Sequence record: NC_047769.1
From: Escherichia phage AAPEc6
Length of the DNA: 44,559 nt
Direction: 5' to 3' (one strand)
Part shown: one piece after another, positions 1 to 44,559 of the stretch
How positions within the stretch are numbered: position 1 is the stretch's first letter
Layout of the letters: each line of letters begins with the position of its first letter
The notes under the pieces: generated by a model
Seen by the model: the letters and a program-made list of their open reading frames with translations, nothing else
Told to the model about the DNA's origin: nothing
Databases searched by the model: none
Program-made: the position numbers and the translations under genes

Positions 1-54
1 TCTGTTCGTTTCGTTCACTCCGCTTGCGCTACGTTCACTCGCTCACGTGTACCT

Positions 55-500
55 TAGGTTATTCCTTGATGGATGGCTTAGGTTAGCCTTAGTGGACTAC
101 CTTAGTTAAAGCCTTAGTGCTTCACTTAGTATCAGCTTAGTAGTGTACCTTAGTAAGTCTTAGTGTCTTCTCTTAGTGATTGCACATGCAAGCATGTGAG
201 ATGCCATTAGGTCGCGGTCGGTAGACCGCTAAAGAAGGGGAATAGTAATAAGATGCAGTAGGAGGAACACCAGAAACCTAGCCAACCTAGCCTATCCTAG
301 CTCTGTATCTATTGCTTTTCCTTAGTCTCACATGTTAGACAACCTATCTTATTCTTAGTGATGATAACTTAGTGTTGACAAGGTAATCTTAGTGTAATAC
401 TATGCATCACGTAGGCGGTGCTGAGGCACCTAGTAGCCAGCTAGTAAGGCATACGAAGAGACTAGCGCTTACATTGCTCTTTAACAATTTGCTTAGTGTA
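55..500 (+). repeat. Left-terminal array of short CTTAGT(G/A) repeats (about 14 copies), plus CGTTCACTC x2 at 12-40
   Basis: Repeated ccttagt/cttagtg motifs read directly in the first 500 bp; analogous short-repeat arrays flank T7-group genome ends. Confidence 0.6.
375..403 (+). promoter_or_regulatory. Candidate host sigma70 early promoter (TTGACA, 17-bp spacer, TACTAT)
   Basis: Perfect -35 hexamer with a 4/6 -10 hexamer at correct spacing, upstream of the first early ORFs. Confidence 0.3.
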
Positions 501-546
501 ACCTATGTATGCCGTGGTCAATTACTTATTGAATGAGGAATTAACT

Positions 547-726
547 ATGACATTAAACAACCGTGAACTGTCCGTTCTCTTCACTCTGTTGTGCTACATG
601 ATTCGTAACAACGAATTACTTACAGACGATGAGTTAGCCTTGTATCACCGCTTTCTTAACGAAGGTTGGATCGATACAGTTAATCAATACCGTAACATGA
701 TAGATGAGTTGAGGGAGGGTAAATAA
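547..726 (+). CDS. Hypothetical early protein (59 aa; ORF could start at 505)
   Basis: ORF track 505..726; internal ATG at 547 preceded by GAGGA at 535-539. Confidence 0.4.
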   Translation: MTLNNRELSVLFTLLCYMIRNNELLTDDELALYHRFLNEGWIDTVNQYRNMIDELREGK

Positions 727-950
727 TGTATCAACATGAGGTATTCTTTGAATCAGCTAGCGAAGCTATTCGCTTCCGTGATGATATGATGCAAGCTGGT
801 GTAGGCGTTGATGTGTATCACTATTTGATAGATTACGACACTGAATATCACCGAGTTACCTTAGTATCTGAGTATGACAACCAAGTCATTACTGAGTACC
901 TAGGCAGTGAAGATTACGATTACGATGAAGTAATCACGACAAATCTCTAA
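726..950 (+). CDS. Small acidic early protein (74 aa, D/E/Y-rich C-terminal half)
   Basis: ORF track; TAATG stop-start overlap with the upstream ORF suggests translational coupling. Confidence 0.45.
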   Translation: MYQHEVFFESASEAIRFRDDMMQAGVGVDVYHYLIDYDTEYHRVTLVSEYDNQVITEYLGSEDYDYDEVITTNL

Positions 951-958
951 ATTAACTG

Positions 959-987
959 TTGACAGCCACGGCATACAAGGTTACATT
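959..987 (+). promoter_or_regulatory. Candidate host sigma70 early promoter (TTGACA, 17-bp spacer, TACATT)
   Basis: Perfect -35 hexamer and plausible -10 hexamer in the early region. Confidence 0.3.
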
Positions 988-1079
988 AAGCATCAAGACG
1001 GCGACGTCTTTAAACATCCCGCTCTTTAACAATACGGTTTGTGTCTTGATAGGCTAACTAACTAACTAAGGTAATTATC

Positions 1080-1190
1080 ATGAAAGGTTTAATTTGTGTA
1101 GAACGTATGGTCAATGGTAAACTTGAAATATTACCACTGGAAAACCAATCTAGCTTCAAAGAGTGGTATGGCTGTTTCTCACTGATTTAA
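1080..1190 (+). CDS. Small ORF (36 aa)
   Basis: ATG at 1080 after the CTAACTAACTAA/AAGG element; below the ORF-track size cutoff. Confidence 0.25.
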   Translation: MKGLICVERMVNGKLEILPLENQSSFKEWYGCFSLI

Positions 1191-1340
1191 GGTAAAGGCT
1201 GGCACTAGTCAGCCTATCAAGGCGCAAACCAAGCTCTTTAACAATTTGGATAAAGCTTCTTAGTCTGGATAGGTTAAACCTAGGAGATTCTCTTGAGTCT
1301 CCTATAATGTAACCTAACTAACTAAATGAGGATTAATAAC

Positions 1341-1694
1341 ATGGCTATGTCTAATATGACTTACTCTCAGGTTTACAACACCGCTCATGCTGCATTAGTT
1401 GAACGCGTATGGGATGATGCCATTGATTGTATCGATAACGCACATGATGCAATCCATGAGGTGGCGGATAGTGCTGTACCAATCTATTATGCTGACATCT
1501 TCTCGGTGATGGCCAGTGAAGGAATCGACCACTTCTTCGAGGATTCTGGCTTAATGCCAGACACTAAGGATGTGACGGTCGTACTACAAGCCCGTATTTA
1601 TGAACAACTCACCATTGATTTATGGGAACGTGTTCAAGATATGATTGATGCGTACATCGATTCCGCTGAGGATTCAGAAGAAGAGGAAGAATAA
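1341..1694 (+). CDS. ocr: Ocr-like anti-restriction DNA mimic (T7 gp0.3 homolog)
   Basis: Translation MAMSNMTY...[19 protein letters not shown]...[12 protein letters not shown]...[15 protein letters not shown] with poly-Glu tail closely matches T7 Ocr as remembered; GAGGA 8 nt upstream of the ATG at 1341 (ORF track starts at 1326). Confidence 0.9.
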
Positions 1695-1696
1695 GG

Positions 1697-1810
1697 ATGG
1701 AAAAGCAATATAACTTTATCTTTTCAGACGGTGTAACCCTGAAGTGTTCCCTACGATTCGCACAAATTCGTGAGGAAGTACTAGGCACTACATACAAACT
1801 ATTTAGCTGA
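1697..1810 (+). CDS. Small ORF (37 aa) directly after ocr
   Basis: ATG at 1697 with an upstream purine-rich stretch; position analogous to the small genes after T7 0.3; weak. Confidence 0.2.
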   Translation: MEKQYNFIFSDGVTLKCSLRFAQIREEVLGTTYKLFS

Positions 1811-1825
1811 CACTATAAGAGAAGG
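1801..1825 (+). promoter_or_regulatory. Variant phage-type promoter (ATTTAGCTGACACTATAAGAGAAGG)
   Basis: Keeps the GACACTATA core but deviates around +1; possibly a weak or early-class promoter. Confidence 0.35.
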
Positions 1826-1886
1826 CTTAACAAGGCGTTGCTACGGTAGCGCCTGATTAAACTTTCACTTACTAGGAGTTAAGATT

Positions 1887-2114
1887 ATGGATTTAGATAG
1901 CATCATTATGGCGTTTGCTCTTATTGGCTTAAGCTGGTGCTCCTATCACCTTTACCGTGAGTTCTTATTTGATAAAGCTAAACGCAAACTAAGAAAGGAA
2001 GGCGGTAATTACCTTTGTGTAAGAGGTGGGCTTGTAGAATACATTGCACCTAACGGCACGGAATGCGCCATTAGCAAAGATGCATTTATAGAGACGTGGC
2101 ATTACATCAAGTAA
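1887..2114 (+). CDS. Small early membrane protein (75 aa, N-terminal hydrophobic helix)
   Basis: ORF track; AGGAG 8 nt upstream of the ATG. Confidence 0.45.
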   Translation: MDLDSIIMAFALIGLSWCSYHLYREFLFDKAKRKLRKEGGNYLCVRGGLVEYIAPNGTECAISKDAFIETWHYIK

Positions 2115-2147
2115 CTAGCCTATAGCCTGCCTGAGTGGGCTATGTGA

Positions 2148-2170
2148 TATTTACTTACACTATAAGGTGA
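2148..2170 (+). promoter_or_regulatory. Degenerate phage-type promoter (ATTTACTT-ACACTATAAGG)
   Basis: One-base deletion relative to the consensus; upstream of the 307-aa early gene. Confidence 0.25.
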
Positions 2171-2175
2171 TTAAT

Positions 2176-3099
2176 ATGACTGCTGAAAACATCATTCTGT
2201 CTGTTCGTGAAGCTGCAACCACTGAAATCAAGCAACACTTAGACAATATCGGCACTTCTTACATCAAAGTTGGCGCTTGTCTGAATGAATTACGCGGTGA
2301 TTTCGAAGGTCAAAAAGACTTTTTAGCTTATGTAGAATCAGAGTTCGGCATCAAGAAAGCACAATGCTACAAGCTGATGAGTGTAGCCCGTGTCTTTGAA
2401 GGAGATGAACGCTTTAAAGGTGTGGCTATGCGTGTAATGCTGGCGCTCGTTCCTTTCGCTGATGAGAATATAATCATGGAGAAGGCCGCAGAACTCGCCG
2501 CAGATGGCAAGCTGGACACTAATGCCGTAAATGCCCTGATTGATCCTAAGAAAGAGACAAAGGCCGAGACGGTACAATCTAAGGCTGAGGCGGTAAAACC
2601 GCAGGAGAATGCGACTGAGGCCGCAGAAACTATGCAAGGACATGCGACCTTTGAGGATTTCATCTTAGAGAAGGCGAAAGAGGAGTTACAAAGTGTGCCG
2701 CCAGTAAGTGAGTCGGGTAACGACGAATCCGCACCGTGGGAAGATGAAAGCAAGCCGGAAGCGCCTAAGGCCGCGCCACTGGATAACACGGCTAACACCG
2801 AGAATGCCGCTATTGCTGGTCTGCTGGCACAAATTAAAGCACTGACTGAGCAATTACAGGCAGCCAATGACCGCATCGCCTCCTTAAGTAGCGCACGCGA
2901 AAGCAAGAAAGCAGCCGCGCCTATGCTGCCGCAATTCAAATCTTCCTGCTTCTATGCTCGCTTAGGTTTAAGCGCTGAGGAGGCAACGAAGAAAACAGCA
3001 GTTAACAAGGCACGCCGCGAACTGGTTAAGCTGGGATACGGTGAAGGCCATGAGGCATGGCCCTTAATCTCTGAGGCAGTAGAAGAGTTGACTAAGTAA
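2176..3099 (+). CDS. Early protein of unknown function (307 aa; folded N-domain, acidic linker, C-terminal coiled coil)
   Basis: ORF track 2167..3099 (GTG); ATG at 2176 after AAGGTGA; sits where T7 has the 0.7 kinase but shows no kinase motifs. Confidence 0.6.
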   Translation: MTAENIILSVREAATTEIKQHLDNIGTSYIKVGACLNELRGDFEGQKDFLAYVESEFGIKKAQCYKLMSVARVFEGDERFKGVAMRVMLALVPFADENIIMEKAAELAADGKLDTNAVNALIDPKKETKAETVQSKAEAVKPQENATEAAETMQGHATFEDFILEKAKEELQSVPPVSESGNDESAPWEDESKPEAPKAAPLDNTANTENAAIAGLLAQIKALTEQLQAANDRIASLSSARESKKAAAPMLPQFKSSCFYARLGLSAEEATKKTAVNKARRELVKLGYGEGHEAWPLISEAVEELTK

Positions 3100-3162
3100 C
3101 CTTATCGGTGGCATCTTCTTAGGTGTCACCTATTAAGGTTTCTTTCACTAGGAGTAAACAAG

Positions 3163-5790
3163 ATGCAAGACCTACACGCTATTCAACTTCAACTTGAAGA
3201 AGAAATGTTTAACGGCGGTATCCGTCGCTTTGAAGCGGACCAACAACGCCAGATTGCATCCGGTAATGAATCAGACACGGCATGGAATCGCCGCTTATTG
3301 TCCGAGTTAATCGCGCCAATGGCTGAAGGTATTCAGGCATACAAGGAAGAGTATGAAGGTAAAAGAGGCCGTGCACCGCGTGCATTAGCTTTCATTAACT
3401 GCGTAGAAAACGAAGTGGCAGCATATATCACGATGAAAATCGTTATGGATATGCTGAACACGGATGTAACCTTGCAGGCTATAGCCATGAATGTAGCTGA
3501 CCGCATTGAGGACCAAGTACGTTTTAGCAAGCTGGAAGGTCACGCCGCCAAATACTTTGAAAAAGTTAAGAAGTCACTTAAGGCAAGTAAGACTAAATCA
3601 TATCGCCATGCGCACAATGTAGCGGTAGTGGCTGAAAAGTCTGTCGCTGACCGTGATGCGGACTTCTCCCGCTGGGAGGCATGGCCTAAAGATACCTTGT
3701 TGCAAATAGGCATGACCTTGCTAGAAATCTTGGAGAATAGCGTATTCTTCAACGGGCAACCTGTTTTCCTTCGTACCTTGCGCACTAACGGCGGCAAGCA
3801 TGGCGTTTACTACTTACAGACTAGCGAACACGTGGGTGAATGGATAACTGCATTTAAAGAGCACGTAGCTCAGCTGAGTCCAGCCTATGCACCTTGCGTT
3901 ATTCCTCCGCGTCCGTGGGTTTCTCCGTTTAATGGTGGCTTTCACACCGAGAAGGTGGCAAGTCGCATCCGTCTAGTAAAAGGTAACCGCGAGCACGTCC
4001 GCAAGCTGACTAAAAAGCAAATGCCAGCGGTTTATAAGGCTGTTAATGCATTGCAAGCCACTAAATGGCAGGTTAACAAGGAAGTGTTGCAGGTAGTAGA
4101 AGATGTTATTCGTCTAGACCTCGGTTATGGTGTACCTTCCTTTAAGCCGCTCATTGACCGCGAGAACAAACCAGCTAACCCTGTTCCTCTTGAGTTCCAA
4201 CACCTGCGAGGCCGTGAACTGAAAGAGATGCTTACGCCAGAACAGTGGCAAGCTTTTATAAACTGGAAAGGAGAATGTACCAAGCTGTATACCGCTGAAA
4301 CTAAGCGCGGAAGCAAGTCGGCGGCAACCGTTCGCATGGTTGGACAGGCCCGTAAATACAGCCAGTTTGACGCAATTTATTTTGTGTATGCACTGGACAG
4401 CCGCAGCCGTGTATACGCGCAATCTAGCACGCTCTCGCCGCAATCAAATGACTTAGGCAAGGCATTGCTCCGTTTTACCGAAGGGCAGCGTCTTGATAGC
4501 GCTGAGGCGCTTAAGTGGTTTTTGGTGAACGGGGCGAATAACTGGGGTTGGGATAAGAAAACTTTTGACGTGCGCACCGCTAACGTGCTGGACGGCGAGT
4601 TTCAAGACATGTGCCGCGACATTGCAGCCGACCCGCTGACCTTCACTCAATGGGTAAATGCCGACTCCCCTTACGGCTTCCTTGCATGGTGCTTTGAATA
4701 TGCGCGTTATCTTGATGCACTGGATGAAGGCACGCAAGACCAATTCATGACGCACCTCCCAGTCCATCAAGATGGTAGTTGTTCTGGTATACAGCACTAC
4801 AGTGCTATGCTACGCGATGCAGTAGGTGCGAAAGCAGTAAACCTTAAGCCCTCTGACTCTCCTCAAGATATTTATGGTGCCGTTGCGCAGGTAGTAATTC
4901 AGAAGAATTATGCATACATGAATGCAGAGGCTGCGGAAACCTTCACTTCTGGCAGCGTGACTTTAACAGGTGCGGAACTGCGTAGTATGGCTAGTGCGTG
5001 GGATATGATAGGAATCACTCGCGGCCTAACCAAAAAGCCCGTAATGACACTACCTTATGGCAGCACACGTCTAACCTGCCGTGAGTCAGTGATTGATTAT
5101 ATCGTTGATTTAGAAGAAAAAGAGGCCCAACGGGCTATTGCGGAAGGGCGTACCGCCAATCCTGTACACCCTTTTGATAATGACCGTAAAGACAGCCTTA
5201 CACCTAGCGCAGCTTATAACTATATGACAGCTTTAATCTGGCCTTCTATTTCGGAAGTGGTTAAAGCTCCTATAGTGGCAATGAAAATGATTCGTCAGCT
5301 TGCCCGTTTCGCAGCTAAAAGGAATGAAGGCCTAGAGTATACCCTGCCTACTGGCTTCATCTTGCAACAAAAGATTATGGCTACTGATATGCTCCGCGTA
5401 TCTACTTGCTTGATGGGAGAAATCAAGATGAGTCTACAGATTGAAACAGACGTAGTGGATGAAACGGCAATGATGGGCGCTGCTGCTCCTAACTTTGTGC
5501 ATGGTCATGATGCCAGCCACCTTATCTTAACAGTCTGCGACCTTGTTGATAAAGGGATTACATCTATCGCAGTTATTCATGACTCTTTTGGCACTCATGC
5601 AGGCCGTACAGCCGACCTTCGTGATAGCTTAAGGGCAGAAATGGTGAAGATGTATCAAGGCCGTAATGCGCTGCAAAGCCTGCTAGATGAGCACGAAGAA
5701 CGCTGGTTAGTTGATACCGGAATACAAGTACCAGAGCAAGGGGAGTTTGACCTTAACGAAATCTTAGTTTCAGACTATTGCTTCGCATAA
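3163..5790 (+). CDS. Single-subunit DNA-directed RNA polymerase (T7 gene 1 family)
   Basis: 875 aa; motifs [29 protein letters not shown] and C-terminal ...DYCFA match T7/SP6-type RNAPs; AGGAG RBS. Confidence 0.97.
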
Positions 5791-5863
5791 TATTAATAGG
5801 CCATTCCTTCGGGAGTGGCCTTTCTTTTACCTACTACCTGTAACATTTCATTAACATAAAAGT

Positions 5864-5879
5864 GTCTCACATGTGAGAC
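5864..5879 (+). repeat. 16-bp perfect palindrome GTCTCACATGTGAGAC (copy 1), just upstream of a promoter
   Basis: Read directly; identical to the copies at 6045, 8256 and 30670. Confidence 0.9.
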
Positions 5880-5881
5880 TT

Positions 5882-5903
5882 ATTTACCGGACACTATAGG
5901 ATA
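5882..5903 (+). promoter_or_regulatory. Phage RNAP promoter (ATTTACCGGACACTATAGGATA)
   Basis: Matches the window consensus ATTTACTGGACACTATAGAAG at most positions. Confidence 0.6.
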
Positions 5904-5940
5904 ACCGTCGGAGACGGGAAAGAAAGGGAAGATAAAGGAT

Positions 5941-6000
5941 ATAAAGGAAGTAATAGGTATTAAAGGTTATATAGGTTATCTAGGAATACCTATTACCTTC
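5941..6000 (+). other. AT-rich block with phased TAGGT(A/T)A repeats and an 11-bp inverted repeat (GTAATAGGTAT ... ATACCTATTAC); candidate replication origin or RNase III site
   Basis: Inverted repeat read directly (5950-5960 pairs with 5986-5996); position between RNAP and gene 1.1 with two flanking promoters mirrors the T7 primary origin. Confidence 0.45.
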
Positions 6001-6044
6001 TTCCTTCCTCTTATTACCACTCAGAGGAAGGGCAGACCTAGGTT

Positions 6045-6060
6045 GTCTCACATGTGAGAC
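6045..6060 (+). repeat. 16-bp palindrome GTCTCACATGTGAGAC (copy 2)
   Basis: Read directly. Confidence 0.9.
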
Positions 6061-6065
6061 TTCGT

Positions 6066-6088
6066 ATTTACCGGACAGTATAGATAAG
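6066..6088 (+). promoter_or_regulatory. Variant phage promoter (ATTTACCGGACAGTATAGATAAG)
   Basis: Consensus-like with CAGTATAGA replacing CACTATAGA. Confidence 0.45.
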
Positions 6089-6113
6089 ATTAACTCACTT
6101 TGGAGATTTAACC

Positions 6114-6242
6114 ATGCGCAACTTTGAGAAGATGGCCCGTAAAGCTAACCGTTTTGACATGGAAGAGGGGCAGAAGAAAGGCAAGAAGCTGAATAAGCCT
6201 GTCCGTGACCGTGCATCTAAACGCGCTGCGTGGGAGTTCTAA
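6114..6242 (+). CDS. Gene 1.1-like small basic protein (42 aa)
   Basis: Translation MRNFEKMARKANRFDMEEGQKKGKKLNKPVRDRASKRAAWEF resembles T7 gp1.1 (MRNFEKM...KLNK..RDR..KR..WE) as remembered; GGAG RBS; below the ORF-track cutoff. Confidence 0.7.
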   Translation: MRNFEKMARKANRFDMEEGQKKGKKLNKPVRDRASKRAAWEF

Positions 6243-6245
6243 GTT

Positions 6246-8234
6246 ATGGCTATTATTCAGAATGTACCGTGTCCTGCCTGTCAAAAGAATGGACATGATA
6301 TTACTGGCAACCATCTCATGATATTTGATGATGGTGCTGGCTACTGTAATCGTGGACACTTTCATGATAATGGTAGACCTTACTATCACAAGCCGGAAGG
6401 TGGCATCGAGATAACCGAGTTACCTATTACTGGCAATATCAAATATACACCTTCTCAATTCAAAGAAATGGAGAAGGAAGGGAAGATAAGCGACCCTAAA
6501 TTACGTGCCATCGCACTAGGTGGTATGCGTATGAAAGACCGTTGGGAGGTCATGAATGAGCAAGAAAGGGCAGACCAAGAAGCAGAGTGGAAACTTGATG
6601 TTGAATGGTTCCTTACGCTTAAGCGTAAGAACCTTGTTTCCCGACACATTCGCGGCGACATTTGCGCATTGTATGATGTACGTGTCGGACACGATGAAGA
6701 GGGTAGAGTCTCGAGGCATTACTATCCACGCTTCGAGAAAGGTGAGCTAGTAGGCGCTAAGTGTCGCACATTACCTAAAGACTTTAAGTTTGGTCATTTA
6801 GGTAAACTCTTTGGTATGCAAGATCTTTTCGGGATGAATACTTTGTCTCACGTGTTAGACAAGGGAAGACGAAAGGATTGCTTGCTTATTGTGGGTGGGG
6901 AACTGGATGCGCTAGCAGCGCAGCAGATGCTCCTTGATTCTGCCAAGGGTACTAAGTGGGAAGGCCAACCTTACCATGTATGGTCTGTTAACAAAGGGGA
7001 GTCTTGCCTTGAAGAGATTGTGCAGAACCGTGAACACATCGCCCAATTCAAGAAGATTATTTGGGGCTTCGATGGGGATGAGGTAGGGCAGAAGCAGAAC
7101 CAGCAAGCGGCTCGCCTGTTTCCTGGCAAATCCTATATCCTTGAGTACCCTTCTGGCTGCAAAGATGCCAACAAGGCATTGATGGCTGGCAAGGCTAAAG
7201 AGTTTGTTGATGCATGGTTTAATGCCAAGCCATCTGATGAAGTCTTTGGTAGCCAGATTAAATCTATCGCATCTCAAAGGGATAAGCTCAAGGCTGCACG
7301 TCCAGAGCAAGGACTATCATGGCCTTGGCCTAAGCTGAACAAGGTAACGCTAGGTATTCGTAAGAACCAGCTTATCATTGTAGGTGCAGGGTCTGGTGTA
7401 GGTAAGACTGAGTTCCTTCGTGAAGTAGTTAAGCACCTCATTGAAGAACACGGTGAATCTGTGGGCATCATTTCTACAGAAGACCCGATGGTCAAGGTGT
7501 CCCGTGCTTTTATCGGCAAGTGGATTGATAAGCGTATTGAGTTACCTCCAACCAACGACCCGAAAGAAGACGGATACCGTGAGGTGTTCGACTATACCGA
7601 GGAAGAAGCTAACGCCGCCATTGATTATGTAGCTGATACAGGTAAGCTGTTTGTAGCTGACCTAGAGGGTGACTATTCGATGGAAAAGGTAGAGCAAACT
7701 TGCCTAGAGTTTGAGGCTATGGGTATTTCTAATATCATCATTGATAACTTAACGGGGATTAAATTAGATGAGCGTGCTTTTGGTGGGAAGGTTGGTGCAC
7801 TTGATGAATGCGTCAAGCGGATTGGTACTATCAAAGACCGACACCCGGTTACTATATTCCTTGTATCACACCTTACACGTCCTCCGGCAAACCGTACCCA
7901 ACACGAAGAAGGTGGCGAAGTTATCCTTTCTGACTTCCGAGGCTCAGGCGCTATCGGATTCTGGGCATCTTACGCCTTGGGGATTGAGCGTAATACAAGA
8001 GCTGAAACGCTTGACGAAAGGACTACCACGTACATCTCATGTGTCAAAGACCGCGACCAAGGTATCTACACTGGAACCAAGGTCATGCTTAAGGGTGACA
8101 TTCAAACCGGACGTTTAATGGAACCACAAGCCCGTACTAAGTCATTTGATACAGGTGAAGCAAGGCAACAAGAAGTACCAGATTTACCGGACACTATAGA
8201 AGAGACTAACTTCGATGAAGAAAGTGAGTTCTGA
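6246..8234 (+). CDS. DNA primase/helicase (T7 gp4-like)
   Basis: 662 aa; N-terminal zinc ribbon (CPAC...C..GHFH), Walker A GAGSGVGKT, acidic C-terminus ending ...FDEESEF. Confidence 0.95.
   Translation: MAIIQNVPCPACQKNGHDITGNHLMIFDDGAGYCNRGHFHDNGRPYYHKPEGGIEITELPITGNIKYTPSQFKEMEKEGKISDPKLRAIALGGMRMKDRWEVMNEQERADQEAEWKLDVEWFLTLKRKNLVSRHIRGDICALYDVRVGHDEEGRVSRHYYPRFEKGELVGAKCRTLPKDFKFGHLGKLFGMQDLFGMNTLSHVLDKGRRKDCLLIVGGELDALAAQQMLLDSAKGTKWEGQPYHVWSVNKGESCLEEIVQNREHIAQFKKIIWGFDGDEVGQKQNQQAARLFPGKSYILEYPSGCKDANKALMAGKAKEFVDAWFNAKPSDEVFGSQIKSIASQRDKLKAARPEQGLSWPWPKLNKVTLGIRKNQLIIVGAGSGVGKTEFLREVVKHLIEEHGESVGIISTEDPMVKVSRAFIGKWIDKRIELPPTNDPKEDGYREVFDYTEEEANAAIDYVADTGKLFVADLEGDYSMEKVEQTCLEFEAMGISNIIIDNLTGIKLDERAFGGKVGALDECVKRIGTIKDRHPVTIFLVSHLTRPPANRTQHEEGGEVILSDFRGSGAIGFWASYALGIERNTRAETLDERTTTYISCVKDRDQGIYTGTKVMLKGDIQTGRLMEPQARTKSFDTGEARQQEVPDLPDTIEETNFDEESEF
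6845..6860 (+). repeat. Palindrome variant GTCTCACGTGTTAGAC inside the primase-helicase CDS
   Basis: Read directly; one mismatch from the perfect palindrome. Confidence 0.6.
8182..8204 (+). promoter_or_regulatory. Phage promoter (ATTTACCGGACACTATAGAAGAG) embedded in the helicase C-terminal codons
   Basis: Near-consensus; encodes ...DLPDTIEET... Confidence 0.6.
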
Positions 8235-8255
8235 TTAGTGTATTTATCAGGGCTT

Positions 8256-8271
8256 GTCTCACATGTGAGAC
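8256..8271 (+). repeat. 16-bp palindrome (copy 3) with conserved flanks ggcttGTCTCACATGTGAGACagg, downstream of the helicase
   Basis: Read directly; followed by a T-rich stretch, hairpin/terminator-like. Confidence 0.9.
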
Positions 8272-8310
8272 AGGCTCTTATTAAGTACATTAAATAACTG
8301 GAGATTGATT

Positions 8311-8994
8311 ATGTATAACTTAGTGTTGAATGTAGGTGACTTTGTACGCAACATCAAGAAAGATTCAAGTCGCTATCTTTGCCGTGGTGTTGTAACCTTT
8401 GTAGGTGAGAACCTGTATTATGTAGAATATCGCAGTGGTGTTAAGCAATATTACCACAAGAAGACAGCACATAAATATCTTGAAAAGATTGTAGAGATAA
8501 ACAATCAATGTAAGTGCATACATGATGAGGTTTGCGATAAATGTGCTCGCCAGATGCTTAAGAATTTCCTAGCTCCTCTTTATTATGGTGCTGGCCCTCA
8601 AACACTAGCAGAGTACATGGCAGAAAAGAAAACCACACTCAAGAAAGAGCGTCGCAATGTAATCACTGGTAAGACTCAAAGTGAGATGATTAAGCAATGT
8701 GGCACTGCATTAGGTGTTACGCAGTTTAATACTCGTTCATTGGGTAAATCCACAGGGCAAGCTATGGTAAAGATTGGCGAAGCCATGATGCATCCAAATG
8801 TACCTGTACGAATCATGGATGTTGACCATGCAATCACAGAACACGGTACGCAACGACGTGTAATTAATAAGCATTTTGCCGACACTATAGAAGGTATTAT
8901 TCGTAAGCAAGAGTTGAAGGGTCTTCACATCTTAAATGGTGAAGAATTACTGTACCTACCTATCGTTACTGAAGAAACATACGTGAATATCTAA
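8311..8994 (+). CDS. Hypothetical protein with Cys cluster (CKCIHDEVCDKC), 228 aa
   Basis: ORF track 8305..8994 (TTG); ATG at 8311. Confidence 0.6.
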   Translation: MYNLVLNVGDFVRNIKKDSSRYLCRGVVTFVGENLYYVEYRSGVKQYYHKKTAHKYLEKIVEINNQCKCIHDEVCDKCARQMLKNFLAPLYYGAGPQTLAEYMAEKKTTLKKERRNVITGKTQSEMIKQCGTALGVTQFNTRSLGKSTGQAMVKIGEAMMHPNVPVRIMDVDHAITEHGTQRRVINKHFADTIEGIIRKQELKGLHILNGEELLYLPIVTEETYVNI

Positions 8995-9004
8995 GGAGTT
9001 AATC

Positions 9005-9163
9005 ATGACTAAGGTATTAATTTATATGCGTGGACCTCATAAATGCTATGCAGTTGTAGCACCAAATGGTGTTAAGCCTTATCGTACTTCAAAAAGATTG
9101 GCATTAATAGGTGCTAGTAGTAGTGCAAGTTTCCAAATGGAACTTTTTTGGTCATTGGACTGA
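9005..9163 (+). CDS. Small ORF (52 aa)
   Basis: AAGGAG 6 nt upstream of the ATG; below the ORF-track cutoff. Confidence 0.35.
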   Translation: MTKVLIYMRGPHKCYAVVAPNGVKPYRTSKRLALIGASSSASFQMELFWSLD

Positions 9164-9213
9164 AAGGCAATTCCGTGAGGATTTTAAAGTCATTGGCAGC
9201 TTCATGGTGAAAT

Positions 9214-9390
9214 ATGCAGAATAAACATAGTCTTAAAATGTTCGATGGTCATGAAGACCTGCAAGCCAAGATTACTAACCAAGCCTTCCTGTTCGCTCAG
9301 GTAACTATGGCTGAGGCCAAGAAGAATAGTCTCACTCGTGAACAGGTTATCAAGGAAAGTGAAGTGAAACGTAAGATTCGCAGTCGATAA
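9214..9390 (+). CDS. Small ORF (58 aa, basic C-terminus)
   Basis: ATG at 9214; ends just before the palindrome at 9401. Confidence 0.3.
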   Translation: MQNKHSLKMFDGHEDLQAKITNQAFLFAQVTMAEAKKNSLTREQVIKESEVKRKIRSR

Positions 9391-9400
9391 GTCAAGGGTT

Positions 9401-9416
9401 GTCTCACGTGTGAGAC
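9401..9416 (+). repeat. 16-bp palindrome GTCTCACGTGTGAGAC (copy 4, CACGTG core)
   Basis: Read directly; flanks gggtt...cagcc extend the inverted repeat. Confidence 0.9.
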
Positions 9417-9541
9417 AGCCTTTCATCATATTGATTGGAGGTGCATTATGCCACGTGATTATGATTCTGATTGGGACTATTATGACTCAATGAATCCAAA
9501 ACCCGAACGTTCAGATGATTACTACGAAACAGAGGCAATGT

Positions 9542-12088
9542 ATGAAGACTATTGATTGGAAGAAGGAGGCAGAAGGTCGTATCCTCGTGATGGATGCGGA
9601 AGCTAAAGGACTCCTTGACGCCATCCGATATGGACACCGTGAAGATGTGCATATCATTTGCTGCATGGACTTGCTTACTACCGAGGAGTTTCTCTTCTTT
9701 GACCCGTATGAGATGCGTGACCCTGAAGCAAGAGAACTCCTGAAGGAATGGGAAGGTCATCAAGATGGAACCTTGGTTGACGGTGTTAACTTCCTGAAGC
9801 ACTGTGAGGCTATTGTGTCGCAGAACTTCCTAGGATATGACGGTCTTCTCTTTGAGAAAGCATTCCCTGATATTTGGAAAGGCTTTAACTATACCGAGAA
9901 GCGCGGCAAGGGCAGACTCCGTGCTGACCTGTGTCCGGTGCGAGTCATGGATACGCTGGTGATGAGTCGCCTGTTAAACCCCGATAGACGCCTTCCTCCG
10001 CAAGCATATGCCAAAGGTATGGGTAACGTCGCCCCTCACTCAATTGAGGCGCACGGCATCCGTATAGGCCGCTATAAACCGGAGAACGAGGACTGGTCTA
10101 AACTAACTGACCACATGGTTCACCGTGTACGTGAGGACGTGGCGATTGGTCGTGACTTGTTCCTCTGGCTCTTTAACGGGGAATGGATGGAGCACAAACG
10201 CCGTGGCGTGAATAAACGCACTGGCCTAGGTATTGAGACAGCTTTCCACATGGAGTCCATTGTGGCGCTGGAGATGAGCCGTCAGGCCGAGCGTGGATTC
10301 CGTCTGGATATAGATAAAGCATTAGCACGATGCGAGGAATTGGACGCTAAGATTGATGAGACAGTCGCAGCGTTCCGTCCGCACATGCCTATGCGTATCA
10401 AGTCTAAACCTTTTAAACCGGAAGAAAAGAATGAAGTATGCCAACGCGCAAATGAGTATGGAGCTAGCAACAATATACCTACTGTCCTTGACCCCTCACA
10501 CTTTCTTCATGTCGAGAGACGAGGAGATCGCAAGACAGTATGGAGTGTCACTACTAAGTCTGGTGATTGGTCGGCTAGCGTCAAGAAAGACTTTCCTCAC
10601 CTTAGAGGAAACCGTAATGACACGCCAAGTATCAAGTGGATTGGCGCTTACTCGCCTGTTACTTTCGAAGAGATTCCCTTGGGTAACAGGGATACAGTTA
10701 AGCAAGTGCTCTATGATTATGGATGGAAGGGTGTTGAATTTAATGATACCGAGCAAGCGCATCTCGATGAGTACGGAGTATTACCCAAGCCTTGGAGTGG
10801 GAAGATAAATGAAAAGTCCCTTACTTTATGGCAAGAAAGAGCCGCACGTGAAGGTAAAACAGTCCCTGATTGGTGCTTGGGTATCGCTGCATGGTACATA
10901 CTCGTATCCCGTCGTGGTCAGATCCTCAACCGTGGTGACGTTGAAGCCTTCGACCAGAAGGGGGTGTGGCCTTCGCAAGCTGGTATACGAAAGTGTCGCG
11001 GCCTTGTACCTGTAGCATTTAACAAGGAGTTAGGAATCAATGCGCAGCAATACTACGAAAGGTACGGATGCTGGCCTACGTCAGACAAGGATGACGGAGA
11101 ATGGCGTGTGCCAGCTATTGCTATTAGTATTGGAACTTCTACGTTCCGTATGCGTCATCGTAACGTGGTTAATATTCCTGCCCGTGGTTTGTATCCTTTA
11201 CGTGATTTATTCATAGCCGGTAAAGGTAAGCTAATCCTTGGTTGTGATGGTGCTGGTCTTGAACTACGTGTACTGTCTCACTTCATGAATGACCCTGAAT
11301 ACCAAGATATTGTACTGCATGGTGACATTCACACCCATAATCAAATGAAGGCTGGTCTTCCTAAGCGTGACATGGCGAAGACATTTATATATGCCTTCCT
11401 ATATGGGTCTGGTATAGCTAACCTTGCAGCAGTATGTGGTGTTACTGAGGAAGAAATGGAGGAAGTTGTGGCAAGATTTGAGGTTGAACTACCATCTCTT
11501 GCACGTCTTCGTGAGAATGTTATCGCACAAGGTAACAAGTTTGGCTACCTACAAGCACCTGATGGTCATTGGGGTCGCATCCGTATGTCTGGTGGTGAAC
11601 TTAAAGAACACACTATGCTTAACGTACTACTCCAGATGACTGGTTCTCTGTGTATGAAATACGCATTGGTCAGAGCGTTTGCAGTGATGCGCAAGGAAGG
11701 TGTGGCCTTAGATAGCATGGGAAACCCTTGCGGTATAGCTAACGTGCACGATGAAATCCAGATGGAAGTCCCTGAAGATGAGGTCTTGTATCTCAACTAC
11801 GACTTGCCTTTCACCTTAGAAGGGTTCGAAACAGAGAAGGCTGCTGTGAAAGCAGTGTTCGATGCAGAGGAGAAACGTGTTCATGTGGATTCTGAAGGAC
11901 GTATGTGGTCTGCTGCAAATCTCGTTAGTGTTGATGCTGATGCTGGTGTACTTCATTGCCAGCGTCGTTATCACCGTGCAGGGCATATCATTGCCGACGC
12001 AATGACCTGGGCGGGTCAGTACCTGAAGATGCGTTGTCCGATGGCAGGTGAGTATAAGATTGGTGCAAGTTGGAAGGAAACACACTGA
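9542..12088 (+). CDS. DNA polymerase (family A, T7 gp5-like)
   Basis: N-terminal exonuclease motif ILVMDAEA, motif A GCDGAGLELRVL, motif C NVHDEIQ; ORF track begins at 9515. Confidence 0.95.
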   Translation: MKTIDWKKEAEGRILVMDAEAKGLLDAIRYGHREDVHIICCMDLLTTEEFLFFDPYEMRDPEARELLKEWEGHQDGTLVDGVNFLKHCEAIVSQNFLGYDGLLFEKAFPDIWKGFNYTEKRGKGRLRADLCPVRVMDTLVMSRLLNPDRRLPPQAYAKGMGNVAPHSIEAHGIRIGRYKPENEDWSKLTDHMVHRVREDVAIGRDLFLWLFNGEWMEHKRRGVNKRTGLGIETAFHMESIVALEMSRQAERGFRLDIDKALARCEELDAKIDETVAAFRPHMPMRIKSKPFKPEEKNEVCQRANEYGASNNIPTVLDPSHFLHVERRGDRKTVWSVTTKSGDWSASVKKDFPHLRGNRNDTPSIKWIGAYSPVTFEEIPLGNRDTVKQVLYDYGWKGVEFNDTEQAHLDEYGVLPKPWSGKINEKSLTLWQERAAREGKTVPDWCLGIAAWYILVSRRGQILNRGDVEAFDQKGVWPSQAGIRKCRGLVPVAFNKELGINAQQYYERYGCWPTSDKDDGEWRVPAIAISIGTSTFRMRHRNVVNIPARGLYPLRDLFIAGKGKLILGCDGAGLELRVLSHFMNDPEYQDIVLHGDIHTHNQMKAGLPKRDMAKTFIYAFLYGSGIANLAAVCGVTEEEMEEVVARFEVELPSLARLRENVIAQGNKFGYLQAPDGHWGRIRMSGGELKEHTMLNVLLQMTGSLCMKYALVRAFAVMRKEGVALDSMGNPCGIANVHDEIQMEVPEDEVLYLNYDLPFTLEGFETEKAAVKAVFDAEEKRVHVDSEGRMWSAANLVSVDADAGVLHCQRRYHRAGHIIADAMTWAGQYLKMRCPMAGEYKIGASWKETH

Positions 12089-12204
12089 TGGACAGGTTTG
12101 ATATTGTTTGCCTATTCTCTACCTTCTTTCTTATATTCCTTATGCTTGCTTGCTATGGAAGTATACGATTAGATATACCTGATGAAGAGGAGGGTTACGA
12201 TTGA
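12088..12204 (+). CDS. Membrane miniprotein (38 aa, one TM segment, acidic C-terminus)
   Basis: TGATG stop-start overlap with the DNAP stop; hydrophobic core VCLFSTFFLIFLMLACY. Confidence 0.35.
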   Translation: MDRFDIVCLFSTFFLIFLMLACYGSIRLDIPDEEEGYD

Positions 12205-12302
12205 TGCAGGCATCTTTTATTATTCTTGGAGTCATATTATTTATGGTAGTATTCTGGGCTTTCTCTGGCATTGACCCAGATTGTGATGGTAACTACGACT
12301 GA
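12204..12302 (+). CDS. Membrane miniprotein (32 aa), apparent paralog of the preceding ORF
   Basis: TGATG overlap with the upstream miniprotein; hydrophobic core FIILGVILFMVVFWAF; similar acidic C-terminus. Confidence 0.35.
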   Translation: MQASFIILGVILFMVVFWAFSGIDPDCDGNYD

Positions 12303-12370
12303 GTTATACTCAAGGTCACTTACGAGTGGCCTTTATGAATAACTTATTCCTACTTATTTTGTCTAACATG

Positions 12371-12393
12371 ATTTACTGGACACTATAGAAGGA
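12371..12393 (+). promoter_or_regulatory. Phage promoter (ATTTACTGGACACTATAGAAGGA)
   Basis: Exact consensus; preceded by GTCTAACATG, a palindrome half-site relic. Confidence 0.8.
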
Positions 12394-12450
12394 AAGCATA
12401 GGTAATCTAGGTTTATAAGGTAGTATAGGTAATTAAGTAAATATAGGAGA
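12394..12450 (+). other. AT-rich leader with phased ATAGGTAAT-type repeats
   Basis: ATAGGTAAT appears twice plus CTAGGTTTA and AAGGTAGTA at about 10-bp spacing. Confidence 0.4.
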
Positions 12451-12457
12451 TATAAAT

Positions 12458-12835
12458 ATGTCTATGGTAACTACTCTGGTATTCGTGGCTCAATACTTTC
12501 GTGGTCTTGCTAATAAGTTCAAGTCCAAGGCTATCAAAGCTATTGAGGCTCGCATCGAAGCAGTACAGGCAGAGCAAGTTAAAGTTGAAGAACATCGTAG
12601 TTCTCAAATGATTGACTGTCATAACCGCTACTATGCATCTCGTGATGAACTAAATGCACGTCAAGTCAAAGAGGTAGAAGATATGCTGGCACGTCACCAG
12701 CAAGAGCGTGACAGCCTGAAAGCTGAATTTGAAGAGAACAAGGCATCAATTGCTCTTGTACATCAAGCTGCATCTGACAGTCTGAAGAAAGAGATTGTTA
12801 TGCTGGAAATCGAACTGGATAACCTGACCAAATAA
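12458..12835 (+). CDS. Hypothetical protein (125 aa; N-terminal hydrophobic segment then coiled coil)
   Basis: ORF track; AGGAGA RBS. Confidence 0.55.
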   Translation: MSMVTTLVFVAQYFRGLANKFKSKAIKAIEARIEAVQAEQVKVEEHRSSQMIDCHNRYYASRDELNARQVKEVEDMLARHQQERDSLKAEFEENKASIALVHQAASDSLKKEIVMLEIELDNLTK

Positions 12836-12841
12836 GGGTTT

Positions 12842-13141
12842 ATGATGGAAGAAGTAATTCAAGCTAAACATGTAGGTATTATCTTTCGCGATCTAGAGCA
12901 GCGTAAAGTTGCAGGTCATACTCGTCTGGCTAAAGAGGAAGACACCGCAATCACTACTGTAGAACAAGCAGATGCCTATCGTGGACCAGAGTTCACTCAA
13001 GGTGAAACTTGTCACCAATTGAGCCTTTCACTTTGTGACACTATGGCTAGTGTAAATGTACAAGAGGTTGAAGACGGTGAATGTGTTAGTTATGTCTACC
13101 CTCTCGATACTATTGCACGTATTAAGGTAGTTCATAAGTAA
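12842..13141 (+). CDS. Hypothetical protein (99 aa)
   Basis: ORF track. Confidence 0.5.
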   Translation: MMEEVIQAKHVGIIFRDLEQRKVAGHTRLAKEEDTAITTVEQADAYRGPEFTQGETCHQLSLSLCDTMASVNVQEVEDGECVSYVYPLDTIARIKVVHK

Positions 13142-13163
13142 TTACTGGACACTATAGAACAAT
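13140..13163 (+). promoter_or_regulatory. Phage promoter (AATTACTGGACACTATAGAACAA)
   Basis: One mismatch upstream and AAC at +1 to +3. Confidence 0.65.
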
Positions 13164-13218
13164 AGGTCGGCTTAGTTCGGCCTATGATTGTGTAGTGTAA
13201 CAATAGGAGACTAAATAA

Positions 13219-14025
13219 ATGGCACGTGGTGATTTTGATTTTGGTGCTCAGGTTACTAAAGCTGAAGGTAAAGTATTTAAGAACCCTGAAGTTGGTGATC
13301 ATGAAGCAGTAATCTCTGGCATCATTCATGTTGGTTCCTTCCAAGATATCTTTAAGAAAGGTAATACCACTGAAGTTAAGAAGCCAGCAAACTTTGTTCT
13401 TGTTAAAATTATCCTGATGGGCGACGATGACAAGAATGAAGATGATTCTCGCATGGAACAGTGGATGGCTGTGCCATTGAAGTCTGGTGACAAGGCAACT
13501 CTTACTAAGTTCCTGAATGCAGTTGACCCTAAAGAATTGCTGGGTGGCTTCGATGATTTCATCGGTGAATGTCTGACTGCAACTATGGTTGGCTCTGGTG
13601 ATAAGAATGACGATGGCTCATTCAAGTATGTTAACTGGAAAGGATTTGGTGGTATGCCTGACAAGCTGAAGAAACTGGTCATTGCTCAGGTTGAAGAGGA
13701 AGGTCTGTCTATGACAGGTCACATTACCTTTGACAAGCTGACAAAAGAAATCCTTGATGACATCCCAGCTAACTTGGTGCGTCAATACTTCCTGAACGAG
13801 ACACCTCGTGGTAAGAACCTGTCTGTTGCTGGTTCTCATGTAGAAGCAATAATTAAAGCTGCTCGTGAAGAAGACCCAGAATGGAAGAAGGCTAAGAAGA
13901 AAGACGAGGAAGATGCTACCCCAGCTAATCGTAAACCTCTGGATACTGGTGAGTCTGTTCCGCAGGAAGTACCTGAAGCAGAAGATACGCCTGCACCGGA
14001 GATGGATGAGGACGCGGAATATTAA
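13219..14025 (+). CDS. Candidate ssDNA-binding protein (gp2.5-like; acidic C-terminus ...EMDEDAEY)
   Basis: 268 aa, beta-rich N-terminal region, long acidic tail ending in an aromatic residue; AGGAGA RBS; assignment by position and composition only. Confidence 0.5.
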   Translation: MARGDFDFGAQVTKAEGKVFKNPEVGDHEAVISGIIHVGSFQDIFKKGNTTEVKKPANFVLVKIILMGDDDKNEDDSRMEQWMAVPLKSGDKATLTKFLNAVDPKELLGGFDDFIGECLTATMVGSGDKNDDGSFKYVNWKGFGGMPDKLKKLVIAQVEEEGLSMTGHITFDKLTKEILDDIPANLVRQYFLNETPRGKNLSVAGSHVEAIIKAAREEDPEWKKAKKKDEEDATPANRKPLDTGESVPQEVPEAEDTPAPEMDEDAEY

Positions 14026-14034
14026 GGAGAACGG

Positions 14035-14253
14035 ATGAAAGTACAAATCGTAACTCTGCATTGCAAGAAAGGAATCACCACACTTGGCGGCAATACTTTT
14101 CACTCCTTCTCTGAAGGGGAGACATACGCCGACCTTCACTATATCTGGCGTGACGGGCAGCACGTGGTGAACTACAGCGACCCTGCGACTGGTAAACGCC
14201 ACGGCGTGTCGCTTCCGGCGCACGACATTGCTCAGGTGAACACAGTTTTATAA
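14035..14253 (+). CDS. Hypothetical protein (72 aa)
   Basis: ORF track; AAGGAGA RBS. Confidence 0.5.
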   Translation: MKVQIVTLHCKKGITTLGGNTFHSFSEGETYADLHYIWRDGQHVVNYSDPATGKRHGVSLPAHDIAQVNTVL

Positions 14254-14254
14254 A

Positions 14255-14270
14255 GTCTCACGTGTGAGAC
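14255..14270 (+). repeat. 16-bp palindrome GTCTCACGTGTGAGAC (copy 5), upstream of a promoter
   Basis: Read directly. Confidence 0.9.
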
Positions 14271-14285
14271 AAATCGGTGTCCGGT

Positions 14286-14308
14286 ATTTACTGGACACTA
14301 TAGAAGAG
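14286..14308 (+). promoter_or_regulatory. Phage promoter (ATTTACTGGACACTATAGAAGAG)
   Basis: Exact consensus. Confidence 0.85.
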
Positions 14309-14358
14309 AAGAATTTTAATCGGCGATAATGCCATAACCAACAAAAGGAGAATTTAAT

Positions 14359-14730
14359 ATGTTCAAGATTGAAACTATCGTAAACCGTGTTGTTAAAGGT
14401 GCTGCTCTGGTATCCGTTGAGTCTTTCATTATCGTCGATGAAGCTGATCAACTGGTAGCTGGTACTAAGGCTTACGATACCCGTGAAGAAGCTCAGGCTA
14501 AGATTGACAGCATGGGTAACTTCGCTGCTGGTCTGGAGTTTGCTCGTGCTTGCTTCCCTGAGCAGGCTGACAAAGCCCAGATCGGTAAGGCTAACATCGT
14601 AGCTGAATATCTAGATTGGATTGCTGCTGGTAAACCAGTGAAAGAAGTTAAGGCTGCTGAAGAAGCTGAATCTACGGCAGTAGAAGTGTCTGCACCGGAA
14701 GCTCCGGTTAGCGAAGAGGAAGAGTTTTGA
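14359..14730 (+). CDS. Small acidic protein with SSB-like C-terminal tail (...SEEEEF), 123 aa
   Basis: Consensus promoter upstream, AAAAGGAGA RBS, terminator downstream; helix-prone composition; tail resembles SSB or gp2.5 C-terminal tails. Confidence 0.6.
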   Translation: MFKIETIVNRVVKGAALVSVESFIIVDEADQLVAGTKAYDTREEAQAKIDSMGNFAAGLEFARACFPEQADKAQIGKANIVAEYLDWIAAGKPVKEVKAAEEAESTAVEVSAPEAPVSEEEEF

Positions 14731-14788
14731 TAATAGCAGGTGTAGCCTCTGTTAGTCCTAGTTGACTATCACGCTCACCTCATCTAAT

Positions 14789-14825
14789 GCCCTGTCTGCC
14801 TTAGTGTAGGCAGGGTCTTTTTGCG
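14789..14825 (+). terminator. Hairpin plus T-run terminator (CCCTGTCT ... AGGCAGGG then TCTTTTTG)
   Basis: 8-bp stem with one G-U, then a U-run; near-duplicate of the terminator at 23771. Confidence 0.65.
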
Positions 14826-14848
14826 TAATAGTTATTGGAGAATGAATT

Positions 14849-15121
14849 ATGCCGACTATTGAATCTCGAATTGAACTGGACATTAGCTACAATGCAATCA
14901 CCAGACAGTATATTGGGGTTGCCTATGATTACAAAACTGGTGAGAAGCTAGTGGAGGTGAGACAATGGGATGACTATTGGTTAAGACAGAACCTCCATGA
15001 TGCGGTGTCCTCCTTCCTGAAGGAGTGGCCTACATGCGACCAAACTTCGACTTCGGAGCTACAGTATCGGAAGACAATAACCTGTTGCTGTGGCCAACTG
15101 AAGGTAATCGAATCGCTTTAA
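14849..15121 (+). CDS. Hypothetical protein (90 aa), 3' end overlaps the exonuclease gene
   Basis: ORF track; GGAGA RBS. Confidence 0.4.
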   Translation: MPTIESRIELDISYNAITRQYIGVAYDYKTGEKLVEVRQWDDYWLRQNLHDAVSSFLKEWPTCDQTSTSELQYRKTITCCCGQLKVIESL

Positions 15122-16062
15122 TAGATGCTGATATGTTACCTTACATCGTAGGGTATACAATCAGTGATATGACTTATGTACGAGCCACAACTCGTGTTAA
15201 GTCAGGACAAGTCCCATCAATTAAAGACACACCTGAGTGTAAGCAAGCGTGTGACCGTGTGAACTCCTTGCTTAACTCTTGGGTGTACGCAGCAGAATGT
15301 GATGCAGCTAAGTTATTCATGACGAAATCAGAAGCTAACTTCCGTGTCCGCCTAGCATTCACCAAACCTTATAAGGGTCAACGTAAGACCGAGAAGCCTC
15401 CGTTCTTCTATGAATTGCGAGAGCATCTCTTAGAGGTTCATGGTGCAATCTTGGCAGATGGAGAAGAGGCTGATGACCTCATGAGCATCGCACAATGGGA
15501 CAGCCACCGCCGCTTCCAGCAAGATACAGGTAACGAGTTCCCTATCGGTAGTCCAGAGCATAAAGCATTCTCTGATACTTGCATCGTTTCCTTGGATAAG
15601 GATTTGATGATTGTTCCCGGTTGGCACCTTCAGCCGGGACAAGAGAAGAAATGGGTAGAGCCTATGGGTTGGCTTGAGTTACGCCGTAAGGCTAATGGTC
15701 AGGTTAAAGACCTTAAAGGTGCTGGCCTCATGTTTCATTATGCACAGATGATTATCGGTGATGATATTGATAACTATGCTGGCATACCTGGACGTGGTGC
15801 TAAATACGCCTATGATCTTCTCAAAGATTGTAAGACAGAGAAAGAGTTGTACATGGCAGTACTTGGTGCTTACAAGGCTAAGTTCGGACATGGACAAGTT
15901 AAGATTAAGAATTACCGAGGTGGTTATCGTATCGGCAAGGCTTTTGACCTGATGCTCGAATGTGGTCGCCTAGCTCACATGGCAAGATTCAAAGGTGATA
16001 TATGGCGAGCCGATAAGAACCCAATCTTGTGGGGAGATGATGCGGAATGGTTAGCAAATTAA
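15034..16062 (+). CDS. 5'-3' exonuclease (FEN family, T7 gp6-like)
   Basis: Motifs IALIDADMLPY, GEEADDLMS, SLDKDLMIVPGWH, IIGDDIDNYAGIPG; ATG at 15034 after AAGGAG (ORF track GTG at 15025). Confidence 0.85.
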   Translation: MRPNFDFGATVSEDNNLLLWPTEGNRIALIDADMLPYIVGYTISDMTYVRATTRVKSGQVPSIKDTPECKQACDRVNSLLNSWVYAAECDAAKLFMTKSEANFRVRLAFTKPYKGQRKTEKPPFFYELREHLLEVHGAILADGEEADDLMSIAQWDSHRRFQQDTGNEFPIGSPEHKAFSDTCIVSLDKDLMIVPGWHLQPGQEKKWVEPMGWLELRRKANGQVKDLKGAGLMFHYAQMIIGDDIDNYAGIPGRGAKYAYDLLKDCKTEKELYMAVLGAYKAKFGHGQVKIKNYRGGYRIGKAFDLMLECGRLAHMARFKGDIWRADKNPILWGDDAEWLAN

Positions 16063-16457
16063 AATCATCGGAGGTAGCAGCTTATAAGAGGGAATTGCTA
16101 GAGAAGCAAGGATGGAAGTGCCCCCTATGTGGCGGCAGTCTCAAGGCTGTTACTCCTATAAACCGTGTACTTGACCATGACCATGAGACAGGATTCTGCC
16201 GTGCTGTTGTATGCCGAGGCTGCAATGGTGCAGAAGGAAAGATTAAGGGTGTTATCTCTGGTTATGGTAAGGCTGGTAACAACCGTTACTTCCAGCTTCA
16301 ATGGTTAGAGCGACTATATGAATACTGGAAGTTACATAGTACGCCTCAGACAGATAAGTTATATCACAAACACCAAACGGAGGCAGAGAAGCGCGAGGCT
16401 AAGAACCGTAAGGCACGCCTTGCTTATGCAAGAAAGAAGGAGGTTAAAGTTGGGTAA
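16047..16457 (+). CDS. Endonuclease VII-type Holliday junction resolvase (His-Me finger)
   Basis: Motif CPLCGG...DHDHETGFCRAVVCRGCNGAEG. Confidence 0.85.
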   Translation: MVSKLKSSEVAAYKRELLEKQGWKCPLCGGSLKAVTPINRVLDHDHETGFCRAVVCRGCNGAEGKIKGVISGYGKAGNNRYFQLQWLERLYEYWKLHSTPQTDKLYHKHQTEAEKREAKNRKARLAYARKKEVKVG

Positions 16458-17457
16458 GCTTCGCAGCTTGTACAAAGACTCCGAGGTACTTGATGCAATC
16501 GAGCAAGCTACCGACGAGAAAGGTAATGTTAATTACAATGAGATGGCACGTGTATTATCGTGTCACCCTGTGGGTAAGAAGATTACCCGCCAGTTGGCTC
16601 GATACTGGCATGGTCAATTCAAGAAGACCAAGAAGAATGGTGATTATTACCAGACCCTTCTGCAAGAAGATAAGCGTATCAAAGAAGAGCGTAAGCTCAG
16701 GACTCCTGACCGCTACGAGGATTTGGCTATTGTGCCATTGCCTGACTCGCCTCATCGAAGTGTACTGGTGATCCCTGATACTCATGCACCTTATGAGCAC
16801 CCAGATACCCTAGAGTTCCTTGCAGCCGTGGCAGCACGTTACCGTCCAGACACAGTGGTACACCTAGGAGATGAGGCAGACAAACATGCCTTGTCATTCC
16901 ACGATTCGGACCCAAATCTGGATAGTGCTGGCATGGAGTTAGAGAAGGCTCGTATCTTCATGCACAAATTGCACAAGATGTTCCCTGTGATGCGCCTGTG
17001 TCACTCCAACCACGGCTCTATGCACTTCCGTAAGGCAAGCGCCAAGGGCATCCCTGTGCAATACCTGCGCACCTACCGTGAAGTTTTCTTCCCGCAGGGA
17101 GGTGGCGACCAGTGGGATTGGCAGCATACGCACGTCCTTGAGTTGCCGAATGGTGAACAAGTGGCATTCAAGCATCAACCTGCTGGCTCTGTCCTAGCAG
17201 ATGCAGCGCATGAGCGTATGAACCTAGTTTGTGGTCACTTGCACGGTAAGATGTCTGTGGAGTACGCACGTAATACACATGAACAGTATTGGGCTGTGCA
17301 AGGTGGCTGCTTAATTGATGAGTCATCCCGTGCATTTGCCTATGGTCGTGAGTCTAAATACAAGCCAGCATTAGGTTGTGTGGTCATTCTGGAGGGTGTG
17401 CCTCACATTGTCCCGATGCAAACCAATAGCGACAACCGTTGGATTGGCAAGATTTAG
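16450..17457 (+). CDS. Calcineurin-like metallophosphoesterase
   Basis: Motifs IPDTHAP, HLGDEAD, CHSNHG (DxH / GDxxD / GNH pattern); proposed TTG start at 16450 after AAGGAGG (ORF track frame 16318..17457). Confidence 0.7.
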   Translation: MGKLRSLYKDSEVLDAIEQATDEKGNVNYNEMARVLSCHPVGKKITRQLARYWHGQFKKTKKNGDYYQTLLQEDKRIKEERKLRTPDRYEDLAIVPLPDSPHRSVLVIPDTHAPYEHPDTLEFLAAVAARYRPDTVVHLGDEADKHALSFHDSDPNLDSAGMELEKARIFMHKLHKMFPVMRLCHSNHGSMHFRKASAKGIPVQYLRTYREVFFPQGGGDQWDWQHTHVLELPNGEQVAFKHQPAGSVLADAAHERMNLVCGHLHGKMSVEYARNTHEQYWAVQGGCLIDESSRAFAYGRESKYKPALGCVVILEGVPHIVPMQTNSDNRWIGKI

Positions 17458-17476
17458 TTGACACTATAGAACAAAG
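17452..17476 (+). promoter_or_regulatory. Phage promoter (ATTTAGTTGACACTATAGAACAAAG)
   Basis: Closest of all copies to the canonical SP6 promoter ATTTAGGTGACACTATAGAAG; overlaps the phosphoesterase stop codon. Confidence 0.7.
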
Positions 17477-17557
17477 GGCTAGGTAAGACTTTATCGGCTG
17501 GCGTATCCAAATGATATTGCACTAGCCCTTGATTGTATAGTGAATGGAGGATTCAAT

Positions 17558-17821
17558 ATGTCACACTATGAATGTAAGAAGTGTCATAAGCGTTATGATT
17601 ACTGTACTTGTGGTCAAGAGAAAACATCTTTTAAAGTTGGAGACAAGGTATTTCGTAATGAAAAAGATTCGATTCCTTGGAATCAATACTGCAAAGAAGC
17701 TGGTATTGACCCTGATAGCCCTGTAACCATAGATGATATTGATGGCATTAACTTGTGCTTTCGTGAGGTGAGGGGTGCAGGTTGGGATTCCAAAAATTCA
17801 AACTTGCATCTGATAAGTTAG
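17558..17821 (+). CDS. Small Cys-rich protein (HYECKKCHKRYDYCTCG), probable zinc binding
   Basis: ORF track 17540 (GTG); ATG at 17558 after GGAGGA. Confidence 0.5.
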   Translation: MSHYECKKCHKRYDYCTCGQEKTSFKVGDKVFRNEKDSIPWNQYCKEAGIDPDSPVTIDDIDGINLCFREVRGAGWDSKNSNLHLIS

Positions 17822-18060
17822 ACAACAATATGGTAACTAAGCCTAAGCACTACGAGTTCTTTGATGGCGTAGAGGCAATCACTATCATTGCCCGCAGTAT
17901 GACCGAGAAGCAATTCGCTGGCTATTGCATGGGTAATGCTTTGAAGTACCGTTTACGTGCAGGTAAGAAGTTCAACACTGAAGAAGACCTGAAGAAAGCA
18001 GATTACTACAAAGAGTTATTCCAGAAGCATCGTCACGAATGTATTGATGAGGATATTTGA
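17782..18060 (+). CDS. Conserved phage protein, DUF3310-like (start uncertain)
   Basis: Pattern KPKHY...GNALKYRLRAGKK...EDLKKADYY recalled as typical of DUF3310; not verified. Confidence 0.45.
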   Translation: MGFQKFKLASDKLDNNMVTKPKHYEFFDGVEAITIIARSMTEKQFAGYCMGNALKYRLRAGKKFNTEEDLKKADYYKELFQKHRHECIDEDI

Positions 18061-18061
18061 T

Positions 18062-19009
18062 ATGAATATCTTTGAGTTCCTAGGTCTTCCAGAAGACCAC
18101 CGCAATCATCCATTCATGCTGGTGAAGCATCGCGGTGAAGTTCCTGAGAAGAAATTAACTTTTCCATGTTATGCACAGGTGAAACGAGATGGTATCTTTT
18201 CTGCTGTTGTTGTTCGCACTGATGGTGTCGTTGGCATTTTTGGTCGCACTGGTAAGAAATTGGCAAACACTGAAGGACTCGAACAAGCATTTGCTACCTT
18301 TCCGGTTGGCATTTATCTTGGTGAGCTTCAGTCTATGGCCGTTGATATCTACCTTGAGGCGCTCTCTGGGGTTGTGAACCCCAATCGCACTGAGCCACTT
18401 GATTTCATAGGCCAGCAGATTAAAGACAACCTGTATATCGACTTCTTCGATATGTTAACTATTAAGGCATTCCATGATGGATTCACTGCTGTTTCTTATC
18501 TCAAACGTTACGATGCTTTACATCGTCGTATCGGCGCTCATCTTAGCGGGTGCAACGCTATCCTTCCTATCACTCCTTGCCATAATGAGCGAGAAGTTGA
18601 AGCGTTTGCGCAAGAACAAATAGATGCAGGCCGGGAAGGTGCTGTGTTTAAACTGGACTGTGACTATGAAGCAGGCCATAAAGGTTATCGTCAGACTAAA
18701 GAAGTACGTAAGGTAACTTATGACCTTACTTGTATTGGCTTTGAAGAAGGTAAAGGCAAGTACAAAGGTAAGGTAGCTAACCTCATTTTCAAATGGAAAG
18801 GAGGCAAGACAATCAAAGCTATGTTAGGCAAAGGGTGGACTCATGCAGATGCAGAACAGATGTTCCACGATATTAAACATGGCGGACGATTGAATGTCAT
18901 TGGTAAAATCTTTGAAGTCAAAGGTCTTCAGGATTCAAGCAAGGGCAACATTCGTCTGCCCAAAGCGGGAGAATTAAGACATGACAAAGATGAACCAGAT
19001 TTCTTTTGA
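18062..19009 (+). CDS. ATP-dependent DNA ligase (T7 gp1.3-like)
   Basis: Adenylation motif I KRDG (AQVKRDGIF); ORF track 18044 (TTG); ATG at 18062 after GAGGA. Confidence 0.85.
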   Translation: MNIFEFLGLPEDHRNHPFMLVKHRGEVPEKKLTFPCYAQVKRDGIFSAVVVRTDGVVGIFGRTGKKLANTEGLEQAFATFPVGIYLGELQSMAVDIYLEALSGVVNPNRTEPLDFIGQQIKDNLYIDFFDMLTIKAFHDGFTAVSYLKRYDALHRRIGAHLSGCNAILPITPCHNEREVEAFAQEQIDAGREGAVFKLDCDYEAGHKGYRQTKEVRKVTYDLTCIGFEEGKGKYKGKVANLIFKWKGGKTIKAMLGKGWTHADAEQMFHDIKHGGRLNVIGKIFEVKGLQDSSKGNIRLPKAGELRHDKDEPDFF

Positions 19010-19196
19010 TAGCATGAAGGCAACTCGTGCCGTTGAGGTAGCAGAAGCTATCTTCGAAACTTTATCCTGTGGCATGGAAGTGCCATATACTTTACTTGCT
19101 GATGCAGAAGAACTTGGTCTTTCTGTAGAAGCTATCCAAGAGAAGGTTGACGAATTATATGGTACAGACGAAGAAGAAACCGACGATTTCATTTGA
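18981..19196 (+). CDS. Small acidic protein (71 aa, C-terminus ...DEEETDDFI)
   Basis: ORF track; GGGAGA RBS. Confidence 0.45.
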   Translation: MTKMNQISFDSMKATRAVEVAEAIFETLSCGMEVPYTLLADAEELGLSVEAIQEKVDELYGTDEEETDDFI

Positions 19197-19325
19197 AGGA
19201 ATGGAGATGCTTGAGATGATTCTCAAGCCTTCTTCTCCGAAGGTGACTAAGACTCATGAAGAGTTAATCGTTGATGAAGTGAAGCGTTACATCATGGATT
19301 GTGTCAGAGCACAACTGGTGGTCCA

Positions 19326-19787
19326 ATGATACGTCCAGCTTCCTTCCTAGATATTCCTGAGATTATAAACCTTGGGAATAAATATGTGGAAGAGGAAGTC
19401 AAGGTAGTGGCCCATCACTCAGCCTCATGGAATGCAGAACAAAGCGCACATAACCTTTGCGCATCTCTTAGTAGAGAAGATTTATTCCTATGGGTTGCTG
19501 TAGATGAAGGGCAGATTGTAGGGTTCCTGTGGGCTGGCTATCACGAGTTGGCCCCTTGGACACCTGTAAGGGTTGCCTCTGACATTCTCTTTTATATTAT
19601 ACCAGAGAAGCGAGGAACCCTACTTGGTATGCGTCTCATCAAAGCCCTAAAGCAATGGGCTAGTGATAATGAATGCTCTGAGGTTCGCCTGTCTATCGCC
19701 TCTGGTATTAATGAAGAACGTGTCGGACGTATGTATAAGCGACTTGGCTTTGAACCGTTTGGCACTGTGTACAACCTGAAGTTCTAA
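19326..19787 (+). CDS. GNAT-family N-acetyltransferase
   Basis: Acetyl-CoA-binding-like segment (QIVGFLWA...RGTLLGMRLIKAL) and overall GNAT pattern; ORF track starts at 19299. Confidence 0.7.
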   Translation: MIRPASFLDIPEIINLGNKYVEEEVKVVAHHSASWNAEQSAHNLCASLSREDLFLWVAVDEGQIVGFLWAGYHELAPWTPVRVASDILFYIIPEKRGTLLGMRLIKALKQWASDNECSEVRLSIASGINEERVGRMYKRLGFEPFGTVYNLKF

Positions 19788-19796
19788 GGAGATAAC

Positions 19797-20006
19797 ATGG
19801 GTGTTGTAAAGAAAGCATTTAAGGCTATCGGTCTTGCTCAAGATGCACCACGTATTGAAGCGAAAGTGCCAGCACAGCAGCTTGAGCGTAAGCCCGAGAC
19901 TGAAGCTGAAGATATTCAGATTGGTGCAGGGGGTGATGATGCTACTGCATCTGCAAAAGGCAAGCGTGGCCTTGTCCGTCCGGTAGCTTCTAGCCTGAAG
20001 GTGTGA
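19797..20006 (+). CDS. Small protein just upstream of portal (69 aa), possibly virion-associated
   Basis: ORF track; GGAGA RBS; position analogous to T7 gene 7.3. Confidence 0.45.
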   Translation: MGVVKKAFKAIGLAQDAPRIEAKVPAQQLERKPETEAEDIQIGAGGDDATASAKGKRGLVRPVASSLKV

Positions 20007-20007
20007 T

Positions 20008-21558
20008 ATGAAACAGAGCACAGATTTGGAGTATGGAGGTAAGCGATCTAAGATACCTAAGCTATGGGAGAGATTCTCCACTAAACGTAGCTCTTTCCTT
20101 GATAGGGCGAAGCATTACTCCAAATTAACCTTGCCCTATCTGATGAATGACAAAGGTGATAACGAGACTTCGCAGAATGGATGGCAAGGTGTAGGTGCTC
20201 AGGCAACTAATCATCTAGCCAACAAGCTAGCGCAAGTACTATTCCCTGCACAGCGTTCCTTCTTCCGTGTAGACTTAACTGCACAAGGTGAGAAGGTTCT
20301 TAATCAGCGTGGCCTGAAGAAGACAGAGCTAGCTACCATCTTCGCTCAAGTGGAAACACGGGCAATGAAAGAGTTAGAGCAACGTCAATTCAGGCCTGCT
20401 GTAGTAGAAGCATTTAAGCATCTTATTGTTGCTGGCAGCTGTATGCTATACAAGCCGAGCAAAGGTGCAATCAGTGCTATCCCAATGCATCACTACGTAG
20501 TTAACCGTGATACCAATGGCGACCTGTTAGACATTATCTTGCTACAAGAGAAAGCCTTACGTACCTTTGACCCAGCTACACGTGCTGTAGTGGAGGTTGG
20601 CCTGAAAGGTAAGAAGTGCAAGGAAGATGACAGCGTTAAGCTGTACACACATGCTAAGTATCTTGGTGATGGATTTTGGGAACTCAAGCAATCTGCTGAT
20701 GATATCCCTGTGGGTAAGGTGAGTAAAATCAAATCAGAAAAGCTACCTTTCATCCCATTAACTTGGAAGCGAAGCTATGGTGAGGATTGGGGTCGCCCTC
20801 TTGCAGAGGATTACTCCGGTGATTTATTCGTTATCCAATTCTTATCTGAAGCGGTTGCCCGTGGTGCTGCGCTGATGGCAGATATCAAGTACCTGATTCG
20901 TCCGGGTGCTCAAACTGATGTTGACCACTTTGTTAACTCTGGCACTGGTGAGGTTGTCACTGGTGTAGAAGAAGACATCCATATTGTACAGTTAGGTAAA
21001 TACGCAGACCTCACACCTATTAGCGCGGTTCTAGAGGTATACACTCGCCGTATCGGTGTTGTCTTCATGATGGAGACAATGACACGCCGTGACGCCGAAC
21101 GTGTTACTGCTGTAGAAATCCAGCGAGATGCGTTAGAGATTGAGCAGAACATGGGTGGTGTATACTCCCTCTTTGCTACTACTATGCAATCGCCAGTAGC
21201 GATGTGGGGTCTGCTGGAGGCAGGGGAGTCCTTCACTAGTGACTTAGTGGACCCTGTGATTATCACAGGTATTGAAGCTTTAGGACGCATGGCTGAGTTG
21301 GATAAACTGGCTAACTTTGCTCAGTATATGTCACTGCCATTACAATGGCCTGAGCCTGTCCTAGCTGCTGTGAAATGGCCTGACTATATGGATTGGGTGC
21401 GTGGTCAAATCTCTGCTGAACTGCCGTTCCTTAAATCGGCTGAAGAGATGGCACAAGAACAGGAAGCACAGATGCAAGCACAGCAAGCACAGATGCTTGA
21501 AGAAGGTGTGGCTAAGGCCGTGCCGGGTGTAATTCAACAAGAACTTAAGGAGGCGTAA
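20008..21558 (+). CDS. Portal (head-to-tail connector) protein
   Basis: 516 aa; WQGVGAQATNHLANKLAQVLFP resembles the T7 gp8 segment WQAVGARGLNNLASKLMLALFP as remembered. Confidence 0.92.
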   Translation: MKQSTDLEYGGKRSKIPKLWERFSTKRSSFLDRAKHYSKLTLPYLMNDKGDNETSQNGWQGVGAQATNHLANKLAQVLFPAQRSFFRVDLTAQGEKVLNQRGLKKTELATIFAQVETRAMKELEQRQFRPAVVEAFKHLIVAGSCMLYKPSKGAISAIPMHHYVVNRDTNGDLLDIILLQEKALRTFDPATRAVVEVGLKGKKCKEDDSVKLYTHAKYLGDGFWELKQSADDIPVGKVSKIKSEKLPFIPLTWKRSYGEDWGRPLAEDYSGDLFVIQFLSEAVARGAALMADIKYLIRPGAQTDVDHFVNSGTGEVVTGVEEDIHIVQLGKYADLTPISAVLEVYTRRIGVVFMMETMTRRDAERVTAVEIQRDALEIEQNMGGVYSLFATTMQSPVAMWGLLEAGESFTSDLVDPVIITGIEALGRMAELDKLANFAQYMSLPLQWPEPVLAAVKWPDYMDWVRGQISAELPFLKSAEEMAQEQEAQMQAQQAQMLEEGVAKAVPGVIQQELKEA

Positions 21559-22478
21559 TGTCTTTCTCATTTACTGAACCGTCAACCACTCACCCTACTG
21601 CTGAAGAGGGTCCGGTAGAAACCAAGGAGGTAACAACTGATGCTGCTACTACTGATGCTCCTGCTGACGCTGGCACTGCTGTACAAGATGACAATGCTGG
21701 TGCACAACCTACTGAAGACACCGGAGGAGAAGCTTCTGGACAACCTTCAGAAGAAGGAGACAATGGCGGAGAGAATGGTGAACCTAAGCCAGATGATACC
21801 GCGACCGACACTGAGGAAGTGCAATACTTCTTCGGAGAATATGAAGTAACAGTAGATATACCACAGGATGTTACTGATAGCCTTAAAGAGAAAGGTATTG
21901 ATGCTAAGCAGGTTGCCAAGGAACTCTATGCCAAAGATGGCAAGTTTGAATTGTCCGATGCAACCAAGCAGAAGCTGTATGATGCCTTTGGTAAGTTTGC
22001 AGTAGACGCCTACTTGTCTGGCCTGAAAGCGCAGAATGAAGCCTTCTTCCTGAAGGAAGCCAATGCTGCAAAGGAACTTGAAGCAGCTAACACTCAGCGC
22101 TTCTCTGATGTTTCTAAGGAAGTTGGTGGCGAAGAAGGTTGGTCCCGTCTTGAGGCGTGGGCGCTGGAAGCGCTGTCCGATGACGAACTCACGGCATTCA
22201 ATGCGGTGATGGAGTCTGGCAACCAATACCTCCAGCAATATGCTGTGCGTGAACTAGAAAGCCGCCGTAAAGCTGCACAGGGTGATGACAAGCCAAACTT
22301 GATTGAGCCATCTGCACCTGCTGCCGCATCTGAGGATAATGGACCCCTGTCTCGCGAGCAGTATCTCCGTGAGATGATGACGCTGGGTTCCCGCTTCGGT
22401 ACAGACAAGAAAGCTGCTGCTGAGTATCAGGCTAAGCTGGATGCTCGCCGCCGTGCGGGTATGGCTCGCGGACTTTAA
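21558..22478 (+). CDS. Capsid assembly scaffolding protein
   Basis: 306 aa, highly acidic and helical, between portal and capsid; AAGGAGG RBS. Confidence 0.8.
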   Translation: MSFSFTEPSTTHPTAEEGPVETKEVTTDAATTDAPADAGTAVQDDNAGAQPTEDTGGEASGQPSEEGDNGGENGEPKPDDTATDTEEVQYFFGEYEVTVDIPQDVTDSLKEKGIDAKQVAKELYAKDGKFELSDATKQKLYDAFGKFAVDAYLSGLKAQNEAFFLKEANAAKELEAANTQRFSDVSKEVGGEEGWSRLEAWALEALSDDELTAFNAVMESGNQYLQQYAVRELESRRKAAQGDDKPNLIEPSAPAAASEDNGPLSREQYLREMMTLGSRFGTDKKAAAEYQAKLDARRRAGMARGL

Positions 22479-22483
22479 TCAGT

Positions 22484-22508
22484 ATTTACTGGACACTATA
22501 GAAGGGAG
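22484..22508 (+). promoter_or_regulatory. Phage promoter (ATTTACTGGACACTATAGAAGGGAG) driving the capsid gene
   Basis: Exact consensus; transcript 5' end predicted to form a GGGAGA/TCTCCC stem-loop (22504-22519). Confidence 0.85.
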
Positions 22509-22554
22509 AAATGTCTCCCTAAATTATCAATTTGATTTATAAGGAGGTTTATTA

Positions 22555-23763
22555 ATGTCTACGCCGAATAACCTGACCAACGTTGCAGTTTCCGCTTCCG
22601 GTGAGGTAGACAGCCTTCTCATTGAGAAATTCAATGGTAAGGTAAATGAGCAGTACCTGAAAGGTGAGAATATCATGTCTTACTTCGATGTTCAGACTGT
22701 AACTGGTACTAACACTGTAAGCAACAAGTACTTGGGTGAAACCGAGTTGCAGGTTCTAGCACCGGGCCAGTCTCCGGCTGCAACCTCTACTCAGGCCGAT
22801 AAAAACCAGCTGGTGATTGATGCCACTGTTATCGCGCGTAACACCGTTGCTCACCTGCACGACGTACAGGGTGACATTGATAGCCTGAAGCCGAAGCTGG
22901 CTACTAACCAAGCTAAGCAGCTGAAGAAGATGGAAGATGAAATGCTTATTCAGCAGATACTGCTGGGCGGTATTGCCAACACTAAGGCCAAGCGCACAAA
23001 TCCTCGTGTGAAAGGTCATGGCTTCTCTGTAAACGTAGAGGTCAATGAAGGAGAAGCACTGGTTAACCCACAGTATGTAATGGCAGCTGTAGAGTTTGCT
23101 CTGGAGCAGCAGCTTGAGCAGGAAGTTGATATCTCTGATGTAGCTATTCTGATGCCATGGCGTTACTTCAACGTACTGCGTGACGCAGACCGTATTGTTG
23201 ATAAGAGCTACACCATCAGCCAGTCTGGTGCTACTATTCAAGGGTTCGTATTGTCTTCCTACAACTGCCCGGTCATCCCGTCTAACCGCTTCCCGAAATA
23301 CTCTCAGGGCCAGAAGCATCACCTGTTGTCTAATGAAGATAACGGTTATCGCTATGACCCGATTGCAGAAATGAATGGTGCTATTGCTGTACTGTTCACC
23401 TCCGACGCACTGCTGGTCGGTCGCTCTATCGATGTAACTGGTGATATCTTCTATGAGAAGAAAGAGAAGACCTACTACATTGATACCTTTATGTCTGAAG
23501 GTGCAATCCCTGACCGCTGGGAGGCTGTGTCTGTAGTCACTACCAAGCGTGAAACTGATGGTACGCCTACCTCTACTGCAACTCAGGCTGCACAGCACAC
23601 TCAGGTTCTGAACCGTGCACAGCGCAAAGCTGTCTACGTTAAGAATGCTGCCCCTGCAGGTGCTTTCGCTGCTGCTAGCTTGCCTGCTGAAGACTTGGTT
23701 GCTGCTGTACGTGCAGTGATGGCTAATGACATTAAGCCGACTGCAATGAAACCTACTGAGTAA
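22555..23763 (+). CDS. Major capsid protein
   Basis: 402 aa; strong promoter and AAGGAGG RBS upstream, terminator downstream; position between scaffold and tail tubular genes. Confidence 0.9.
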   Translation: MSTPNNLTNVAVSASGEVDSLLIEKFNGKVNEQYLKGENIMSYFDVQTVTGTNTVSNKYLGETELQVLAPGQSPAATSTQADKNQLVIDATVIARNTVAHLHDVQGDIDSLKPKLATNQAKQLKKMEDEMLIQQILLGGIANTKAKRTNPRVKGHGFSVNVEVNEGEALVNPQYVMAAVEFALEQQLEQEVDISDVAILMPWRYFNVLRDADRIVDKSYTISQSGATIQGFVLSSYNCPVIPSNRFPKYSQGQKHHLLSNEDNGYRYDPIAEMNGAIAVLFTSDALLVGRSIDVTGDIFYEKKEKTYYIDTFMSEGAIPDRWEAVSVVTTKRETDGTPTSTATQAAQHTQVLNRAQRKAVYVKNAAPAGAFAAASLPAEDLVAAVRAVMANDIKPTAMKPTE

Positions 23764-23770
23764 TACCTAT

Positions 23771-23806
23771 GCCCTATCTACCTTGCGTAGGTAGGGTTCT
23801 TTTTTG
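23771..23806 (+). terminator. Hairpin plus T-run terminator after the capsid gene (T7 T-phi analog)
   Basis: CCCTATCTA ... TAGGTAGGG stem followed by TTCTTTTTTG. Confidence 0.7.
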
Positions 23807-23818
23807 TTAGGAGGATTC

Positions 23819-24556
23819 ATGCCTGTAATTAGACAAACCAGTAAAGTAGGACATATGATGGAAGATGTGGCCTTCCAGATTATTGATAGTAAGCTGGAAG
23901 CGGTAAACTTGTGTATGCGAGCTATTGGTCGTGAGGGTGTGGATTCTCTCGACTCAGGGGACTTGGACGCAGAAGATGCAAGCAAGATGATCGACATCGT
24001 ATCCCAGCGGTTCCAGTACAACAAAGGAGGTGGCTGGTGGTTCAATCGTGAACCAAACTGGCAGATTGCACCTGATACCAATGGTGAAGTCAATTTACCT
24101 AACAACTGCCTAGCAGTATTGCAGTGTTATGCTTTAGGTGAAAAGAAAGTACCTATGACTATGCGAGCAGGTAAGCTCTACTCTACTTGGAGTCACACCT
24201 TTGATATGCGTAAGCATGTTAATGCTAATGGTATGATTCGTCTTACCTTACTCACCTTACTACCCTACGAGCATTTACCTACAAGTGTAATGCAGGCTAT
24301 TGCCTATCAAGCTGCTGTAGAGTTTATTGTGTCTAAGGATGCAGATCAGACTAAGCTAGCCACTGCGCAGCAGATAGCCACTCAGCTTCTTATGGATGTA
24401 CAATCTGAGCAAATGTCACAGAAGCGATTAAACATGCTGGTACATAACCCCACTCAGCGTCAGTTTGGTATCATGGCAGGTGGTTCTCAGAATGTACCTG
24501 CTTACTCTCATTCACCATATGACAGTTGGGCACTTCGTCCGTGGGAGGATCGTTAA
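23819..24556 (+). CDS. Tail tubular protein A (gp11-like)
   Basis: ATG at 23819 after GGAGGA (ORF track TTG at 23804); position. Confidence 0.8.
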   Translation: MPVIRQTSKVGHMMEDVAFQIIDSKLEAVNLCMRAIGREGVDSLDSGDLDAEDASKMIDIVSQRFQYNKGGGWWFNREPNWQIAPDTNGEVNLPNNCLAVLQCYALGEKKVPMTMRAGKLYSTWSHTFDMRKHVNANGMIRLTLLTLLPYEHLPTSVMQAIAYQAAVEFIVSKDADQTKLATAQQIATQLLMDVQSEQMSQKRLNMLVHNPTQRQFGIMAGGSQNVPAYSHSPYDSWALRPWEDR

Positions 24557-26958
24557 TGGAAGTACAAGGTTCATTAGGGAGGCAAATCCAAGGGATTAGC
24601 CAGCAACCTCCAGCGGTACGTCTTGATGGTCAATGTACGACTATGGTGAACATGGTCCCTGATGTAGTGAATGGAACTCAATCCCGCATGGGTACAACTC
24701 ATATTGCAAAGATACTTGATGCGGGGACTGATGACATGGCTACTCATCATTATCGCAGAGGTGATGGTGATGAAGAGTATTTCTTCACGTTGAAGAAAGG
24801 ACAAGTTCCTGAGATATTCGATAAGTATGGGCGCAAATGTAATGTGACTTCACAAGATGCACCTATGGCTTACTTGGCTGAGGTGATAAACCCAAGAGAA
24901 GATGTGCAATTTATGACGATAGCTGATGTTACTTTCATGCTTAACCGCAGGAAGGTAGTTAAAGCCAGTAACAGAAAGTCACCCAAAGTTGGAAACAAAG
25001 CCATTGTGTTTTGTGCATATGGTCAATACGGTACATCTTATTCCATTGTAATTAATGGGGCCAACGCTGCTAGTTTTAAAACACCGGATGGTGGAAGTGC
25101 AGACCATGTTGAACAAATTCGAACTGAACGTATCACTTCTGAATTGTTCTCTAAGTTGCAGCAATGGAGCGGTGTGAGTGACTATGAAATACAAAGAGAC
25201 GGTACTAGTATATTTATCGAGAGACGGGATGGTGCTAGCTTTACAATAACAACCACCGATGGTGCAAAAGGTAAGGATCTGGTGGCTATCAAGAATAGGG
25301 TCAGTTCTACTGACCTTCTTCCTTCTCGTGCCCCTGAAGGGTATAAAGTACAAGTGTGGCCTACTGGAAGTAAACCAGAGTCCCGTTATTGGTTACAAGC
25401 GGAACCTAAAGAGGGAAACCTTGTATCTTGGCAAGAAACAGTAGCTGCTGATGTATTACTTGGATTTGATAAAGGTACAATGCCTTACATCATTGAACGT
25501 ACAGGCATCATTGACGGCATAGCTCAATTTAAGATTAGGCAAGGCGATTGGGAAGACCGCAAGGTAGGGGATGACTTGACTAACCCCATGCCATCCTTTA
25601 TTGATGAAGAAGTTCCTCAGACAATTGGTGGAATGTTCATGGTGCAGAACCGTTTATGCTTTACAGCAGGTGAAGCTGTCATTGCATCACGCACTTCCTA
25701 CTTCTTTGATTTCTTCCGTTACACTGTTATCTCAGCTTTGGCTACCGACCCATTCGATATCTTCTCAGATGCGAGTGAAGTTTACCAGTTGAAACATGCA
25801 GTGACTTTAGATGGTGCTACTGTACTGTTCTCTGATAAATCTCAATTTATCTTACCGGGAGATAAGCCGCTGGAGAAGGCTAATGCCCTACTTAAGCCTG
25901 TAACCACTTTTGAAGTGAACAACAAAGTTAAGCCAGTTGCCACTGGCGAGTCTGTGATGTTCGCTACAAACGATGGTGCATATTCTGGTGTACGAGAGTT
26001 TTATACAGATTCTTATAGTGACACTAAAAAGGCTCAGGCAATCACGAGCCATGTGAATAAGCTAATCGAAGGTAATATTATAGGCATGGAAGCTAGCACC
26101 AATGTTAACCGCTTGCTTGTCACTACAGATAAGTACCGCAACATAATCTACTGCTATGATTGGTTATGGCAAGGAACAGACCGTGTACAATCTGCATGGC
26201 ATGTATGGGAGTGGCCTTTGGACACAAAGGTACGAGGTATGTTTTATTCTGGCGAATTACTTTACCTGCTCCTTGAGAGAGGCAATGGTGTCTATCTGGA
26301 GAAGATGGATATGGGTGATGCATTAACCTATGGTTTAAATGATCGCATCCGAATGGACAGACAGGCAGAGTTAATCTTCCAGCATTTCAAAGCAGAAGAT
26401 GAATGGGTATCTGAACCGCTCCCTTGGGTTCCTACTAACCCAGAACTTTTAGATTGCATCTTAATCGAGGGTTGGGATTCATACATTGGCGGCTCTTTCT
26501 TATTCAAGTACAACCCTAGTGACAATACTTTGTCTACAACCTTTGATATGTATGATGACAGCCATGTAAAAGCGAAGGTAATTGTTGGTCAGATTTACCA
26601 TCAAGAGTTTGAACCTACGCCTGTGGTTATCAGAGATAATCAAGACCGCGTATCATATATTGATGTACCAGTTGTTGGTTTGGTTCATCTTAACCTTGAT
26701 ATGTACCCTGATTTCTCCGTAGAAGTTAAGAATGTGAAGAGCGGTAAGGTGCGTAGAGTGTTAGCGTCAAACCGTATAGGTGGTGCTCTCAACAATACAG
26801 TAGGTTATGTTGAACCGAGAGAAGGTGTCTTCAGATTTCCACTGAGAGCTAAGAGCACGGATGTTGTTTATCGTATCATTGTAGAGTCACCTCACACATT
26901 CCAGCTTCGTGATATTGAGTGGGAAGGTAGCTACAATCCAACAAGAAGGAGGGTCTAA
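24556..26958 (+). CDS. Tail tubular protein B (gp12-like)
   Basis: 800 aa; TAATG overlap with the upstream gene; position and size. Confidence 0.85.
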   Translation: MEVQGSLGRQIQGISQQPPAVRLDGQCTTMVNMVPDVVNGTQSRMGTTHIAKILDAGTDDMATHHYRRGDGDEEYFFTLKKGQVPEIFDKYGRKCNVTSQDAPMAYLAEVINPREDVQFMTIADVTFMLNRRKVVKASNRKSPKVGNKAIVFCAYGQYGTSYSIVINGANAASFKTPDGGSADHVEQIRTERITSELFSKLQQWSGVSDYEIQRDGTSIFIERRDGASFTITTTDGAKGKDLVAIKNRVSSTDLLPSRAPEGYKVQVWPTGSKPESRYWLQAEPKEGNLVSWQETVAADVLLGFDKGTMPYIIERTGIIDGIAQFKIRQGDWEDRKVGDDLTNPMPSFIDEEVPQTIGGMFMVQNRLCFTAGEAVIASRTSYFFDFFRYTVISALATDPFDIFSDASEVYQLKHAVTLDGATVLFSDKSQFILPGDKPLEKANALLKPVTTFEVNNKVKPVATGESVMFATNDGAYSGVREFYTDSYSDTKKAQAITSHVNKLIEGNIIGMEASTNVNRLLVTTDKYRNIIYCYDWLWQGTDRVQSAWHVWEWPLDTKVRGMFYSGELLYLLLERGNGVYLEKMDMGDALTYGLNDRIRMDRQAELIFQHFKAEDEWVSEPLPWVPTNPELLDCILIEGWDSYIGGSFLFKYNPSDNTLSTTFDMYDDSHVKAKVIVGQIYHQEFEPTPVVIRDNQDRVSYIDVPVVGLVHLNLDMYPDFSVEVKNVKSGKVRRVLASNRIGGALNNTVGYVEPREGVFRFPLRAKSTDVVYRIIVESPHTFQLRDIEWEGSYNPTRRRV

Positions 26959-27704
26959 TGGCTATAGGTTCAGCTGTTATGGCTGGTATGTCTTCTATTG
27001 GTAGTATGTTTGCAGGCAGCGGTGCAGCAGCCGCTGCTGGTGGTACTGCCGCAGCAGCAGGAGGGACAGCCGCCGCAGGTGGCGGAGGTTTGCTTGGCTC
27101 ACTTGGTAGTTTCTTAGGAGGTTCTTCTGCTGGCTTCTCTAATGCAGGACTGCTTAGTGCAGGTATGCAAGGTCTTGGTCTTCTAGGCAATCTTTTTGGT
27201 GGAAGTGATGAAGCCAAAGCTATGAAGAAAGCTCAAGAGGAGCAATGGCGGCAGCAGTTAATTGCTACACAAGAAGCATACAAAACAGTAGCAGATGCAG
27301 AACGCTCTGCTGCTAAACAGTATCATGCAGATGCAATCAGTAATCAGGCTTCACTGCTACAGCAAAGAGCACAGGTTGCATTACTTGCTGGTGCTACTGG
27401 TACTGGTGGTAACTCTGTGTCTTCTATGCTGAATGACTTAGCAGCAGAAGGCGGAAGGAACCAGAGTACAATTATCGATAACTATGAGAATCAGAAGATT
27501 AATTTCACCAACCAGCTTAAGTCCATCCAACGGGGTGGTCAGATGCAGATGCGTGAGTTTAAGAAACCTTCTGCCGTGAGCACCTTGGTGCAAGGTATCC
27601 CGAGTCTGGCATCTGCCTATGTAACAGGTAGTAAGTCCGGCATGGCTTTAGGTAAAGCTTTAACTGATTCTCGTACATATTCATCTGGAACAAGAGGTAT
27701 TTAA
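26958..27704 (+). CDS. Internal virion protein (Gly/Ala-rich N-terminus)
   Basis: ORF track; AAGGAGG RBS; position after the tail tubular genes. Confidence 0.65.
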   Translation: MAIGSAVMAGMSSIGSMFAGSGAAAAAGGTAAAAGGTAAAGGGGLLGSLGSFLGGSSAGFSNAGLLSAGMQGLGLLGNLFGGSDEAKAMKKAQEEQWRQQLIATQEAYKTVADAERSAAKQYHADAISNQASLLQQRAQVALLAGATGTGGNSVSSMLNDLAAEGGRNQSTIIDNYENQKINFTNQLKSIQRGGQMQMREFKKPSAVSTLVQGIPSLASAYVTGSKSGMALGKALTDSRTYSSGTRGI

Positions 27705-30652
27705 TGGCAATTGAGCGACAAGCAGTACAAGGTCTGCCACAAGTGCAGGCCACTTCTCCTAATGTCATGACCTTTGCACCTCAGCGAGTTGGAGGTGTGG
27801 AGGCTGGCGTAGCTTCTACCTCCGGTAGTCGATTTATCGAAGACCTTATTCGAGCAGCCAGTAGTGTAGCTGATGTAACCACTGGTATCCTTAATCAAAA
27901 GATTGAGGAAGATAAGGTTGTTCAAATGGAACGGGCATATAACGGATTAATGCCTTCTGAGGATGCAACTCGTGGTGGCGCTCGTGCTAACATGCTTGTC
28001 AAAGCTCAACTGCTAGCTAATGATGAAGCAGCACGAATGAAAGACATGGCTACTCGTTTCCAAGGAACGGATGACGAGTGGACACAACTTATGGTTGACT
28101 CTCGTAATGAGATGCAGAATAAGCTGTTCCAGCAATACCCTGAGTTGCAAGGTGACAAAGATACTATGCGTATGGTCACTAATGTCTTCCAAGAACAGCA
28201 GCCTCAGATTTGGGCTACACGAACCCAGCATAAACTTGACCGTGAACAAGCAGACCGTGAGGATACCTTTGACGGGCGAGTGGCTTCTACTTGGGATTCT
28301 AATATTGACCCTGAAGCCTCTGGCTATGCTTTACAGGAACGAATCCGCGAAGGTCTTACTCAAGGATTACTACCTGAACAGATGCACAAGAAGTTAGTCC
28401 AGCGAGCAATTTCACTTGCACAAGGAGGTGATGTTAGCATGGCTGAAGCCCTGAAGTATGTGAAGGACGATAAGGGTGTTTCTGTTTATGCTAAGAATCC
28501 ACAGCTTATCACAGCCATCACTAGTGGTAACGCAGTTTGGGCTAGGAATAATGTAGCTGATGTAACTCGTATGTCTTTCGAAGTTAAAGAATCCTACCTT
28601 GCAGGTGATTTAACTGATGAAGAATTGTTGGAACGAGCACAGCACATTAATAATCTGACAGGTAACTCTGTCTTCTCTAATCCAGAACTAGAGGCACTGA
28701 TGCGCCAACGGGCTAAGCAGAATGCAGAGCTAGGTGCAATGCAGGATATGCGACGTGAGCTTTACTCCGATCGCCTGACTGGCTTCCAAGGTAAGACTGA
28801 CAAAGAGAAGAAGGCTTACATTGATGTTATCAAACAGGATAGCCAACTTTATGCAGACCAGCAAATCAAACAACGTGGCTTGGACCCTTACAGTCAAGAG
28901 GCTGAAGCTATTCGTGGTGCAGTGGAAGTGCAGCGCCTGCAATTCATGAACTCCAAAGGCTTAGTGGATGATACCTTTGAGTCTCGTATCAAAGCCATGG
29001 AATCTATGCTATCGCCTGAGCACTTTGCCAAGGGCGAACCACAGGAGTTGATGACTATTCGCCAGTTGTGGGAACAGTTACCAGAAGAGAGCCGAGGTGT
29101 CTTTGGTGACACGGTGAATGGCTATATGGATAACTACAACACTGCACTACAAATGGGAGAGACACCTTTGCAGGCTGCAAGGTTTGCGCGTGAAGCACAG
29201 CAGAAATTCTCTCGTACTGAGAAGGAAACCAAGAAGTTCAACTCAGCTATTGGAGATGCACTGGATGAGGTATCTGGTGCTGGCTGGTTTGATGGTAAAA
29301 CCGAAGTGTCAGACTTAGGTAAAGCTATTGCGGAAGAAGAGTTACGAGCTAAGGCCAATATGTTGTGGTCTAGTGGTATGCGTAACATGGATTCCATCAA
29401 GAAGGCTTTAATTACTTGGGGCAATAAACGCTACACTCAATCAGAGGATGCAAAGACTTCCGGTGGCTATTTCATTAAAGGTGATTACACTTCTGCATCT
29501 GATATGCTTATGTCAGTTGGGAAAGGCGTAAACCCTACCGATGTACCTCTGGCGCTTGGTAGGTATGTAGAAACACAGATGCCAGAATTGAAGAAGGAGC
29601 TTCAAGAGTGGGAAACTAAAGATGATATATACATTGATTACAATGAACAGAAAGGAACTTTTGTGATTCGTGCTGGTGCAGCAGGTCGCCCTCTTTCTGG
29701 AGTAATCCCTGTAACCTCTTTAGATACTACTTCACTACTAGATTCTGCCTATCAGAAGAAAGTAGAGAAACGAGATAAAGGCGAGTATGTTCACCCGTAC
29801 CGTACAGATATTGGTGCACAAGAGCCTATGCCAGCTAAACCAACTGCCAAAGATATTGGTAAATTTGGACTAGCTAACTTCCTCATGTCTTCTGCTTTTG
29901 CTTCTGGTGAGAATCTGCCTTCTAACTTCGAGATTAACTATCGAGGTAATATGCAACAATTCTATGACAAGCTAGCTATGGATGAGAATAAAGATAAAGT
30001 TGGCTTTAATAGGGCAACTGGAACCTTTACTCCATATAAAGACGCTCGCGGTGAGTCTATCGGTTACGGTCATTTCTTAACGGAAGAAGAGAAGCGAAAC
30101 GGGTATATTAAGATTGGTGATGAACTAGTTCCCTATCGAGGGTCTATGTCTCAGCTTACAGAGAGCAAGGCTCGCGCTCTTATGGAGCAAGATGCTAAGA
30201 AGCATGTGCCTCCTACTCGTGACTGGAAGATTCCGTTTGACCAGATGCATCCTGCACAGCAACGTGGCTTGATGGATTTAACCTACAATTTAGGTAAAGG
30301 TGGAATCCAGAACTCACCGCGTGCTCTTGCTGCATTCAAAGCTGGTAAGCTTACGGAAGGCTTTATCGAAATGCTGGGCACTGCATCAAGTGAAGGTAAG
30401 CGTATTCCTGGCCTACTGAAGCGACGCGCTGAGGCATACAATATGGCATCTGCTGGTGGTGTGCCTAAGATTACCGAAGTGGAGACTCGTGAAGATGGCT
30501 CCATGTGGGTTAGGTTTGGTGGACCTATGCCAGCAGGTTCTGTCTCGGCATGGACTCATAAACGTATTGGCGCGGATGGTTGGTATCAGGTTTATGAGGC
30601 TGCACCTACCAAGTTAGCTAAAGGTTCTAAGGTAGGTAAAGTTAAGTTGTAG
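27704..30652 (+). CDS. Internal virion protein with T4-lysozyme-like (GH24) domain near the C-terminus
   Basis: Segment PYKDARGESIGYGHFL parallels T4 lysozyme IYKDTEGYYTIGIGHLL. Confidence 0.8.
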   Translation: MAIERQAVQGLPQVQATSPNVMTFAPQRVGGVEAGVASTSGSRFIEDLIRAASSVADVTTGILNQKIEEDKVVQMERAYNGLMPSEDATRGGARANMLVKAQLLANDEAARMKDMATRFQGTDDEWTQLMVDSRNEMQNKLFQQYPELQGDKDTMRMVTNVFQEQQPQIWATRTQHKLDREQADREDTFDGRVASTWDSNIDPEASGYALQERIREGLTQGLLPEQMHKKLVQRAISLAQGGDVSMAEALKYVKDDKGVSVYAKNPQLITAITSGNAVWARNNVADVTRMSFEVKESYLAGDLTDEELLERAQHINNLTGNSVFSNPELEALMRQRAKQNAELGAMQDMRRELYSDRLTGFQGKTDKEKKAYIDVIKQDSQLYADQQIKQRGLDPYSQEAEAIRGAVEVQRLQFMNSKGLVDDTFESRIKAMESMLSPEHFAKGEPQELMTIRQLWEQLPEESRGVFGDTVNGYMDNYNTALQMGETPLQAARFAREAQQKFSRTEKETKKFNSAIGDALDEVSGAGWFDGKTEVSDLGKAIAEEELRAKANMLWSSGMRNMDSIKKALITWGNKRYTQSEDAKTSGGYFIKGDYTSASDMLMSVGKGVNPTDVPLALGRYVETQMPELKKELQEWETKDDIYIDYNEQKGTFVIRAGAAGRPLSGVIPVTSLDTTSLLDSAYQKKVEKRDKGEYVHPYRTDIGAQEPMPAKPTAKDIGKFGLANFLMSSAFASGENLPSNFEINYRGNMQQFYDKLAMDENKDKVGFNRATGTFTPYKDARGESIGYGHFLTEEEKRNGYIKIGDELVPYRGSMSQLTESKARALMEQDAKKHVPPTRDWKIPFDQMHPAQQRGLMDLTYNLGKGGIQNSPRALAAFKAGKLTEGFIEMLGTASSEGKRIPGLLKRRAEAYNMASAGGVPKITEVETREDGSMWVRFGGPMPAGSVSAWTHKRIGADGWYQVYEAAPTKLAKGSKVGKVKL

Positions 30653-30669
30653 TACCTAACTCAAGGCTT

Positions 30670-30685
30670 GTCTCACATGTGAGAC
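30670..30685 (+). repeat. 16-bp palindrome (copy 6) with the same 24-bp context as copy 3 (ggcttGTCTCACATGTGAGACagg)
   Basis: Read directly; lies between two internal virion protein genes. Confidence 0.9.
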
Positions 30686-30716
30686 AGGTCTTTATGATAG
30701 GCACTATGGAGGAATT

Positions 30717-33700
30717 ATGGAACAAGACATTAAGACTAATTGGGCTGGATATGTCCAGTCTACTCCTGAGCCGTTTTCTATTGAGGCGGCTCCGGTATCG
30801 GCTCCTACGATACGCCAGCGTAATGAGTTACAAGAGCAAGTTCTTGAAGCTAAAGCTGACGCTGACATTTTAGGTGCTGTAGGTGCTGCCTTCCAGAATG
30901 AGTGGTTGGCATTCGGAGGCAAGCGGTGGTATGACCGTGCCACTGCTGATTTCACACCTCAACCAGACTTTGAGATACAACCTGAGCAACGTGAAGCACT
31001 ACGTTTCAAATATGGCACGGATATGATGCAGACAATCACTGAGGGTGTTCGTTCTGAGGATGAATTGAACTTCCGTATTCAGAATGCTGATGAAGACCTT
31101 GAGCGCAATAAGCGCATTGCTCAGGCTGGCTGGGTTGGCTCTGTGGCGACGATTGGCGCTGCTGTGCTTGACCCTGTGGGATGGGTTGCCTCTATTCCAA
31201 CCGGTGGTGCCGCTAAAGTTGGACTCGTAGGCCGTGCTGTGCGTGGCGCTATCGCCGCTGGCGTGAGTAATGCCGCTATTGAATCCGTATTGGTCCAAGG
31301 TGACATGACTCGTGATTTAGATGACATTATGGTAGCACTAGGTTCCGGTATGGCTATGGGTGGCATTATTGGCGCTGTAGCGCGTGGTAGGGCCACTAAG
31401 CTCAGTGAGCAAGGGGATGACAGGGCTGCGAGCATTGTGCGCAGTGCAGACGCAGGGGACCGCTATGTGCGTGCTGTTGCTGATGATAGTATCGGTGCGA
31501 TGCGTGTTAAGGGTGAAGAGGTACTCACTGAGGGTGCATTTGATATCTCTAGCAAAGGTGAAGATTTGCTGAAAACCCTACAGCGGGAAGGTAATGCAAT
31601 TGATATGACCCCTCGCCGCTGGGCCGGAACTCTGTCTGCCCTTGGTACTGTCGTACATTCCTCTCAGGATGCAAGTGTACGCGGCCTTGGTGCTCGCCTG
31701 TTTGAGTCCCCCCAAGGCTTAGGTATGCAGAAGGCATCTGCTAGTCTCATGCAGAATACTAACTTGAACCGTCTGAAATCTGCTGATATGAATCGTTTCA
31801 ACGATGGGTTCGATTTATGGCTCAAAGAGAATAATATCAACCCGGTTGCAGGTCATACTAACTCTCACTATGTGCAGCAATATAATGAGAAGGTATGGGA
31901 AGCTGTACGCATCGGTATGGATGAGTCTACGCCTAAGTCTATCCGTATGGCAGCAGAGGGGCAGCAAGCTATGTATCGTGAAGCATTAGCATTACGTCAA
32001 CGCTCTGGTGAAGCTGGGTTTGAAAAGGTTAAAGCAGATGATAAGTACATGCCTGATATTTTTGACAGTATGAAGGCTCGTCGTCAGTTCAGTATGCACG
32101 ATAAAGAGGACATCATTGAGTTATTCTCTCGTGCATACCAGAATGGTTCTCGTAAGGTTCCAAAGGAAGTGGCTGATGATATTGCACGAGCACAAGTAAA
32201 CCGCGTTGCTGATGCCACCTTGACCGGACAGCTTAGCTTTGAAAAGGCTATGTCTGGTCAAACCAAAGCAGAATATGAAGCACTCATGCGCAAAGCAGGC
32301 TTTAGTGATGAAGAGATTGAAAAGATGGTAGAAGCTCTGGATAATAAAGAAACCAGAGATAATATCTCTAACCGAGCTAAGATGAGTTTAGGCTTAGATG
32401 TTACTCAAGAGTACAATGGCATTCGTATGCGTGACTTTATGAACACTAACGTGGAAGAGTTAACAGATAACTACATGAAGGAAGCGGCAGGTGGTGCTGC
32501 CTTGGCTCGTCAAGGTTTCTCTACCTATCAGGCTGCACTTAATGCAATTGATCTTGTAGAGCGAAATGCACGAAATGCAGCTAAAGATACAAAAGCACAC
32601 GCACAATTTGAAGCGGAGTCGGCTAAGATCCGTCAATCAGAGCCTGATTACAAGAAGGCACAAGAGAAGATTGAAGAGTTAAAGAAGCGACTTAAATTGA
32701 AAGAGAAAGATGAAGCAGCAGGTCTGGCTATTGATGAAGAAATCCGTCAGATGCGAGAGGGGCTTCGCTTGATTATGGGTAAATCTATCGATTCAAACCC
32801 ACAAGATTTGTCTACTAAAATGCTGCGTCGTGGGCGTGACATTACAGGCGTACTTCGCTTAGGTCAGATGGGCTTCGCACAGCTAGGTGAACTTGCTAAC
32901 TTCATGGGTGAGTTTGGTATTGCTGCCACCACTATGGCTTTAGGTAAGCAATTCCGCTTCACCTCTAAGGCGTTGCGTAATGGCGATGGCTTCTTTCGAG
33001 ATAAGAATTTAGCTGAGGTTGAGCGAATGGTAGGTTACATTGGTGAAGACAACTGGCTAACAACTAAGGGTGCGCGTCCAGATGAGTTTGGTGATGTAAC
33101 CACAGTGCGAGGTATGATGGCCCATTTTGACCAGTCCATGAACTCTATACGACGTGCTCAGACAAACCTATCCCTCTTCCGCATGGCACAGGGTTCTCTG
33201 GAGCGAATGACCAATAGGCAAATAGCTTTGTCTTTCATTGACCACCTTGAAGGCAAGAAGATTATTCCTCAGAAGAAACTGGAGGAACTTGGTCTTACTC
33301 AGGAGTTCATGACTAATCTACAGAAGCACTATGATGCTAACTCTAAAGGTTCTGGCTTGCTTGGCTTTGATACAATGCCTTATGCCATGGGTGAAACTTT
33401 AGCTAATGCTATTCGTCGTAAGTCAGGTCTAATTATCCAACGTAACTTCATTGGTGATGAAGGTATCTGGATGAACAAAGCACTAGGTAAGACATTTGCA
33501 CAGCTTAAGTCATTCTCTCTTGTATCTGGTGAGAAGCAATTTGGTCGAGGGATTCGCCACGATAAGATTGGTCTAGCTAAGAAGACAGCCTTTGGCTTTG
33601 CTTTGGGTTCGATGGTGTATGCAGCGAAAGCCTATGTGAACTCTATTGGACGAGAAGACCAAGATGAATATCTGGAAGAGAAGTTATCGCCTAAAGGGTT

Positions 33701-34025
33701 GGCCTTTGGTGCAATGGGTATGATGAGTACAACTGCTGTATTTAGTCTAGGTGGAGATTTCTTAGGTGGCCTAGGTGTTCTACCTTCTGAGTTAGTACAA
33801 TCCCGTTATGAGGCTGGCTTTCAGACTAAGGGTTTGATAGACCAAATACCACTAGTAGGTGTTGGTCAAGATGCATATCGTTTAGCAGATTCTATAACTA
33901 AATACGCAGAGGGTGATACAGAAGGTGTAGATGTGGCACGTAGGGCTTTACGCTTAGTGCCTCTAGCTAATGTAATAGGAATCCAGAACGCATTGCGTTA
34001 TGGCTTAGATGAACTGGAGGATTAA
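30717..34025 (+). CDS. Large internal virion / ejection protein (gp16-like)
   Basis: 1102 aa; position and size. Confidence 0.75.
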   Translation: MEQDIKTNWAGYVQSTPEPFSIEAAPVSAPTIRQRNELQEQVLEAKADADILGAVGAAFQNEWLAFGGKRWYDRATADFTPQPDFEIQPEQREALRFKYGTDMMQTITEGVRSEDELNFRIQNADEDLERNKRIAQAGWVGSVATIGAAVLDPVGWVASIPTGGAAKVGLVGRAVRGAIAAGVSNAAIESVLVQGDMTRDLDDIMVALGSGMAMGGIIGAVARGRATKLSEQGDDRAASIVRSADAGDRYVRAVADDSIGAMRVKGEEVLTEGAFDISSKGEDLLKTLQREGNAIDMTPRRWAGTLSALGTVVHSSQDASVRGLGARLFESPQGLGMQKASASLMQNTNLNRLKSADMNRFNDGFDLWLKENNINPVAGHTNSHYVQQYNEKVWEAVRIGMDESTPKSIRMAAEGQQAMYREALALRQRSGEAGFEKVKADDKYMPDIFDSMKARRQFSMHDKEDIIELFSRAYQNGSRKVPKEVADDIARAQVNRVADATLTGQLSFEKAMSGQTKAEYEALMRKAGFSDEEIEKMVEALDNKETRDNISNRAKMSLGLDVTQEYNGIRMRDFMNTNVEELTDNYMKEAAGGAALARQGFSTYQAALNAIDLVERNARNAAKDTKAHAQFEAESAKIRQSEPDYKKAQEKIEELKKRLKLKEKDEAAGLAIDEEIRQMREGLRLIMGKSIDSNPQDLSTKMLRRGRDITGVLRLGQMGFAQLGELANFMGEFGIAATTMALGKQFRFTSKALRNGDGFFRDKNLAEVERMVGYIGEDNWLTTKGARPDEFGDVTTVRGMMAHFDQSMNSIRRAQTNLSLFRMAQGSLERMTNRQIALSFIDHLEGKKIIPQKKLEELGLTQEFMTNLQKHYDANSKGSGLLGFDTMPYAMGETLANAIRRKSGLIIQRNFIGDEGIWMNKALGKTFAQLKSFSLVSGEKQFGRGIRHDKIGLAKKTAFGFALGSMVYAAKAYVNSIGREDQDEYLEEKLSPKGLAFGAMGMMSTTAVFSLGGDFLGGLGVLPSELVQSRYEAGFQTKGLIDQIPLVGVGQDAYRLADSITKYAEGDTEGVDVARRALRLVPLANVIGIQNALRYGLDELED

Positions 34026-34987
34026 TGAGTTATACTTTCACAGAACATATAGCCAACGGTACGCAAGTAACCTATCCCTTTAGCTTTGCTGGTAGGGATA
34101 AAGGTTATCTTCGTGCCTCAGATGTGATAGTGGAGTCTCTTCAAGGTAACACTTGGATTGAGGTTACATCTGGCTGGCAACTAACTGGCACGCACCAGAT
34201 TACTTTTGATGTAGCACCAGTTGCAGGTTTGAAGTTCCGTATTCGAAGGGAAGTACAAAAGGAGTATCCATACGCTGAGTTTGACCGTGGTGTTACCTTG
34301 GATATGAAGTCTTTAAATGGTTCTTTCATTCATATACTGGAGATTACACAGGAGTTACTTGACGGGTTTTATCCAGAAGGATACTTCATTAAACAGAATG
34401 TAAGCTGGGGCGGCAATAAGATTACTGATTTGGCTGATGGCACAAATCCTGGAGATGCAGTAAATAAAGGGCAGCTTGATGCCATCGACAAGAAGCATAC
34501 AGATTGGAACGCCAAACAGGACATTGAGATTGCTGGCCTTAAGGCTGGTATGACTTCTGGTATTGCGCACAGAACTGTTCCTTGGTACACGATAGCCCAA
34601 GGTGGTGAGATTTCCGTAAAACCACCTTATGAATTTCAAGATGCACTAGTTTTCCTTAATGGGGTATTGCAGCACCAAATTGTAGGCGCATACTCTATAA
34701 GCAACAACACTATCACTTTCGCAGAGCCGCTTGTGGCGGGTACAGAGGTGTATGTGCTGATTGGTAGTCGTGTGGCTACATCTGAACCTAATATTCAGTT
34801 GGAGTTGAACTTTGACTTAGTAGAAGGCCAACAAGTAGTACAGATTGGCTCTGCATTTAAGTACATTGAGGTCTACCTTGATGGATTATTACAACCTAAA
34901 CTTGCTTATCAGGTAGACGGTGACATTGTTACTTTCTCAGAAAGAGTACCAGAATGCCGGATGACTGCTAAGATTATCACAGCATAA
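34025..34987 (+). CDS. Tail fiber adaptor (T7 gp17 N-terminal domain-like)
   Basis: N-terminus YTFTEHIANGTQVTYPFSFAGRDKGYLRASDVIV resembles the T7 tail fiber N-terminal anchoring domain; only 320 aa. Confidence 0.7.
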   Translation: MSYTFTEHIANGTQVTYPFSFAGRDKGYLRASDVIVESLQGNTWIEVTSGWQLTGTHQITFDVAPVAGLKFRIRREVQKEYPYAEFDRGVTLDMKSLNGSFIHILEITQELLDGFYPEGYFIKQNVSWGGNKITDLADGTNPGDAVNKGQLDAIDKKHTDWNAKQDIEIAGLKAGMTSGIAHRTVPWYTIAQGGEISVKPPYEFQDALVFLNGVLQHQIVGAYSISNNTITFAEPLVAGTEVYVLIGSRVATSEPNIQLELNFDLVEGQQVVQIGSAFKYIEVYLDGLLQPKLAYQVDGDIVTFSERVPECRMTAKIITA

Positions 34988-34996
34988 GGAGGTGGG

Positions 34997-35191
34997 ATGA
35001 TTAACTCCGAACTGGTAGATAGTGGTGTGAAGCTTGCGCCACCTGCACTCGTATCAGGTGGGTACTTCCTCGGTATCAGTTGGGATAATTGGGTGTTAAT
35101 AGCAACATTCATTTATACCGTGTTGCAAATTGGGGACTGGTTTTATAATAAGTTCAAGATTTGGAGGGAGAAGCGTGAGCGTACACAATAA
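34997..35191 (+). CDS. Class II holin (T7 gp17.5-like)
   Basis: ISWDNWVLIATFIYTVLQIG resembles T7 holin LSLNEWFYVAAIAYTVVQIG; AAGGAGG RBS. Confidence 0.75.
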   Translation: MINSELVDSGVKLAPPALVSGGYFLGISWDNWVLIATFIYTVLQIGDWFYNKFKIWREKRERTQ

Positions 35192-35474
35192 ACATGCAGC
35201 TACAGAGGACGAGGTTGGCATTCTGCATGGTGCTATTACCAAAATCTTCAATAAGAAAGCACAGGCAATACTGGACACTATAGAAGAAGACCCTGATGCA
35301 GCATTACATTTAGTGTCTGGTAAGGATATTGGTGCGATGTGTAAGTGGGTTCTTGATAACGGCATTACCGCCACACCTGCTGCACAGCAGGAAGAGTCCA
35401 AGTTATCTAAGCGCCTCAAGGCTATCCGAGAGGCATCCAGTGGTAAAATAATTCAATTTACAAAAGAGGAGTAA
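35175..35474 (+). CDS. Candidate terminase small subunit (GTG start)
   Basis: No in-frame ATG near the 5' end; GTG at 35175 after GGAGGGAG; position between holin and large terminase. Confidence 0.45.
   Translation: MSVHNKHAATEDEVGILHGAITKIFNKKAQAILDTIEEDPDAALHLVSGKDIGAMCKWVLDNGITATPAAQQEESKLSKRLKAIREASSGKIIQFTKEE
35268..35288 (+). promoter_or_regulatory. Promoter-like sequence (ATACTGGACACTATAGAAGAA) inside the small-terminase ORF
   Basis: Core matches the consensus; the upstream ATTT is degenerate. Confidence 0.4.
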
Positions 35475-35475
35475 T

Positions 35476-35919
35476 ATGCATAGATGGTGTGAATCTCAAG
35501 GTTATACCATCTTACCTTCTGGTGTCATCCTTTCAAAGGGTGGCACCCCTCTCAAGCCTTTCAAGGTGGGTAGGGGTTATTTAGCAGTTAAAATTAAAAA
35601 TAAAGAAGGTAAATGGCGTAATGTCTATGTTCATCACTTAGTGGCTTATAAGTATTTACCTAAAACCGATAATGAAGTAAACCACAAAGACGGCAATAAG
35701 CACAACAATGATGTTAGCAACTTGGAGTGGGTGACAAGAAGCGAGAATAACTACTTAAAATGCAATGGAAATGATAGGAGTGCCTTAAATAATTACTTAG
35801 CAAGATTAAAAGATTGCTTCTTGCAGGGTAAGGGTGTAGCAGAAACCGCTAGGCTTACTGGTAAAAGTGAACCAAGGGTTTCTTCTCTCTTTAAGGAGTG
35901 GCGAAATGGCAAAGGCTAG
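35476..35919 (+). CDS. HNH homing endonuclease
   Basis: Motif VNHKDGNKHNNDVSNLEWVTRSENN; A-rich codon usage; GAGGAG RBS. Confidence 0.85.
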   Translation: MHRWCESQGYTILPSGVILSKGGTPLKPFKVGRGYLAVKIKNKEGKWRNVYVHHLVAYKYLPKTDNEVNHKDGNKHNNDVSNLEWVTRSENNYLKCNGNDRSALNNYLARLKDCFLQGKGVAETARLTGKSEPRVSSLFKEWRNGKG

Positions 35920-37804
35920 AGAATCACAGGCAGAGGCATTAAAGCGGTGGGAAAACCTTAAAGAACTACAAGACACTTTTAAGTATACAGCGGAAGGTTT
36001 GCTTCTCTTTGCAGATACAGTTATTCATAACTTAATTGCAGGCAACCCTCATCTGATTCGTATGCAGGCGGATATCTTGAAGTTCCTATTTTACGGACAC
36101 AAGTACCGCCTCATCGAAGCGCCTCGTGGTATCGCTAAGACAACACTATCAGCAATCTATACGGTATTCCGTATTATTCATGAACCGCATAAGCGTATCA
36201 TGGTTGTGTCCCAAAACGCCAAGCGAGCAGAGGAAATCGCAGGTTGGGTAGTTAAAATCTTCCGTGGCTTAGACTTTCTTGAGTTTATGCTGCCGGATAT
36301 CTACGCTGGGGACCGTGCATCCGTTAAGGCGTTTGAGATTCATTACACCCTACGTGGTAGTGATAAGTCTCCTTCTGTATCCTGTTACTCAATCGAAGCA
36401 GGTATGCAGGGCGCTCGTGCTGATATTATTCTAGCGGATGACGTAGAGTCGATGCAGAATGCTCGTACGGCAGCGGGCCGTGCCTTGCTTGAGGAGCTGA
36501 CTAAGGAGTTTGAATCTATCAACCAGTTTGGGGATATCATTTACCTTGGTACACCTCAGAACGTAAACTCTATCTACAACAACCTACCTGCTCGTGGTTA
36601 CTCTGTTCGTATCTGGACTGCGCGTTACCCTTCAGTAGAGCAAGAGCAATGTTATGGCGACTTCCTTGCACCTATGATTGTTCAAGATATGAAGGACAAC
36701 CCAGCACTTCGCTCAGGGTACGGGTTGGATGGTAATAGTGGTGCACCTTGTGCCCCTGAAATGTATGATGATGAAGTCCTGATTGAGAAGGAAATCTCTC
36801 AGGGTGCTGCTAAGTTCCAGCTTCAGTTCATGCTTAACACTCGCATGATGGATGCTGACAGATACCCATTACGCCTGAACAATCTAATCTTCACCTCGTT
36901 TGGTACAGAGGAAGTCCCTGTGATGCCTACGTGGAGTAATGATTCCATAAACATCATTGGTGATGCACCTAAGTATGGTAACAAGCCTACGGATTTCATG
37001 TACAGACCTGTAGCTCGCCCATATGAATGGGGTGCTGTCTCCCGCAAGATTATGTATATTGACCCTGCGGGTGGTGGTAAGAATGGAGATGAGACGGGTG
37101 TAGCCATCGTATTCCTGCACGGCACATTCATTTATGTGTATCAGTGCTTTGGTGTACCTGGCGGATACCGAGAGTCGTCCCTGAATCGCATTGTGCAGGC
37201 CGCAAAGCAGGCGGGTGTTAAAGAGGTATTCATTGAGAAGAACTTTGGTCATGGCGCGTTTGAGGCGGTAATTAAGCCGTACTTTGAACGAGAGTGGCCT
37301 GTAACTCTGGAAGAGGATTACGCCACCGGACAGAAAGAGTTGCGTATCATTGAGACGCTGGAGCCGCTCATGGCAGCCCATAGGCTTATCTTCAATGCAG
37401 AGATGGTGAAGTCAGACTTTGAGTCGGTACAGCACTATCCGCTTGAACTACGCATGTCCTACAGTCTTTTCAATCAAATGTCGAACATAACGATTGAGAA
37501 GAACAGCCTCCGGCATGATGACCGCCTAGACGCCCTGTATGGCGCTATACGGCAATTAACTTCTCAGATAGACTATGACGAGGTTACACGGATTAATCGC
37601 CTCAGAGCGCAGGAGATGCGCGATTACATCCATGCTATGAACACACCTCATCTACGCAGGGCAATGCTATATGGAGATTACGGTACTGAGCGAAGAGTGA
37701 CCAACACTTCCGTAGCGATGCAGCAGCGAGTTTACGGGCAGAACTACCGAAATAAATCGGCAAGCAGAAATACACTTTCTGCAAGGATTTCAAGGACTTA
37801 TTAA
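35906..37804 (+). CDS. Terminase large subunit (gp19-like)
   Basis: ATPase and nuclease segments (APRGIAKTT, ADIILADDVE, IYLGTPQN); ATG at 35906 after AAGGAG (ORF track 35867). Confidence 0.93.
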   Translation: MAKARESQAEALKRWENLKELQDTFKYTAEGLLLFADTVIHNLIAGNPHLIRMQADILKFLFYGHKYRLIEAPRGIAKTTLSAIYTVFRIIHEPHKRIMVVSQNAKRAEEIAGWVVKIFRGLDFLEFMLPDIYAGDRASVKAFEIHYTLRGSDKSPSVSCYSIEAGMQGARADIILADDVESMQNARTAAGRALLEELTKEFESINQFGDIIYLGTPQNVNSIYNNLPARGYSVRIWTARYPSVEQEQCYGDFLAPMIVQDMKDNPALRSGYGLDGNSGAPCAPEMYDDEVLIEKEISQGAAKFQLQFMLNTRMMDADRYPLRLNNLIFTSFGTEEVPVMPTWSNDSINIIGDAPKYGNKPTDFMYRPVARPYEWGAVSRKIMYIDPAGGGKNGDETGVAIVFLHGTFIYVYQCFGVPGGYRESSLNRIVQAAKQAGVKEVFIEKNFGHGAFEAVIKPYFEREWPVTLEEDYATGQKELRIIETLEPLMAAHRLIFNAEMVKSDFESVQHYPLELRMSYSLFNQMSNITIEKNSLRHDDRLDALYGAIRQLTSQIDYDEVTRINRLRAQEMRDYIHAMNTPHLRRAMLYGDYGTERRVTNTSVAMQQRVYGQNYRNKSASRNTLSARISRTY

Positions 37805-37826
37805 TTACTGGACACTATAGAAGGAA
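37803..37826 (+). promoter_or_regulatory. Phage promoter (AATTACTGGACACTATAGAAGGAA)
   Basis: Near-consensus; overlaps the terminase stop codon. Confidence 0.75.
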
Positions 37827-37839
37827 GGCCCAGATAATA

Positions 37840-37885
37840 AGAGAAATAATAGGTAATATAGGTTAACCTAGGTTATATAGGTATG
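37840..37885 (+). other. AT-rich block of four phased TAGGT(A/T)A repeats; candidate secondary origin or regulatory site
   Basis: ATAGGTAAT, ATAGGTTAA, CTAGGTTAT, ATAGGTATG at about 9-10 bp spacing; followed by hairpin GGGTGTAC-TCCT-GTACACCC (37895-37914). Confidence 0.4.
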
Positions 37886-37960
37886 CCTTAGTATGGGTGT
37901 ACTCCTGTACACCCTATTCCTTACTACCTTACTATATTTACATAATAGGAGAGAGAGACA

Positions 37961-38239
37961 ATGGCTAATGATTATAGTAGTCAACCATTAACAGGTAAGT
38001 CTAAGCGAAAGCAGGTACAACCTGTAAGTGAAGCACTAATGCTTCCGGTAATCTCAAAAGAGGAAGCTAGTAAGAAAATCAATGTTATTAATGATGCCAC
38101 CAAATCAGGTAAACAGAAAGGGGCCATGGTGTGCCTTGAAGTGGAAGATGGTGTATTGAAGATTGCTATCGCGGTTGATGGCAAAGAAGATTCAGAGTGG
38201 AAGTTAGTGACAGTGGAACCCACTGTTACCCCAGCTTAA
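37961..38239 (+). CDS. Small protein, paralog A (92 aa)
   Basis: Shares the core SGKQKGAMV-LE...L-IA-A...W...VTPA with the next ORF. Confidence 0.6.
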   Translation: MANDYSSQPLTGKSKRKQVQPVSEALMLPVISKEEASKKINVINDATKSGKQKGAMVCLEVEDGVLKIAIAVDGKEDSEWKLVTVEPTVTPA

Positions 38240-38256
38240 GAGAAGGAGGAGGTTAC

Positions 38257-38550
38257 ATGGCTAAATATGGTACTACAGGTTCTGTTACTGGTCAGGCTTT
38301 TCGAGTAAAAGCAGTACAAACTATTGCAACGGCAATCCCGATGCCTGTTGTTAAAGAAGCAGACCTTAAGAGTAAAGATCACCCTATCAACATCAAACAC
38401 CTGTCAGGTAAGCAGAAAGGTGCAATGGTTGCTCTTGAGAAAGATGACACAACCTTACATATTGCTGTTGCACGTGGTAGTGAACCCACAGACTCTTGGG
38501 ATGTAACTGGTATGGAATCGCTCGCTGTCACTCCAGCAGGTGGAGAATAA
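38257..38550 (+). CDS. Small protein, paralog B (97 aa)
   Basis: AAGGAGGAGG RBS; paralogous to 37961..38239. Confidence 0.6.
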   Translation: MAKYGTTGSVTGQAFRVKAVQTIATAIPMPVVKEADLKSKDHPINIKHLSGKQKGAMVALEKDDTTLHIAVARGSEPTDSWDVTGMESLAVTPAGGE

Positions 38551-38894
38551 TGCTTAACAAATACTTCAAGCGTAAAGAGTTCGCTTGCCGTTGTGGGTGC
38601 GGTACATCCACTGTTGATGCTGAATTACTACAGGTAGTCACAGATGTGCGTGAGCACTTTGGTTCTCCTGTAGTTATCACTTCGGGGCATCGCTGTGCTA
38701 AGCACAATGCCAATGTAGGTGGCGCTAAGAACTCCATGCATCTTACTGGTAAGGCTGCTGACATTAAAGTGTCTGGCATATTACCTTCTGAAGTGCATAA
38801 GTATCTTACTAGCAAATACCAAGGCAAGTATGGTATCGGTAAGTATAACTCCTTCACTCACATCGATGTACGGGATGGTTGTGCGCGATGGTAA
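38550..38894 (+). CDS. Endolysin, peptidase M15-type zinc peptidoglycan hydrolase
   Basis: Motifs SGHRCAKHN, NSMHLTGKAADI, HID (H-x-D / H zinc-ligand pattern); TAATG overlap with the upstream ORF. Confidence 0.75.
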   Translation: MLNKYFKRKEFACRCGCGTSTVDAELLQVVTDVREHFGSPVVITSGHRCAKHNANVGGAKNSMHLTGKAADIKVSGILPSEVHKYLTSKYQGKYGIGKYNSFTHIDVRDGCARW

Positions 38895-39002
38895 GATGTG
38901 TTGAATGGTGTGAGCGTATGGTTGCCCAAGCTGCCGAGGATGGCAACTATGATGACTGGAAGAACTACTCTGACTTGTTAGCTCAATGGAAAGGGAGATG
39001 CA

Positions 39003-39152
39003 ATGAAAAAGCTGTTTAAGTCTAAGAAGGTTGTAGGTGCACTGGTTGCACTTGTTATTGCTCTTGTTTCTGTAGGTCTTGGTGTAGACCTTGGCTCTGG
39101 CACGGAATCCTCTGTGACAGATGTGGTCTGCCAAGTGATTACCTGTGAATAA
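39003..39152 (+). CDS. Small membrane protein (49 aa, basic N-terminus plus TM segment)
   Basis: GGGAGA RBS; MKKLFKSKKVVGALVALVIALVSVGLG. Confidence 0.4.
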   Translation: MKKLFKSKKVVGALVALVIALVSVGLGVDLGSGTESSVTDVVCQVITCE

Positions 39153-39366
39153 GTTTCTAGAAGTGCTGGCAGGTCTTATTGGCCTGCTTGTCTCTGCTAA
39201 GAAGAAACAAGAAGAGAAGGAGGCACAAAGTGAAGCGAATCATGTTAGTGACAATCCTGCTGATTGGTTCGCTGACCACTTCCGGGTGTCAGCAGGCGTT
39301 ACCAGAGAAAGCAATGGTGAAACCTCTGAGGCCGACGCTGACGGAAGTTTACGAGGTAGACGATAA
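39145..39366 (+). CDS. Candidate i-spanin (N-terminal TM then charged periplasmic domain); GTG start
   Basis: ORF track; TM segment FLEVLAGLIGLLVSA; overlaps the o-spanin candidate in another frame. Confidence 0.4.
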   Translation: MNKFLEVLAGLIGLLVSAKKKQEEKEAQSEANHVSDNPADWFADHFRVSAGVTRESNGETSEADADGSLRGRR

Positions 39367-39439
39367 GGTCTGCTTTAGTAAGCCTGACGCTACAAAATTA
39401 GGTTTGTATATTCTTTCGCTAGAACGCGGATATAATTAA
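39242..39439 (+). CDS. Candidate o-spanin lipoprotein (Rz1-like)
   Basis: MLVTILLIGSLTTSGC: signal peptide with lipobox-like TSGC; overlapping architecture. Confidence 0.45.
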   Translation: MLVTILLIGSLTTSGCQQALPEKAMVKPLRPTLTEVYEVDDKVCFSKPDATKLGLYILSLERGYN

Positions 39440-39468
39440 TACATAGCTTTATGTATCAGTGTCTTACG

Positions 39469-39492
39469 ATTTACTGGACACTATAGAAGAGG
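39469..39492 (+). promoter_or_regulatory. Phage promoter (ATTTACTGGACACTATAGAAGAGG) driving the tailspike genes
   Basis: Exact consensus; preceded by GTCTTACGAT half-site relic. Confidence 0.85.
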
Positions 39493-39570
39493 TAAGATAG
39501 CGCCGTTCTTTTGAGCGGCCTATTACTAGCCAATCTTCATAGGGAGGGTTGGAAAGTAATAGGAGATAGC

Positions 39571-41469
39571 ATGGCTAAATTAACCAAACCTAATACTGAA
39601 GGAATCTTGCATAAAGGACAATCTTTGTATGAGTACCTTGATGAGAGAGTTTTAACATCAAAGCCGTTTGGTGCTGCAGGTGACGCCACTACTGATGATA
39701 CGGAGGTTATAGCTGCTTCATTAAACTCTCAGAAAGCTGTCACAGTCTCAGATGGTGTATTCTCTAGCTCTGGTATTAATAGTAATTACTGTAACTTAGA
39801 CGGTAGGGGTAGTGGCGTGCTAAGTCACCGTTCCAGTACAGGTAACTACTTAGTATTTAACAATCTACGTGCAGGTCGTTTAAGTAATATTACGGTAGAA
39901 AGTAATAAGGCGACTGATACAACTCAGGGACAGCAGGTGTCTCTTGCTGGTGGAAGTGATGTTACTGTAAGTGACGTTAACTTCTCAAACGTTAAAGGTA
40001 CTGGTTTCAGTTTAATCGCATACCCTAATGATGCGCCACCTGATGGACTTATGATTAAAGGCATTCGAGGTAGCTATTCAGGCTATGCTACTAATAAGGC
40101 AGCAGGATGCGTACTTGCTGACTCCTCAGTTAACTCCCTCATAGATAACGTCATTGCTAAGAACTACCCTCAGTTCGGAGCAGTAGAGTTGAAAGGTACA
40201 GCCAGTTACAACATAGTCAGTAATGTTATAGGGGCAGATTGCCAGCATGTAACTTACAACGGCACTGAAGGGCCAATAGCTCCTTCTAATAACCTTATCA
40301 AGGGGATGATGGCTAATAACCCTAAGTATGCAGCGGTTGTTGCAGGCAAAGGAAGTACGAACTTAATCTCAGACGTGCTCGTAGATTACTCAACTTCTGA
40401 TGCTAGGCAGGCTCATGGTGTTACAGTAGAGGGTTCTGATAACGTCATAAATAATGTACTTATGTCAGGATGTGATGGTACTAACTCTTTAGGGCAAGGG
40501 CAGACTGCTACAATTGCACGCTTTATAGGTACAGCTAATAACAACTATGCGTCTGTATTTCCTAGCTACAGTGCTACAGGTGTTATTACTTTCGAATCCG
40601 GCTCTACCCGTAACTTCGTAGAGGTAAAGCACCCTGGCAGGAGAAACGACCTTCTCAGTTCTGCTAGTACTATTGACGGTGCAGCTACTATTGACGGCAC
40701 TAGTAATAGTAACGTAGTGCACGCACCTGCCTTAGGGCAGTACATAGGTAGTATGTCAGGTAGGTTCGAATGGCGGATTAAGTCCATGTCACTCCCTTCA
40801 GGCGTTCTTACTTCTGCTGATAAGTACAGAATGCTTGGAGATGGTGCTGTGTCATTAGCTGTAGGTGGGGGCACTTCTTCTCAAGTTCGCCTATTTACTT
40901 CTGATGGTACTTCTCGGGCAGTGTCCCTCACCAACGGTAACGTGCGTCTTTCTACCAGTAGCACAGGCTTTTTGCAGTTAGGTGCTGATGCAATGACCCC
41001 AGACAGTACTGGTACATACGCATTAGGTTCCGCCAGCCGAGCATGGTCTGGCGGTTTTACTCAAGCAGCATTCACTGTTACCTCAGATGCTCGGTGTAAA
41101 ACAGAACCTCTTACTATCTCAGATGCCTTACTGGATGCTTGGTCTGAAGTTGACTTTGTGCAGTTTCAGTATTTGGATCGTGTTGAGGAGAAGGGTGCAG
41201 ACTCAGCTAGATGGCACTTCGGTATCATCGCTCAGCGAGCTAAGGAGGCTTTCGAACGTCACGGTATAGATGCACATCGCTATGGCTTCTTGTGCTTCGA
41301 CAGTTGGGATGATGTATACGAGGAAGATGCCAATGGCTCTCGTAAACTGATTACACCAGCAGGTTCCCGCTACGGTATTCGTTACGAGGAAGTACTGATA
41401 TTAGAGGCTGCGTTGATGCGGCGGACTATTAAGCGTATGCAGGAAGCACTAGCTTCCCTGCCTAAGTAA
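39571..41469 (+). CDS. Tailspike capsule depolymerase, beta-helix lyase-like, with C-terminal intramolecular chaperone domain
   Basis: 632 aa from the ATG at 39571 (AGGAGA RBS); repetitive N/V/G/S beta-helix-like coils; C-terminal TSDARCK...HFGIIAQ shared with the next tailspike. Confidence 0.8.
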   Translation: MAKLTKPNTEGILHKGQSLYEYLDERVLTSKPFGAAGDATTDDTEVIAASLNSQKAVTVSDGVFSSSGINSNYCNLDGRGSGVLSHRSSTGNYLVFNNLRAGRLSNITVESNKATDTTQGQQVSLAGGSDVTVSDVNFSNVKGTGFSLIAYPNDAPPDGLMIKGIRGSYSGYATNKAAGCVLADSSVNSLIDNVIAKNYPQFGAVELKGTASYNIVSNVIGADCQHVTYNGTEGPIAPSNNLIKGMMANNPKYAAVVAGKGSTNLISDVLVDYSTSDARQAHGVTVEGSDNVINNVLMSGCDGTNSLGQGQTATIARFIGTANNNYASVFPSYSATGVITFESGSTRNFVEVKHPGRRNDLLSSASTIDGAATIDGTSNSNVVHAPALGQYIGSMSGRFEWRIKSMSLPSGVLTSADKYRMLGDGAVSLAVGGGTSSQVRLFTSDGTSRAVSLTNGNVRLSTSSTGFLQLGADAMTPDSTGTYALGSASRAWSGGFTQAAFTVTSDARCKTEPLTISDALLDAWSEVDFVQFQYLDRVEEKGADSARWHFGIIAQRAKEAFERHGIDAHRYGFLCFDSWDDVYEEDANGSRKLITPAGSRYGIRYEEVLILEAALMRRTIKRMQEALASLPK

Positions 41470-41554
41470 GCAACAGGCAGTGCGTAAGCACTGCTTTTAG
41501 CGCAACTTTTCTTAAAGGTTATCATGATGGTAGCCTTTCAGAAAAGGAGGTTAC

Positions 41555-43990
41555 ATGATTCAAAGACTAGGTTCTTCATTAGTTAAATTCAAGAGTAAAA
41601 TAGCAGGTGCAATCTGGCGTAACTTGGATGACAAGCTCACCGAGGTTGTATCGCTTAAAGATTTTGGAGCCAAAGGTGATGGTAAGACAAACGACCAAGA
41701 TGCAGTAAATGCAGCGATGGCTTCAGGTAAGAGAATTGACGGTGCTGGTGCTACTTACAAAGTATCATCTTTACCTGACATGGAGCGATTCTATAACACC
41801 CGCTTCGTATGGGAACGTTTAGCAGGTCAACCTCTTTACTATGTGAGTAAAGGTTTTATCAATGGTGAACTATATAAAATCACGGATAACCCTTATTACA
41901 ATGCTTGGCCTCAAGACAAAGCGTTTGTATATGAGAACGTGATATATGCACCTTACATGGGTAGTGACCGTCATGGTGTTAGTCGTCTGCATGTATCATG
42001 GGTTAAGTCTGGTGACGATGGTCAAACATGGTCTACTCCAGAGTGGTTAACTGATCTGCATCCAGATTACCCTACAGTGAACTATCATTGTATGAGTATG
42101 GGTGTATGTCGCAACCGCCTGTTTGCCATGATTGAAACACGTACTTTAGCCAAGAACGCACTAACCAATTGTGCATTGTGGGATCGCCCTATGTCTCGTA
42201 GTCTGCATCTTACTGGTGGTATCACTAAGGCTGCAAATCAGAGATATGCAACAATCCATGTACCTGATCACGGACTCTTCGTGGGCGATTTTGTTAACTT
42301 CTCTAATTCTGCGGTAACAGGTGTATCAGGTGATATGACTGTTGCAACGGTAATAGATAAGGACAACTTCACGGTTCTTACACCTAACCAGCAGACTTCA
42401 GATTTGAATAACGATGGAAAGAGTTGGCACATGGGTACTTCTTTCCATAAGTCTCCATGGCGTAAGACAGATCTTGGTCTAATCCCTCGTGTCACAGAGG
42501 TGCATAGCTTTGCTACTATTGATAACAATGGCTTTGTTATGGGCTATCATCAAGGTGATGTAGCTCCACGAGAAGTTGGTCTTTTCTACTTCCCTGATGC
42601 TTTCAATAGCCCATCTAATTATGTTCGTCGTCAGATACCATCTGAGTATGAACCAGATGCGGCAGAGCCATGCATCAAGTACTATGACGGTGTATTATAC
42701 CTTATCACTCGTGGCACTCGTGGTGACAGACTTGGAAGCTCTTTGCATCGTAGCAGAGATATAGGTCAGACTTGGGAGTCACTGAGATTTCCACATAATG
42801 TTCATCATACTACCTTACCTTTTGCTAAAGTAGGAGATGACCTTATTATGTTTGGTTCAGAACGTGCAGAAAATGAATGGGAAGCAGGTGCACCAGATGA
42901 TCGTTACAAGGCATCTTATCCTCGTACCTTCTATGCACGATTGAATGTAAACAATTGGAATGCAGATGATATTGAATGGGTTAACATCACAGACCAAATC
43001 TATCAAGGTGACATTGTGAACTCTAGTGTAGGTGTAGGTTCTGTTGTAGTTAAAGACAGCTACATTTACTATATCTTTGGTGGAGAAAACCATTTCAACC
43101 CAATGACTTATGGTGACAACAAAGATAGAGACCCATTTAAAGGTCATGGACACCCTACTGATATATACTGCTATAAGATGCAGATTGCAAATGACAATCG
43201 TGTATCTCGTAAGTTTACATATGGTGCAACTCCGGGTCAAGCTATACCTACTTTCATGGGTACTGATGGAATACGAAATATCCCTGCACCTTTGTATTTC
43301 TCAGATAACATTGTTACAGAGGATACTAAAGTTGGACACTTAACACTTAAAGCAAGCACAAGTTCCAATATACGATCTGAAGTGCAGATGGAAGGTGAAT
43401 ATGGCTTTATTGGCAAGTCTGTTCCAAAGGACAACCCAACTGGTCAACGTTTGATTATTTGTGGTGGAGAAGAGACTTCGTCCTCTTCAGGTGCACAGAT
43501 AACTTTGCACGGCTCTAATTCAAGTAATGCTAAGCGTATCACTTATAACGGAAATGAGCACCTATTCCAAGGTGCACCAATCATGCCTGCTGTAGATAAC
43601 CAGTTTGCTGCTGGTGGACCCAGTAACCGATTCACGACCATCTACCTAGGTAGTGACCCTGTTACAACTTCAGATGCTGACCACAAGTACGGTATCTCTA
43701 GTATTAATACCAAGGTGTTAAAGGCTTGGAGCAGGGTTGGTTTTAAACAGTATGGTTTGAATAGTGAAGCAGAGAGGAACCTTGATAGCATACACTTCGG
43801 TGTCTTGGCTCAGGATATTGTAGCTGCTTTTGAAGCTGAAGGGTTAGATGCCATTAAGTATGGAATTGTGTCCTTCGAAGAAGGTAGGTACGGTGTGAGG
43901 TATAGTGAAGTTCTAACCCTAGAGGCTGCTTATACTCGTTATCGTTTAGACAAGTTAGAGGAGATGTATGCCACTAATAGAATCAGTTAA
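41555..43990 (+). CDS. Tailspike endosialidase (endo-N-acetylneuraminidase) with C-terminal intramolecular chaperone domain
   Basis: 811 aa; two Asp-box motifs (SGDDGQTW, SRDIGQTW); C-terminal TSDADHK...HFGVLAQ; AAGGAGG RBS. Confidence 0.88.
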   Translation: MIQRLGSSLVKFKSKIAGAIWRNLDDKLTEVVSLKDFGAKGDGKTNDQDAVNAAMASGKRIDGAGATYKVSSLPDMERFYNTRFVWERLAGQPLYYVSKGFINGELYKITDNPYYNAWPQDKAFVYENVIYAPYMGSDRHGVSRLHVSWVKSGDDGQTWSTPEWLTDLHPDYPTVNYHCMSMGVCRNRLFAMIETRTLAKNALTNCALWDRPMSRSLHLTGGITKAANQRYATIHVPDHGLFVGDFVNFSNSAVTGVSGDMTVATVIDKDNFTVLTPNQQTSDLNNDGKSWHMGTSFHKSPWRKTDLGLIPRVTEVHSFATIDNNGFVMGYHQGDVAPREVGLFYFPDAFNSPSNYVRRQIPSEYEPDAAEPCIKYYDGVLYLITRGTRGDRLGSSLHRSRDIGQTWESLRFPHNVHHTTLPFAKVGDDLIMFGSERAENEWEAGAPDDRYKASYPRTFYARLNVNNWNADDIEWVNITDQIYQGDIVNSSVGVGSVVVKDSYIYYIFGGENHFNPMTYGDNKDRDPFKGHGHPTDIYCYKMQIANDNRVSRKFTYGATPGQAIPTFMGTDGIRNIPAPLYFSDNIVTEDTKVGHLTLKASTSSNIRSEVQMEGEYGFIGKSVPKDNPTGQRLIICGGEETSSSSGAQITLHGSNSSNAKRITYNGNEHLFQGAPIMPAVDNQFAAGGPSNRFTTIYLGSDPVTTSDADHKYGISSINTKVLKAWSRVGFKQYGLNSEAERNLDSIHFGVLAQDIVAAFEAEGLDAIKYGIVSFEEGRYGVRYSEVLTLEAAYTRYRLDKLEEMYATNRIS

Positions 43991-44117
43991 GCAATCTGCT
44001 GTACGCCAGAACACAGAAGAACTCATTCAATCAGGACGTGACCATAAGCAGGCATATGCCATTGCAAAGGATGTACAACGTCGTACCATGAAGAAACCTT
44101 CTGCATCTTCTGCGTAA
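43968..44117 (+). CDS. Small basic ORF (49 aa) overlapping the endosialidase 3' end
   Basis: GAGGAG 4 nt upstream of the ATG; below the ORF-track cutoff. Confidence 0.3.
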   Translation: MPLIESVKQSAVRQNTEELIQSGRDHKQAYAIAKDVQRRTMKKPSASSA

Positions 44118-44119
44118 GC

Positions 44120-44559
44120 AGGTTAATATCTTAGTGTACACAAGGGCAGACCTAGGTTTGCTCTTAGTGTATTTACAATGGAGGTCTTATGTATATACCT
44201 ATGGAAGCAATAGTAGGTGGCCTATGCTTGTTGATAGGTTTCGTTATAGGCTTAATAGCAAATCCTTAGTCCTGTACAAGGATTAACCAAAGTCAAAATT
44301 TTGATATAGGCGTGTGTCAGCTCTCTCGCCCTCGCCCTCGCCGGGTTGTCCCCATAGGGTGGCCTGAGGGAATCCGTCTTCGACGGGCAGGGCTGAGGTA
44401 CTCATTGGCTAGTACAAGGGAGGCGGAGGGAACGCCTAGGGAGGCCTAGGAATGGCTTAGTGGTGGACAAGGTGATTACCTTAGTGAAGCCTCTTAGTGC
44501 ATTCCTGAGGCCATTCAGGGCGTTTATGAGGGATTGACAGGGTGGGCGTGGGTGGGCTA
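44120..44559 (+). repeat. Right-terminal region: CTTAGTG repeats (about 6 copies) flanking a GC-rich block (44310-44450)
   Basis: Same heptamer family as at the left end; local GC-rich stretch with CCCTCG repeats is atypical for this genome. Confidence 0.55.
44189..44269 (+). CDS. Hydrophobic miniprotein (26 aa, single predicted TM)
   Basis: GGAGG 4 nt upstream of the ATG; MYIPMEAIVGGLCLLIGFVIGLIANP. Confidence 0.25.
   Translation: MYIPMEAIVGGLCLLIGFVIGLIANP

Follow-up and report, generated by a model that had tools for sequence, protein, structure and literature searches.

Two small accessory genes behind the DNA polymerase gene of a K1-5-like phage encode predicted membrane peptides with conserved acidic tails

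Directly behind the DNA polymerase gene of Escherichia phage AAPEc6 (NC_047769.1) lie two very short reading frames, which raises the question of whether they are genuine genes and, if so, what peptides of this size could do for the phage. We analyzed the whole 44,559-nucleotide stretch (hereafter the window), which is the genome of a K1-5-like Vectrevirus. A preliminary description had reported frames of 38 and 32 aa joined to the polymerase gene and to each other by TGATG, and both junctions were confirmed in the sequence. It had also attributed the absence of these frames from the ORF track to a size cutoff. This is correct: a cutoff of 20 aa is needed for both, and there they are listed as ORFs of 44 and 33 aa that start from upstream TTG codons. 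The locus contains the following elements.

9515..12088, + strand: DNA polymerase gene, 857 aa as the longest ORF, with a stop codon (TGA, 12086-12088) that runs into the gp13.5 ATG.
12074..12078, + strand: Shine-Dalgarno-like AAGGA for gp13.5, within the final polymerase codons (W-K-E-T-H).
12088..12204, + strand: gp13.5 homologue (ORF1), 38 aa, MDRFDIVCLFSTFFLIFLMLACYGSIRLDIPDEEEGYD; N-terminal MDRFD, predicted hydrophobic helix at about residues 6-25, tail IRLDIPDEEEGYD.
12189..12193, + strand: Shine-Dalgarno GGAGG for gp14, within the gp13.5 E-E-G codons.
12204..12302, + strand: gp14 homologue (ORF2), corresponding to SP6 gp15, 32 aa, MQASFIILGVILFMVVFWAFSGIDPDCDGNYD; N-terminal MQAS, predicted hydrophobic helix at about residues 5-22, tail IDPDCDGNYD.

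For the long frame, the K1-5, LL11 and SP6 records give DNA polymerase as the product. The junction of this frame with ORF1 reads ACA CAC TGA TGG, with the ORF1 ATG at 12088-12090, and the ORF1 TGA (12202-12204) has one base in common with the ORF2 ATG (12204-12206). The TGATG found at both junctions takes the form TGATG, TAATG or TAGTG in relatives. Each Shine-Dalgarno element lies 9-10 nt upstream of its ATG, and the LL11 record carries ribosome binding site annotation at both positions. AAGGA is kept 5' of the first miniprotein gene in every carrier with a direct polymerase junction. Such a stop-start overlap directly 3' of the polymerase gene is found for 17 of the 18 distinct gp13.5 versions; the exception is NTNC80A, in which an HNH homing endonuclease gene, not the polymerase gene, directly precedes gp13.5 and GGAGG stands in place of AAGGA.

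Both genes are already catalogued as accessory genes of SP6/K1-5-type phages. They are annotated in K1-5, K1E, SP6 and LL11 and, for ORF1, in AAPEc6 itself, where HOR20_gp14 is an exact match to our sequence. The ORF1 product is 97% identical to gp13.5 of K1-5 and K1E (YP_654113, PK1Ep23), which is likewise 38 aa long and shares the position and the TGATG overlap with the polymerase gene; K1-5 has M26 where the window has I26, a single conservative substitution. The ORF2 product is 100% identical to K1-5 gp14 (YP_654114) and 87.5% identical to SP6 gp15 (NP_853575). In SP6, UAB_Phi78 and mutPK1A2, gp14/gp15 overlaps the polymerase stop directly because gp13.5 is absent. In PHROGs, gp13.5 matched phrog_15860 over its full length, with residues 1-38 aligned to all 38 profile positions (E 8.8e-30), and gp14 matched phrog_4539 with residues 1-28 aligned to positions 4-32 of a 32-position profile (E 3.7e-17). 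Both families carry only unknown-function labels. Thus, the finding is correct yet mostly ordinary, because databases already list both genes.

Searches beyond this group returned little. Pfam, NCBIfam and PADLOC gave no matches for either peptide apart from a meaningless FeoB-associated one (E 5.6), and PDB sequence searches with the miniproteins gave nothing significant. An exhaustive search with the single gp14 sequence among 1.84 billion representatives recovered its own cluster only, and a concatenated 70-aa query (gp13.5 plus gp14) recovered gp13.5 clusters only. With regard to a host origin, the 215-bp segment had no blastn match in 5,426 complete E. coli genomes. In the literature, the genes are absent or given as "unknown" without further discussion.

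Conservation of the frames in related phages had been proposed as a check, and the frames proved intact in 17 of the 18 distinct gp13.5 DNA versions and in 12 of 13 for gp14. The start codon, Shine-Dalgarno element and stop-start overlap are kept across phages of E. coli, Salmonella, Citrobacter and Raoultella. Pooled pN/pS was 0.23 in the annotated frame compared to 0.78-1.19 in the shifted frames, with 0.23 as the value for gp13.5 and gp14 alike. This places the miniproteins between the polymerase C-terminus (0.10-0.12) and the next gene (0.30-0.35). We conclude that gp13.5 and gp14 are genuine genes under purifying selection. A 30-aa ORF that spans the gp13.5/gp14 junction in an alternative frame (12182-12274) was dismissed as noncoding on the basis of a shifted-frame pN/pS of approximately 0.8-1.2.

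The two genes are also dispensable accessory cassettes. Among 21 polymerase-anchored IMG/VR loci (polymerase C-termini at least 75% identical), both genes were present in five, gp13.5 alone in one, gp14 alone in three and neither in 12. Decayed copies comprise a frameshifted gp14 remnant in one locus (L012), an E35stop allele in Mt1B1_P10 and a frameshift variant, P0037. Such frequent loss is also compatible with a merely marginal function.

In the middle-phase transcription unit of the DNA polymerase gene, gp13.5 and gp14 come last. The K1-5-type promoter core has 10 matches in the window compared to 0.2 expected, and the ends of the unit are marked by the following sites.

8879..8895, + strand: phage-RNAP promoter-like site CCGACACTATAGAAGGT, with three mismatches, the nearest upstream.
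12312..12333, + strand: hairpin AAGGTCACT-TACG-AGTGGCCTT, with an outer stem at about 12297-12349, at the 3' end of the unit.
12371..12393, + strand: phage RNAP promoter of the next unit, ATTTACTGGACACTATAGAAGGA, with a perfect core match and kept in relatives.

Judged by its position, the 8879..8895 site is the putative start of the DNAP-gp13.5-gp14 unit. The region around the hairpin (12296-12350) folds at -18.6 kcal/mol (z -5.4). In most variants, the hairpin directly follows the last gene, whichever gene that is, and it is missing in UAB_Phi78 and one Klebsiella phage. Variants of different gene content join in register to this common hairpin and the phage promoter. The probable role of the element is to terminate or pause the phage RNAP, or else to process or stabilize the RNA.

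The preliminary description had called the genes translationally coupled. The geometry of the overlaps permits this, and on that basis coupling through DNAP, gp13.5 and gp14 is possible. The remainder of the claim fared less well: each gene has its own Shine-Dalgarno element, and the two junction RNAs showed no start-site-sequestering structure relative to shuffled sequences (z +1.42 and +0.56). Neither gene thus has a downstream start that lacks a Shine-Dalgarno element or is buried in structure. Independent initiation is as likely as coupling, because a Shine-Dalgarno element is present in each gene and the junctions are unstructured.

What kind of peptides do these genes encode? A lone hydrophobic segment followed by a short acidic C-terminus had been noted in each, and Kyte-Doolittle profiles and AlphaFold (AF2) models agree on this architecture. 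Hydropathy maxima over 17 residues reach 2.74-2.75 in both peptides. AF2 places one helix in each (residues 3-22 of gp14 and 3-29 of gp13.5; pLDDT 88-96), followed by a non-helical, low-confidence acidic tail. We therefore describe gp13.5 and gp14 as predicted single-helix membrane peptides with a flexible acidic tail. The LL11 curators labeled both proteins "TMD N in C out". Charge rules are ambiguous on topology: gp14 lacks basic residues altogether, and the gp13.5 helix is flanked by a single Arg at either end, both of them variable.

In both peptides, conservation at the amino-acid level is highest in the tail, and the tail codons show synonymous changes. Variable columns number 2 of 9 in the gp13.5 tail and 1 of 9 in the gp14 tail, compared to 11 of 20 and 7 of 18 in the respective helices.

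12175..12201, + strand: gp13.5 acidic tail IPDEEEGYD (codons 30-38); five codons with synonymous changes only, two with non-synonymous changes (I/V, P/S).
12273..12299, + strand: gp14 tail DPDCDGNYD, a match to the metal-binding loop pattern Dx[DN]xDG(xxD).

Constraint on the gp13.5 tail reflects more than the Shine-Dalgarno element embedded in it, because the tail is conserved in genomes that lack gp14. The likeness of the two acidic ends had been taken to suggest a duplication, which the comparison does not bear out. BLASTP of gp13.5 against gp14 gave no alignment at E <= 100, and hhalign returned a probability of 1.3% over only the last eight columns (PD....YD). The genes belong to separate PHROG families with different distributions, and tandem paralogy was rejected for want of significant similarity between the products. 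The ...TAC GAY TGA ends common to both genes could instead be recombination junctions.

The new detail at this locus is that the gp14 tail fits, as a sequence, the pattern of calcium-binding Dx[DN]xDG loops. Across 10 distinct proteins, no variation occurs at D24, P25, D26, D28, G29, N30, Y31 or D32, such that the family tail is DPD[CY]DGNYD throughout; three codons vary synonymously, and the sole amino-acid change is C/Y at a non-ligand x position. In the six-frame translation of the window (89,114 residues), the tail is the only full match to Dx[DN]xDG(xxD), and the gp13.5 tail lies outside the Dx[DN]xDG motif. Ca binding by Dx[DN]xDG is reported from at least 12 contexts that are unrelated to one another, most of them extracytoplasmic (PMC3123361). 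The gp14 tail aligns with four lanmodulin EF loops at a non-significant E value (0.77). It matches positions 1-9 of such loops (for example, DPDKDGTID), including the Pro at position 2 found in all four lanmodulin loops. A canonical EF-hand was not recovered for gp14, with no Pfam EF-hand match and PDB matches at E 0.77-1.0. Unlike an EF-hand, gp14 has no position-12 Glu, exiting helix or helix-loop-helix; its loop is the extreme C-terminus and ends at position 9. Two synthetic peptides, SGIDPDCDGNYD and RLDIPDEEEGYD, are named for the metal-binding question.

The best explanation as a whole, to which we give somewhat less than an even chance, is that gp13.5 and gp14 act as small modulators in the inner membrane, with a benefit that is conditional and specific to the host. 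What we infer in this scheme is the insertion of the two peptides into the membrane, their topology and coupling, the binding of metal, and both target and benefit. Ribosomes ending the upstream gene would re-initiate at UGAUG, or ribosomes would bind the Shine-Dalgarno element embedded in the upstream coding sequence. The hydrophobic helix would then anchor each 32-38 residue peptide in the inner membrane, most likely N-in/C-out with the tail facing the periplasm, and specificity would sit in the 9-13 residue acidic tail, not in the helix. In gp14, DPDCDGNYD could act like other Dx[DN]xDG loops and take up a divalent cation. The peptides would bind and modulate a host envelope or inner-membrane component, like MgrB, MgtS, AcrZ and PmrR, and the advantage would be conditional and dependent on the host strain, not essential. 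MgrB, MgtS, AcrZ, PmrR, KdpF and CydX are proteins of approximately 30-50 aa with one helix that act by binding a larger membrane protein. The phage miniproteins resemble them in size and in the single helix, but without a sequence relationship (NCBIfam and Pfam; at the DNA level, in 5,426 E. coli genomes), so that the analogy is one of action mode only.

Several other readings were weighed against modulation. The peptides could serve superinfection exclusion, which the preliminary description had suggested along with host membrane targeting, or inter-phage competition. At the inner membrane, they would keep the genome of a second phage from entering or that phage from developing, as T4 Imm and Sp and P22 SieA do. 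The predicted membrane-anchored architecture would suit such a role, as would the sporadic presence among near-identical genomes that is typical of competition genes, and membership of a middle-phase unit implies expression before lysis. However, middle-phase expression is late for an entry block given the short latent period, and PHROGs, PADLOC, NCBIfam and Pfam revealed no similarity to known exclusion proteins. T4 Imm and Sp and P22 SieA are likewise phage-encoded inner-membrane or periplasmic proteins of the infected or lysogenic cell, but they are much larger than the miniproteins and share no sequence similarity with them. To our knowledge, exclusion by peptides of 30-40 aa is undescribed in the T7/SP6 group, and we know of no exclusion phenotype in SP6-like phages. 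We consider exclusion unlikely. A replisome tether, in which cytoplasmic, acidic, Tyr-containing tails would bind the polymerase or some other component of the replisome and thereby fix replication at the membrane, appears improbable. It draws on the adjacency to the polymerase gene, where possible coupling would co-localize synthesis, on the conserved aromatic residue in the acidic tails, and on two neighboring window proteins that end in T7 style with acidic residues and a terminal aromatic (...DEDAEY and ...SEEEEF). The phi29 membrane protein p16.7, an early or middle product, has a link to replication, and the acidic C-tails of T7 gp2.5 and gp4 dock on the polymerase; the terminal position of the aromatic residue matters in gp2.5. 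These systems offer a conceptual parallel without homology, but the miniprotein tails end in -Y-D with the aromatic residue penultimate, unlike T7-type docking tails. In addition, the LL11 curators predict C-out, which would put the tail outside the cytoplasm. Both genes are dispensable and are missing in over half of the close relatives with the same polymerase, the HNH gene separates gp13.5 from the polymerase gene in NTNC80A, and the gp14 tail resembles a metal loop more than a polymerase-binding tail.

Just as improbable, in our estimate, is that the peptides perturb the membrane in the manner of type I toxins or of holins and antiholins, tuning membrane potential, host shut-off or lysis timing. 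TisB/Ibs/Ldr-type and minimal lysis peptides are of comparable size with a single hydrophobic helix, which gp13.5 and gp14 resemble in both respects, and dispensability fits this role as well. Against it, the helices are hydrophobic all round and lack a polar face, the tail is conserved more than the helix (the reverse of pore formers), and depolarization during replication would harm the phage. The lysis cassette also lies at a distance of more than 20 kb, with the LL11 holin, endolysin and spanin genes at 36-40 kb, and on this genomic position we rejected a role as holin or in lysis. The PHROG label is not lysis either. Finally, the frames could be functionless or tolerated hydrophobic frames in T-rich DNA with a structural role only, as a hairpin spacer or polymerase termination context. 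Clean loss is frequent, nonsense or frameshift alleles occur occasionally and homologues outside the phage group were not found, all of which would suit tolerated frames. However, a pN/pS of 0.23 against approximately 1 in shifted frames, invariant tails that vary only synonymously, and a start codon, Shine-Dalgarno element and overlap conserved across phages of four host genera make this reading very improbable.

A bolder version of the modulator proposal takes gp14 to be a minimal membrane-anchored metal-binding peptide, in which a single transmembrane helix would carry a nine-residue, lanmodulin-like loop (DPDCDGNYD-COOH) on its periplasmic side. While the phage DNA replicates, the cation-loaded acidic tip of gp14 would contact a target in the host envelope, jointly with gp13.5 and its different tail. 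We regard this version as unlikely. If true, gp14 would place Dx[DN]xDG in a new, very small structural context and would be a phage host-takeover factor of a new type.

Genome annotation is little affected by these results, as the genes have been in GenBank/RefSeq since the K1-5, K1E and SP6 genomes and have PHROG families. The conservation of tail over helix and the calcium-loop fit of gp14 provide a concrete hypothesis that can be tested cheaply. The occurrence of both, either or neither gene in near-identical therapy and biocontrol phages is a convenient experimental system, in which isogenic comparisons could reveal what a membrane peptide of 32-38 aa adds to lytic infection. Small hydrophobic frames are also found behind the polymerase gene in a distant clade (L036-L041), where two unrelated ORFs of 28-32 aa with Shine-Dalgarno elements occupy this position. 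The first of these changes frame between members and there are approximately three distinct sequences; this positional analogy is only suggestive.

On re-reading the sequence, the preliminary description of two small ORFs directly behind the DNA polymerase gene (DNAP), joined to it and to each other by stop-start overlaps, proved accurate to the base, confirming the observation. We refer to the ORFs as gp13.5 and gp14 after their homologues. The features of the region are as follows.

9515-12088, + strand: DNA polymerase ORF; stop codon TGA at 12086-12088, its A shared with the ATG at 12088
12074-12078, + strand: Shine-Dalgarno (SD)-like AAGGA of gp13.5, 9-10 nt 5' of the ATG
12088-12204, + strand: gp13.5 ORF, 38 codons, product MDRFDIVCLFSTFFLIFLMLACYGSIRLDIPDEEEGYD; TGA at 12202-12204, its A shared with the gp14 ATG
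12189-12193, + strand: SD-like GGAGG of gp14, 9-10 nt 5' of the ATG
12204-12302, + strand: gp14 ORF, 32 codons, product MQASFIILGVILFMVVFWAFSGIDPDCDGNYD
12371-12393, + strand: K1-5-type phage promoter, perfect match, 3' of the hairpin GTTATACTCAAGGTCACTTACGAGTGGCCTT

The miniprotein region is 98-99% identical to that of Escherichia phages ACG-C91 and K1-5, both in Vectrevirus (Molineuxvirinae, Autographiviridae); the AAPEc6 genome announcement is PMC5543629. Both miniproteins are already known as annotated hypothetical genes. They are genes 13.5 and 14 in K1-5 and likewise in K1E, and the gp14 homologue is annotated gp15 in SP6 and listed for UAB_Phi78 orf21 as "Unknown, Gp15 [SP6]". The exact 38-residue gp13.5 product is deposited under the name "hypothetical protein HOR20_gp14 [Escherichia phage AAPEc6]", and the Center for Phage Technology annotation of LL11 gives both genes ribosome binding sites and the label "TMD N in C out". 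The products match phrog_15860 (gp13.5, E = 8.8e-30) and phrog_4539 (gp14, E = 3.7e-17), both families of unknown function. Searches of Pfam, NCBIfam and PADLOC with both products found nothing similar, and the literature searched assigned neither gene a function. To these records we add a selection test, conservation centered on the tails, in-register cassette loss and a Dx[DN]xDG-like gp14 tail.

Both genes are confined to phages in the searches made, with no DNA-level counterpart in 5,426 complete E. coli genomes. The 66 gp13.5 records come only from Vectrevirus-type phages of E. coli, Citrobacter, Raoultella and K. aerogenes, and form 7 clusters at 90% identity among 5.8 billion proteins. 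The gp14 range (67 records) additionally takes in the Salmonella Zindervirus group, and corresponds to a single 50%-identity cluster among 1.84 billion representatives. A 90%-identity cluster containing gp13.5 also lists two NhaA Na+/H+ antiporter records (P0006 and P0007; 437 and 465 aa), which is probably a clustering artefact of a short hydrophobic match.

Conservation in relatives had been named as a check on the two reading frames, and we examined it in 60 loci, drawn from phages in GenBank and from IMG/VR contigs with the DNAP C-terminus as anchor. The frame is intact in all but one distinct DNA version of each gene (17 of 18 for gp13.5 and 12 of 13 for gp14), and nearly all versions keep the SD and a stop-start overlap (TGATG, TAATG or TAGTG). 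Pairwise comparisons, pooled, give pN/pS of 0.23 for either gene in the annotated frame, compared with 0.78-0.81 and 1.11-1.19 in the shifted frames; the final 100 codons of DNAP give 0.10-0.12, and the gene that follows gp14 gives 0.30-0.35. The miniprotein genes are under purifying selection that is normal for a phage accessory protein. A 30-codon alternative-frame ORF spanning the gp13.5/gp14 junction was ruled out as coding by the shifted-frame values.

Translational coupling is plausible from the arrangement of the genes, given that the overlap geometry of both junctions would permit termination-reinitiation. Against it, gp13.5 and gp14 each have their own SD, the junctions show no more structure as RNA than their shuffled counterparts do (z = +1.4 and +0.6), and gp13.5 of phage NTNC80A overlaps an inserted HNH gene rather than DNAP. 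Any coupling would not be bound to the polymerase itself. The preliminary description also suggested duplication, and this part of its interpretation is not supported, while the architecture and possible coupling stand. BLASTP produced no alignment between the two peptides, profile-profile comparison aligned only PD....YD with a probability of 1.3%, and the two genes differ in distribution; shared ancestry, which could go unseen in peptides this short, is not supported by this evidence.

The two products share one plan: 4-5 N-terminal residues lead into a single, strongly hydrophobic segment (Kyte-Doolittle about 2.75 in a 17-residue span), and a short acidic tail closes the chain. AlphaFold models the segment as a single helix (gp13.5 residues 3-29, gp14 residues 3-22; pLDDT 88-96) and both tails as non-helical (pLDDT around 56-61), in keeping with the architecture first proposed. 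In gp13.5, 11 of 20 helix columns vary, versus 2 of 9 in the tail; the corresponding values for gp14 are 7/18 and 1/9. This pattern is the reverse of that of a simple membrane anchor. Synonymous changes occur in the tail codons of both genes, five in gp13.5 and three in gp14, and EEEGYD is kept even in genomes without gp14, indicating that the constraint lies on the gp13.5 tail peptide and not on the embedded SD alone.

The gp14 tail, D24-P-D-C-D-G-N-Y-D32, fits Dx[DN]xDG(xxD), a pattern with a single full occurrence in the six-frame translation of the window (89,114 residues). Across ten distinct proteins no motif residue changes, the sole substitution being C/Y at a non-ligand x position. 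Dx[DN]xDG is a linear motif that binds Ca2+ in at least 12 unrelated, mostly extracytoplasmic contexts (Rigden et al., PMC3123361). The best PDB sequence hits, lanmodulin 6mi5 (E = 0.77) and the EF-hand protein 8fns (E = 1.0), are not significant, and in these hits the tail aligns to each of the four loops of either protein (DPDKDGTID and similar). Unlike a true EF-hand, gp14 ends at loop position 9, short of a Glu at position 12 and of an exiting helix, and we rejected membership in the EF-hand family. Metal binding by the gp14 tail is a hypothesis suggested by this motif, from which the gp13.5 tail, DIPDEEEGYD, departs.

Close relatives carry both genes, gp14 only (SP6, UAB_Phi78, mutPK1A2), gp13.5 only (CrRp3, KMB14, LF31P3, Raoultella P3a, NTNC80A) or neither. 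In an unbiased, DNAP-anchored IMG/VR sample with DNAP C-termini at least 75% identical, 5 loci had both, 1 had gp13.5 only, 3 had gp14 only and 12 had neither. DNAP, gp13.5 and gp14 share the end ...AC(G)AYTGA, and the last stop, whichever gene supplies it, joins directly to GTTATACTCAAGGTCACTTACGAGTGGCCTT, a conserved hairpin (-18.6 kcal/mol, z = -5.4), so that the variants are in register. Decay is also evident: one locus (L012) has a frameshifted gp14 remnant behind a DNAP C-terminus 100% identical to that of the window, Mt1B1_P10 gp13.5 has E35stop, and protein record P0037 is a frameshifted 61-aa gp13.5 variant. Together, the presence/absence variants and decay intermediates indicate that the genes are dispensable for the basic lytic cycle, repeatedly lost, and selected while present.

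The best-supported reading is that gp13.5 and gp14 are accessory single-pass inner-membrane miniproteins that owe their specificity to an exposed, short acidic tail. By binding a component of the host envelope or inner membrane, they would confer a conditional, host-dependent benefit, and the gp14 tail may carry a divalent cation. MgrB, MgtS, AcrZ and PmrR are bacterial small membrane regulators, to which we liken the miniproteins by analogy and not homology. An N-in/C-out topology is predicted from the LL11 curators' prediction and the ease with which short acidic tails are generally translocated; for both peptides, the charge rules give an ambiguous answer.

Superinfection exclusion by such membrane peptides is an alternative to which we give little weight. 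A tether holding the replisome from the cytoplasmic face of the membrane would place the tails inside the cell, and we consider this role improbable. The hydrophobic segments could also suggest membrane perturbation or control of lysis timing, a similarly improbable role: the unit sits in the middle, DNA metabolism region, and a lysis function is disfavored by the distance of more than 20 kb to the holin, endolysin and spanin genes on its 3' side. Repeated loss might be read as non-function, which is the least likely of these in view of the purifying-selection signal.

Other genes occupy the post-DNAP slot in several relatives. A 177-194 aa ORF with GGAVRD...PKDYD usually replaces the miniproteins (about 30-620 nt past the DNAP stop in loci L019-L021, L026 and L034, and about 300-840 nt in L025) and stands alongside them in KMB47 (locus L008, 1263-1820); its motif resembles the head domain found in nucleotidyltransferases of the CCA-adding or poly(A)-polymerase type. 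Immediately behind DNAP, NTNC80A (L010, 1086-1617), L024 and L029 have an inserted HNH homing-endonuclease gene. The copy in NTNC80A shares 14 nt with the start of gp13.5, and the DNAP C-terminus of this phage, at just 54% identity to that of the window, suggests a recombinant end. A distant relative, L033, has a 47-aa Cys-rich ORF, MQMTSPCVGLCQVEDGVCQGCDRTLEEIQNWAYMTDDEREEIMERLL, at +87 to +230 nt past the DNAP stop. In an uncultivated clade (L036-L041; DNAP C-terminus sharing about 55% identity with that of the window; nearest by DNA to Pectobacterium PP1, Vibrio Vc1 and Pantoea Nifs112), +10 to +204 nt past the stop hold a pair of SD-preceded, 28-32 aa hydrophobic ORFs. These are unrelated in sequence to gp13.5/gp14 and lack acidic tails, and the frame of the first differs between members; the pair may reflect a recurrent theme of membrane mini-ORFs behind the polymerase, or coincidence.

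The window holds further small ORFs, all on the + strand. At 44189-44269, intergenic and near the right genome end, a GGAGG SD precedes a 26-aa hydrophobic ORF, MYIPMEAIVGGLCLLIGFVIGLIANP, for which tblastn shows conservation in 24 phage records, SP6 gene 49/52 among them, and which several relatives leave unannotated; by sequence, it is a predicted third membrane miniprotein of this phage group. Just 5' of DNAP, a 27-aa GTG-start hydrophobic ORF (9410-9493, MRQPFIILIGGALCHVIMILIGTIMTQ) has tblastn matches in 65 records and is overlapped by a 35-aa, extremely acidic, aromatic ORF (9448-9555, MPRDYDSDWDYYDS...YEDY) that enters the DNAP start. Relatives have an annotated "hypothetical protein" at this place, to which one of the two frames may correspond. 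The next gene after gp14 (12458-12835, phrog_7450), an SP6 gp17 homologue, is commonly labeled "polysaccharide chain length determinant protein", which looks like a propagated annotation because the product has only 125 aa and appears mostly coiled-coil. Two neighboring genes of unknown function, at 13219-14025 (phrog_862, ...DEDAEY) and 14359-14730 (phrog_4429, ...SEEEEF), encode acidic tails with a terminal aromatic residue, in the style of the T7 gp2.5 and gp4 C-termini that dock on DNA polymerase.

Follow-up and report, generated by a model that had tools for sequence, protein, structure and literature searches.

The genome of Escherichia phage AAPEc6 (NC_047769.1), a complete K1-5-like Vectrevirus genome whose 44,559 nucleotides form the window analyzed here, contains three tandem arrays of a 9 to 10 bp unit with the consensus ATAGGTART, and these arrays are conserved through the SP6 phage subfamily. 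We tentatively propose, with somewhat less than even confidence, that the array-bearing blocks are the unwinding and priming segments of transcription-activated origins of the T7 type, equipped with an extra repeat motif. Origin function is assigned by analogy, as literature searches yielded neither replication data nor origin mapping for the SP6/K1-5 group.

Arrays follow three phage promoters

The arrays start at +27, +3, and +32 relative to the promoter start sites 5899, 12388, and 37820 (blocks 1, 2, and 3, respectively; Table 1), and the three promoters share the core ACTATAG. This agrees with the initial annotation, which had recognized a repeat block directly after a phage promoter at each of these places. 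Its count of about four copies per block holds for block 3, but block 1 is longer, with seven units, the first three of which read AAAGG(G/A) rather than TAGGT, and block 2 comprises five AGG units followed by a degenerate in-phase AAGTA at 12436 and then by a genuine Shine-Dalgarno sequence at 12445 that is likewise in phase. The spacing, described there as roughly one helical turn, is so only approximately: the mean period is 9.50, 9.17, and 9.33 bp in blocks 1, 2, and 3, which is less than one B-DNA turn and not ≈10.5 bp.

Across the genome, TAGGTWA occurs 33 times versus 12.3 ± 3.5 in shuffled sequences, and chains of at least three AGGT units at 9 to 10 bp spacing, sought on both strands, occur at the three block sites only. 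Such chains averaged 0.024 in first-order Markov shuffles, and a chain of four appeared in 0 of 500. A looser scan (AGG followed by T or A, 8–11 bp spacing, at least four units) returned the identical three sites against 0.04 expected, and Tandem Repeats Finder independently reported period-9 arrays at 5932–5984, 12398–12447, and 37849–37883 with the consensus ATAGGTAAT or ATAGGTTAT. Overall, ≈0.03 arrays are expected by chance against the three observed. The idea that the 9-nt period reflects three-codon repeats of a small hidden ORF was rejected, as block 1 has no start codon and blocks 2 and 3 contain stops in all frames. An ORF scan of the interval between promoters P1 and P2 found no plus-strand reading frame of at least 20 amino acids; this interval is non-coding, and it thus leaves P1 without a gene to transcribe by itself, a point in favor of an origin.

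Table 1. Coordinates of features at the three array-bearing loci of AAPEc6.
Locus	Feature	Coordinates	Strand	Remark
Block 1	Terminator-like hairpin AGGCCATTCC-TTCG-GGAGTGGCCT with T-rich tail	5798..5821	+	After RNA polymerase gene
Block 1	16-bp palindrome GTCTCACATGTGAGAC	5864..5879	.	Adjoins P1 on upstream side
Block 1	Phage promoter P1, ATTTACCGGACACTATAG	5882..5899	+	+1 = 5899
Block 1	5′ leader hairpin CCGTCGGAGACGG	5905..5917	+	
Block 1	Array, seven in-phase AGG units	5925..5990	+	AGG at 5925, 5936, 5945, 5955, 5964, 5973, 5982
Block 1	Pyrimidine (CCT-rich) arm	5986..6015	+	Part-complementary to array units
Block 1	16-bp palindrome, copy 2	6045..6060	.	Terminator-like; just 5′ of P2
Block 1	Phage promoter P2, ATTTACCGGACAGTATAG	6066..6083	+	+1 = 6083
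Block 1	Gene, 42-aa T7 gp1.1 homologue	6114..6242	+	Pfam Phage_1_1, E = 1.7e-14
Block 2	Hairpin AAGGTCACT-TAC-GAGTGGCCTT	12312..12333	+	
Block 2	Phage promoter	12371..12388	+	+1 = 12388
Block 2	Array	12390..12449	+	AGG at 12390, 12400, 12409, 12418, 12427
Block 3	Phage promoter	37803..37820	+	+1 = 37820; overlaps large terminase gene end
Block 3	Array, four units	37851..37888	+	AGG at 37851, 37860, 37870, 37879
Block 3	Conserved GC hairpin GGGTGTAC-TCCT-GTACACCC	37895..37914	+	Terminator-like
Block 3	Pyrimidine-rich tract TATTCCTTACTACCTTACTATATTTA	37915..37940	+	From hairpin to gene 41 ribosome-binding site (ATG 37961)

Arrays are conserved among SP6-like phages

SP6, K1E, and relatives infecting Proteus, Klebsiella, and Pectobacterium carry the arrays too, with unchanged gene position, orientation, and spacing, across at least five genera and with flanking protein identity as low as ≈70%. 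The core ATAGGTART and the 9 to 10 bp spacing are kept, whereas the bases between cores have diverged. Loss of repeat phase among relatives, which the initial annotation had named as evidence against its reading, is not what we observe: phase is kept at syntenic sites, and even degenerate units hold it, with gaps of 18, 19, 20, 21, and 28 bp. Every genome examined has its arrays in sense orientation with respect to transcription, between +3 and +90. GC-richer genomes, which differ in composition, retain them as well, and 0.00 to 0.04 arrays per genome would be expected by chance. In several genomes (Kp7, PP1, and PM93), the block 1 and block 3 arrays have position-specific units in common. Within the unit profile, the base after AGG is T at a frequency of 0.6 and A at 0.26, and some units are perfect 10-bp palindromes (AGGTTAACCT, AGGTATACCT).

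The arrays also vary. In viable close relatives, slippage in a (TA)n run has changed the length of one spacer to 11 or 15 bp, (TA)n and (GA)n length polymorphism is present in array leaders, and some relatives lack single units. Promoter half-site decoys were rejected as an explanation, the repeat core being unchanged in phages with differing promoter specificity regions. When IMG/VR was scanned with a TAGGT array pattern, the matches were mainly unrelated repeat families; one marine TAGGT array there lies in reverse orientation, upstream of a gene.

Array-bearing segments resemble T7 origins

In a scan of duplex stability with nearest-neighbor energy parameters, no other 60-bp segment of the genome was as unstable as the three blocks (−62.3, −64.6, and −65.0 kcal/mol; mean −80.9, SD 4.7), block 2 being the least stable of all. 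Among AT-rich 60-mers the blocks take ranks 1, 3, and 7, and among C-poor 60-mers ranks 1, 2, and 6. As a positive control, the four least stable 60-mers of T7 directly follow phiOL, phi1.1B, phi6.5, and phiOR; phi1.1A/B is the primary T7 origin, with phiOR and phi6.5 as secondary ones (PMC8373140), and the T7 replisome can use phiOR as the origin of a plasmid (bioRxiv 10.1101/2024.07.25.605042). The corresponding leaders of SP6, IME184, Kp7, and PP1 contain a top-ranked low-stability segment, although in the GC-richer Kp7 and PM93 the arrays proper are neither the least stable DNA nor C-poor, and the stability signal is weaker. The calculated RNA:DNA-hybrid energy of the first 60 nt is most favorable for the three block promoters among 12 (−13.3, −8.7, and −6.7 kcal/mol). 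Against an origin, this hybrid-favoring composition is missing in three of the four T7 origin leaders, and AT-richness in non-coding leaders often has other causes. Origin mapping by GC skew was set aside, as the skew never turns negative and shows no more than a weak step near 5 to 6 kb.

Gene order adds to the resemblance. The RNA polymerase gene and the gp1.1 homologue enclose block 1, and because of this homologue the interval is syntenic with that of the T7 primary origin, where the order is gene 1, phi1.1A, R1.1, phi1.1B, AT-rich region, and gene 1.1. It shares with T7 a pair of tandem phage promoters, a nearby hairpin of R1.1-like type, and an exceptionally unstable duplex straight after a promoter. 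The 3′ half of the hairpin behind the RNA polymerase gene is similar to the T7 R1.1 hairpin, and the hairpin upstream of block 2 is, together with its flanks, closely similar to the region of the T7 R1.1 RNase III site; an R1.1-like hairpin thus precedes blocks 1 and 2 each, as it does phi1.1B, which favors the origin reading. There are differences too: the AAPEc6 array sits between the two promoters, whereas the AT-rich region of T7 follows both; the R1.1-like hairpin is 5′ of the first promoter; and a 16-bp palindrome flanks both promoters of what is a candidate origin only. The large terminase gene precedes block 3 just as it precedes phiOR, which strengthens the earlier suggestion that the location of block 3 recalls the right-end origin of T7. 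Like phiOR, phiOL, and phi6.5, block 3 joins a phage promoter to a downstream segment that ranks among the least stable of its genome. Unlike them, it bears a repeat array and a conserved GC hairpin, and unlike phiOR it sits 6.7 kb from the right end, with several genes downstream. No array-bearing counterpart of phiOL was seen at the AAPEc6 left end. On these likenesses, block 1 would be the equivalent of the T7 primary origin and block 3 that of the phiOR secondary origin; block 2, whose position has no exact T7 counterpart, may be a lineage-specific additional copy of the promoter-plus-array module.

The phased AGGTA repeats themselves set these segments apart from T7, in whose origins Tandem Repeats Finder and chain scans found no such array; an 11-nt repeat that seemed visible by eye after phiOR was likewise not supported.

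A proposed model for initiation at the arrays

If the blocks act as T7 origins do, phage RNA polymerase would initiate at the adjoining promoter and melt the weakest duplex of the genome, and the nascent RNA, which in Vectrevirus is purine-rich and C-poor, would favor a persistent RNA:DNA hybrid. Terminator-like hairpins 76 to 162 nt downstream in blocks 1 and 3 may then halt the polymerase. The second palindrome copy lies 147 to 162 nt past the P1 start, and the GC hairpin of block 3 shows compensatory changes among relatives and has a counterpart annotated as a putative terminator in one of them. Phage DNA polymerase could extend the short transcript, with the primase-helicase loading on the displaced, repeat-bearing strand. 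A T7-type origin would be expected to have a primase recognition site in its AT-rich region. The SP6 primase site is reportedly 5′-GCA-3′ (Tseng et al. 2000); the block 1 array lacks this trinucleotide, and in or near blocks 2 and 3 it is present once each, at 12396 (+ strand) and 37884 (− strand).

Since T7 origins have no such repeats, AT-richness alone fails to explain the conserved AGGTA core and its spacing. The core, at 9 to 10 nt intervals, is probably a feature extra to T7 that serves recognition by some partner, because it is conserved even where AT-richness is not; the partner might belong to the replisome, or it might be a different factor that acts on the displaced strand or the RNA. 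SP6-like phages are not known to use anything beyond their RNA polymerase to start replication. We consider it unlikely that the arrays are recognition sites for a dedicated factor of these phages, such as an origin-marking protein, or that short array transcripts ending at the hairpins function as non-coding RNAs by binding a protein of the host or the phage.

Alternative explanations

The arrays might instead work in RNA, either as a conserved module in the 5′ leaders of three phage transcripts or within short non-coding RNAs whose ends lie at the downstream hairpins, and so control stability, processing, or translation. Their AGG units would pair with downstream CCU-rich tracts, in an RNase III-type stem in block 1 or by sequestering the 5′ end, or a protein would bind the single-stranded AGGU repeats. 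This is possible though on balance doubtful. The invariable sense-strand position close to the transcription start fits it, as do the in-phase passage of block 2 into its Shine-Dalgarno sequence, the similarity of ATAGGT to the phage ribosome-binding context ATAGGAG, and compensatory changes in the flanking hairpins, which argue for selection in the leaders at the RNA (or single-strand) level; in the 5′ leader hairpin of block 1, one stem pair covaries in relatives (G-C, A-T, C-G). Block 1 leaders fold better than shuffled sequences in most genomes (z = −1.8, −2.0, −3.0, −0.6, −5.7, and −2.1), and the predicted stem (GUAAUAGGUAUU / AAUACCUAUUAC) pairs an array unit with the CCT-rich arm through an 11 to 12 bp core that can extend to ≈17 to 25 bp depending on the genome (z −0.6 to −5.7). 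Block 3 leaders give z-scores of −0.05 to −2.6, every one negative. RNAalifold, however, detected no conserved pairing with the array, and the AAPEc6 leaders of blocks 2 and 3 are not more stable than shuffles (z = −0.27 and +0.26). In T7, the RNase III sites R3.8, R4.7, R6.5, and R13 come directly after promoters, and the array leaders resemble them in being structured, AT-rich, and placed straight after a phage promoter. A site of this type would be an irregular hairpin of some two helical turns, conserved through compensatory changes; blocks 2 and 3, however, form no RNase III-type stem by folding or RNAalifold, and the true R1.1 look-alike is the separate hairpin upstream of block 2, not the arrays. 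A long stem between the block 3 purine array and the pyrimidine tract was rejected, since RNAalifold on 12 diverse leaders backs the central GC hairpin only and z-scores are modest. The second promoter downstream of block 1 serves the later genes without block 1, and Rfam gave zero matches in the whole window. Nor do the units suit two familiar RNA roles, both of which we rejected. As a ribosome-binding or Shine-Dalgarno stand-by array, TAGGT units would be weak anti-Shine-Dalgarno partners (−3.6 to −3.8 kcal/mol versus a mean of −8.1 at 18 real sites, with −3 kcal/mol reached by 23% of random 9-mers). CsrA/RsmA-titrating RNAs carry repeated GGA, typically in hairpin loops; CsrA needs GGA, and most units here are GGU.

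Double-stranded DNA offers other readings. We hold it to be distinctly unlikely that the arrays are iteron-like sites at which a sequence-specific protein, of the phage or conserved in enterobacteria, coats promoter-proximal DNA as a promoter regulator or origin-binding factor. The blocks do have the multiple same-orientation repeats, conserved core, and conserved spacing of an iteron array and, like the iterons of plasmid and lambda-type origins, adjoin an easily unwound segment; the divergence of spacers around a fixed core, the in-phase degenerate units, the position-specific units common to blocks 1 and 3, and the palindromic units would all suit a binding protein. Their units, however, measure 9 to 10 bp rather than ≈17 to 22 bp and lie inside a transcribed leader, and no initiator gene was found: Pfam and PHROGs detected no DNA-binding domain in the 10 unassigned proteins scanned, and PDB sequence comparison gave gp6, gp10, and gp16 no relative of known structure. 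A period of 9.2 to 9.8 bp would place successive sites on differing faces of B-DNA, the slipped 11 or 15 bp spacer is tolerated, and T7-group replication is not known to depend on an initiator protein. That the repeats are a slippage by-product in AT-rich non-coding DNA, with no sequence-specific role and only composition or nothing selected, is very improbable. Length polymorphism, the loss of single units, and the fact that T7 origins function without such repeats are compatible with it, but core, spacing, orientation, and location persist over at least five genera, also in GC-richer genomes and against the low chance expectation given above. Intrinsic bending by helically phased elements, put forward in the initial annotation, is scarcely credible. 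In its favor are the ≈10-bp repeat, which initially pointed to phasing, and a predicted curvature of block 3 at the 97th percentile; yet a wedge model places the blocks only at the 90th to 97th percentile and ranks 15 other genomic sites as more curved than any of them, whereas a phased A-tract control was strongly curved. The blocks contain no A-tracts, and the period is 9.2 to 9.5 bp in AAPEc6 and 9 to 10 bp in relatives.

Discussion

The SP6/K1-5 group is widely used in phage therapy and as a source of RNA polymerase, and three precise candidate origins are now given for it. Full-text literature searches returned no description of AGGTA repeat arrays at origins, although a mention of the repeats or a prediction of origins in Dobbins et al. 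2004 or Scholl et al. 2004 is possible. A simple duplex-stability scan retrieves the origin-associated promoters of T7, and the same approach could be tried on other Autographiviridae. The conserved motif atop an AT-rich segment suggests a recognition step missing from the T7 model. A binding partner, if there is one, would alter the view of how replication starts in SP6-like phages and may also offer parts for orthogonal replication systems such as those built on T7 phiOR.

Three phased repeat arrays in the AAPEc6 genome

AAPEc6 is a K1-5-like phage (Vectrevirus, Molineuxvirinae, SP6 group) whose complete genome is the 44,559-bp window; a 4-kb segment of it is 98.4% identical to phage K1-5, the genes lie on the + strand throughout, and its 12 phage promoters share the core (G/C/T)GACA(C/G)TATAG. 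The initial annotation had placed repeat blocks in three leader regions, and all three are present where it located them. TAGGTWA occurs 33 times versus 12.3 ± 3.5 expected, and the phasing is a stronger signal than this count. Scanning both strands for AGGT chains (at least three units, 9-10 bp spacing) returned only the three blocks, whereas first-order Markov shuffles averaged 0.024 per genome, none of them containing a chain of four. An AGG[TA] scan (8-11 bp spacing, at least four units) returned the three blocks again versus 0.04 expected, and Tandem Repeats Finder, an independent check, reported period-9 arrays at all three. Block 1 is more extensive than first described, and block 2 stays in phase across a degenerate unit up to and including the genuine Shine-Dalgarno sequence of the gene that follows. 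The arrays are not annotated in the database records examined; they may have been mentioned in the two genome papers of 2004, for SP6 and K1-5.

Block 1 follows the RNA polymerase gene, a terminator-like hairpin, a 16-bp palindrome, promoter P1, and a short 5′ hairpin in which one pair covaries. Beyond the array come a CCT-rich arm partially complementary to it, a second copy of the palindrome, promoter P2, and a gene encoding 42 aa, clearly homologous to T7 gene 1.1 (Pfam Phage_1_1, E = 1.7e-14); K1-5 records name it merely gene 8. The P1-P2 interval contains no + strand ORF. The palindrome, GTCTCACATGTGAGAC, has eight copies versus 0.13 expected, mostly intergenic, three of them 2-10 bp upstream of phage promoters, and a scan marks the copies as terminator-like. 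At the corresponding sites relatives have GTCCAACGTGTTGGAC, meaning that the two halves changed together; candidate roles for the element are terminator, processing hairpin, and operator.

Upstream of block 2, a hairpin and its flanks are closely similar to the region of R1.1, a T7 RNase III site, and the terminator hairpin after the RNA polymerase gene has its 3′ half in common with this hairpin. The end of the large terminase gene and the block 3 promoter overlap, and downstream of the array lie a GC hairpin, a pyrimidine tract, and gene 41. Compensatory changes occur in this GC hairpin among relatives, and one database record annotates it as a putative terminator. Another short motif, CTTAGTR, occurs 37 times versus 15 expected, clustering around early promoters and near both genome ends, where it resembles the short end repeats of T7.

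Coordinates of the arrays and neighboring features in the window
Feature	Position	Details
Block 1	~5925-5990	+ strand; seven in-phase units, 5925 to 5982; mean period 9.50 bp
Block 2	12390-12449	+ strand; mean period 9.17 bp
Block 3	37851-37888	+ strand; mean period 9.33 bp
P1, P2	5899, 6083	+1 positions
Terminator-like hairpin	5798-5821	after RNA polymerase gene
Terminator hairpin region	5790-5845	3′ half in common with ACTCAAGGTCACTTACGAGTGGCCTTTATGA
5′ hairpin	5905-5917	between P1 and array
42-aa ORF	6114-6242	gene 1.1 homologue
Palindrome GTCTCACATGTGAGAC	325, 5864, 6045, 6845, 8256, 9401, 14255, 30670	copy at 6845 within primase-helicase gene
R1.1-like hairpin ACTCAAGGTCACTTACGAGTGGCCTTTATGA	12298-12352	after DNA polymerase gene region
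Variable microsatellite	37855-37860	block 3 leader
Variable microsatellite	37947-37957	ribosome-binding region of gene 41
CTTAGTR clusters	88-178, 354-394, 44130-44499	
Conserved CTTAGTR copy	37887	immediately 3′ of block 3 (GCCTTAGTA)
Tandem repeat AACCTAGCCT	275-301	near window start; period 9, 2.8 copies
Tandem repeat AGGGAGGCCT	44417-44450	near window end; period 10, 3.3 copies

Conservation of the arrays among relatives

We compared the complete genomes of K1-5, K1E, SP6, Proteus phage PM93, Klebsiella phages IME184 and Kp7, and Pectobacterium phage PP1, adding ≈25 metagenomic loci after the RNA polymerase gene and ≈25 after the large terminase gene. Arrays with the same core, orientation, and spacing occupy both positions subfamily-wide, each beginning shortly 3′ of a phage promoter; an array behind the DNA polymerase gene is confined to Vectrevirus, SP6, and IME184. 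Such chains appear almost nowhere else in the relatives' genomes (chance expectation 0.00-0.04 per genome). The exception lies within a virion-protein gene, where K1-5 (27422) and K1E (28993) each carry one additional four-unit AGG[TA] chain (8-11 bp spacing) that the window lacks.

The spacer bases have diverged while the AGG cores and spacing are kept, and the unit profile, A-T-A-G-G-T-A-R-T, holds moderate information outside AGG. Unit-to-unit distances in 49 distinct leaders, 24 of them downstream of the RNA polymerase gene and 25 downstream of the terminase gene, are mostly 9 or 10 bp, with 56 and 51 instances at the block 1 position and 25 and 60 at that of block 3. Phase survives even the loss of AGG from a unit, the gaps at such sites measuring 18-21 or 28 bp. 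It is not absolute: in K1-5 and other close relatives, (TA)n slippage has widened one spacer to 11 or 15 bp. In the block 3 leader and the ribosome-binding region of gene 41, (TA)n and (GA)n microsatellites differ in length from one close relative to another (K1-5, K1E, and loci L128 and L151). In Kp7, PP1, and PM93 the two arrays of each genome are alike unit by unit, and they thus give the impression of copies of a single ordered element, not of a uniform microsatellite.

Some unrelated viral contigs have phased TAGGT-type arrays of their own, both marine (L105, L063, L053, L081) and from other metagenomes (L010, L017, L029, L030). Examples include CCTAGGTGGGA repeats and TTAGGTAATTTAGGTAATATTAGGTA 3′ of a TATAAT-like box; the L081 array is oppositely oriented and precedes a gene.

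Duplex stability and comparison with T7 origins

An origin in T7 pairs a phage promoter with adjoining AT-rich DNA: RNA made from the promoter serves as primer for the phage DNA polymerase, and the helicase is drawn to the bubble (bioRxiv 10.1101/2024.07.25.605042). The primary origin comprises the phi1.1A/B promoters, with phiOR and phi6.5 as secondary origins (PMC8373140). A nearest-neighbour scan of duplex stability in 60-bp windows over the AAPEc6 genome gave precisely these blocks as its three least stable segments (−62.3, −64.6, and −65.0 kcal/mol versus a genome mean of −80.9, sd 4.7). In the T7 control, the four least stable segments (417, 5931, 18561, and 39248) lie directly 3′ of phiOL, phi1.1B, phi6.5, and phiOR, beginning 8-19 bp past the promoter starts. 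Dunn and Studier (1983) reportedly describe phiOL as a replication promoter. Because these segments follow origin-tied promoters, a plain stability scan flags the origin-associated promoters of T7. In relatives, too, the block leaders hold a top-ranked low-stability segment, sometimes beside the array instead of within it.

Synteny points the same way. Block 1, with its tandem promoters between the RNA polymerase gene and gene 1.1, is like the T7 primary origin, and the position of block 3 after the terminase gene and the R1.1-like hairpins upstream of blocks are likewise syntenic with T7. The origin analogy of the initial annotation is thus upheld by both the stability scan and gene order. 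In Vectrevirus the sense strand of the blocks is nearly C-free, and the three block promoters have the most hybrid-favourable first 60 nt among the 12 in the window; this C-poor, hybrid-favouring composition is absent from GC-richer relatives and from three of the four T7 origin leaders. GC skew climbs from ~0.05-0.08 to 0.10-0.14 near block 1 (window ~5000-7000), which could reflect an origin or the host-to-phage transcription switch.

Possible roles of the arrays

The helical phasing and bending initially proposed did not hold up, as all three mean periods are shorter than a helical turn. In a wedge-model path calculation, in which a phased A-tract control gave a strong signal, the blocks reached the 90th-97th percentile of curvature, outside the top 15 sites, making static bending highly improbable. 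Functionless repeats arising from slippage are also very unlikely. Two further candidates were rejected. A ribosome-binding array is disfavoured: pairing energies of TAGGT units with the 16S 3′ end are −3.6 to −3.8 kcal/mol, whereas 18 real sites average −8.1, and the T that follows AGG makes a would-be Shine-Dalgarno sequence weaker, not stronger. As for promoter decoys, the repeat core is identical in phages with differing promoter specificity regions.

Two other roles may coexist with an origin. The arrays might act in the RNA leader, a doubtful but conceivable function: in most genomes the block 1 leaders are more strongly folded than their shuffles (z −0.6 to −5.7), one unit pairing with the CCT arm and further units lying in the loop. 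However, in the window the leaders of blocks 2 and 3 fold no more stably than their shuffled versions, the block 3 consensus fold supports the GC hairpin alone, and no Rfam family matches the window. That the arrays serve as double-stranded iterons is rather unlikely, although the persistence of cores and phase amid diverging spacers is what favours it; no DNA-binding domain was found in ten unassigned proteins, and slippage alters one spacer. Comparison of gp6, gp10, and gp16, three subfamily-wide proteins, with solved structures revealed no relative of known structure.

We tentatively favor, by analogy with T7, the possibility that the blocks are parts of T7-type replication origins bearing an added phased AGGTA motif, one that is conserved in the SP6 group and absent in T7, where a genome scan for phased AGG chains found none.

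Follow-up and report, generated by a model that had tools for sequence, protein, structure and literature searches.

Gene gp18 of Escherichia phage AAPEc6 encodes a small protein with a conserved acidic, aromatic-ended tail and a possible accessory role in phage replication

The replisome of phage T7 is the textbook example of a minimal one, and its coordination depends centrally on acidic C-terminal tails that are exchanged on the DNA polymerase. The SP6/K1E-like phages form a large sister group, which is used in phage therapy and is the source of SP6 RNA polymerase; we know of no characterisation of their replisome to date. Escherichia phage AAPEc6 (NC_047769.1; the whole stretch of 44,559 nucleotides analysed here is referred to as the window) bears a small ORF on the + strand, at 14359-14730, whose 123-amino-acid product ends in ...EAPVSEEEEF. 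A preliminary description of this locus compared this ending with the tails of bacterial SSB and T7 gp2.5, and proposed that the protein is either a decoy for host proteins that bind SSB tails or a new replisome accessory factor. What does this protein do, and is its tail a selected feature or a chance ending? The gene has the highest predicted expression in the genome and a hallmark tail shared by three replication enzymes, and it offers a testable entry point to these questions.

Identity, distribution and neighbourhood of gp18

The ORF was found exactly as first described and, by sequence comparison, is gp18 of the K1E/SP6 phages. The 571-bp region that contains it shares 99.1% DNA identity with Escherichia phage K1E, and 58 records, mostly Vectrevirus/K1E-like coliphages, are at least 95% identical to it. 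Judged from these matches, the genome is therefore that of a K1E/K1-5-like Vectrevirus, in the SP6 group of the Autographiviridae. The homologous ORF of K1E is annotated as "gp18 protein", nothing more, and under another SP6 numbering gp18 is called Gp20. A 2016 genome paper entered the homologue as "Unknown". A full-text literature search, in which the original SP6/K1-5 genome papers were not included, found no functional study of gp18.

Database searches recovered the family itself. The protein matched the PHROGs profile phrog_4429 with E = 1.6e-57 (residues 1-123 on profile positions 1-121 of 121); this profile, whose function is given as unknown, was matched by 28 of 28 diverse gp18 members. 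The 210 close relatives returned by a word-indexed search all lack a functional name, and the database names were "hypothetical" throughout the records examined. An exhaustive HMM search against 1.84 billion cluster representatives yielded 29 proteins at E <= 0.001; this search and two word-indexed searches found the gp18 family alone, without any functional name. No match was obtained in Pfam or NCBIfam, and the 28-member gp18 profile found nothing below E = 0.97 among PDB chain sequences, including T7 gp2.5, to which no homology was thus detected.

By tblastn, the gp18 gene was present in 211 phage records, from phages of Escherichia, Salmonella, Klebsiella, Proteus, Erwinia, Pectobacterium, Vibrio, Pseudomonas, Ralstonia, Aeromonas, Marinomonas, Shewanella and Edwardsiella. 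On the basis of these searches, gp18 belongs to the strictly conserved core genes of phages from at least 12 host genera, and as such it could affect the engineering of therapeutic K1- and Klebsiella-specific phages. The gene order was constant in the phages examined: DNA polymerase, gp16, (gp17), gp18, exonuclease and endonuclease VII. In AAPEc6, the DNA polymerase gene (9515-12088) is followed by gp15, gp15.5, gp16 (13219-14025, encoding 268 amino acids), gp17 (14035-14253) and gp18, and then by gp19 and the genes for the 5'-3' exonuclease, endonuclease VII, a metallophosphoesterase and the ligase.

The slot between DNA polymerase and exonuclease is also that of the host-directed T7 genes 5.3-5.9. 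It could therefore be argued that gp18 is a host-takeover protein, either a decoy for proteins that bind the SSB C-terminus or an inhibitor of a plentiful host factor, with the acidic tail serving as bait or as a DNA mimic. T7 offers precedents for such an inhibitor in gp5.5, which neutralises H-NS, and Ocr, which mimics DNA. Like the H-NS-binding gp5.5, gp18 is small, highly expressed (by prediction) and encoded between these two genes; its acidic character (pI 4.4 for the full protein) and a very high predicted expression would suit the titration of an abundant target. However, gp5.5 has no acidic linker, gp18 has its own promoter and terminator, and the two proteins show no similarity (homology to gp5.5, DUF2675, was rejected with an hhalign probability of 0.1%). 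Moreover, host-takeover genes are usually variable, whereas gp18 is a strict core gene across its host genera.

The gp18 transcription unit

An SP6-type phage RNA polymerase promoter, ATTTACTGGACACTATAGAAGAG, is located at 14284-14306 on the + strand and matches the shared core exactly. The window holds exactly seven copies of this 14-nt core, GGACACTATAGAAG, all of them ahead of genes on the + strand. By analogy with the SP6 promoter, transcription would start at G14303. A consensus promoter had been noted at this place from the start, and only its identity had to be corrected: a scan found no sigma-70 site upstream of the gene, and the element is a phage promoter. The depositors of Vibrio phage AS51 and Proteus phage Pm5460 independently annotated a promoter at the same spot before the homologue. 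When the flanks of the gene were compared in 11 divergent phages (gp18 homologues down to about 35-45% protein identity), a promoter-like sequence, judged by eye and resembling each phage's own promoter type, was present upstream of the homologue in 10 of them.

The leader (14303-14358, + strand) is 56 nt long and essentially unstructured (-4.8 kcal/mol, z = -0.7). As it folds no better than shuffled sequence, the Shine-Dalgarno AAGGAG (14345-14350, + strand), 8 nt 5' of the ATG, is left open, and the strong ribosome-binding site proposed earlier is borne out. The terminator (14789-14822, + strand), which had likewise been recognised, comprises a hairpin (14789-14816), whose G+C-rich stem of 11 bp closes a 6-nt loop, and then CTTTTT. 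The hairpin has a folding energy of -18.3 kcal/mol (z = -4.2), equalled in 0 of 200 shuffles. It is a near-copy of the terminator of the major capsid gene (hairpin at 23771-23797), with GCCCTGTCTGCC..GGCAGGGT for gp18 versus GCCCTATCTACC..GGTAGGGT for the capsid gene or, loops included, GCCCTGTCTGCC-TTAGTG-TAGGCAGGGT versus GCCCTATCTACC-TTGCG-TAGGTAGGGT. This resemblance makes the comparison with the capsid context, drawn in the preliminary description, an apt one. Only a handful of hairpin-plus-T sites were found when the + strand of the genome was scanned, and no RNA family was detected anywhere in the window with Rfam. Across the 11 phages, a stable G+C-rich hairpin of differing sequence lies 3' of the homologue in every case, followed by a clear T-run in all except Klebsiella phage ZK1. 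By its sequence, the AAPEc6 gene is thus bounded like an SP6-type transcription unit, with a consensus promoter 5' and a predicted stable hairpin and T-run 3'.

The codon usage of gp18 points in the same direction as its context. Its E. coli CAI of 0.626 is the highest among 43 genes, compared with 0.510 for the capsid gene, 0.497 for gp16 (the third-highest), 0.494 for gp15 and 0.278 for the DNA polymerase; as the Sharp-Li weights were entered by hand, the ranking is more reliable than the absolute values, and CAI reflects expression only indirectly. The high-expression, capsid-like context claimed for the gene agrees with these values, and gp18 is apparently produced in very large amounts. 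It may well form a short unit of its own, from phage promoter to terminator, with a predicted output comparable to or above that of the capsid protein, although we hold this view tentatively.

A perfect 16-bp palindrome, GTCTCACGTGTGAGAC (14255-14270), starts 2 nt after the gp17 stop codon and would fold as an RNA hairpin of -7.2 kcal/mol (z = -2.6). It had been counted as part of the gp18 cassette. It is indeed present, but it is one of six copies in the window (at 5864, 6045, 8256, 9401, 14255 and 30670, versus 0 expected) and does not belong to this cassette in particular. Each copy lies 2-74 nt 3' of a stop codon; three directly precede phage promoters, and three sit at the centre of longer hairpins of 10-12 bp. 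The motif GTCTCAC-N(2-3)-GTGAGAC is repeated in Pseudomonas phage Nerthus, Vibrio phage AS51, Erwinia phage Era103 and Aeromonas phage MJG, while a GT(C/T)(C/T)AAC..GTTGGAC variant occupies the same place in Pm5460 and PP1, where it is perfect, and in SP6, where it has one mismatch. Its recurrence after stop codons makes the palindrome a genome-wide intergenic element, and the copy at 14255 marks the end of the gp16-gp17 unit. A role as operator of gene 18 was ruled out by the six copies in the window and those in distant phages, always after stop codons. No description of this sequence was found in a literature search or in Rfam.

A predicted alpha/beta domain, a variable linker and a conserved tip

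The structure of gp18 was predicted with AlphaFold2, which gave a pLDDT of 64 with a shallow alignment and 77 overall with a deep one (23-98% identity). In 10-residue blocks, pLDDT reached 83-89 over residues 1-90 (core about 87) and dropped below 50 for residues 98-123. Residues 1-96 (14359-14646, + strand) are modelled as a folded alpha/beta domain made of a beta-hairpin (3-13/16-26), an extended segment and three helices (42-51, 55-65 and 71-89). According to this model, the core is a small alpha/beta domain and not an OB fold. The structure prediction suggested with the first reading of this DNA has thus been carried out: that reading was right in expecting no OB fold, and its helical body turns out to be a beta-hairpin followed by three helices. 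As the predicted fold is not OB, gp18 is not simply a conventional SSB. No convincing structural neighbour of the model, and no OB fold, was found.

The best-conserved core residues are K37, A45, G58, K77, A78, N79, A82, W87 and G91, as well as Y84; K37, G58, K77, N79, W87 and G91 are kept in 92-96% of a 28-sequence alignment. The net charge of the core ranges from -5 to +1 across the family and is -3 for the 95-residue core of AAPEc6. No nucleic-acid-binding signature was found in it. The N-terminal half has a weak DUF1508/UPF0339-like resemblance; no above-threshold match to Pfam PF07411 (DUF1508) was obtained, with one of the 28 members reaching E = 0.31 and AAPEc6 gp18 giving none.

These properties bear on the possibility that gp18 is a non-OB ssDNA-binding protein, acting either as the SSB that SP6-like phages seem to lack or as half of a two-protein system with gp16. 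The linker and tip would then auto-inhibit the DNA-binding surface and recruit partners. A domain followed by a variable acidic linker and an aromatic tip is indeed the architecture of E. coli SSB, T7 gp2.5 and T4 gp32, a genome-top predicted expression is expected of a DNA-coating protein, and K37, K77, Y84 and W87 are among the best-conserved core residues. Moreover, PHROGs and Pfam/NCBIfam searches detected no recognisable SSB encoded anywhere in the window. On the other hand, the core has a net charge of -3 and no similarity to any DNA-binding fold; the charge is not disqualifying, since the core of T7 gp2.5 is near neutral too (net +1). Besides, gp16 is longer, also abundant and tailed, and is an equally good or better candidate for the SSB. 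A role of gp18 as ssDNA-binding protein is therefore rather unlikely in our opinion.

The gp16 gene itself was found in 214 phage records, with a host distribution nearly identical to that of gp18, which indicates that the two genes travel together. Homology of gp16 to T7 gp2.5 was rejected with hhalign, using 7- and 40-sequence profiles (probability 0.1%). No match was found among solved structures (PDB) or in Pfam, PHROGs gives no function, and all 87 named relatives are called "hypothetical". The label "SSB-like", which gp16 had received earlier, derives only from its tail, its size (268 amino acids), its own promoter and its high CAI or abundance. An N-terminal F-[DN]-[FY]-G peptide is common to gp16 and the 5'-3' exonuclease.

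Beyond the folded domain, residues 97-117 (14647-14709, + strand) form a predicted disordered, acidic linker rich in E, A, P and V, which is variable in length and sequence: columns 99-128 of the close-homologue alignment show indels and low identity, and the tails in the 28-sequence alignment are 13-35 residues long with net charges of -1 to -13. The linker is followed by a conserved acidic tip ending in Phe, SEEEEF (residues 118-123), whose codons extend with the TGA stop over 14710-14730 (+ strand). All 120 close homologues end in EEEF, despite the drift in length and sequence of the E/A/P/V-rich segment at about 96-117. Among 26 representatives at 50% identity, 18 have a terminal F after acidic residues, and in two others the F lies one position short of the end; the exceptions include two sequences that are clearly fragments or chimeras. 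Of the 28 sequences, down to 23% identity, 85% retain F123 and 82% retain E121, which is comparable to the best core residues. The aromatic tip is absent in a few distant homologues (P0134, P0137, P0142 and P0147).

Such a combination, a variable disordered linker bearing a tip conserved like the core, is characteristic of short linear docking motifs. This pattern in the alignments supports the view that the gp18 tail is a selected feature rather than a chance ending. It also weighs on the proposal that the tail has no docking role, being a solubility or anti-proteolysis extension of a domain that has nothing to do with replication and acts, for instance, in the control of RNA or translation or transiently in assembly. 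Such a proposal would fit the names of the gp18 family, all "hypothetical", and the DUF1508/UPF0339-like resemblance, which points to a family of unknown function. However, a solubility tag needs no invariant aromatic end while the rest of the tail drifts, and there would be no reason for it to look, in phage after phage, like the tails of three replication enzymes; furthermore, the gene lies within the replication/recombination module in all phages examined. We regard this proposal as very unlikely.

Similar tails in the replication module and a tentative docking model

Acidic endings with an aromatic residue were found in 5 of the 44 ORFs of the window, and all five belong to the replication module. 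Besides gp18, these are the primase-helicase, with FDEESEF (..NFDEESEF; 8211-8231, + strand), gp16, with MDEDAEY (..EMDEDAEY; 14002-14022, + strand) and its own phage promoter, the DNA ligase, with a short EPDFF end right after the conserved RHDK (18992-19006, + strand), and a small ORF before the DNA polymerase, which ends in ..AMYEDY. The tails of the helicase and gp16 had already been likened to that of gp18, and the comparison extends to 10 of 10 divergent phages, in all of which helicase, gp16, gp18 and also ligase have endings of the acidic/aromatic type. In these 10 phages the helicase always has an acidic ending with F or Y, and the ligase always ends in ..[PGA]D[FY]. In the gp16 family, F or Y is terminal in 83 of 87 members, nearly all with ..E[FY] and a few with ..DF or ..VY.

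The tails also resemble each other within a phage. When phage labels were shuffled among the 10 phages and the last five residues were scored with BLOSUM62, within-phage similarity gave p = 0.0002 for gp16 versus helicase, p = 0.027 for gp18 versus gp16 and p = 0.029 for gp18 versus helicase, values that are optimistic because two close pairs are among the 10 phages. In Aeromonas phage MJG, the tips in this helicase/gp16/gp18 comparison read GASY, EATY and DAAY. Since the gp18 tails vary by phage and are closer to those of the helicase and gp16 of their own phage than to those of other phages, they point to a phage-encoded, co-evolving receptor.

These observations are relevant for the host-directed alternative. 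The tip of gp18 resembles that of bacterial SSB (..DDDIPF) in being short, acidic, terminated by Phe and carried on a variable disordered linker. The partners of SSB, however, recognise the I-P-F motif of the proteobacterial protein, and an I-P-F or P-F tip of the DDDIPF type was absent from all gp18 homologues examined, whose tips include EEEF, EETF, EVDF, GEDF, DEEF, EGAF, EEAF, DAAY, DESF and AEEY. In addition to lacking Ile-Pro and an OB fold, gp18 has a tip that varies between phages, while host SSB tips are near-invariant. A bait for a conserved host pocket would not be expected to track the helicase and gp16 tails of its own phage. A host-takeover function of gp18 is therefore unlikely, and the decoy option of the preliminary description is disfavoured. 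That interpretation is thus supported in part: the tail is real and shared, and is conserved as well, and the replisome-accessory reading is favoured over the decoy reading.

The closest analogy is found in T7. In a passage citing Hamdan et al. 2005, PMC10359462 describes the acidic tails of T7 gp2.5 and gp4 as contacting the DNA polymerase and helicase. The T7 C-termini are ..EDGDF for gp2.5, ..NDTDF for gp4 and ..VREVF for gp5.5. Like gp18, gp2.5 is an abundant middle-class protein of the T7 supergroup (the abundance of gp18 being predicted), in which a domain is followed by an acidic disordered tail with an aromatic end, ..EDGDF versus ..EEEEF, and the tail is of a kind shared with the phage helicase; the aromatic end of the gp2.5 tail is essential. 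The two proteins differ in that gp18 is half the size of gp2.5 and has a predicted beta-hairpin and three helices instead of an OB fold. The tail of gp4 binds T7 DNA polymerase, and the AAPEc6 helicase and gp18 have tips of this same type. In T7, two proteins are known with such tails (gp2.5 and gp4), versus at least four in AAPEc6 (helicase, gp16, gp18 and ligase). The new element here is a gp2.5/gp4-type tail on an unrelated small domain with very high predicted expression.

Taken together, these features lead us to propose, tentatively and as an explanation with a reasonable prospect of being correct, that gp18 is an abundant accessory protein of replication or recombination and uses a tail of the T7 gp2.5 type to dock on a receptor encoded by the phage. 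It would be a conserved middle-class (DNA-metabolism) protein of the SP6-like Autographiviridae, in which a small alpha/beta domain without recognisable relatives is joined by a flexible acidic linker to a conserved [D/E]-x-[F/Y]-COOH tip. The tip would function as the C-terminal tails of gp2.5 and gp4 do in T7 and would dock into a basic or hydrophobic site of a phage-encoded partner, which by analogy with T7 may be the DNA polymerase and/or the primase-helicase. The same site would be used by the tails of helicase and gp16, and perhaps by that of the ligase; a shared phage-encoded receptor for several tail-bearing clients, as in T7, seems the most economical reading. Docking would bring the gp18 domain to replication forks or to intermediates of recombination, where it would most likely act with its invariable genomic partner gp16. 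In this model, we infer that the tip docks at all, which receptor it uses and what the domain does once docked.

Several observations run against the docking model. In charge, the gp18 core lies between mildly acidic and neutral, and no signature of nucleic-acid binding was seen in it. The basic patch of T7 polymerase is only partly kept in the AAPEc6 polymerase, where HWGRIR stands opposite the T7 'front basic patch' KWKRRW and the thumb region could not be aligned. As regards abundance, the CAI of gp18, far above that of the polymerase (0.28), suggests that gp18 is more than a 1:1 polymerase subunit and has an added stoichiometric role. Since no recognisable SSB was found in the genome, its abundant target could be ssDNA or gp16-coated DNA. 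Alternatively, the abundance of gp18 possibly serves competition for the docking site.

A bolder extension, which we judge distinctly unlikely, is a replisome of many tails, in which at least four proteins compete for one site or hand it over. Primase-helicase, gp16, gp18 and ligase would share this docking site via near-identical acidic/aromatic C-termini, and gp18, with its otherwise unseen fold, would be either a new kind of non-OB ssDNA-binder or an abundant adaptor; as an adaptor, it would capture gp16 and the exonuclease by their common N-terminal F-[DN]-[FY]-G peptide and bring both to the fork. The docking model as a whole raises the questions of which protein is the tail receptor, whether gp18 or gp16 is the SSB, and whether tail competition is a general design principle of the T7 supergroup. 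Finally, a further telling case of tails that are alike within a phage comes from two Uliginvirus phages: both their gp16 (..EFGE) and their gp18 (..TFE and ..SFEG) extend past the aromatic residue, as in no other lineage examined.

Intergenic palindromes and terminators

The window carries six copies of a 16-17-bp palindrome, GTCTCAC-N(2-3)-GTGAGAC, where none is expected (5864-5879, 6045-6060, 8256-8271, 9401-9416, 14255-14270 and 30670-30685). All of them lie between genes, shortly 3' of a stop codon. Phage promoters (SP6-type) are located directly downstream of three of the six, and three are enclosed by longer hairpins of 10-12 bp. The identical palindrome is also repeated in phages of Pseudomonas, Vibrio, Erwinia and Aeromonas (loci L007, L008, L009 and L012), at a protein identity of only 35-45%, while SP6, Pm5460 and PP1 possess the variant GT(C/T)(C/T)AAC..GTTGGAC, the SP6 copy with one mismatch. 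The palindrome is thus kept in its sequence and not merely in its structure, which suggests that it is the recognition site of a conserved phage factor, or else a processing or pause signal. It had no match in Rfam, and a literature search returned no description of it.

The terminators located 3' of the major capsid gene (23771-23797) and of gp18 (14789-14816) are close sequence relatives, both following the pattern GCCCT[A/G]TCT[A/G]CC ... GG[T/C]AGGGT and then a T-run. This likeness suggests a terminator sequence preferred by the RNA polymerase of phage AAPEc6.

Genes between the DNA polymerase and the 5'-3' exonuclease

Gene gp15 (12378-12835) encodes a coiled-coil-like protein of 125 aa belonging to phrog_7450. 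Both gp15 and gp16 (13147-14025) have a phage promoter of their own, exact or near-exact. Their codon adaptation to E. coli ranked fourth (0.494) and third (0.497), respectively, among 43 genes, just below the capsid gene (0.510). The interval between polymerase and exonuclease thus contains, in succession, three genes of unknown function that each have a promoter and high codon adaptation.

The small proteins encoded on either side of gp16 are gp15.5 (12842-13141), a member of family phrog_8057, and gp17 (14035-14253), which has a weak match to the same family (E = 3e-4). On the basis of this match, the two may be distant paralogues. In Vibrio phage AS51, an unannotated gp15.5-like ORF is found within the 573-bp gap 5' of the gp18 homologue. 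A 67-aa antisense ORF (14248-14451, minus strand), which overlaps the gp18 promoter and the gp18 start, is unsupported and almost certainly spurious.

Candidate docking peptides

The short motif F-[DN]-[FY]-G-[AG]-x-[VIL] opens both gp16 (MARGDFDFGAQV, 13219-13260) and the exonuclease (MRPNFDFGATV, 15034-15075), two proteins that are otherwise unrelated. In a comparison of ten phages (the window, L007-L012 and L017-L019), both proteins carried it in nine; the exception is MJG, whose gp16 as annotated lacks the motif, probably because its start is misannotated. The motif has the appearance of a docking peptide, the second to be shared within the replication and recombination module.

The set of tail-bearing proteins (primase-helicase, gp16 and gp18) may have two further members. 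The ATP-dependent ligase (18047-19009) ends in ..RHDKDEPDFF, and a small ORF that lies just 5' of the DNA polymerase gene and overlaps its start (9448-9555) ends in ..ETEAMYEDY. The ligase C-terminus reads ..[PGA]D[F/Y] in all ten related phages.

Follow-up and report, generated by a model that had tools for sequence, protein, structure and literature searches.

An intact metallophosphoesterase in the DNA-metabolism module of Escherichia phage AAPEc6, a remote relative of mycobacteriophage Bxb1 gp47 and a candidate DNA phosphodiesterase

The studied members of the metallophosphoesterase (MPE) family considered here are those of mycobacteriophages only. The recombination directionality factor (RDF) of Bxb1, gp47, is one of them, and Savinov et al. 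(2012) reportedly connected this protein with replication. Gp47 has been described as a replication-linked MPE with nuclease activity; its exonuclease activity is weak, and contamination was not ruled out by the authors (PMC11795197). Homologues of gp47 are also known from phages that have no serine integrase, and the genes are located between polymerase and primase (PMC1470463). A further member, gp48 of the cluster-A phage A10ZJ24, acts in vitro as a phosphodiesterase and breaks down linear, plasmid, and genomic DNA. Mutants in its motifs are inactive, the protein is toxic to the host, and the DNA of a gp48 deletion phage is not replicated in M. tuberculosis. The same study aligned gp48 with the MPE of Bxb1 and described it as counter-defensive, acting through degradation of host DNA (PMC12287305). 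Other phage-encoded members of the MPE superfamily are lambda phosphatase (NinI) and T5 A1, which belong to PHROG 246 and PHROG 1745, respectively, whereas the protein described here belongs to PHROG 221.

The gene encoding this protein is found in Escherichia phage AAPEc6 (sequence record NC_047769.1). The whole stretch of DNA that was analysed, 44,559 nucleotides, is referred to below as the window, and all positions are counted from its first letter. The region is 98.5–99% identical to Escherichia phages K1-5 and 6948 (Autographiviridae, Molineuxvirinae, Vectrevirus). The large open reading frames (ORFs) of the window match a near-complete K1-5-type genome, including RNA polymerase, primase-helicase, DNA polymerase, structural genes, terminase, and two tailspikes. 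All ORFs of at least 300 aa could be assigned by PHROG, Pfam, or K1-5 annotation, one of them to a family of unknown function (PHROG 4571) and the others to RNA polymerase, primase-helicase, DNA polymerase, exonuclease, MPE, ligase, and structural or packaging proteins. The tailspike genes are consecutive (39511–41469 and 41555–43990; PHROG 14895 and 1171, respectively). A dual-tailspike arrangement is known for K1-5-type phages, and its presence at 39511–43990 indicates that the window is nearly a whole phage genome.

Read from the window, the MPE gene extends on the plus strand from a TTG codon at 16450 to a TAG stop at 17457 and encodes 335 aa. This agrees with the preliminary description of the window, in which a calcineurin-like MPE of about 335 aa, apparently with a TTG start, had been recognised at these positions. 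An AAGGAGG Shine-Dalgarno site precedes the TTG by 6 nt, and in an alignment of 27 homologues the conserved N-terminus begins exactly at this codon. Consequently, TTG 16450 is regarded as the real start. The orthologous genes start with GTG in Proteus phage PM85, with ATG in Aeromonas phage Aer_P220, and with TTG in Klebsiella phage phiKpS2, in each case behind a Shine-Dalgarno site. An ATG at 16318, taken as the start in a mechanically generated ORF list, was rejected, since the stretch gained in this way lies over the endonuclease VII gene in a different frame and adds residues that show no conservation. In K1-5, gene 22 (EPKV1_gp25) has the same coordinates as the window MPE and is annotated as 'metallo-phosphoesterase', and the window protein is 99.7% identical to a 'phosphoesterase' of phage 6948. 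Public records already contain the gene together with its start codon and annotation, and for the window itself nothing new follows.

The coordinates of the gene, its motifs, and its neighbours are collected in Table 1. The preliminary description had placed the MPE gene in a replication module, between endonuclease VII and the ligase. The assignment to a replication and DNA-metabolism module is borne out; the genes follow the order exonuclease, endonuclease VII, MPE, kinase, and ligase. The endonuclease VII gene is indeed directly adjacent, and its last 8 nt overlap the start of the MPE gene, which suggests translational coupling. The ligase gene, however, is not adjacent: a DUF3310 gene and a promoter lie between it and the MPE gene, so the position given is only approximately right. 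SP6-type promoters were matched eight times in the window, with 0 matches expected by chance. All of them are on the plus strand, and the one at 17452, which deviates from the SP6 consensus at 2 positions, comes nearest to it.

The neighbourhood is conserved beyond AAPEc6. The same gene order, with either DUF3310 or polynucleotide kinase (PNK) as the kinase, is found in K1-5, phage 6948, and Aeromonas phage Aer_P220, and the sparser annotation of Proteus phage PM85 (exonuclease, MPE, ligase) agrees with it. In Drulisvirus, the MPE gene is located one small ORF 3' of the DNA polymerase gene, and in Bxb1 it lies between polymerase and primase. The location in a replication or recombination module that goes with PHROG 221 is thus also that of the window MPE. 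A separate observation concerns the DUF3310 'nucleotide kinase' gene (gene 23), which measures 504 nt in K1-5 and phage 6948. In the window it appears as two overlapping ORFs, 17558–17821 and 17782–18060, because one A has been lost from a run of six (A-run at about 17792–17796). Either the loss is a sequencing error, or the frameshift or slippery site is real.

Table 1. Positions of the MPE gene, its domains and motifs, and neighbouring features in the window
Feature	Position	Strand	Remarks
SP6-type promoter	14286..14306	+	heads the unit gp18, gp19, exonuclease, endonuclease VII, MPE
5'-3' exonuclease gene (T7 gp6-like)	15025..16062	+	upstream, in the same transcription unit as MPE
Endonuclease VII gene	16047..16457	+	Pfam Endonuclease_7 at 1.5e-12
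Shine-Dalgarno AAGGAGG	16437..16443	+	read from sequence; 6 nt 5' of the TTG start
MPE gene, 335 aa + TAG stop	16450..17457	+	K1-5 gene 22 (EPKV1_gp25)
N-terminal helical domain, aa 1-98	16450..16743	+	helices at residues 10-20, 29-37, 47-57, 71-80
MPE catalytic domain, aa 101-335	16750..17454	+	
Motif I, D110-T-H112, metal ligands	16777..16785	+	invariant in alignment A1; codons read
Motif II, G140-D141-E-A-D144-K-H146	16867..16887	+	alignment A1; codons read
Motif III, S186-N187-H188	17005..17013	+	alignment A1; codons read
Motif IV, H242	17173..17175	+	alignment A1; codons read
Motif V, G262-H263-L-H265	17233..17244	+	alignment A1; codons read
SP6-type promoter overlapping the MPE stop codon	17452..17472	+	starts the next unit (gene 23, ligase)
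DUF3310 'nucleotide kinase' gene	17558-18060		between MPE and ligase
ATP-dependent DNA ligase gene	18062..19009	+	Pfam DNA_ligase_A_M, DNA_ligase_OB_2; two genes 3' of MPE
SP6-type promoters (eight matches)	1801, 8182, 8873, 12371, 14286, 17452, 22484, 39469	+	core GACACTATAGAAG, with variants

All five MPE motifs are intact in the window protein and invariant in 28 homologues (alignment A1), so the catalytic residues expected of such an enzyme are present. Among the motifs listed in the preliminary description, DxH and GDxxD are found as stated, while the third is SNH rather than GNH. The histidine H146 in motif II is a family-specific invariant. Compared with the minimal phosphodiesterases MJ0936 and YfcE, the window protein also has large inserts that are specific to its family; one of them is the HALSFHDSDPNLDSAG segment, which follows motif II and is invariant. 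The protein barely exceeds the cut-off of the general Pfam model Metallophos (PF00149; 21.7 bits against 21.5). Its match to PHROG 221, 'metallo-phosphoesterase', reaches 4.3e-105 and covers residues 1–334, i.e., the whole length.

PHROG 221 also contains Bxb1 gp47 and its cluster-A relatives L5 gp54 and A10ZJ24 gp48. Gp47 matches the PHROG 221 profile at 4.5e-116, over its MPE part. When the family profile of the window MPE was compared with gp47 using hhalign, a probability of 96.8% and an E-value of 3e-10 were obtained over 199 columns that include motifs I–V. Since pairwise identity is only 19%, the relationship is remote but specific, and the shared PHROG is implicit in the PHROG database already. 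The genomic setting is similar too, as the gp47 gene also has genes for polymerase, primase, endonuclease VII, and exonuclease around it. Differences are nevertheless clear. The mycobacteriophage proteins consist of the bare domain of about 255 aa and lack the N-terminal helical domain. Motif I reads D-x-Q in Bxb1 gp47 and the canonical D-x-H in the K1-5 protein. This difference and the low identity mean that the substrate of the window MPE could differ from that of gp47. Furthermore, the RDF role of gp47 depends on a serine integrase, and no integrase is annotated in the examined K1-5 region or found among the window ORFs of 300 aa or more.

The structure of the protein was modelled with AlphaFold2 from the 28-sequence alignment. 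The model is confident (pLDDT 82.8) and consists of a helical N-terminal domain (residues 1–98) and an MPE domain (residues 101–335) with the alpha/beta sandwich fold of these enzymes. Searches of all PDB chains with the single sequence, a 28-sequence profile, and a 44-sequence profile of the MPE domain returned no MPE relative, and there is no closely related solved structure. In the fold listing, MJ0936 stands at 13.3, YfcE at 13.1, and the proofreading exonuclease DP1 of PolD at 13.0. Polymerase B-subunits, Vps29, and LpxH are listed as well, Mre11 and SbcD follow at about 11, and protein phosphatases and cyclic-nucleotide phosphodiesterases are found at 9.9 or below. MJ0936 and E. coli YfcE are minimal phosphodiesterases of about 165–185 aa, and their identity to the window MPE is 12–13%. 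Mre11/SbcD and the editing exonuclease PolD DP1 have in common with the window MPE the fold, the five motifs, and the catalytic histidine that follows the asparagine of motif III. However, profile searches of the PDB found no relationship to them at the sequence level. Unlike these enzymes, the window MPE has neither a capping domain nor an OB domain, and no Rad50/SbcC or DP2 partner is encoded among the window ORFs of 300 aa or more. The DNA polymerase of the phage is a large PolA-type enzyme. By analogy with T7-like polymerases, it should carry its own proofreading domain; consequently, an editing role for the MPE is not obviously needed.

The N-terminal domain is possibly a tri-helical helix-turn-helix (HTH) or Myb-like DNA-binding module, although this assignment is tentative. 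A role in protein tethering or, as we infer, in DNA binding is plausible. None of 21 members gave a Pfam match beyond noise for this domain, and hhalign comparison with the N-termini of the HTH-bearing homologues P0137 and P0143 was not significant. With the family profile of this domain, calmodulin's fourth EF-hand was matched marginally (E 0.007) at residues 3–39 (window 16456–16566; FTDEEV...DG.VDY..M), and the match was rejected as functional. It is probably not a calcium site, because the calcium-ligand positions 1 and 5 are occupied by Ala and Lys in the window protein. In phage K1E, the gene is recorded as two proteins, BFVD A0A2I4Q1Z7 (104 aa) and A0A2I4Q1Y4 (237 aa), which correspond to the N-terminal helical domain and the MPE domain and are each 99% identical to the window protein. 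The split may reflect a frameshift or an annotation split, and it fits the two-module architecture of the protein.

The family is large and under strong constraint. At E ≤ 1e-3, 2805 homologues of the window MPE were collected, and a full scan of 1.8 billion metagenomic cluster representatives yielded 3131 relatives. Most of the latter are just the MPE domain, about 235 aa in length, which identifies the N-terminal extension as an add-on of the Autographiviridae-type members. According to tblastn, the gene is present in at least 642 sequenced phage genomes. They include SP6-like and KP34-like (Drulisvirus) phages, podophages of Pectobacterium, Pseudomonas, Aeromonas, and Vibrio, a Pelagibacter podophage, and a crAss-like Cellulophaga phage. 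No MPE homologue is present in T7, a phage that relies on endonuclease I; the best six-frame E-value there is 0.67.

Several homologues carry additional domains. Pfam HTH domains occur at the N-terminus of P0143 and P0185. Inteins interrupt P0156, P0266, P0121, and P0154, some of them with LAGLIDADG homing-endonuclease domains; that of P0156 is inserted directly after the DLH of motif I and that of P0121 directly after the GDE of motif II. Proteins of replication and repair are typical hosts of inteins, which sit in their conserved catalytic sites. Taken together, the HTH-type N-termini and the inteins in catalytic motifs point to nucleic-acid metabolism. In Pseudomonas phage PA28, the tblastn match is in two pieces spread over 1.9 kb and may represent an intein too.

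With moderate confidence, the window MPE is proposed to be a binuclear-metal DNA phosphodiesterase of the Bxb1 gp47 type, i.e., an endo- and/or exonuclease, that serves phage DNA metabolism. The DNA substrate and the biological role are inferred, and membership in the phage family of gp47 makes a DNA-processing enzyme more likely than a destroyer of immune signalling nucleotides. Expression of the MPE would fall in the middle (DNA-metabolism) period, on one transcript with the 5'-3' exonuclease and endonuclease VII, and its translation is probably coupled to that of endonuclease VII. The phosphodiesterase domain, with its two-metal centre, may be held at DNA or at another replication protein by the small helical domain that precedes it. 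The most likely activity would be endo- and/or exonucleolytic cleavage of DNA phosphodiester bonds in replication or recombination intermediates, in host DNA, or in both, in support of phage DNA synthesis. The literature found on the MPEs of SP6-, K1-5-, and KP34-type phages consists of genome descriptions, with no functional study among them.

The genes surrounding the MPE could also be interpreted in terms of DNA or RNA end healing or of the nucleotide pool. In such a pathway, the enzyme would not cut DNA backbones but would remove 3'-phosphates or 2',3'-cyclic phosphates at broken ends, or hydrolyse nucleotides, alongside the kinase and the ligase. In K1-5, the MPE gene adjoins the DUF3310 'nucleotide kinase' gene and the DNA ligase gene; in Aer_P220, it adjoins genes for a 3'-phosphatase/5'-polynucleotide kinase, an ATPase, and a ligase; and PNK is part of the Drulisvirus module too. 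Searches of NCBIfam gave sub-threshold local matches only, to PdeM and YfcE (the latter at 11 bits against a cut-off of 56), and hence no membership. PdeM (TIGR04123) is a ligase-associated endonuclease of the DNA-damage response, so the match agrees with end healing, but its 19.3 bits fall far short of the cut-off of 150, and just 33 residues are covered. Moreover, the characterised members of PHROG 221 degrade DNA. The MPE is also kept by phages whose PNK has its own 3'-phosphatase, such as Drulisvirus and Aer_P220, and is therefore no simple substitute for PNK. An end-healing or nucleotide-pool enzyme is accordingly considered unlikely.

A bolder and even less probable suggestion is that the protein is a counter-defence factor. 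It would then either hydrolyse immune nucleotide signals or wreck host DNA in the manner of A10ZJ24 gp48, so that defence genes are not expressed, with the N-terminal domain directing the targeting. If this were true, a widespread and conserved anti-defence function would exist across several Autographiviridae lineages.

The narrower version of this idea, an anti-defence phosphodiesterase directed against signalling nucleotides (cyclic di- and trinucleotides, cyclic mononucleotides, gcADPR, or (p)ppGpp), must be rated as very improbable. The preliminary description had raised the degradation of defence-associated signalling nucleotides as a speculative role, and none of the results speaks for it. 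The protein falls into PHROG 221 together with Bxb1 gp47, and the PADLOC models, which include MPE effectors of anti-phage defence, gave no family at E ≤ 1. Such a role has been speculated on for the phage MPE T5 A1 on the basis of comparative genomics (PMC7824862), and the PHROG 221 member A10ZJ24 gp48 has been called counter-defensive, though by way of host DNA degradation. T5 A1, however, was rejected as a relative of the window MPE: hhalign with the family profile gave a probability of 3% over 78 columns, and the two proteins are in different PHROGs. The nearest characterised relatives act on DNA, and the HTH-type N-termini of homologues indicate a nucleic-acid polymer as the target. The position in the replication module is also fixed in Molineuxvirinae, Slopekvirinae, an Aeromonas phage of unassigned subfamily, and mycobacteriophages, whereas we would expect anti-defence genes in variable early regions. 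The known enzymes of the anti-signalling type, Acb1 and Apyc1, also differ from the window MPE in fold.

The least probable alternative is a Ser/Thr/Tyr protein phosphatase similar to lambda phosphatase, with host or phage phosphoproteins as substrates, in line with the action on host phosphoproteins that the preliminary description had mentioned and that no result supports: some homologues are annotated as 'protein phosphatase 2a-like', and the comparison with NinI yielded a partial, superfamily-level match (hhalign 53%, 80 columns), but this alignment covers motifs I–III only and ends there, NinI is in another PHROG, and the PPP signatures GDxHG, GDxVDRG, and GNHE are absent from the window protein, in which the corresponding motifs read PDTHAPY, GDEADKH, and SNHG.

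The proposal of a DNA phosphodiesterase of the gp47 type has consequences beyond AAPEc6. The MPE family is widespread, and its carriers include many podophages of Klebsiella, E. coli, and Pseudomonas that are therapeutic candidates. The link to Bxb1 gp47 gives the gene of SP6-, K1-5-, and KP34-type phages an expected function, namely a DNA nuclease that would be required for efficient replication of phage DNA or for host-DNA breakdown. This expectation would be relevant wherever genomes of these phage types are to be minimised or engineered.

Follow-up and report, generated by a model that had tools for sequence, protein, structure and literature searches.

Lysis genes of AAPEc6 and their setting

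The window, i.e., the whole stretch of 44,559 nucleotides (nt) of Escherichia phage AAPEc6 that was analyzed, is, judged by its sequence, that of a K1-5-like Vectrevirus. The region from 34900 to 39600 has 97 to 98% identity to phage KMB47 and K1-5, and the annotations are concordant. The features of the region are as follows.

34025-34987: tail-fibre/adaptor gene upstream of the holin gene, with a T7 tail-fibre N-terminal domain
34997-35191, + strand: class II holin of the T7 gp17.5 family, 64 aa (PF10746, E=1.5e-27; phrog_920 "holin," E=5.8e-28)
35175-35474: terS (PF11123), overlapping the end of the holin gene
35476-35919: HNH endonuclease, absent from the original prediction
35906-37804: terL
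37805-37825, + strand: promoter for a K1-5/SP6-type phage RNA polymerase, TTACTGGACACTATAGAAGAG with 2 mismatches, directly 3' of the terL stop
38550-38894, + strand: endolysin, M15 zinc peptidase, 114 aa (PF08291 Peptidase_M15_3, E=6.7e-34; phrog_894 "endolysin")
38888-39019, + strand: p43, small soluble protein, 43 aa (phrog_1312, E=2e-18)
39003-39152, + strand: p49, 49 aa, with a single, strong N-terminal transmembrane segment (phrog_4712)
39145-39366, + strand: p73, 73 aa, originally predicted as the i-spanin candidate (phrog_9219, E=6.5e-33)
39217-39223, + strand: Shine-Dalgarno (SD) sequence AAGGAGG of the lipoprotein gene, inside the p73 CDS and 6 nt before GTG 39230
39230-39439, + strand: lipoprotein, the o-spanin candidate, 69 aa (phrog_8971 "Rz-like spanin," E=4.5e-39)
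39471-39491, + strand: next phage promoter, a perfect consensus (0 mismatches), upstream of the tailspike gene

Every ORF named in the original prediction was found where it had been placed. The T7-like holin gene does lie between the tail-fibre/adaptor gene and terS; the PF10746 match and the neighboring genes agree on this, and the annotation is the same in K1-5, LL11, and KMB47. The endolysin gene starts 3.36 kb past the holin stop, and the interval contains terS, the HNH endonuclease gene, terL, and two paralogous small ORFs. The predicted split of the lysis genes also holds, with the holin at the T7-syntenic site and a separate late operon for the endolysin and outer membrane candidates. 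That operon, which carries the genes for the endolysin, p43, p49, p73, and the lipoprotein, each overlapping its successor, is bracketed by the promoters at 37805 and 39471. The whole window has 8 K1-5/SP6-type promoter sites versus 0 expected by chance.

This arrangement is not new. It occurs in published genomes, and the split positions of the lysis genes in SP6-like phages were noted previously (PMC4640515). By comparison with relatives, in which it has already been sequenced, the gene set is the standard lysis apparatus of K1-5/SP6-type podophages (Molineuxvirinae). We found no experimental test of the function of these genes in the literature on SP6-like phages, and the SP6-like endolysin has been described as "without biochemical evidence" (PMC4837284). 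The PF08291 match and a relationship to the Streptomyces Zn D-Ala-D-Ala carboxypeptidase 1LBU (E=1e-4) bear out the prediction that the AAPEc6 endolysin is an M15 zinc peptidase and not a T7-type amidase. Its putative Zn ligands are H64, D71, and H104, its SD sequence is GGAG at 38542-38545, and its amino acid sequence contains neither a signal nor a SAR segment.

Lipoprotein gene

The o-spanin candidate was originally predicted to start at ATG 39242. GTG 39230 is the likelier start, given its SD spacing, the basic Lys-Arg n-region that it adds, and the use of the equivalent codon as the K1-5 start in a published spanin census, whose supplement quotes an identical ribosome-binding site for K1E (PMC6139136). 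Either start retains the lipobox T-S-G-C, with its Cys at 39287-39289, and a lipobox and a signal peptide, on which the original prediction had been made to depend, are both present. S18, G19, and C20 are invariant in a 10-sequence alignment. The mature form, 50 aa from Cys20, has Gln and no Asp at +2, and its layout is a 19-aa linker and then a compact domain, made of a beta-hairpin and a helix, that includes Cys48. The AF2 model has a pLDDT of 81 overall and >90 in the compact C-terminal domain. C20, P32, C48, L57, Y60, L64, and E65 do not vary among 55 sequences, and pN/pS for codons 46 to 69 was 0.11 (here and below, pN/pS values were pooled over sequence pairs, ignoring phylogeny). In the whole window, this was the only convincing lipobox ORF on the + strand. 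As predicted, it overlaps the upstream gene and is not embedded: it starts in the +1 frame inside p73 and ends 73 nt past the p73 stop.

A small, outer-membrane-targeted lipoprotein encoded immediately upstream of the tailspike genes could, with p73, act in superinfection exclusion or receptor masking of the T5 Llp or Cor type instead of in lysis. Some natural Klebsiella phages do without it, and apart from the lipobox, no homology to the T7 spanins was detected. However, in every context found, the lipoprotein gene comes directly after the genes of an endolysin and of a small membrane protein and overlaps the upstream stop, and the same order occurs in metagenomic cassettes with no following tailspike gene. 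In addition, its late-operon position after a phage RNA polymerase promoter fits late expression, whereas exclusion might be earlier, and a +1 overlap with the upstream gene is an Rz/Rz1-type hallmark (PMC6139136). We consider a role in exclusion quite improbable.

The p73 frame

The p73 frame begins with a GTG inside the Cys-Glu-stop sequence of p49, TGTGAATAA, has no recognizable SD sequence, and was left unannotated in K1-5, K1E, and LL11. Its tail (residues 49 to 73, the last 25 codons) evolves neutrally (pN/pS, 1.00), with constraint limited to residues 1 to 48. These features would suit a frame that is not a gene and is open by chance or via constraints on the lipoprotein gene and its ribosome-binding site, but the comparative data make this extremely improbable. 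The frame was open in 35/35 distinct relatives, whereas the other two frames had 24 to 145 stop codons across the p73 segments tested. The start codon was GTG throughout, except in PP99-like phages, which have an ATG at a TAATG junction. Where no other gene overlaps, pN/pS was 0.27 to 0.47; the value of 0.47 compares with 1.05 and 2.40 for the two alternative frames (with 24 and 43 stop codons, respectively). In the part shared with the lipoprotein signal peptide, constraint lay on the p73 frame, with pN/pS of 0.14 to 0.31 versus 0.72 to 1.01 for the lipoprotein frame. Diversity in the nonoverlapping part was 0.148, 0.023, and 0.266 at codon positions 1, 2, and 3, the third being the highest. 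Conservation of p73 extended to unrelated cassettes (E=1e-9 to 1e-26), and all but one of 113 homolog clusters were 53 to 77 aa long. By these comparative measures, p73 is a real gene.

The partner of the lipoprotein

p73 was found at 40/40 lipoprotein loci, at a fixed 85-nt offset and with the same +1 overlap geometry. Behind DUF5675, VanY/M15_4, and GH108 endolysins, the pair occurs with no detectable p49 or p43; in those cassettes, hmmsearch gave E values of 1.7e-26 to 6.5e-9 for p73 and 2e-17 to 7e-12 for the lipoprotein versus 0.085 or worse for p49. PP99-like phages keep the pair behind a nonorthologous endolysin, and in all, five different types of endolysin precede the pair. In the Klebsiella phages K44PH129C1, pKP-M186-2.1, and HY, the pair is cleanly deleted, with p43 and p49 kept, and a scan of the complete K44PH129C1 genome found no lipobox ORF anywhere. 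p73 and the lipoprotein make up one evolutionary unit, present together and lost together, although their co-loss and co-transfer could partly reflect physical overlap instead of shared function. The constant partner of the lipoprotein is, then, the mostly unannotated, overlapping p73 and not p49, the protein named by the census.

The census (Kongari et al. 2018) was applied to K1-5, K1E, and SP6, and the LL11 annotation agrees with it. In its model, the lipoprotein is the o-spanin of a "separated" two-component arrangement with p49 as i-spanin, and p73 is an unrelated bystander; RefSeq names p49 "holin." Besides being already published, the p49 assignment has several points in its favor. p49 alone has a strong transmembrane segment, a 19-residue charge-free hydrophobic stretch (KD, 2.76) after the basic N terminus MKKLFKSKK, which suggests a single-pass membrane protein with N-in/C-out topology. 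The C-terminal tail of ~21 aa ends in a conserved CX4C. Translation of p49, on which the original prediction also depended, is supported by an SD sequence (GGGAG at 38993-38997) and by a pN/pS of 0.33, indicating purifying selection. Homologs of p49 adjoin small lipoproteins in the T7 Rz/Rz1 slot in ICP3-type phages and co-occur with a related mini-lipoprotein in phD2B/PP1.

Several observations nevertheless make the census model unlikely. p49 has only those ~21 residues past the membrane segment, and the curators themselves wrote "Too small?" and flagged the K1-5 pair, with 71 residues in total, as "Too short" (PMC6139136 supplement). p49 is intact in the Klebsiella phages from which the lipoprotein is deleted, including K44PH129C1, and four metagenomic cassette contexts have the lipoprotein and p73 with no detectable p49 homolog. 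The census is also internally inconsistent: in UAB_Phi78, the p73 homolog is called the i-spanin of an overlapped pair (PMC6139136 supplement). Conversely, p49 family members are found without p73 or the lipoprotein, as in phD2B/PP1 and the ICP3-type Vibrio phages, which lack p73 and the AAPEc6-type lipoprotein. p49 belongs to a family of its own, seen both with and without the p73/lipoprotein unit. Because of the comparative data (co-occurrence and co-deletion), the pairing of p73 with the lipoprotein that was originally predicted is favored over p49/lipoprotein; as an i-spanin in the defined sense, p73 is no more than a candidate.

p73 compared with i-spanins

Residues 2 to 31 of p73 are helical, the first 18 being hydrophobic/amphipathic; KKK directly follows the helix, and then comes the invariant-rich motif SDNPADWFADHFRV (residues 34 to 47). 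The N-terminal helix contains a conserved Glu6. Among 100 full-length representatives, 95% have a charged residue at position 6, and the figures for positions 13, 16, and 17 are 48%, 46%, and 53%, respectively. Between residues 2 and 18, the median length of the longest stretch free of D/E/K/R is 9.5 residues; only 2 of the 100 attain 13, and none attains 17. p73 has no cysteines. Canonical spanin subunits bind via their C termini, whereas the C-terminal codons of p73 are the neutral ones. On these features, p73 would fall short of an i-spanin or barely qualify as one, and its helix departs from a canonical transmembrane segment. Past the helix, p73 has ~30 constrained aa, and these plus the 19-aa linker and small domain of the lipoprotein look too short to span the periplasm. 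On the other side, the 15-residue hydrophobic core of the window's p73 roughly matches that of the known i-spanin T7 gp18.5 in hydrophobicity.

p73 may, alternatively, be a soluble or peripheral amphipathic-helix protein that is not integral to the membrane and works with a pre-positioned lipoprotein, with no periplasm-spanning complex; it would enter the periplasm only once the holin opens the inner membrane or act from the membrane surface. Positions 6, 9/10, 13, and 16/17 of the helix form a polar stripe, which metagenomic homologs fill with Lys, Arg, Asp, or Glu (e.g., MLKTAIKILRILLGLVQKW). The AF2 model (one long and one short helix with a disordered tail), the confinement of constraint to residues 1 to 48, and the short combined lengths agree with such a protein. 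Because the endolysin has no export signal, the holin must release a folded cytoplasmic protein anyway. However, the PP99/KBNP1315-like pair accompanies an endolysin reported to be SAR-type and holin independent (PMC4640515), so release via large holin holes is not assured in those phages. The census, which predicted no coiled coil in the UAB_Phi78 homolog, treats it as a membrane-anchored i-spanin with 48/69 residues periplasmic (PMC6139136 supplement). This, the hydrophobicity of the p73 core, and the lack of precedent for the mechanism leave the peripheral role doubtful.

On balance, we think it probable that AAPEc6 has a standard K1-5/SP6-type lysis set in which two overlapping genes, those of p73 and the lipoprotein, serve as a minimal spanin-like module. 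The holin would permeabilize the inner membrane at the end of infection, and the endolysin would then reach the murein and cleave its peptide cross-links. The p73/lipoprotein module would next remove the outer membrane. p73 would provide the inner component, with its N-terminal hydrophobic helix and conserved NPxDWFxDHF motif. The lipoprotein would be anchored in the outer membrane via Cys20, would probably dimerize via Cys48, and would carry its beta-hairpin/helix domain on the 19-residue linker.

p43 and p49 may be conserved accessory proteins of the lysis cassette. The 43-aa Cys-containing ORF was correctly predicted and contains Cys38 as well as a CX3C motif formed by Cys4 and Cys8. Its ATG sits within the ATGGTAA stop context of the endolysin gene, and p43 also overlaps the start of p49. 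Among 14 distinct Vectrevirus sequences, pN/pS was 0.17 in the p43 frame versus ~1 in the other frames; nonsense codons were present in 2 of the 14. In PP99-like phages, p43 homologs are placed after nonorthologous endolysins.

Identity and gene order of the lysis region

Within the window, region 34900-39600 was 97.5% identical to Escherichia phage vB-Eco-KMB47 (KMB47) and 98.4% identical to phage K1-5 over the 89% that aligned; both phages are in the Vectrevirus (Molineuxvirinae, Autographiviridae). Everything reported here is therefore already present in published genomes, and the lysis gene set of the window is that of a known phage type. K1-5, K1E, LL11, and SP6 have the same genes at 74 to 98% DNA identity, with the holin, the M15 endolysin, the 49-aa protein, and the 69-aa lipoprotein annotated. 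About 10% of the query did not align to K1-5 and LL11 because these phages are missing an HNH endonuclease gene that was found in KMB47 and VEc3.

Features of the lysis region of AAPEc6
34025-34987: tail-fibre/adaptor gene, 320 aa, with the T7 tail-fibre N-terminal domain; before the holin gene
34997-35191, + strand: holin, 64 aa (PF10746); overlaps terS
35175-35474: terS (PF11123)
35476-35919: HNH endonuclease, 147 aa, homing-type HNH_3 (PF13392); between terS and terL, overlapping the start of terL
35906-37804: terL
37805-37825: K1-5/SP6-type promoter, flanking the lysis operon
37961-38239 and 38257-38550: two paralogous small ORFs, 92 and 97 aa, that head the late operon
38550-38894, + strand: endolysin (Peptidase_M15_3, PF08291)
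38888-39019, + strand: p43, a 43-aa Cys-containing ORF; overlaps p49
39003-39152, + strand: p49, a 49-aa membrane protein; overlaps p73
39145-39366, + strand: p73, 73 aa, GTG start inside TGTGAATAA
39230-39439, + strand: lipoprotein, 69 aa, GTG start; overlaps p73
39471-39491: K1-5/SP6-type promoter, flanking the lysis operon

The ORF coordinates of the original prediction were all borne out by the ORF list and the sequence. So was the split layout that it described, with a T7-type holin gene at the site between the tail-fibre gene and terS, and the endolysin and small genes in a separate late operon. The T7 holin is a homolog, its gene occupies the equivalent position between the tail-fibre gene and terS, and the lysis genes of T7 are likewise scattered; however, the T7 spanin genes are embedded and lie between terS and terL, a slot that in the window is occupied by the HNH endonuclease. 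Scattered positions of the holin, endolysin, Rz, and Rz1 genes in SP6-like phages were noted in 2015 (PMC4640515).

Eight matches to the K1-5/SP6-type promoter (0 to 2 mismatches to TTACTGGACACTATAGAAGAG) were found in the window, at 8184, 12373, 13142, 14288, 22486, 35268 (inside terS), 37805, and 39471, where none was expected by chance. The last two enclose one late transcription unit, 37961-39439. Between the lipoprotein stop codon and the promoter at 39471 is an inverted repeat, TACATA-GCTT-TATGTA (39441-39456), that could be a processing or termination signal.

The paralogous ORFs at 37961-38239 and 38257-38550 are annotated "acetyl-CoA acetyltransferase" (phrog_2725), a label that Pfam does not support and that has probably been copied from record to record in error. 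The second paralogue is 178 aa long in two Klebsiella relatives (loci L008 and L013); judged by sequence alone, its C-terminal extension may be Ig-like, as would suit a decoration protein or another protein of the virion surface.

Holin and endolysin

The holin matched PF10746 (Phage_holin_2_2, the T7 gp17.5 family) over the whole profile (positions 1 to 61 of 61; 95.5 bits versus a cutoff of 25.4; E = 1.5e-27). The endolysin had been called an M15 zinc peptidase rather than the T7 amidase, and this assignment held: it matched PF08291 (Peptidase_M15_3; 116.7 bits versus a cutoff of 23.2; E = 6.7e-34), its translation reads H64-x6-D71 ... H104 as a zinc-ligand pattern, and it gave a local match to 1LBU, a zinc D-Ala-D-Ala carboxypeptidase. 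No signal or SAR segment was found in the endolysin. In T7 the endolysin is an amidase, and its gene belongs to the DNA-metabolism (class II) region and not to a late operon. From their family membership, the holin would open the inner membrane and the M15 peptidase would degrade the murein. The M15 protein has been regarded as the endolysin "without biochemical evidence" (PMC4837284).

The lipoprotein

By definition (Kongari et al. 2018; PMC6139136, referred to here as the census), an o-spanin is a small protein whose lipoprotein signal peptide and lipobox lead to a lipidated Cys and which, having no Asp at +2, is sorted to the outer membrane. The original prediction placed an o-spanin candidate at the end of the operon, overlapping p73 and starting at ATG 39242. 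The ORF and its overlap were found, but GTG 39230 is the better start, as it lies 6 nt 3' of AAGGAGG and adds a Lys-Arg n-region; the census uses this start for K1-5 (PMC6139136). By pattern, the ORF has a predicted lipoprotein signal peptide and a lipobox, MKRIMLVTILLIGSLTTSG directly before C-Q-Q, with Gln and not Asp at +2. S18, G19, and C20 do not vary among 10 sequences, nor does C20 among 55.

For comparison, 40 lipoprotein-bearing loci were gathered from GenBank phages and IMG/VR (Vectrevirus, Zindervirus, and Klebsiella and Proteus relatives). By pooled pairwise Nei-Gojobori pN/pS, which ignores the kinship of the sequences, the C-terminal domain of the lipoprotein is under purifying selection (pN/pS 0.11). 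Its AlphaFold2 (AF2) model (pLDDT 81 overall and >90 in the domain) starts with a signal helix; a linker reaching about residue 39 is followed by a beta-hairpin (40 to 49, ending at Cys48) and a helix (51 to 65). In it, the mature protein is a 19-aa linker plus a compact ∼30-aa domain. Foldseek against the PDB returned no similar fold for this model, with nothing below E = 5. Cys48 is invariant in 55 sequences, and p73 has no Cys. At least one periplasmic Cys for an intermolecular disulfide occurs in ∼96% of two-component spanin systems (PMC6139136); here Cys48 of the lipoprotein supplies it.

We rejected the lipoprotein as a unimolecular spanin of the T1 gp11 type, which would combine an N-terminal lipoprotein signal and a C-terminal transmembrane segment in a single protein. 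The lipoprotein C terminus (...KLGLYILSLERGYN) has a hydrophobic run of only 8 residues, modeled as an amphipathic helix packed on the beta-hairpin. A role as a superinfection-exclusion factor would suit a lipoprotein as such, but we consider it very unlikely for one encoded in an overlap at the end of a lysis cassette. No canonical spanin pair was found elsewhere in the window: a lipobox scan of the + strand gave one other hit, at 12070/12088-12204. This ORF, of 38 to 44 aa (MDRFDIVCLFSTFFLIFLMLAC...), has a hydrophobic N terminus and a lipobox-like MLAC.

p73 is a conserved gene

p73 is open in 35 of 35 distinct sequences (61 to 73 aa), with its GTG start at a fixed site exactly 85 nt upstream of the window-type lipoprotein start; in PP99-like phages the start is the ATG within a TAATG junction. 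Over p73 codons 4 to 25, which overlap no other gene, pN/pS was 0.47 in its own frame versus 1.05 and 2.40 in the other frames, in which there are 24 and 43 stops. In the stretch shared with the lipoprotein signal peptide, it is the p73 frame that is constrained, with values of 0.31 in the p73 frame versus 1.01 in the lipoprotein frame for all clades, and 0.14 versus 0.72 for Vectrevirus and Zindervirus; the variable sites in this overlap are second codon positions of the lipoprotein, which are wobble positions of p73. Over its last ∼24 to 25 codons, p73 evolves neutrally in its own frame (pN/pS 1.00); the constrained part of the protein is residues 1 to 48 only. The reading of p73 as a non-gene is effectively refuted, and we give it almost no credence.

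The AAGGAGG Shine-Dalgarno sequence of the lipoprotein (within 39217-39229) is encoded by p73 codons Lys25-Glu26-Ala27, and the conservation of the p73 "KEAQ" may therefore partly reflect the downstream ribosome-binding site. Among 113 clusters of p73 homologs, 112 were 53 to 77 aa long and one was 103 aa, in similar small contexts throughout. Longer, canonical i-spanin-like relatives were sought among the 113 clusters and not found, nor did any cluster have a Pfam domain.

p73 and the lipoprotein form a module

In the window the lipoprotein gene is in the +1 frame relative to p73, with its start 85 nt past that of p73 and its end 73 nt past the p73 stop. The candidate o-spanin gene thus starts inside the candidate i-spanin gene and runs past its stop, as originally described; this overlapped geometry is common to every homologous locus. 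In the cassette the pair comes right after the genes for the endolysin, p43, and p49. Phage P2 LysB/LysC and other overlapped pairs of the Rz/Rz1 type are alike in that the lipoprotein gene starts +1 inside the upstream gene and ends past it, the pair is at the distal end of the lysis cassette, and the lipoprotein has a periplasmic Cys.

The pair is retained, lost, and found elsewhere as a unit. In PP99 and Erwinia VL73-like phages the endolysin is a different one, yet p49, p73, and the lipoprotein are kept, with p43 in most cases. (The endolysin of KBNP1315 was reported to be SAR-type for that phage [PMC4640515].) Klebsiella phages K44PH129C1, pKP-M186-2.1, and HY have lost exactly p73 and the lipoprotein and have kept the endolysin, p43, and p49; compared with phage cp4, identity is >90% on both sides of a clean deletion (L070, a Klebsiella deletion-variant locus, 2644-2800). 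One complete genome of this kind was scanned, the 43.9-kb genome of K44PH129C1 (L073), and it contained no plausible lipobox ORF. Judged by gene content, these three phages are putative natural "spanin-less" variants in an otherwise spanin-bearing group. An inverted repeat similar to the one at 39441-39456 is at the same position in the deletion variants (L070).

Conversely, homologs of p73 and the lipoprotein, with no detectable p43 or p49, were found in metagenomic contigs behind DUF5675, VanY/M15_4, and GH108 endolysins; these contexts are short contigs. hmmsearch on these cassettes gave p73 E values of 1.7e-26 to 6.5e-9 and lipoprotein E values of 2e-17 to 7e-12; for p49 no value was better than 0.085. 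In each of them the lipoprotein started 76 to 85 nt past the p73 start and ended beyond the p73 stop, and immediately upstream of the pair, overlapping the p73 start, was a different small membrane protein of 55 to 67 aa.

p73/lipoprotein pairs at the end of unrelated lysis cassettes (positions within each metagenomic locus)
L076: 1344-1632
L077: 2102-2378
L079: 2257-2545
L081: 1701-1986

This pattern of presence and absence across distant phages was the most informative evidence obtained. By it, p73 and the lipoprotein are one evolutionary module and p49 is an independent family, with the caveat that two overlapping genes are also physically hard to separate. The module supports the overlapping pair of the original prediction and is at odds with the pairing that the census gives for K1-5, K1E, and SP6.

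p49 and p43

The census lists K1-5, K1E, and SP6 as having "separated" two-component spanins, with the 49-aa protein (p49) as the i-spanin and the 69-aa lipoprotein as the o-spanin; the curators' remarks on this pair include "Too small?", "only 20 pp residues", and "Too short" (total, 71 residues) (PMC6139136). On the side of this pairing, p49 has a clear predicted N-terminal transmembrane segment in the N-in/C-out orientation of an i-spanin and contains a CX4C motif. Against it are the Klebsiella phages, which keep p49 without the lipoprotein, and the metagenomic pairs, which occur with p49 undetected. p49 as the inner partner of the lipoprotein is rather improbable in our judgment, and we read p49 and p43 as accessory proteins of the lysis cassette. 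Both are under purifying selection (pN/pS 0.33 for p49 and 0.17 for p43). Nevertheless, p43 seems to be dispensable in some isolates, barring sequencing errors, because its frame is interrupted in LL11 (L001 ∼5055-5183), where the Trp of codon 7 is replaced by a stop, and in an IMG/VR genome (L018 ∼1159-1287), where codon 21 is a stop.

For p43, p49, p73, and the lipoprotein there were no Pfam hits at E ≤ 1, and PHROGs returned lineage-specific families only. Scanning IMG/VR with a p49 profile gave just two further loci. The small membrane proteins that precede p73 in the metagenomic cassettes were considered as p49 homologs and rejected; they were the best non-family matches but were not significant (E = 0.085 to 1.2).

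Outside the K1-5-type phages, p49 has other company. The 47-aa protein of ICP3/VP4-type Vibrio phages is a p49 homolog (hmmsearch E = 2e-22), including the C-terminal CX4C; in the census, where it stands under the "VP4" family, it is likewise marked "too small" (PMC6139136). In these ICP3-type T7-like phages the p49 homolog and a 65-aa lipoprotein lie between genes 18 and 19, the slot of T7 Rz/Rz1 (genes 18.5/18.7), with no p73-like ORF; the lipoprotein is of a different family from that of the window. Phages phD2B and PP1 have a Cys-free p49 homolog and lack p43, p73, and the K1-5-type lipoprotein. Just upstream of the endolysin gene, phages of the phD2B/PP1 type have an unannotated 38-aa mini-lipoprotein ORF (mature form, ∼21 aa) that resembles the N-terminal part of the ICP3/VP4 lipoprotein (BLASTP E = 1e-5). 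A p49 homolog thus co-occurs with a lipoprotein of the mini-lipoprotein type in both groups. The idea that the p49 cysteines track the presence of the K1-5-type lipoprotein was dropped: the ICP3 homolog has CX4C alongside a Cys-free lipoprotein of another family.

Mini-lipoprotein and ICP3/VP4 lipoprotein ORFs (positions within each locus)
L014: 1085-1201
L015: 1070-1186
L071: 2019-2135
L042: 1608-1805

p73 as an inner-membrane partner

The prototype of two-component spanins is the embedded lambda Rz/Rz1 pair. Canonical i-spanins typically have a length of ∼100 to 150 aa (T7 gp18.5, 143 aa; lambda Rz, 153 aa), a well-defined transmembrane segment, and two helices that form coiled coils, and it is the C terminus that contacts the o-spanin. 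In contrast, constraint in p73 covers ∼48 residues, its N-terminal helix is amphipathic and carries some charge, it lacks Cys, and its C terminus is neutral. No sequence homology between p73 and such spanins was found, Pfam included. In the Young lab definition used by the census, an i-spanin is integral to the inner membrane, crosses it once near the N terminus (N-in/C-out), and is dominated by coiled coil; the census recognizes embedded, overlapped, or separated adjacent genes whose products are jointly able to span the periplasm (PMC6139136).

In the window, p73 has a 12-residue charge-free run after Glu6, and its 15-mer core has a KD of 2.21 on a crude hydrophobicity scale, close to that of the T7 gp18.5 core. 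Because of this resemblance, p73 may be anchored in the membrane. Across 100 full-length representatives of the family, position 6 was charged in 95% (Glu in 86), positions 13, 16, and 17 were each charged in about half, and the longest run free of D, E, K, and R in residues 2 to 18 had a median of 9.5 residues and never reached 17. A polar stripe runs along the N-terminal helix, and some metagenomic members read MLKTAIKILRILLGLVQKW. For the family as a whole, the evidence leans against a transmembrane segment. The AF2 model of p73 (mean pLDDT 61) has a helix at 2 to 31, a short helix at 38 to 45 over ADWFADHF, and disorder elsewhere; in the census the p73 homolog of UAB_Phi78 has no predicted coiled coil and 17% helix (PMC6139136). 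Only ∼30 constrained residues lie beyond the N-terminal helix, followed by the neutral tail, and these plus the 19-residue linker and 30-residue domain of the lipoprotein do not obviously bridge the periplasm. The original interpretation was largely right; the evidence for p73 as an i-spanin proper is weak or negative.

We also compared the pair with T7. hhalign gave no homology between p73 and gp18.5 (probability, 0.2%) and aligned only 20 columns of the lipoprotein with gp18.7, covering the signal peptide and lipobox; consequently, an apparent LPEPPMV/LPEKAMV resemblance to the T7 spanins was dropped.

Together, p73 and the lipoprotein are a two-gene module that is mobile and whose inner component is atypical. 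In the reading favored here, which rests on where the module lies and how it is built, it would act as a minimal overlapped pair of spanin type and carry out the outer-membrane step. A non-canonical mechanism, with a p73 that does not span the membrane, has the charged positions of the family in its favor and the gp18.5-like core against it, and we hold it to be unlikely. In its fullest form, the pair would be a widespread, distinct class of outer-membrane disruption in which a ∼48-residue amphipathic-helix protein meets a pre-positioned lipoprotein at or through holin triggering; this, too, we put forward with considerable doubt. If it is true, no complex that spans the periplasm would be needed to breach the outer membrane, either in phages of the SP6/K1-5 type or in unrelated phages with DUF5675, VanY, or GH108 endolysins, and the separate p49 family, which is found with mini-lipoproteins in ICP3- and PP1-type phages, would be another undescribed small lysis component. 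Outer-membrane disruption without a canonical Rz/Rz1 pair is reportedly achieved by the phiKT gp28 "disruptin," attributed to Holt et al. in 2021, and by the unimolecular spanin T1 gp11. p73 is net acidic, unlike the cationic gp28-type peptide, and the lipoprotein, lacking a C-terminal transmembrane segment, is not a u-spanin like T1 gp11.

Consequences for published annotation

One outcome of the comparison is a correction to published annotation. If p73 has a membrane anchor, no overlapped spanin is smaller than this pair, and what the census lists for K1-5, K1E, and SP6 should be corrected; if p73 truly has none, the spanin model would need extension. Phages of the K1-5, K1E, and SP6 types are widely used models and are therapy candidates against capsulated E. 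coli, Salmonella, and Klebsiella. No experimental reports on the small lysis genes of K1-5, K1E, SP6, or their relatives were found in the literature. The question raised is whether p49 or p73 is the lipoprotein's partner, and the clean-deletion Klebsiella phages are natural controls.

The lipoprotein of the window falls within the census o-spanin family "K1-5, K1E, SP6, UAB_Phi78" (PMC6139136). In the tables of the census, the close relative UAB_Phi78 is "overlapped," with a 69-aa i-spanin (the p73 homolog) and a 61-aa o-spanin of the same family (PMC6139136); both gene families and their +1 overlap are those of the window. This is the one published assignment we found that agrees with the original prediction, and it consists of supplementary-table rows (PMC6139136). 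The records for K1-5, K1E, LL11, and SP6 instead pair the lipoprotein with p49 ("separated," 77-nt gap) and leave p73 and p43 mostly unannotated, whereas our comparison favors p73.

Labels also differ among records. p49 is "holin" in RefSeq and "putative I-spanin" in LL11. p73 is absent, "hypothetical," or "o-spanin," and the true lipoprotein is sometimes missing; the KMB47 record calls p73 and not the lipoprotein. In the updated SP6 record (AY288927.2; L005 1026-1223 and 1090-1299), gene 48, the p73 homolog, is labeled "o-spanin" and the p49 homolog "i-spanin," and the actual lipoprotein ORF, in the other frame, is unannotated.

Follow-up and report, generated by a model that had tools for sequence, protein, structure and literature searches.

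The terS/terL Junction and Its Empty Alleles

The window, the whole stretch of 44,559 nt analyzed here, is the complete genome of a K1-5-like Vectrevirus (Autographiviridae, Molineuxvirinae; K1-5/K1E group). Its region 34000-38000 shares 98.6-98.7% identity with phages 101101UKE1, KMB47, and VEc3, and 99.2% identity with K1-5 over the 87% that aligns. A free-standing HNH gene (35476..35919, + strand), with an ATG start and a product of 147 amino acids, lies between the two terminase genes. Its left neighbor is terS, the small terminase subunit gene (35175..35474, + strand; GTG start, 99 amino acids), whose product matches Pfam PF11123 (3.6e-16) and phrog_891 (9.5e-26) and is colinear with K1-5 gp42. 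On the right is terL (35906..37804, + strand), encoding a large terminase subunit of the T7/SP6 type of 632 amino acids that matches PF22530, the T7-type RNase H-like terminase domain (1.5e-35), and phrog_17672 (2.2e-238). The terL ATG at 35906 was placed by homology with K1-5 gp43, and the HNH ORF overlaps terL by 14 nt (35906-35919). An earlier sequence-only reading had given this position, size, overlap, and place between the terminase genes, all correctly. A Shine-Dalgarno sequence read off the DNA, GAGGAG (35466..35471, + strand), stands 4 nt 5' of the HNH start codon, and a second one for terL, AAGGAG (35893..35898, + strand), falls within the 3' end of the HNH ORF, where it replaces the AAGGAGG given by the 3' end of terS in alleles without the gene.

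Matches to the SP6-type promoter (+ strand, ≤3 mismatches) were found at 1801, 8182, 8873, 12371, 14286, 17452, 22484, and 39469, where chance would be expected to give 0. None lies between 22484 and 39469, so none is specific to the HNH gene, and sigma-70-like promoter matches for this gene were at chance level only. A terminator-like hairpin follows terL at 37895-37914. Because there is no promoter between 22504 and 39469, the genes from capsid through terL form, as judged from these signals, one late block, and together with the hairpin after terL this suggests that the HNH gene is probably expressed late with the structural genes. Two small tandem paralogous genes lie 3' of terL (37961-38239 and 38257-38550); their products are 38% identical and have a common motif, SGKQKGAMV. 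The K1-5 and VEc3 homologues are named "acetyl-CoA acetyltransferase" in RefSeq, a name that looks like an annotation error, since the proteins have no Pfam match and only 92-97 amino acids. Accessory genes recognized by Pfam elsewhere in the window encode an Ocr DNA mimic (1326-1694), an endonuclease VII (16047-16457), a GNAT acetyltransferase (19299-19787), and an M15 peptidase (endolysin; 38496-38894).

The sequence-only reading had proposed a comparison with relatives, in which a gene universally present at this locus would count against its view of the gene as a possible selfish homing element. The gene is far from universal: it occupies the terS/terL junction in 16 of the 76 phage records that match the terS-terL region and is missing from 60, including K1-5 and K1E, and it was found in 0 of 26 IMG/VR relatives. 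In carriers the terS-terL match is one colinear piece of 1226 nt. Among the 44 non-carriers listed, 42 span 794 nt, the length of an empty junction, and the remaining two, one from GenBank and one from RefSeq, are both of mutPK1A2, which has a different, frameshifted HNH gene. Even records under one species name differ, with the gene present in T145P2 OZ035747 and absent from T145P2 OZ035802. The flanks of the empty K1-5 locus are about 99% identical to those of the window, and those of K1E 92-94%. In both phages the empty junction reads GGATTGATGG, and in the empty alleles of all genera sampled (K1-5, K1E, and SP6-like; Klebsiella, Proteus, and Erwinia phages) the terS stop codon overlaps or abuts the terL ATG (AAGGAGGxTTRATGGC). 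Because the junction is empty in every genus sampled, the empty junction is, on this distribution, the ancestral state.

Relative to K1-5 the insertion is exactly 432 nt, which leaves terS and terL at full length and bears out the expectation of a precise junction. Its edges carry further changes. On the left (35459..35474, + strand), four substitutions relative to the empty allele (35459, 35462, 35465, and 35471) and a TAA stop alter the terS C terminus from ...KED* to ...KEE*; the same terS 3' variant is present in the mutPK1A2 allele, which holds an unrelated HNH gene that we call type B (the gene of the window being type A). On the right, a recoded terL 5' tract (35911..35986, + strand) has 26-29 substitutions relative to alleles without the gene. 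Against K1-5 there are about 12 mismatches in 1450 nt upstream, 5 in the last 25 nt of terS, 29 across the 84 nt that open terL, and 3 in the 1800 nt after that, and the flanks outside the altered region differ by <1%. We thus delimit a mobile cassette of about 530 nt, roughly 35459-35986. It supplies the ribosome-binding sites of both the HNH ORF and terL, and because it brings both, the two packaging genes stay intact. We found no Rfam family, group I and II introns included, in the whole window at gathering thresholds, the ORF lies between two separate genes, and the insertion has no meaningful terminal repeats that would indicate a transposon; an intron or transposon context was rejected on the absence of an Rfam match and of such repeats.

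Fifteen of the 29 changes in the recoded tract are to A. Five replace amino acids (A13K, M17N, Q19K, Q23D, and P26K) at positions otherwise conserved across SP6-like TerL, and the others are silent. All 16 carriers have the tract, and it is absent from every other record, both at the DNA level and, at the protein level, among 150 Molineuxvirinae-type matches. A donor lineage was not found by distant blastn with the 96-nt tract or tblastn with the 39-residue TerL N terminus, which matched only the 16 carriers; a word-index protein search with the 50-residue TerL N terminus gave zero matches, the query probably being too short. The recoded tract is a candidate target-site immunity patch. Against this role, the linkage of tract and gene may be mere physical hitch-hiking from a donor, and five of the changes replace otherwise conserved TerL residues. 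We considered whether those five replacements do more than confer immunity, the cassette being a two-part unit in which the nuclease is functionally coupled to the recoded TerL N terminus, and think this unlikely. Were it true, the enzyme might be, for example, a weapon on the terL start of co-infecting Vectrevirus, including type-B carriers, or a partner of the altered TerL, and the terS/terL junction would be a battleground of competing endonuclease lineages, as with SPO1 and SP82.

Fold, Active Site, and Composition of the HNH Protein

By profile comparison, the HNH assignment of the ORF is far beyond chance. The protein matches Pfam HNH_3 (PF13392) over residues 50-92 with 42.6 bits against a cut-off of 24.8 (E 4.8e-11), and its PHROGs matches are HNH endonuclease families (phrog_59, 3.6e-29). 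This HNH_3 catalytic core (residues 50-92, VHHLVAYKYL...EVNHKDGNKHNNDVSNLEWVTRSEN; 35623..35751, + strand; PF13392) aligns to residues 14-97 of I-HmuI (1U3E), the best solved relative by sequence (E 1.4e-6). Residues N69, H70, D72, N77, N78, N82, L83, E84, and W85 are invariant in 92 homologues. The predicted catalytic residues H70, N82, and N91 stand in the places of the active-site His, Asn, and Asn of I-HmuI, with H70 aligned to His75 and N91 to Asn96, and N91 is kept in at least 90% of the 92 homologues. The residues of the beta-beta-alpha-metal motif (general-base His, structural Asn, and metal-binding Asn) are all present.

An AlphaFold (AF2) model built with the 92 homologues reached a pLDDT of 90.3, and a Foldseek search of the PDB with this model returned I-HmuI (1u3e) as the only significant match (E 1.7e-7, probability 1.0), followed by weak matches to I-PpoI. 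The predicted layout is an N-terminal beta domain, the HNH motif, and three C-terminal helices resembling a helix-turn-helix. The C-terminal module (residues about 101-143; 35776..35904, + strand) is modeled by AF2 as helices at 101-116, 121-128, and 132-143 with pLDDT 87-90 and is a putative DNA-binding helix-turn-helix; its sequence matches, to HTH_23 (E 0.046) and ECF sigma region 4 (E 0.45), are below threshold. Neither NUMOD4 nor the I-HmuI NUMOD-like domain was detected in the protein, though these are found in many homologues. Searches of the window with the HNH protein (tblastn) and Pfam scans of its low-GC ORFs found no further HNH gene.

Close relatives of the protein, in a search of 5.8 billion proteins, form one Vectrevirus cluster only (97% identity), and the exact allele of the window has no identical entry in the large protein collection. 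Proteins 95-97% identical to it are already annotated as "HNH homing endonuclease" or "HNH endonuclease" in KMB47, EC120, and VEc3. The remaining homologues are distant: most of the length aligns at about 40% identity or less, and only the conserved HNH core exceeds this. The one exception, P0002, is a fusion of terS to a frameshifted HNH gene on a Logan contig (L039, ERR4564195, 3001-3743). The fusion was set aside as probably a sequencing or assembly artefact with homopolymer errors, because other genes on that contig, such as a gp16-like gene, are also in pieces.

One position departs from the family. The histidine of the SENxxH motif, three residues after the metal-binding Asn, is present in 88 of the 91 nearest homologues, whereas the window protein has Leu94 (codon 35755-35757), as do all type-A alleles. 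This substitution could weaken metal binding and is the main reason to doubt full activity. I-HmuI also has no SENxxH histidine, so this histidine does not define the wider family and Leu94 is not disqualifying. The ORF is intact in 9 of 9 carriers examined, and dN/dS across the three HNH alleles is 0.12-0.17, which, as a comparison of coding sequences, shows purifying selection on the protein.

These data bear on a reading in which the gene arrived by homing but is now spent or domesticated, being spread by ordinary homologous recombination or kept for the translation of terL. Leu94 would fit such an inactive passenger, as would the terL ribosome-binding site inside the gene, which makes imprecise loss costly, and decay does occur at this locus, where the type-B gene of mutPK1A2 has a 1-nt deletion. 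The low dN/dS points the other way, to selection on the protein itself, and H70, N82, and N91 are intact along with the reading frames. In addition, the finding of an identical cassette in backbones 5-7% apart, with tracts reaching 30-140 nt beyond it, fits breaks beside the cassette better than random crossovers. On balance we regard the passenger reading as improbable.

The gene has a GC content of 39.4% against a genome mean of 45.2%, and an A content of 33.8% against 28.2%; among 444-nt windows, only 5.7% are as low in GC and 3.2% as high in A. Compared with 25 other genes, it is atypical in GC (z = -2.3) and A (z = +2.6) but not in GC3 (z = -0.56). With GC3 normal, the A-richness appears mostly to reflect the Lys/Asn-rich protein and not a foreign mutational signature, and we rejected composition as an independent sign of foreign origin. 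The sequence-only reading was thus right that the gene is A-rich relative to its neighbors, but its use of this as an argument for horizontal acquisition is weak. The acquisition itself is borne out by the comparative data, namely the polymorphism, the exact junction, and a cassette shared across backbones. Elsewhere in the genome, the stretch 8143-9239 is among the lowest in GC (about 37%); the SP6-type promoter matches at 8182 and 8873 lie inside it, and its 229-residue ORF (8305-8994) has no Pfam match.

The sequence-only reading had also raised the option that the HNH protein aids the terminase in concatemer cutting during packaging, like gp74 of HK97. In favor of this option, the gene separates terS from terL and is coupled to the latter in translation, and other phages commonly have HNH genes beside their terminase genes and cos sites (PMC3592412). 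In the T7-like Hafnia phage Ca, moreover, loss of an HNH gene just upstream of terL was accompanied by small plaques (PMC8861465). Set against this are the 60 of 76 related records without the gene, which include the viable and well studied K1-5 and K1E, and the viability of mutPK1A2 with a frameshifted HNH gene at the same site. The protein is an I-HmuI-like HNH_3 protein with only three cysteines (C5, C96, and C114), no CxxC, and no [CxxC]2 zinc site, and the T7-type TerL already includes an RNase H-like nuclease domain, its matches being PF22530 and the T7/SP6 phrogs only. A statement quoted in PMC8861465 describes the cofactor role as specific to Terminase_1-type enzymes. Given a gene dispensable in relatives, a protein without the zinc site, and a T7-type TerL, a role as terminase cofactor is very improbable.

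Movement of the Cassette between Phage Backbones

Pairs of carriers differ far more in their terminase genes than in the cassette between them. Over a 551-nt cassette, VEc3 and Mt1B1_P10 differ by 0.0%, whereas their terL genes are 6.9% and their terS genes 5.2% apart; counted from the terL ATG, the block of identity extends from -533 to +118. Other pairs have blocks from -569 to +163, or reaching +190; the conversion tracts extend only 30-140 nt past the cassette. The cassette of the window is a separate allele, 3.5% from the common VEc3 allele, in flanks that are 0-0.2% from VEc3 and K1-5, and the PhiNW-E1 cassette is a third allele, 9% away. Read from the aligned genomes, these blocks show homologous recombination to have carried the cassette from one diverged Vectrevirus backbone to another, together with short stretches of converted flank that vary in length. 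The short tracts suggest a target near the insertion and not hundreds of base pairs away.

Conversion tracts that center on the gene, its spread over different backbones, and a protein under selection are, at the level of sequence comparison, the expected marks of a free-standing homing endonuclease gene. Among the free-standing endonucleases of T4, intronless homing with co-conversion and marker exclusion is established (PMC2988022). Ordinary phage recombination could in principle explain the sharing of the cassette, and the nuclease activity, cleavage, and biased inheritance of this protein and its close relatives are predicted only. Nevertheless, the polymorphism, the exact junction, and an identical cassette across backbones 5-7% apart support the selfish homing element suggested by the sequence-only reading, and we consider it likely that this K1-5-like Vectrevirus has, in a mobile cassette between terS and terL, a homing endonuclease gene that is free-standing and of the I-HmuI/HNH_3 type.

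Other endonuclease-like insertions were observed in the packaging modules of related phages. A type-B gene of the HNH_3 plus helix-turn-helix kind is intact in L007 (2570-3004; IMG/VR 3300045988_003055), and in mutPK1A2 (L003:1979-2409) a 1-nt deletion splits it into two annotated ORFs, the mark of a decaying copy. A third HNH_3-type gene lies between the holin gene and terS in ACG-C91 (L006:2290-2700) and EC120 (L033:2600-3005), and in EC120 HNH genes flank terS on both sides. In K1E (gp40.5; L004:3193-3836) terL is divided into two ORFs by an insert of about 745 nt, as it also is in L013, L022, L024-L026, L029, and L030, several of them IMG/VR relatives; the insert protein has only weak, sub-threshold matches to GIY-YIG and to the I-HmuI NUMOD-like domain. 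Counting the junction, holin-terS, and terL inserts, the Vectrevirus packaging module has, on these annotations and matches, at least three endonuclease insertion sites.

Two unrelated HNH lineages, A and B (36% identical), occupy the one terS/terL junction, which raises the question of whether the enzyme acts chiefly as a weapon of competition, damaging the terL of co-infecting Vectrevirus that are HNH-less or carry type B, with homing as a side effect. In favor of this, the enzyme would presumably strike an essential packaging gene at its start. The situation of the A and B lineages resembles that of I-HmuI and I-HmuII, which are competing endonucleases of the phages SPO1 and SP82. PMC11620839 reports that an intron-encoded endonuclease was shown to mediate interference competition between co-infecting phages. 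The presence of the gene in only 16 of 76 records, however, gives no sign of a strong general advantage. The weapon reading, which is conjectural and would be compatible with the homing explanation and not exclusive of it, seems to us unlikely as the chief role of the enzyme.

Proposed Homing Cycle and Closest Known Systems

Under the homing explanation, late transcription of the gene would probably start at the 22484 promoter. During mixed infection the HNH protein would bind the standard allele at the junction or beside it, the conserved first 80 nt of terL being the likeliest place, through its beta domain and putative C-terminal helix-turn-helix, and would nick or cut the bound site with its beta-beta-alpha-metal site. 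Recombinational repair from the HNH-positive genome would then copy the gene and its immediate flanks into the recipient. This would be intronless homing accompanied by local marker exclusion. Carriers may be shielded from their own enzyme by the recoded terL tract and perhaps by the altered end of terS too.

We found no paper on the HNH gene or the cassette structure in Vectrevirus. The element is nonetheless of an already known kind; the finding is correct but ordinary, follows a textbook pattern, and opens no new biological question. It matters mainly for annotation and phage engineering. The gene would be dispensable selfish DNA outside the packaging machine, which can be removed or ignored in the design of K1-5-like therapeutic phages; because the terL ribosome-binding site lies inside it, any deletion must restore the native junction. 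The locus, with its sharply bounded cassette, three alleles, rival second HNH lineage at the same site, and one decayed copy, is a clean natural case of intronless homing in an SP6-like phage, and it could serve as a simple system for HNH target mapping and marker-exclusion tests in Autographiviridae.

The closest known system by fold is I-HmuI of Bacillus phage SPO1 (PDB 1U3E), an HNH nicking homing endonuclease to which the window protein is 32% identical over 108 Foldseek columns. As far as the model of the window protein goes, both begin with a beta-sheet DNA-binding domain weakly similar to I-PpoI, continue with an HNH/N site (His, Asn, and Asn), and end in helices, which bind DNA in I-HmuI and are putatively DNA-binding in the window protein. 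The window protein is shorter (147 versus 174 amino acids) and carries Asn69 at the position of the I-HmuI metal ligand Asp74, and its gene is free-standing, whereas I-HmuI is encoded within a group I intron of a DNA polymerase gene.

By genetic arrangement, the locus resembles those of the free-standing endonucleases of T4-like phages (MobA-E of the HNH family and SegA-G, with intronless homing), whose genes are likewise intergenic and sporadic among close relatives (PMC2988022). Co-conversion of flanks is a further feature of both, and the target-site polymorphism of T4-like carriers has a candidate counterpart here in the recoded terL tract (PMC2988022 for T4-like phages). The present case differs in belonging to the family Autographiviridae and in its short conversion tracts. 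Nearer in position are the HNH homing endonuclease genes of two Kayfunavirus phages, Hafnia phage Ca and Citrobacter phage CR44b, which immediately precede terL. In the T7-like Ca, a 143-residue HNH gene overlaps the terL start and shows a 397-bp presence/absence polymorphism (PMC8861465). Ca and CR44b belong to another genus and have a lysis gene in place of terS as the left neighbor, and the likeness is one of gene position as described for those phages. HNH proteins of the HK97 gp74 type have in common with the window an HNH motif and a gene beside the terminase genes, but they have a zinc-binding [CxxC]2 core, adjoin cos sites, and are conserved and required (PMC3592412; PMC8861465), none of which is true of the window gene.

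The nearest neighbors by genus are the other Vectrevirus insertions. The type-B HNH gene of mutPK1A2 and L007 has the same HNH_3 and putative helix-turn-helix arrangement, the same junction, and the same terS 3' variant as the window gene, from which it differs in its 36% protein identity, in keeping the SENxxH histidine, and in its standard terL 5' end. The gene between holin and terS in ACG-C91 and EC120 comes from the same genus and belongs to the same family, HNH_3 plus a putative helix-turn-helix, as the window gene.

Follow-up and report, generated by a model that had tools for sequence, protein, structure and literature searches.

Paralogous gp41 and gp42 of Escherichia phage AAPEc6 as probable bare members of a virion-surface anchor family

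Decoration proteins of the lambda gpD and phage L Dec type are small (about 10-14 kDa) and trimeric, they are added after packaging, and their N-terminal arm becomes ordered on the capsid. This type is the working model that we propose for gp41 and gp42, two small proteins encoded by Escherichia phage AAPEc6. A second described system is that of the Pectobacterium phage phiM1, an Autographiviridae podophage with two paralogous and separately expressed decoration proteins, alpha-claw (gp44) and alpha-paw (gp43) (PMC11440229). The two have a capsid-binding motif in common, one is bare and the other has an added arm, and they are partitioned among the quasi-equivalent 2-fold sites of the capsid (PMC11440229). 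The gp41/gp42 family follows the same organisational logic of bare and extended members. However, the phiM1 proteins are helix-turn-helix bundles that sit as dimers on 2-fold axes, whereas the domain studied here is predicted to be beta/alpha and is probably trimeric, and there is no sequence relation between the two.

The third comparison is with T5 pb10 and T4 Hoc, in which an anchor carries an Ig-like display domain. This is also the design of gp47 of phage Kp7, a relative of the AAPEc6 proteins, and the Ig domain of pb10 is homologous to that of gp47 (E=6e-17). As a monomer, pb10 binds the hexamer centres (PMC5292684). Unlike pb10, the AAPEc6 proteins contain no Ig-like display domain in a Pfam search, and hhalign with the family profile reveals no relation to full-length T5-like pb10 or to the Ig-bearing protein PP2_044 of phage PP2.

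AAPEc6 is a K1-5-like Vectrevirus, and the region of interest is 95-97% identical to that of K1-5-like Vectrevirus phages, the pair corresponding to K1-5 genes 41 and 42 (gp41 and gp42). The window, by which we mean the whole 44,559-nt stretch of AAPEc6 DNA that was analysed, contains both open reading frames, 92 and 97 aa long, as an earlier note on this DNA had given them:

37961..38239, + strand: gp41-type paralog of 92 aa (AAPEc6 ANT40807.1), open reading frame confirmed by exact-sequence look-up; a single 'bare' copy of the anchor domain
38257..38550, + strand: gp42-type paralog of 97 aa (AAPEc6 ANT40806.1), open reading frame with an exact-sequence match; the second 'bare' copy of the anchor domain

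The two proteins align over their full length in BLASTP with 36/94 identities (38%, E=1e-16). Their Smith-Waterman score of 139 stands far above that of 2000 shuffles, the control by which the earlier note's claim could have failed, which score 27+-5 with a maximum of 59 (z=22), and a six-frame HMM scan of the window finds exactly two copies of the domain, with E=4e-41 for gp41 and E=7e-44 for gp42. The earlier note had read the pair as a local duplication followed by divergence. The kind of event stands, while a recent date does not: a distance tree of the family in AAPEc6, SP6, POP72 and Kp7 separates the gp41-type and the gp42-type proteins into two clades, and therefore the duplication is older than the split of these four phages. 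By sequence comparison, gp41 and gp42 are thus real, ancient paralogs.

Residues T11, G12, P30, N45, S50, G51, K52, Q53, A56, A72 and W81 (gp42 numbering) are invariant in both paralog types, with T92 and P93, close to the C-terminal end, almost invariant as well. Both genes are under purifying selection, since their dN/dS values against Vectrevirus G3A1 are 0.26 and 0.30. We also note a 95-aa metagenomic homolog (P0202), the N-terminal half of which is gp41-type and the C-terminal half gp42-type, apparently the product of recombination between the paralogs.

The expression signals of the pair are as follows:

37803..37827, + strand: SP6-type phage RNA-polymerase (late) promoter for gp41, gp42 and the lysis genes, with the exact core GACACTATAGAAG at 37811-37823
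37895..37914, + strand: 5' UTR hairpin GGGTGTAC-TCCT-GTACACCC, found in a terminator-like scan
37948..37952, + strand: Shine-Dalgarno AGGAG of the gp41-like gene, read from the sequence, 8 nt before the ATG at 37961
38243..38252, + strand: strong Shine-Dalgarno AAGGAGGAGG of the gp42-like gene, read from the sequence, 4 nt before the ATG

The promoter that the earlier note had placed at 37803 is thus confirmed as an exact SP6-type core, and its unusually strong ribosome-binding site is the one ahead of gp42. This site also marks the start of gp42 as the ATG at 38257, and the upstream GTG at 38197 is not the start. The window has 13 matches to the SP6-type promoter (8 of them exact), against 1.25 expected by chance, and the one before gp41 is conserved in K1-5, SP6, POP72 and phiEa100. 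Given the promoter core at 37811-37823, gp41 and gp42 therefore head a late transcription unit; the next promoter of this type lies at 39477, ahead of the tailspike gene. The exact late-type promoter and the strong Shine-Dalgarno sequences suggest that the two proteins would be made late and at a high level, together with the structural genes.

The gap between promoter and gp41 has features of its own. At 37848-37914 a TAGGT(A/T) motif is repeated several times ahead of the hairpin, and in phiEa100 a related unit forms a longer tandem array. The position of the hairpin is kept in Kp7 and POP72 with different stems (GGGTACTC/GAGTACCC in Kp7, GGGAC/GTCCC in POP72), and this conservation suggests an RNA element of the 5' UTR, which might serve as a processing site, a stabiliser or a weak terminator.

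No homology had been recognised in the earlier note. Both proteins, however, match PHROG 2725 (gp41 over residues 1-92 with E=4.7e-38, gp42 over residues 1-95 with E=4.7e-45), and the family profile, searched against 1.84 billion representative proteins, gives 242 hits. Neither protein matches a family of Pfam or NCBIfam, thiolase domains included, and in PDB sequence searches with both proteins, the family profile and Kp7 gp46/gp47 the anchor domain gives chance-level matches only. With gp42 as tblastn query, 188 phage records match at 1-3 places per record, and the hosts are Escherichia, Klebsiella, Salmonella, Proteus, Erwinia, Pectobacterium, Vibrio, Pseudomonas and Aeromonas. The genes occupy the slot directly after the large terminase and before the lysis genes in 8/8 genomes inspected (K1-5, Kp7, SP6, POP72, phiEa100, Vc1, G3A1 and Reminis). 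Counted with the family HMM on six-frame translations, the copies per genome are:

AAPEc6 (the window): 2 copies, both bare
K1-5: 2 copies, both bare
Kp7: 3 copies, an Ig domain on the third
SP6: 3 copies, the third (42.3) truncated
POP72: 3 copies, all bare
G3A1 (same genus as AAPEc6): 3 copies, the third of 229 aa with a C-terminal extension and absent from AAPEc6

The third member of Escherichia phage vB_EcoP-G3A1 (L015 2790-3479) lies between gp42 and the endolysin gene. It is missing from both AAPEc6 and K1-5, and thus the copy number of the array varies within one genus.

Two genomes deserve mention. In Pectobacterium phage PP2 (Melnykvirinae) the slot between large terminase and endolysin encodes an unrelated protein of 194 aa that ends in an Ig domain (L006 2189-2773), and Autographiviridae seem to use this slot generally for surface accessory proteins. 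Vibrio phage Vc1 (NC_047746; L014) is filed under Drexlerviridae despite its SP6-like late gene order, which runs from holin through small and large terminase and a short and a long family member to a pectate-lyase-type tailspike; its taxonomy line looks wrong.

The evidence for a place on the virion comes from phage Kp7. Three Kp7 genes between terminase and endolysin encode gp45, gp46 and gp47 (GenBank ON148527). AAPEc6 gp41 and Kp7 gp45 share 46% identity (E=2e-22), AAPEc6 gp42 and Kp7 gp46 share 48% (E=8e-19), and gp47 contains a third paralog as its N-terminal half. The proteins share the slot and the motifs TG, N, SGKQ.GA, W and TPA with the AAPEc6 pair; the difference is the third paralog with its C-terminal Ig domain, which AAPEc6 does not have. 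According to a preprint, mass spectrometry on gel bands of purified virions identified gp45, gp46 and gp47, which it calls 'minor capsid proteins' (bioRxiv 10.1101/2024.05.19.594906). Its authors are the group behind the Kp7 structures, and the GenBank record ON148527 carries the same annotation. A literature search found no virion proteomics for AAPEc6, K1-5, K1E, SP6, PP99 or phiA318. We consider with good confidence that gp41 and gp42 are accessory proteins associated with the virion.

The domains that other members of the family carry point in the same direction. In many relatives the last paralog bears a distal Ig, knob or fibre domain. In Kp7 gp47 the Ig domain that resembles T5 pb10 makes up the C-terminal half. 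Two other members (P0280 and P0345) join the family domain to a C-terminal Sf6-type tail-needle knob (Pfam PF16532; E=1.7e-30 and 5e-43, respectively), and further ones end in Ala-rich tails, which are possibly fibre-like, or in other domains. With its conserved N-terminal module and its exchangeable distal parts, the family thus looks like an anchor for exposed accessories on the particle. Since both AAPEc6 copies are bare, with no distal Ig, knob or fibre domain, a stabilising or structural role is more likely for them than an adhesive one.

Many of the 242 profile hits are of another build: they are 255-300 aa long and contain three tandem copies of the domain in one fused gene. Where context is available, this gene, found in uncultured T7-type phages, follows immediately after a T7-type large terminase, which is the slot of the separate paralogs in cultured phages; several of the fused proteins lie on contigs too short for gene context, and a search of viral contigs for related loci with one fused protein found nothing. 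AlphaFold2 (AF2) models one fused protein from 37 homologs with pLDDT 89.9 and pTM 0.86, whereas the single gp42 domain reaches a moderate pLDDT of 66.7. This difference suggests a defined packing of the three domains, and judging by pTM the fused form may be a compact pseudo-trimer. The Sf6 knob is itself a trimer. Fused forms, genomes with three paralogs and the fusion to a trimeric knob together point to a functional unit of three domains, which we regard as probable. The two copies of AAPEc6, rather than three, fit a heterotrimer less neatly.

The N-terminal segment of about 30 residues (TG..R.K...P.V) is conserved, with T11, G12, R16 and K18 invariant or nearly so, and yet it is modelled by AF2 with a pLDDT of about 45-50. 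Such a combination looks like that of a segment which becomes ordered only on its binding partner, and we compare it to the arm of lambda gpD, which orders only on the capsid. The predicted fold shows no similarity to the beta-tulip of lambda gpD-like decoration proteins or to the OB-fold of phage L Dec.

We suggest that gp41 and gp42 are bare members of a virion-surface anchor domain and that they probably act as trimeric capsid decoration, a reading to which we give reasonable credence. The two are old paralogs of a domain of ~90 aa that, on this reading, anchors accessories to the outside of SP6/K1-5-type particles. They would be made late and in quantity from the phage-polymerase promoter and the strong ribosome-binding sites, and would be added to the particle after DNA packaging. 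Three domains would then form a unit, either as mixed gp41/gp42 trimers or as separate homotrimers, in which the compact beta/alpha core builds the trimer and the N-terminal arm folds onto the surface of the partner. This surface would most likely belong to the shell of the T=7 capsid, with binding at positions of 3-fold type, and gp41 and gp42 would then be decoration or cement proteins. For the capsid as the specific location, which relies on the annotation of the Kp7 depositors and one preprint on orthologs of 46-48% identity, we lean slightly towards yes.

A bolder version is that the family represents an undescribed decoration fold working as hetero- or pseudo-trimers, with each paralog or fused domain specialised for one of the non-equivalent quasi-3-fold positions of the T=7 capsid and the third exchangeable for Ig, knob or fibre modules; we hold it tentatively and consider it rather unlikely in full. 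We also speculate that the invariant Asn and Lys flanking a short helix (N45 and K52 of gp42) could make a conserved contact with the shell, or even a covalent link.

A site on the tail or neck is the only serious rival to the capsid. The proteins would then be virion proteins of the tail, neck or tailspike-adaptor region, acting as small collar or auxiliary anchor modules, which we consider unlikely. This site remains a rival because Ralstonia phage Reminis encodes its extended, knob-bearing member further on, directly after the tailspike gene, and because Ig domains of the gp47 type, which occur on Hoc-like proteins, are found on tail tubes and neck whiskers as well. The Sf6-type knob is, moreover, a domain of the tail needle, and homologs of gp47 are labelled 'tail protein' in several databases. 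Against these indications stands the annotation of the orthologs as minor capsid proteins by the very group that solved the Kp7 structures, and hhalign with the family profile shows no relation to the N-termini of the two AAPEc6 tailspikes or to the tail adaptor. The PDB bears on both sites, as none of its chains matches gp45-47, the Kp7 capsid (7y3t) and tail (7y22) entries included. The lack of a match in the tail entry speaks against a tail location; at the same time, icosahedrally ordered capsid proteins might be expected to be modelled in the Kp7 entry, and the fact that gp45-47 are not might count against a capsid site.

Virion decoration was one of three roles that the earlier note had proposed, and it is the one favoured by the Kp7 orthologs in virions and by the paralogs with Ig and knob domains. 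The other two, regulation of lysis and anti-defence, draw their support from gene position and are unlikely. For lysis the neighbouring genes have to be considered:

38550..38894, + strand: M15 peptidase endolysin (Peptidase_M15_3, E=6.7e-34)
39003..39152: holin, downstream of the endolysin in the late transcription unit of gp41 and gp42

The unit continues from endolysin and holin into overlapping spanin genes. The stop codon of gp42 overlaps the ATG of the endolysin gene (TAATG, 38548-38552), an arrangement by which translation of the endolysin may be coupled to that of the strongly translated gp42. The spanin region at 39145-39439 consists of a 73-aa open reading frame (PHROG 9219) overlapped by one in another frame, residues 21-86 of which match an Rz-like spanin. 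By eye, the translation of the first has a hydrophobic N-terminus and that of the second a lipobox-like LTTSGC, so that an i-spanin and an o-spanin with overlapping genes seem to be encoded here.

A non-structural role in the regulation of lysis, such as an effect of these late proteins on endolysin or holin, would fit the promoter shared with endolysin, holin and spanins, the start of the endolysin gene within the gp42 stop codon, and the place of the family between large terminase and lysis genes in the eight genomes inspected. Nevertheless, this position is not specific to lysis, because the transcription unit runs on towards the tailspike genes. In addition, the orthologs are reported in purified virions, fusions to Ig, knob and Ala-rich parts are typical of exposed virion proteins and not of cytoplasmic regulators, and the proteins have no transmembrane segment, signal peptide or likeness to known lysis regulators. 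We therefore regard a role in lysis as improbable. Beyond the spanin genes, 39511-43990 holds two tailspike-sized genes of 652 aa and 811 aa, the first preceded by its own promoter at 39477, and this layout matches the annotated dual tailspikes of K1-5 (gp46 and gp47).

Anti-defence or host-takeover proteins, as gp41 and gp42 might be taken for by their resemblance to many anti-defence genes (small, fast-evolving, duplicated and unannotated), would hardly be expected in a late structural and lysis operon instead of the early region. The family is also conserved with fixed synteny in the inspected SP6-like phages across seven host genera (Escherichia, Klebsiella, Salmonella, Erwinia, Pectobacterium, Vibrio and Ralstonia) and matches phages of Pseudomonas, Aeromonas and Proteus, while its orthologs are reported in virions and fusions to display domains exist, so that this role is very improbable. 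The identity as acetyl-CoA acetyltransferases (thiolases), which comes from the name of PHROG 2725 in PHROGs and RefSeq and for which the propagated product name speaks, has virtually no chance of being right: thiolases have ~390 aa, with an N- and a C-terminal domain and a catalytic Cys/His/Cys, whereas these proteins have fewer than 100 (92 and 97), and with no thiolase domain, no Pfam or NCBIfam family and no PDB sequence match the name is refuted as spurious.

The reading of gp41 and gp42 as virion-surface proteins thus corrects an annotation, for the false enzymatic name is still spreading through RefSeq. The 188 records matched by the family include phages of the K1-5/K1E and SP6 types and those of Klebsiella, Proteus, Erwinia and Vibrio, and in the literature found K1-5/K1E-type and Klebsiella phages have been studied for therapy. 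Decoration and accessory proteins are known as a class, and one genome record already lists the orthologs as minor capsid proteins; how far the family extends, its architecture of three domains, split or fused, and its lack of a structural match appear to be undescribed in the literature searched. We do not see here a new class of biology. The main practical value lies in fixing a widespread misannotation and in the compact anchor domain itself, which has no match among solved structures and naturally tolerates C-terminal Ig, knob and other extensions. The occurrence of the same domain as two to three separate paralogs or as one three-domain gene yields a testable prediction on how quasi-equivalent capsid sites are recognised. 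If the virion-surface reading is true, the anchor domain would be a candidate display scaffold on phages of the T7 supergroup, as pb10 is for T5.
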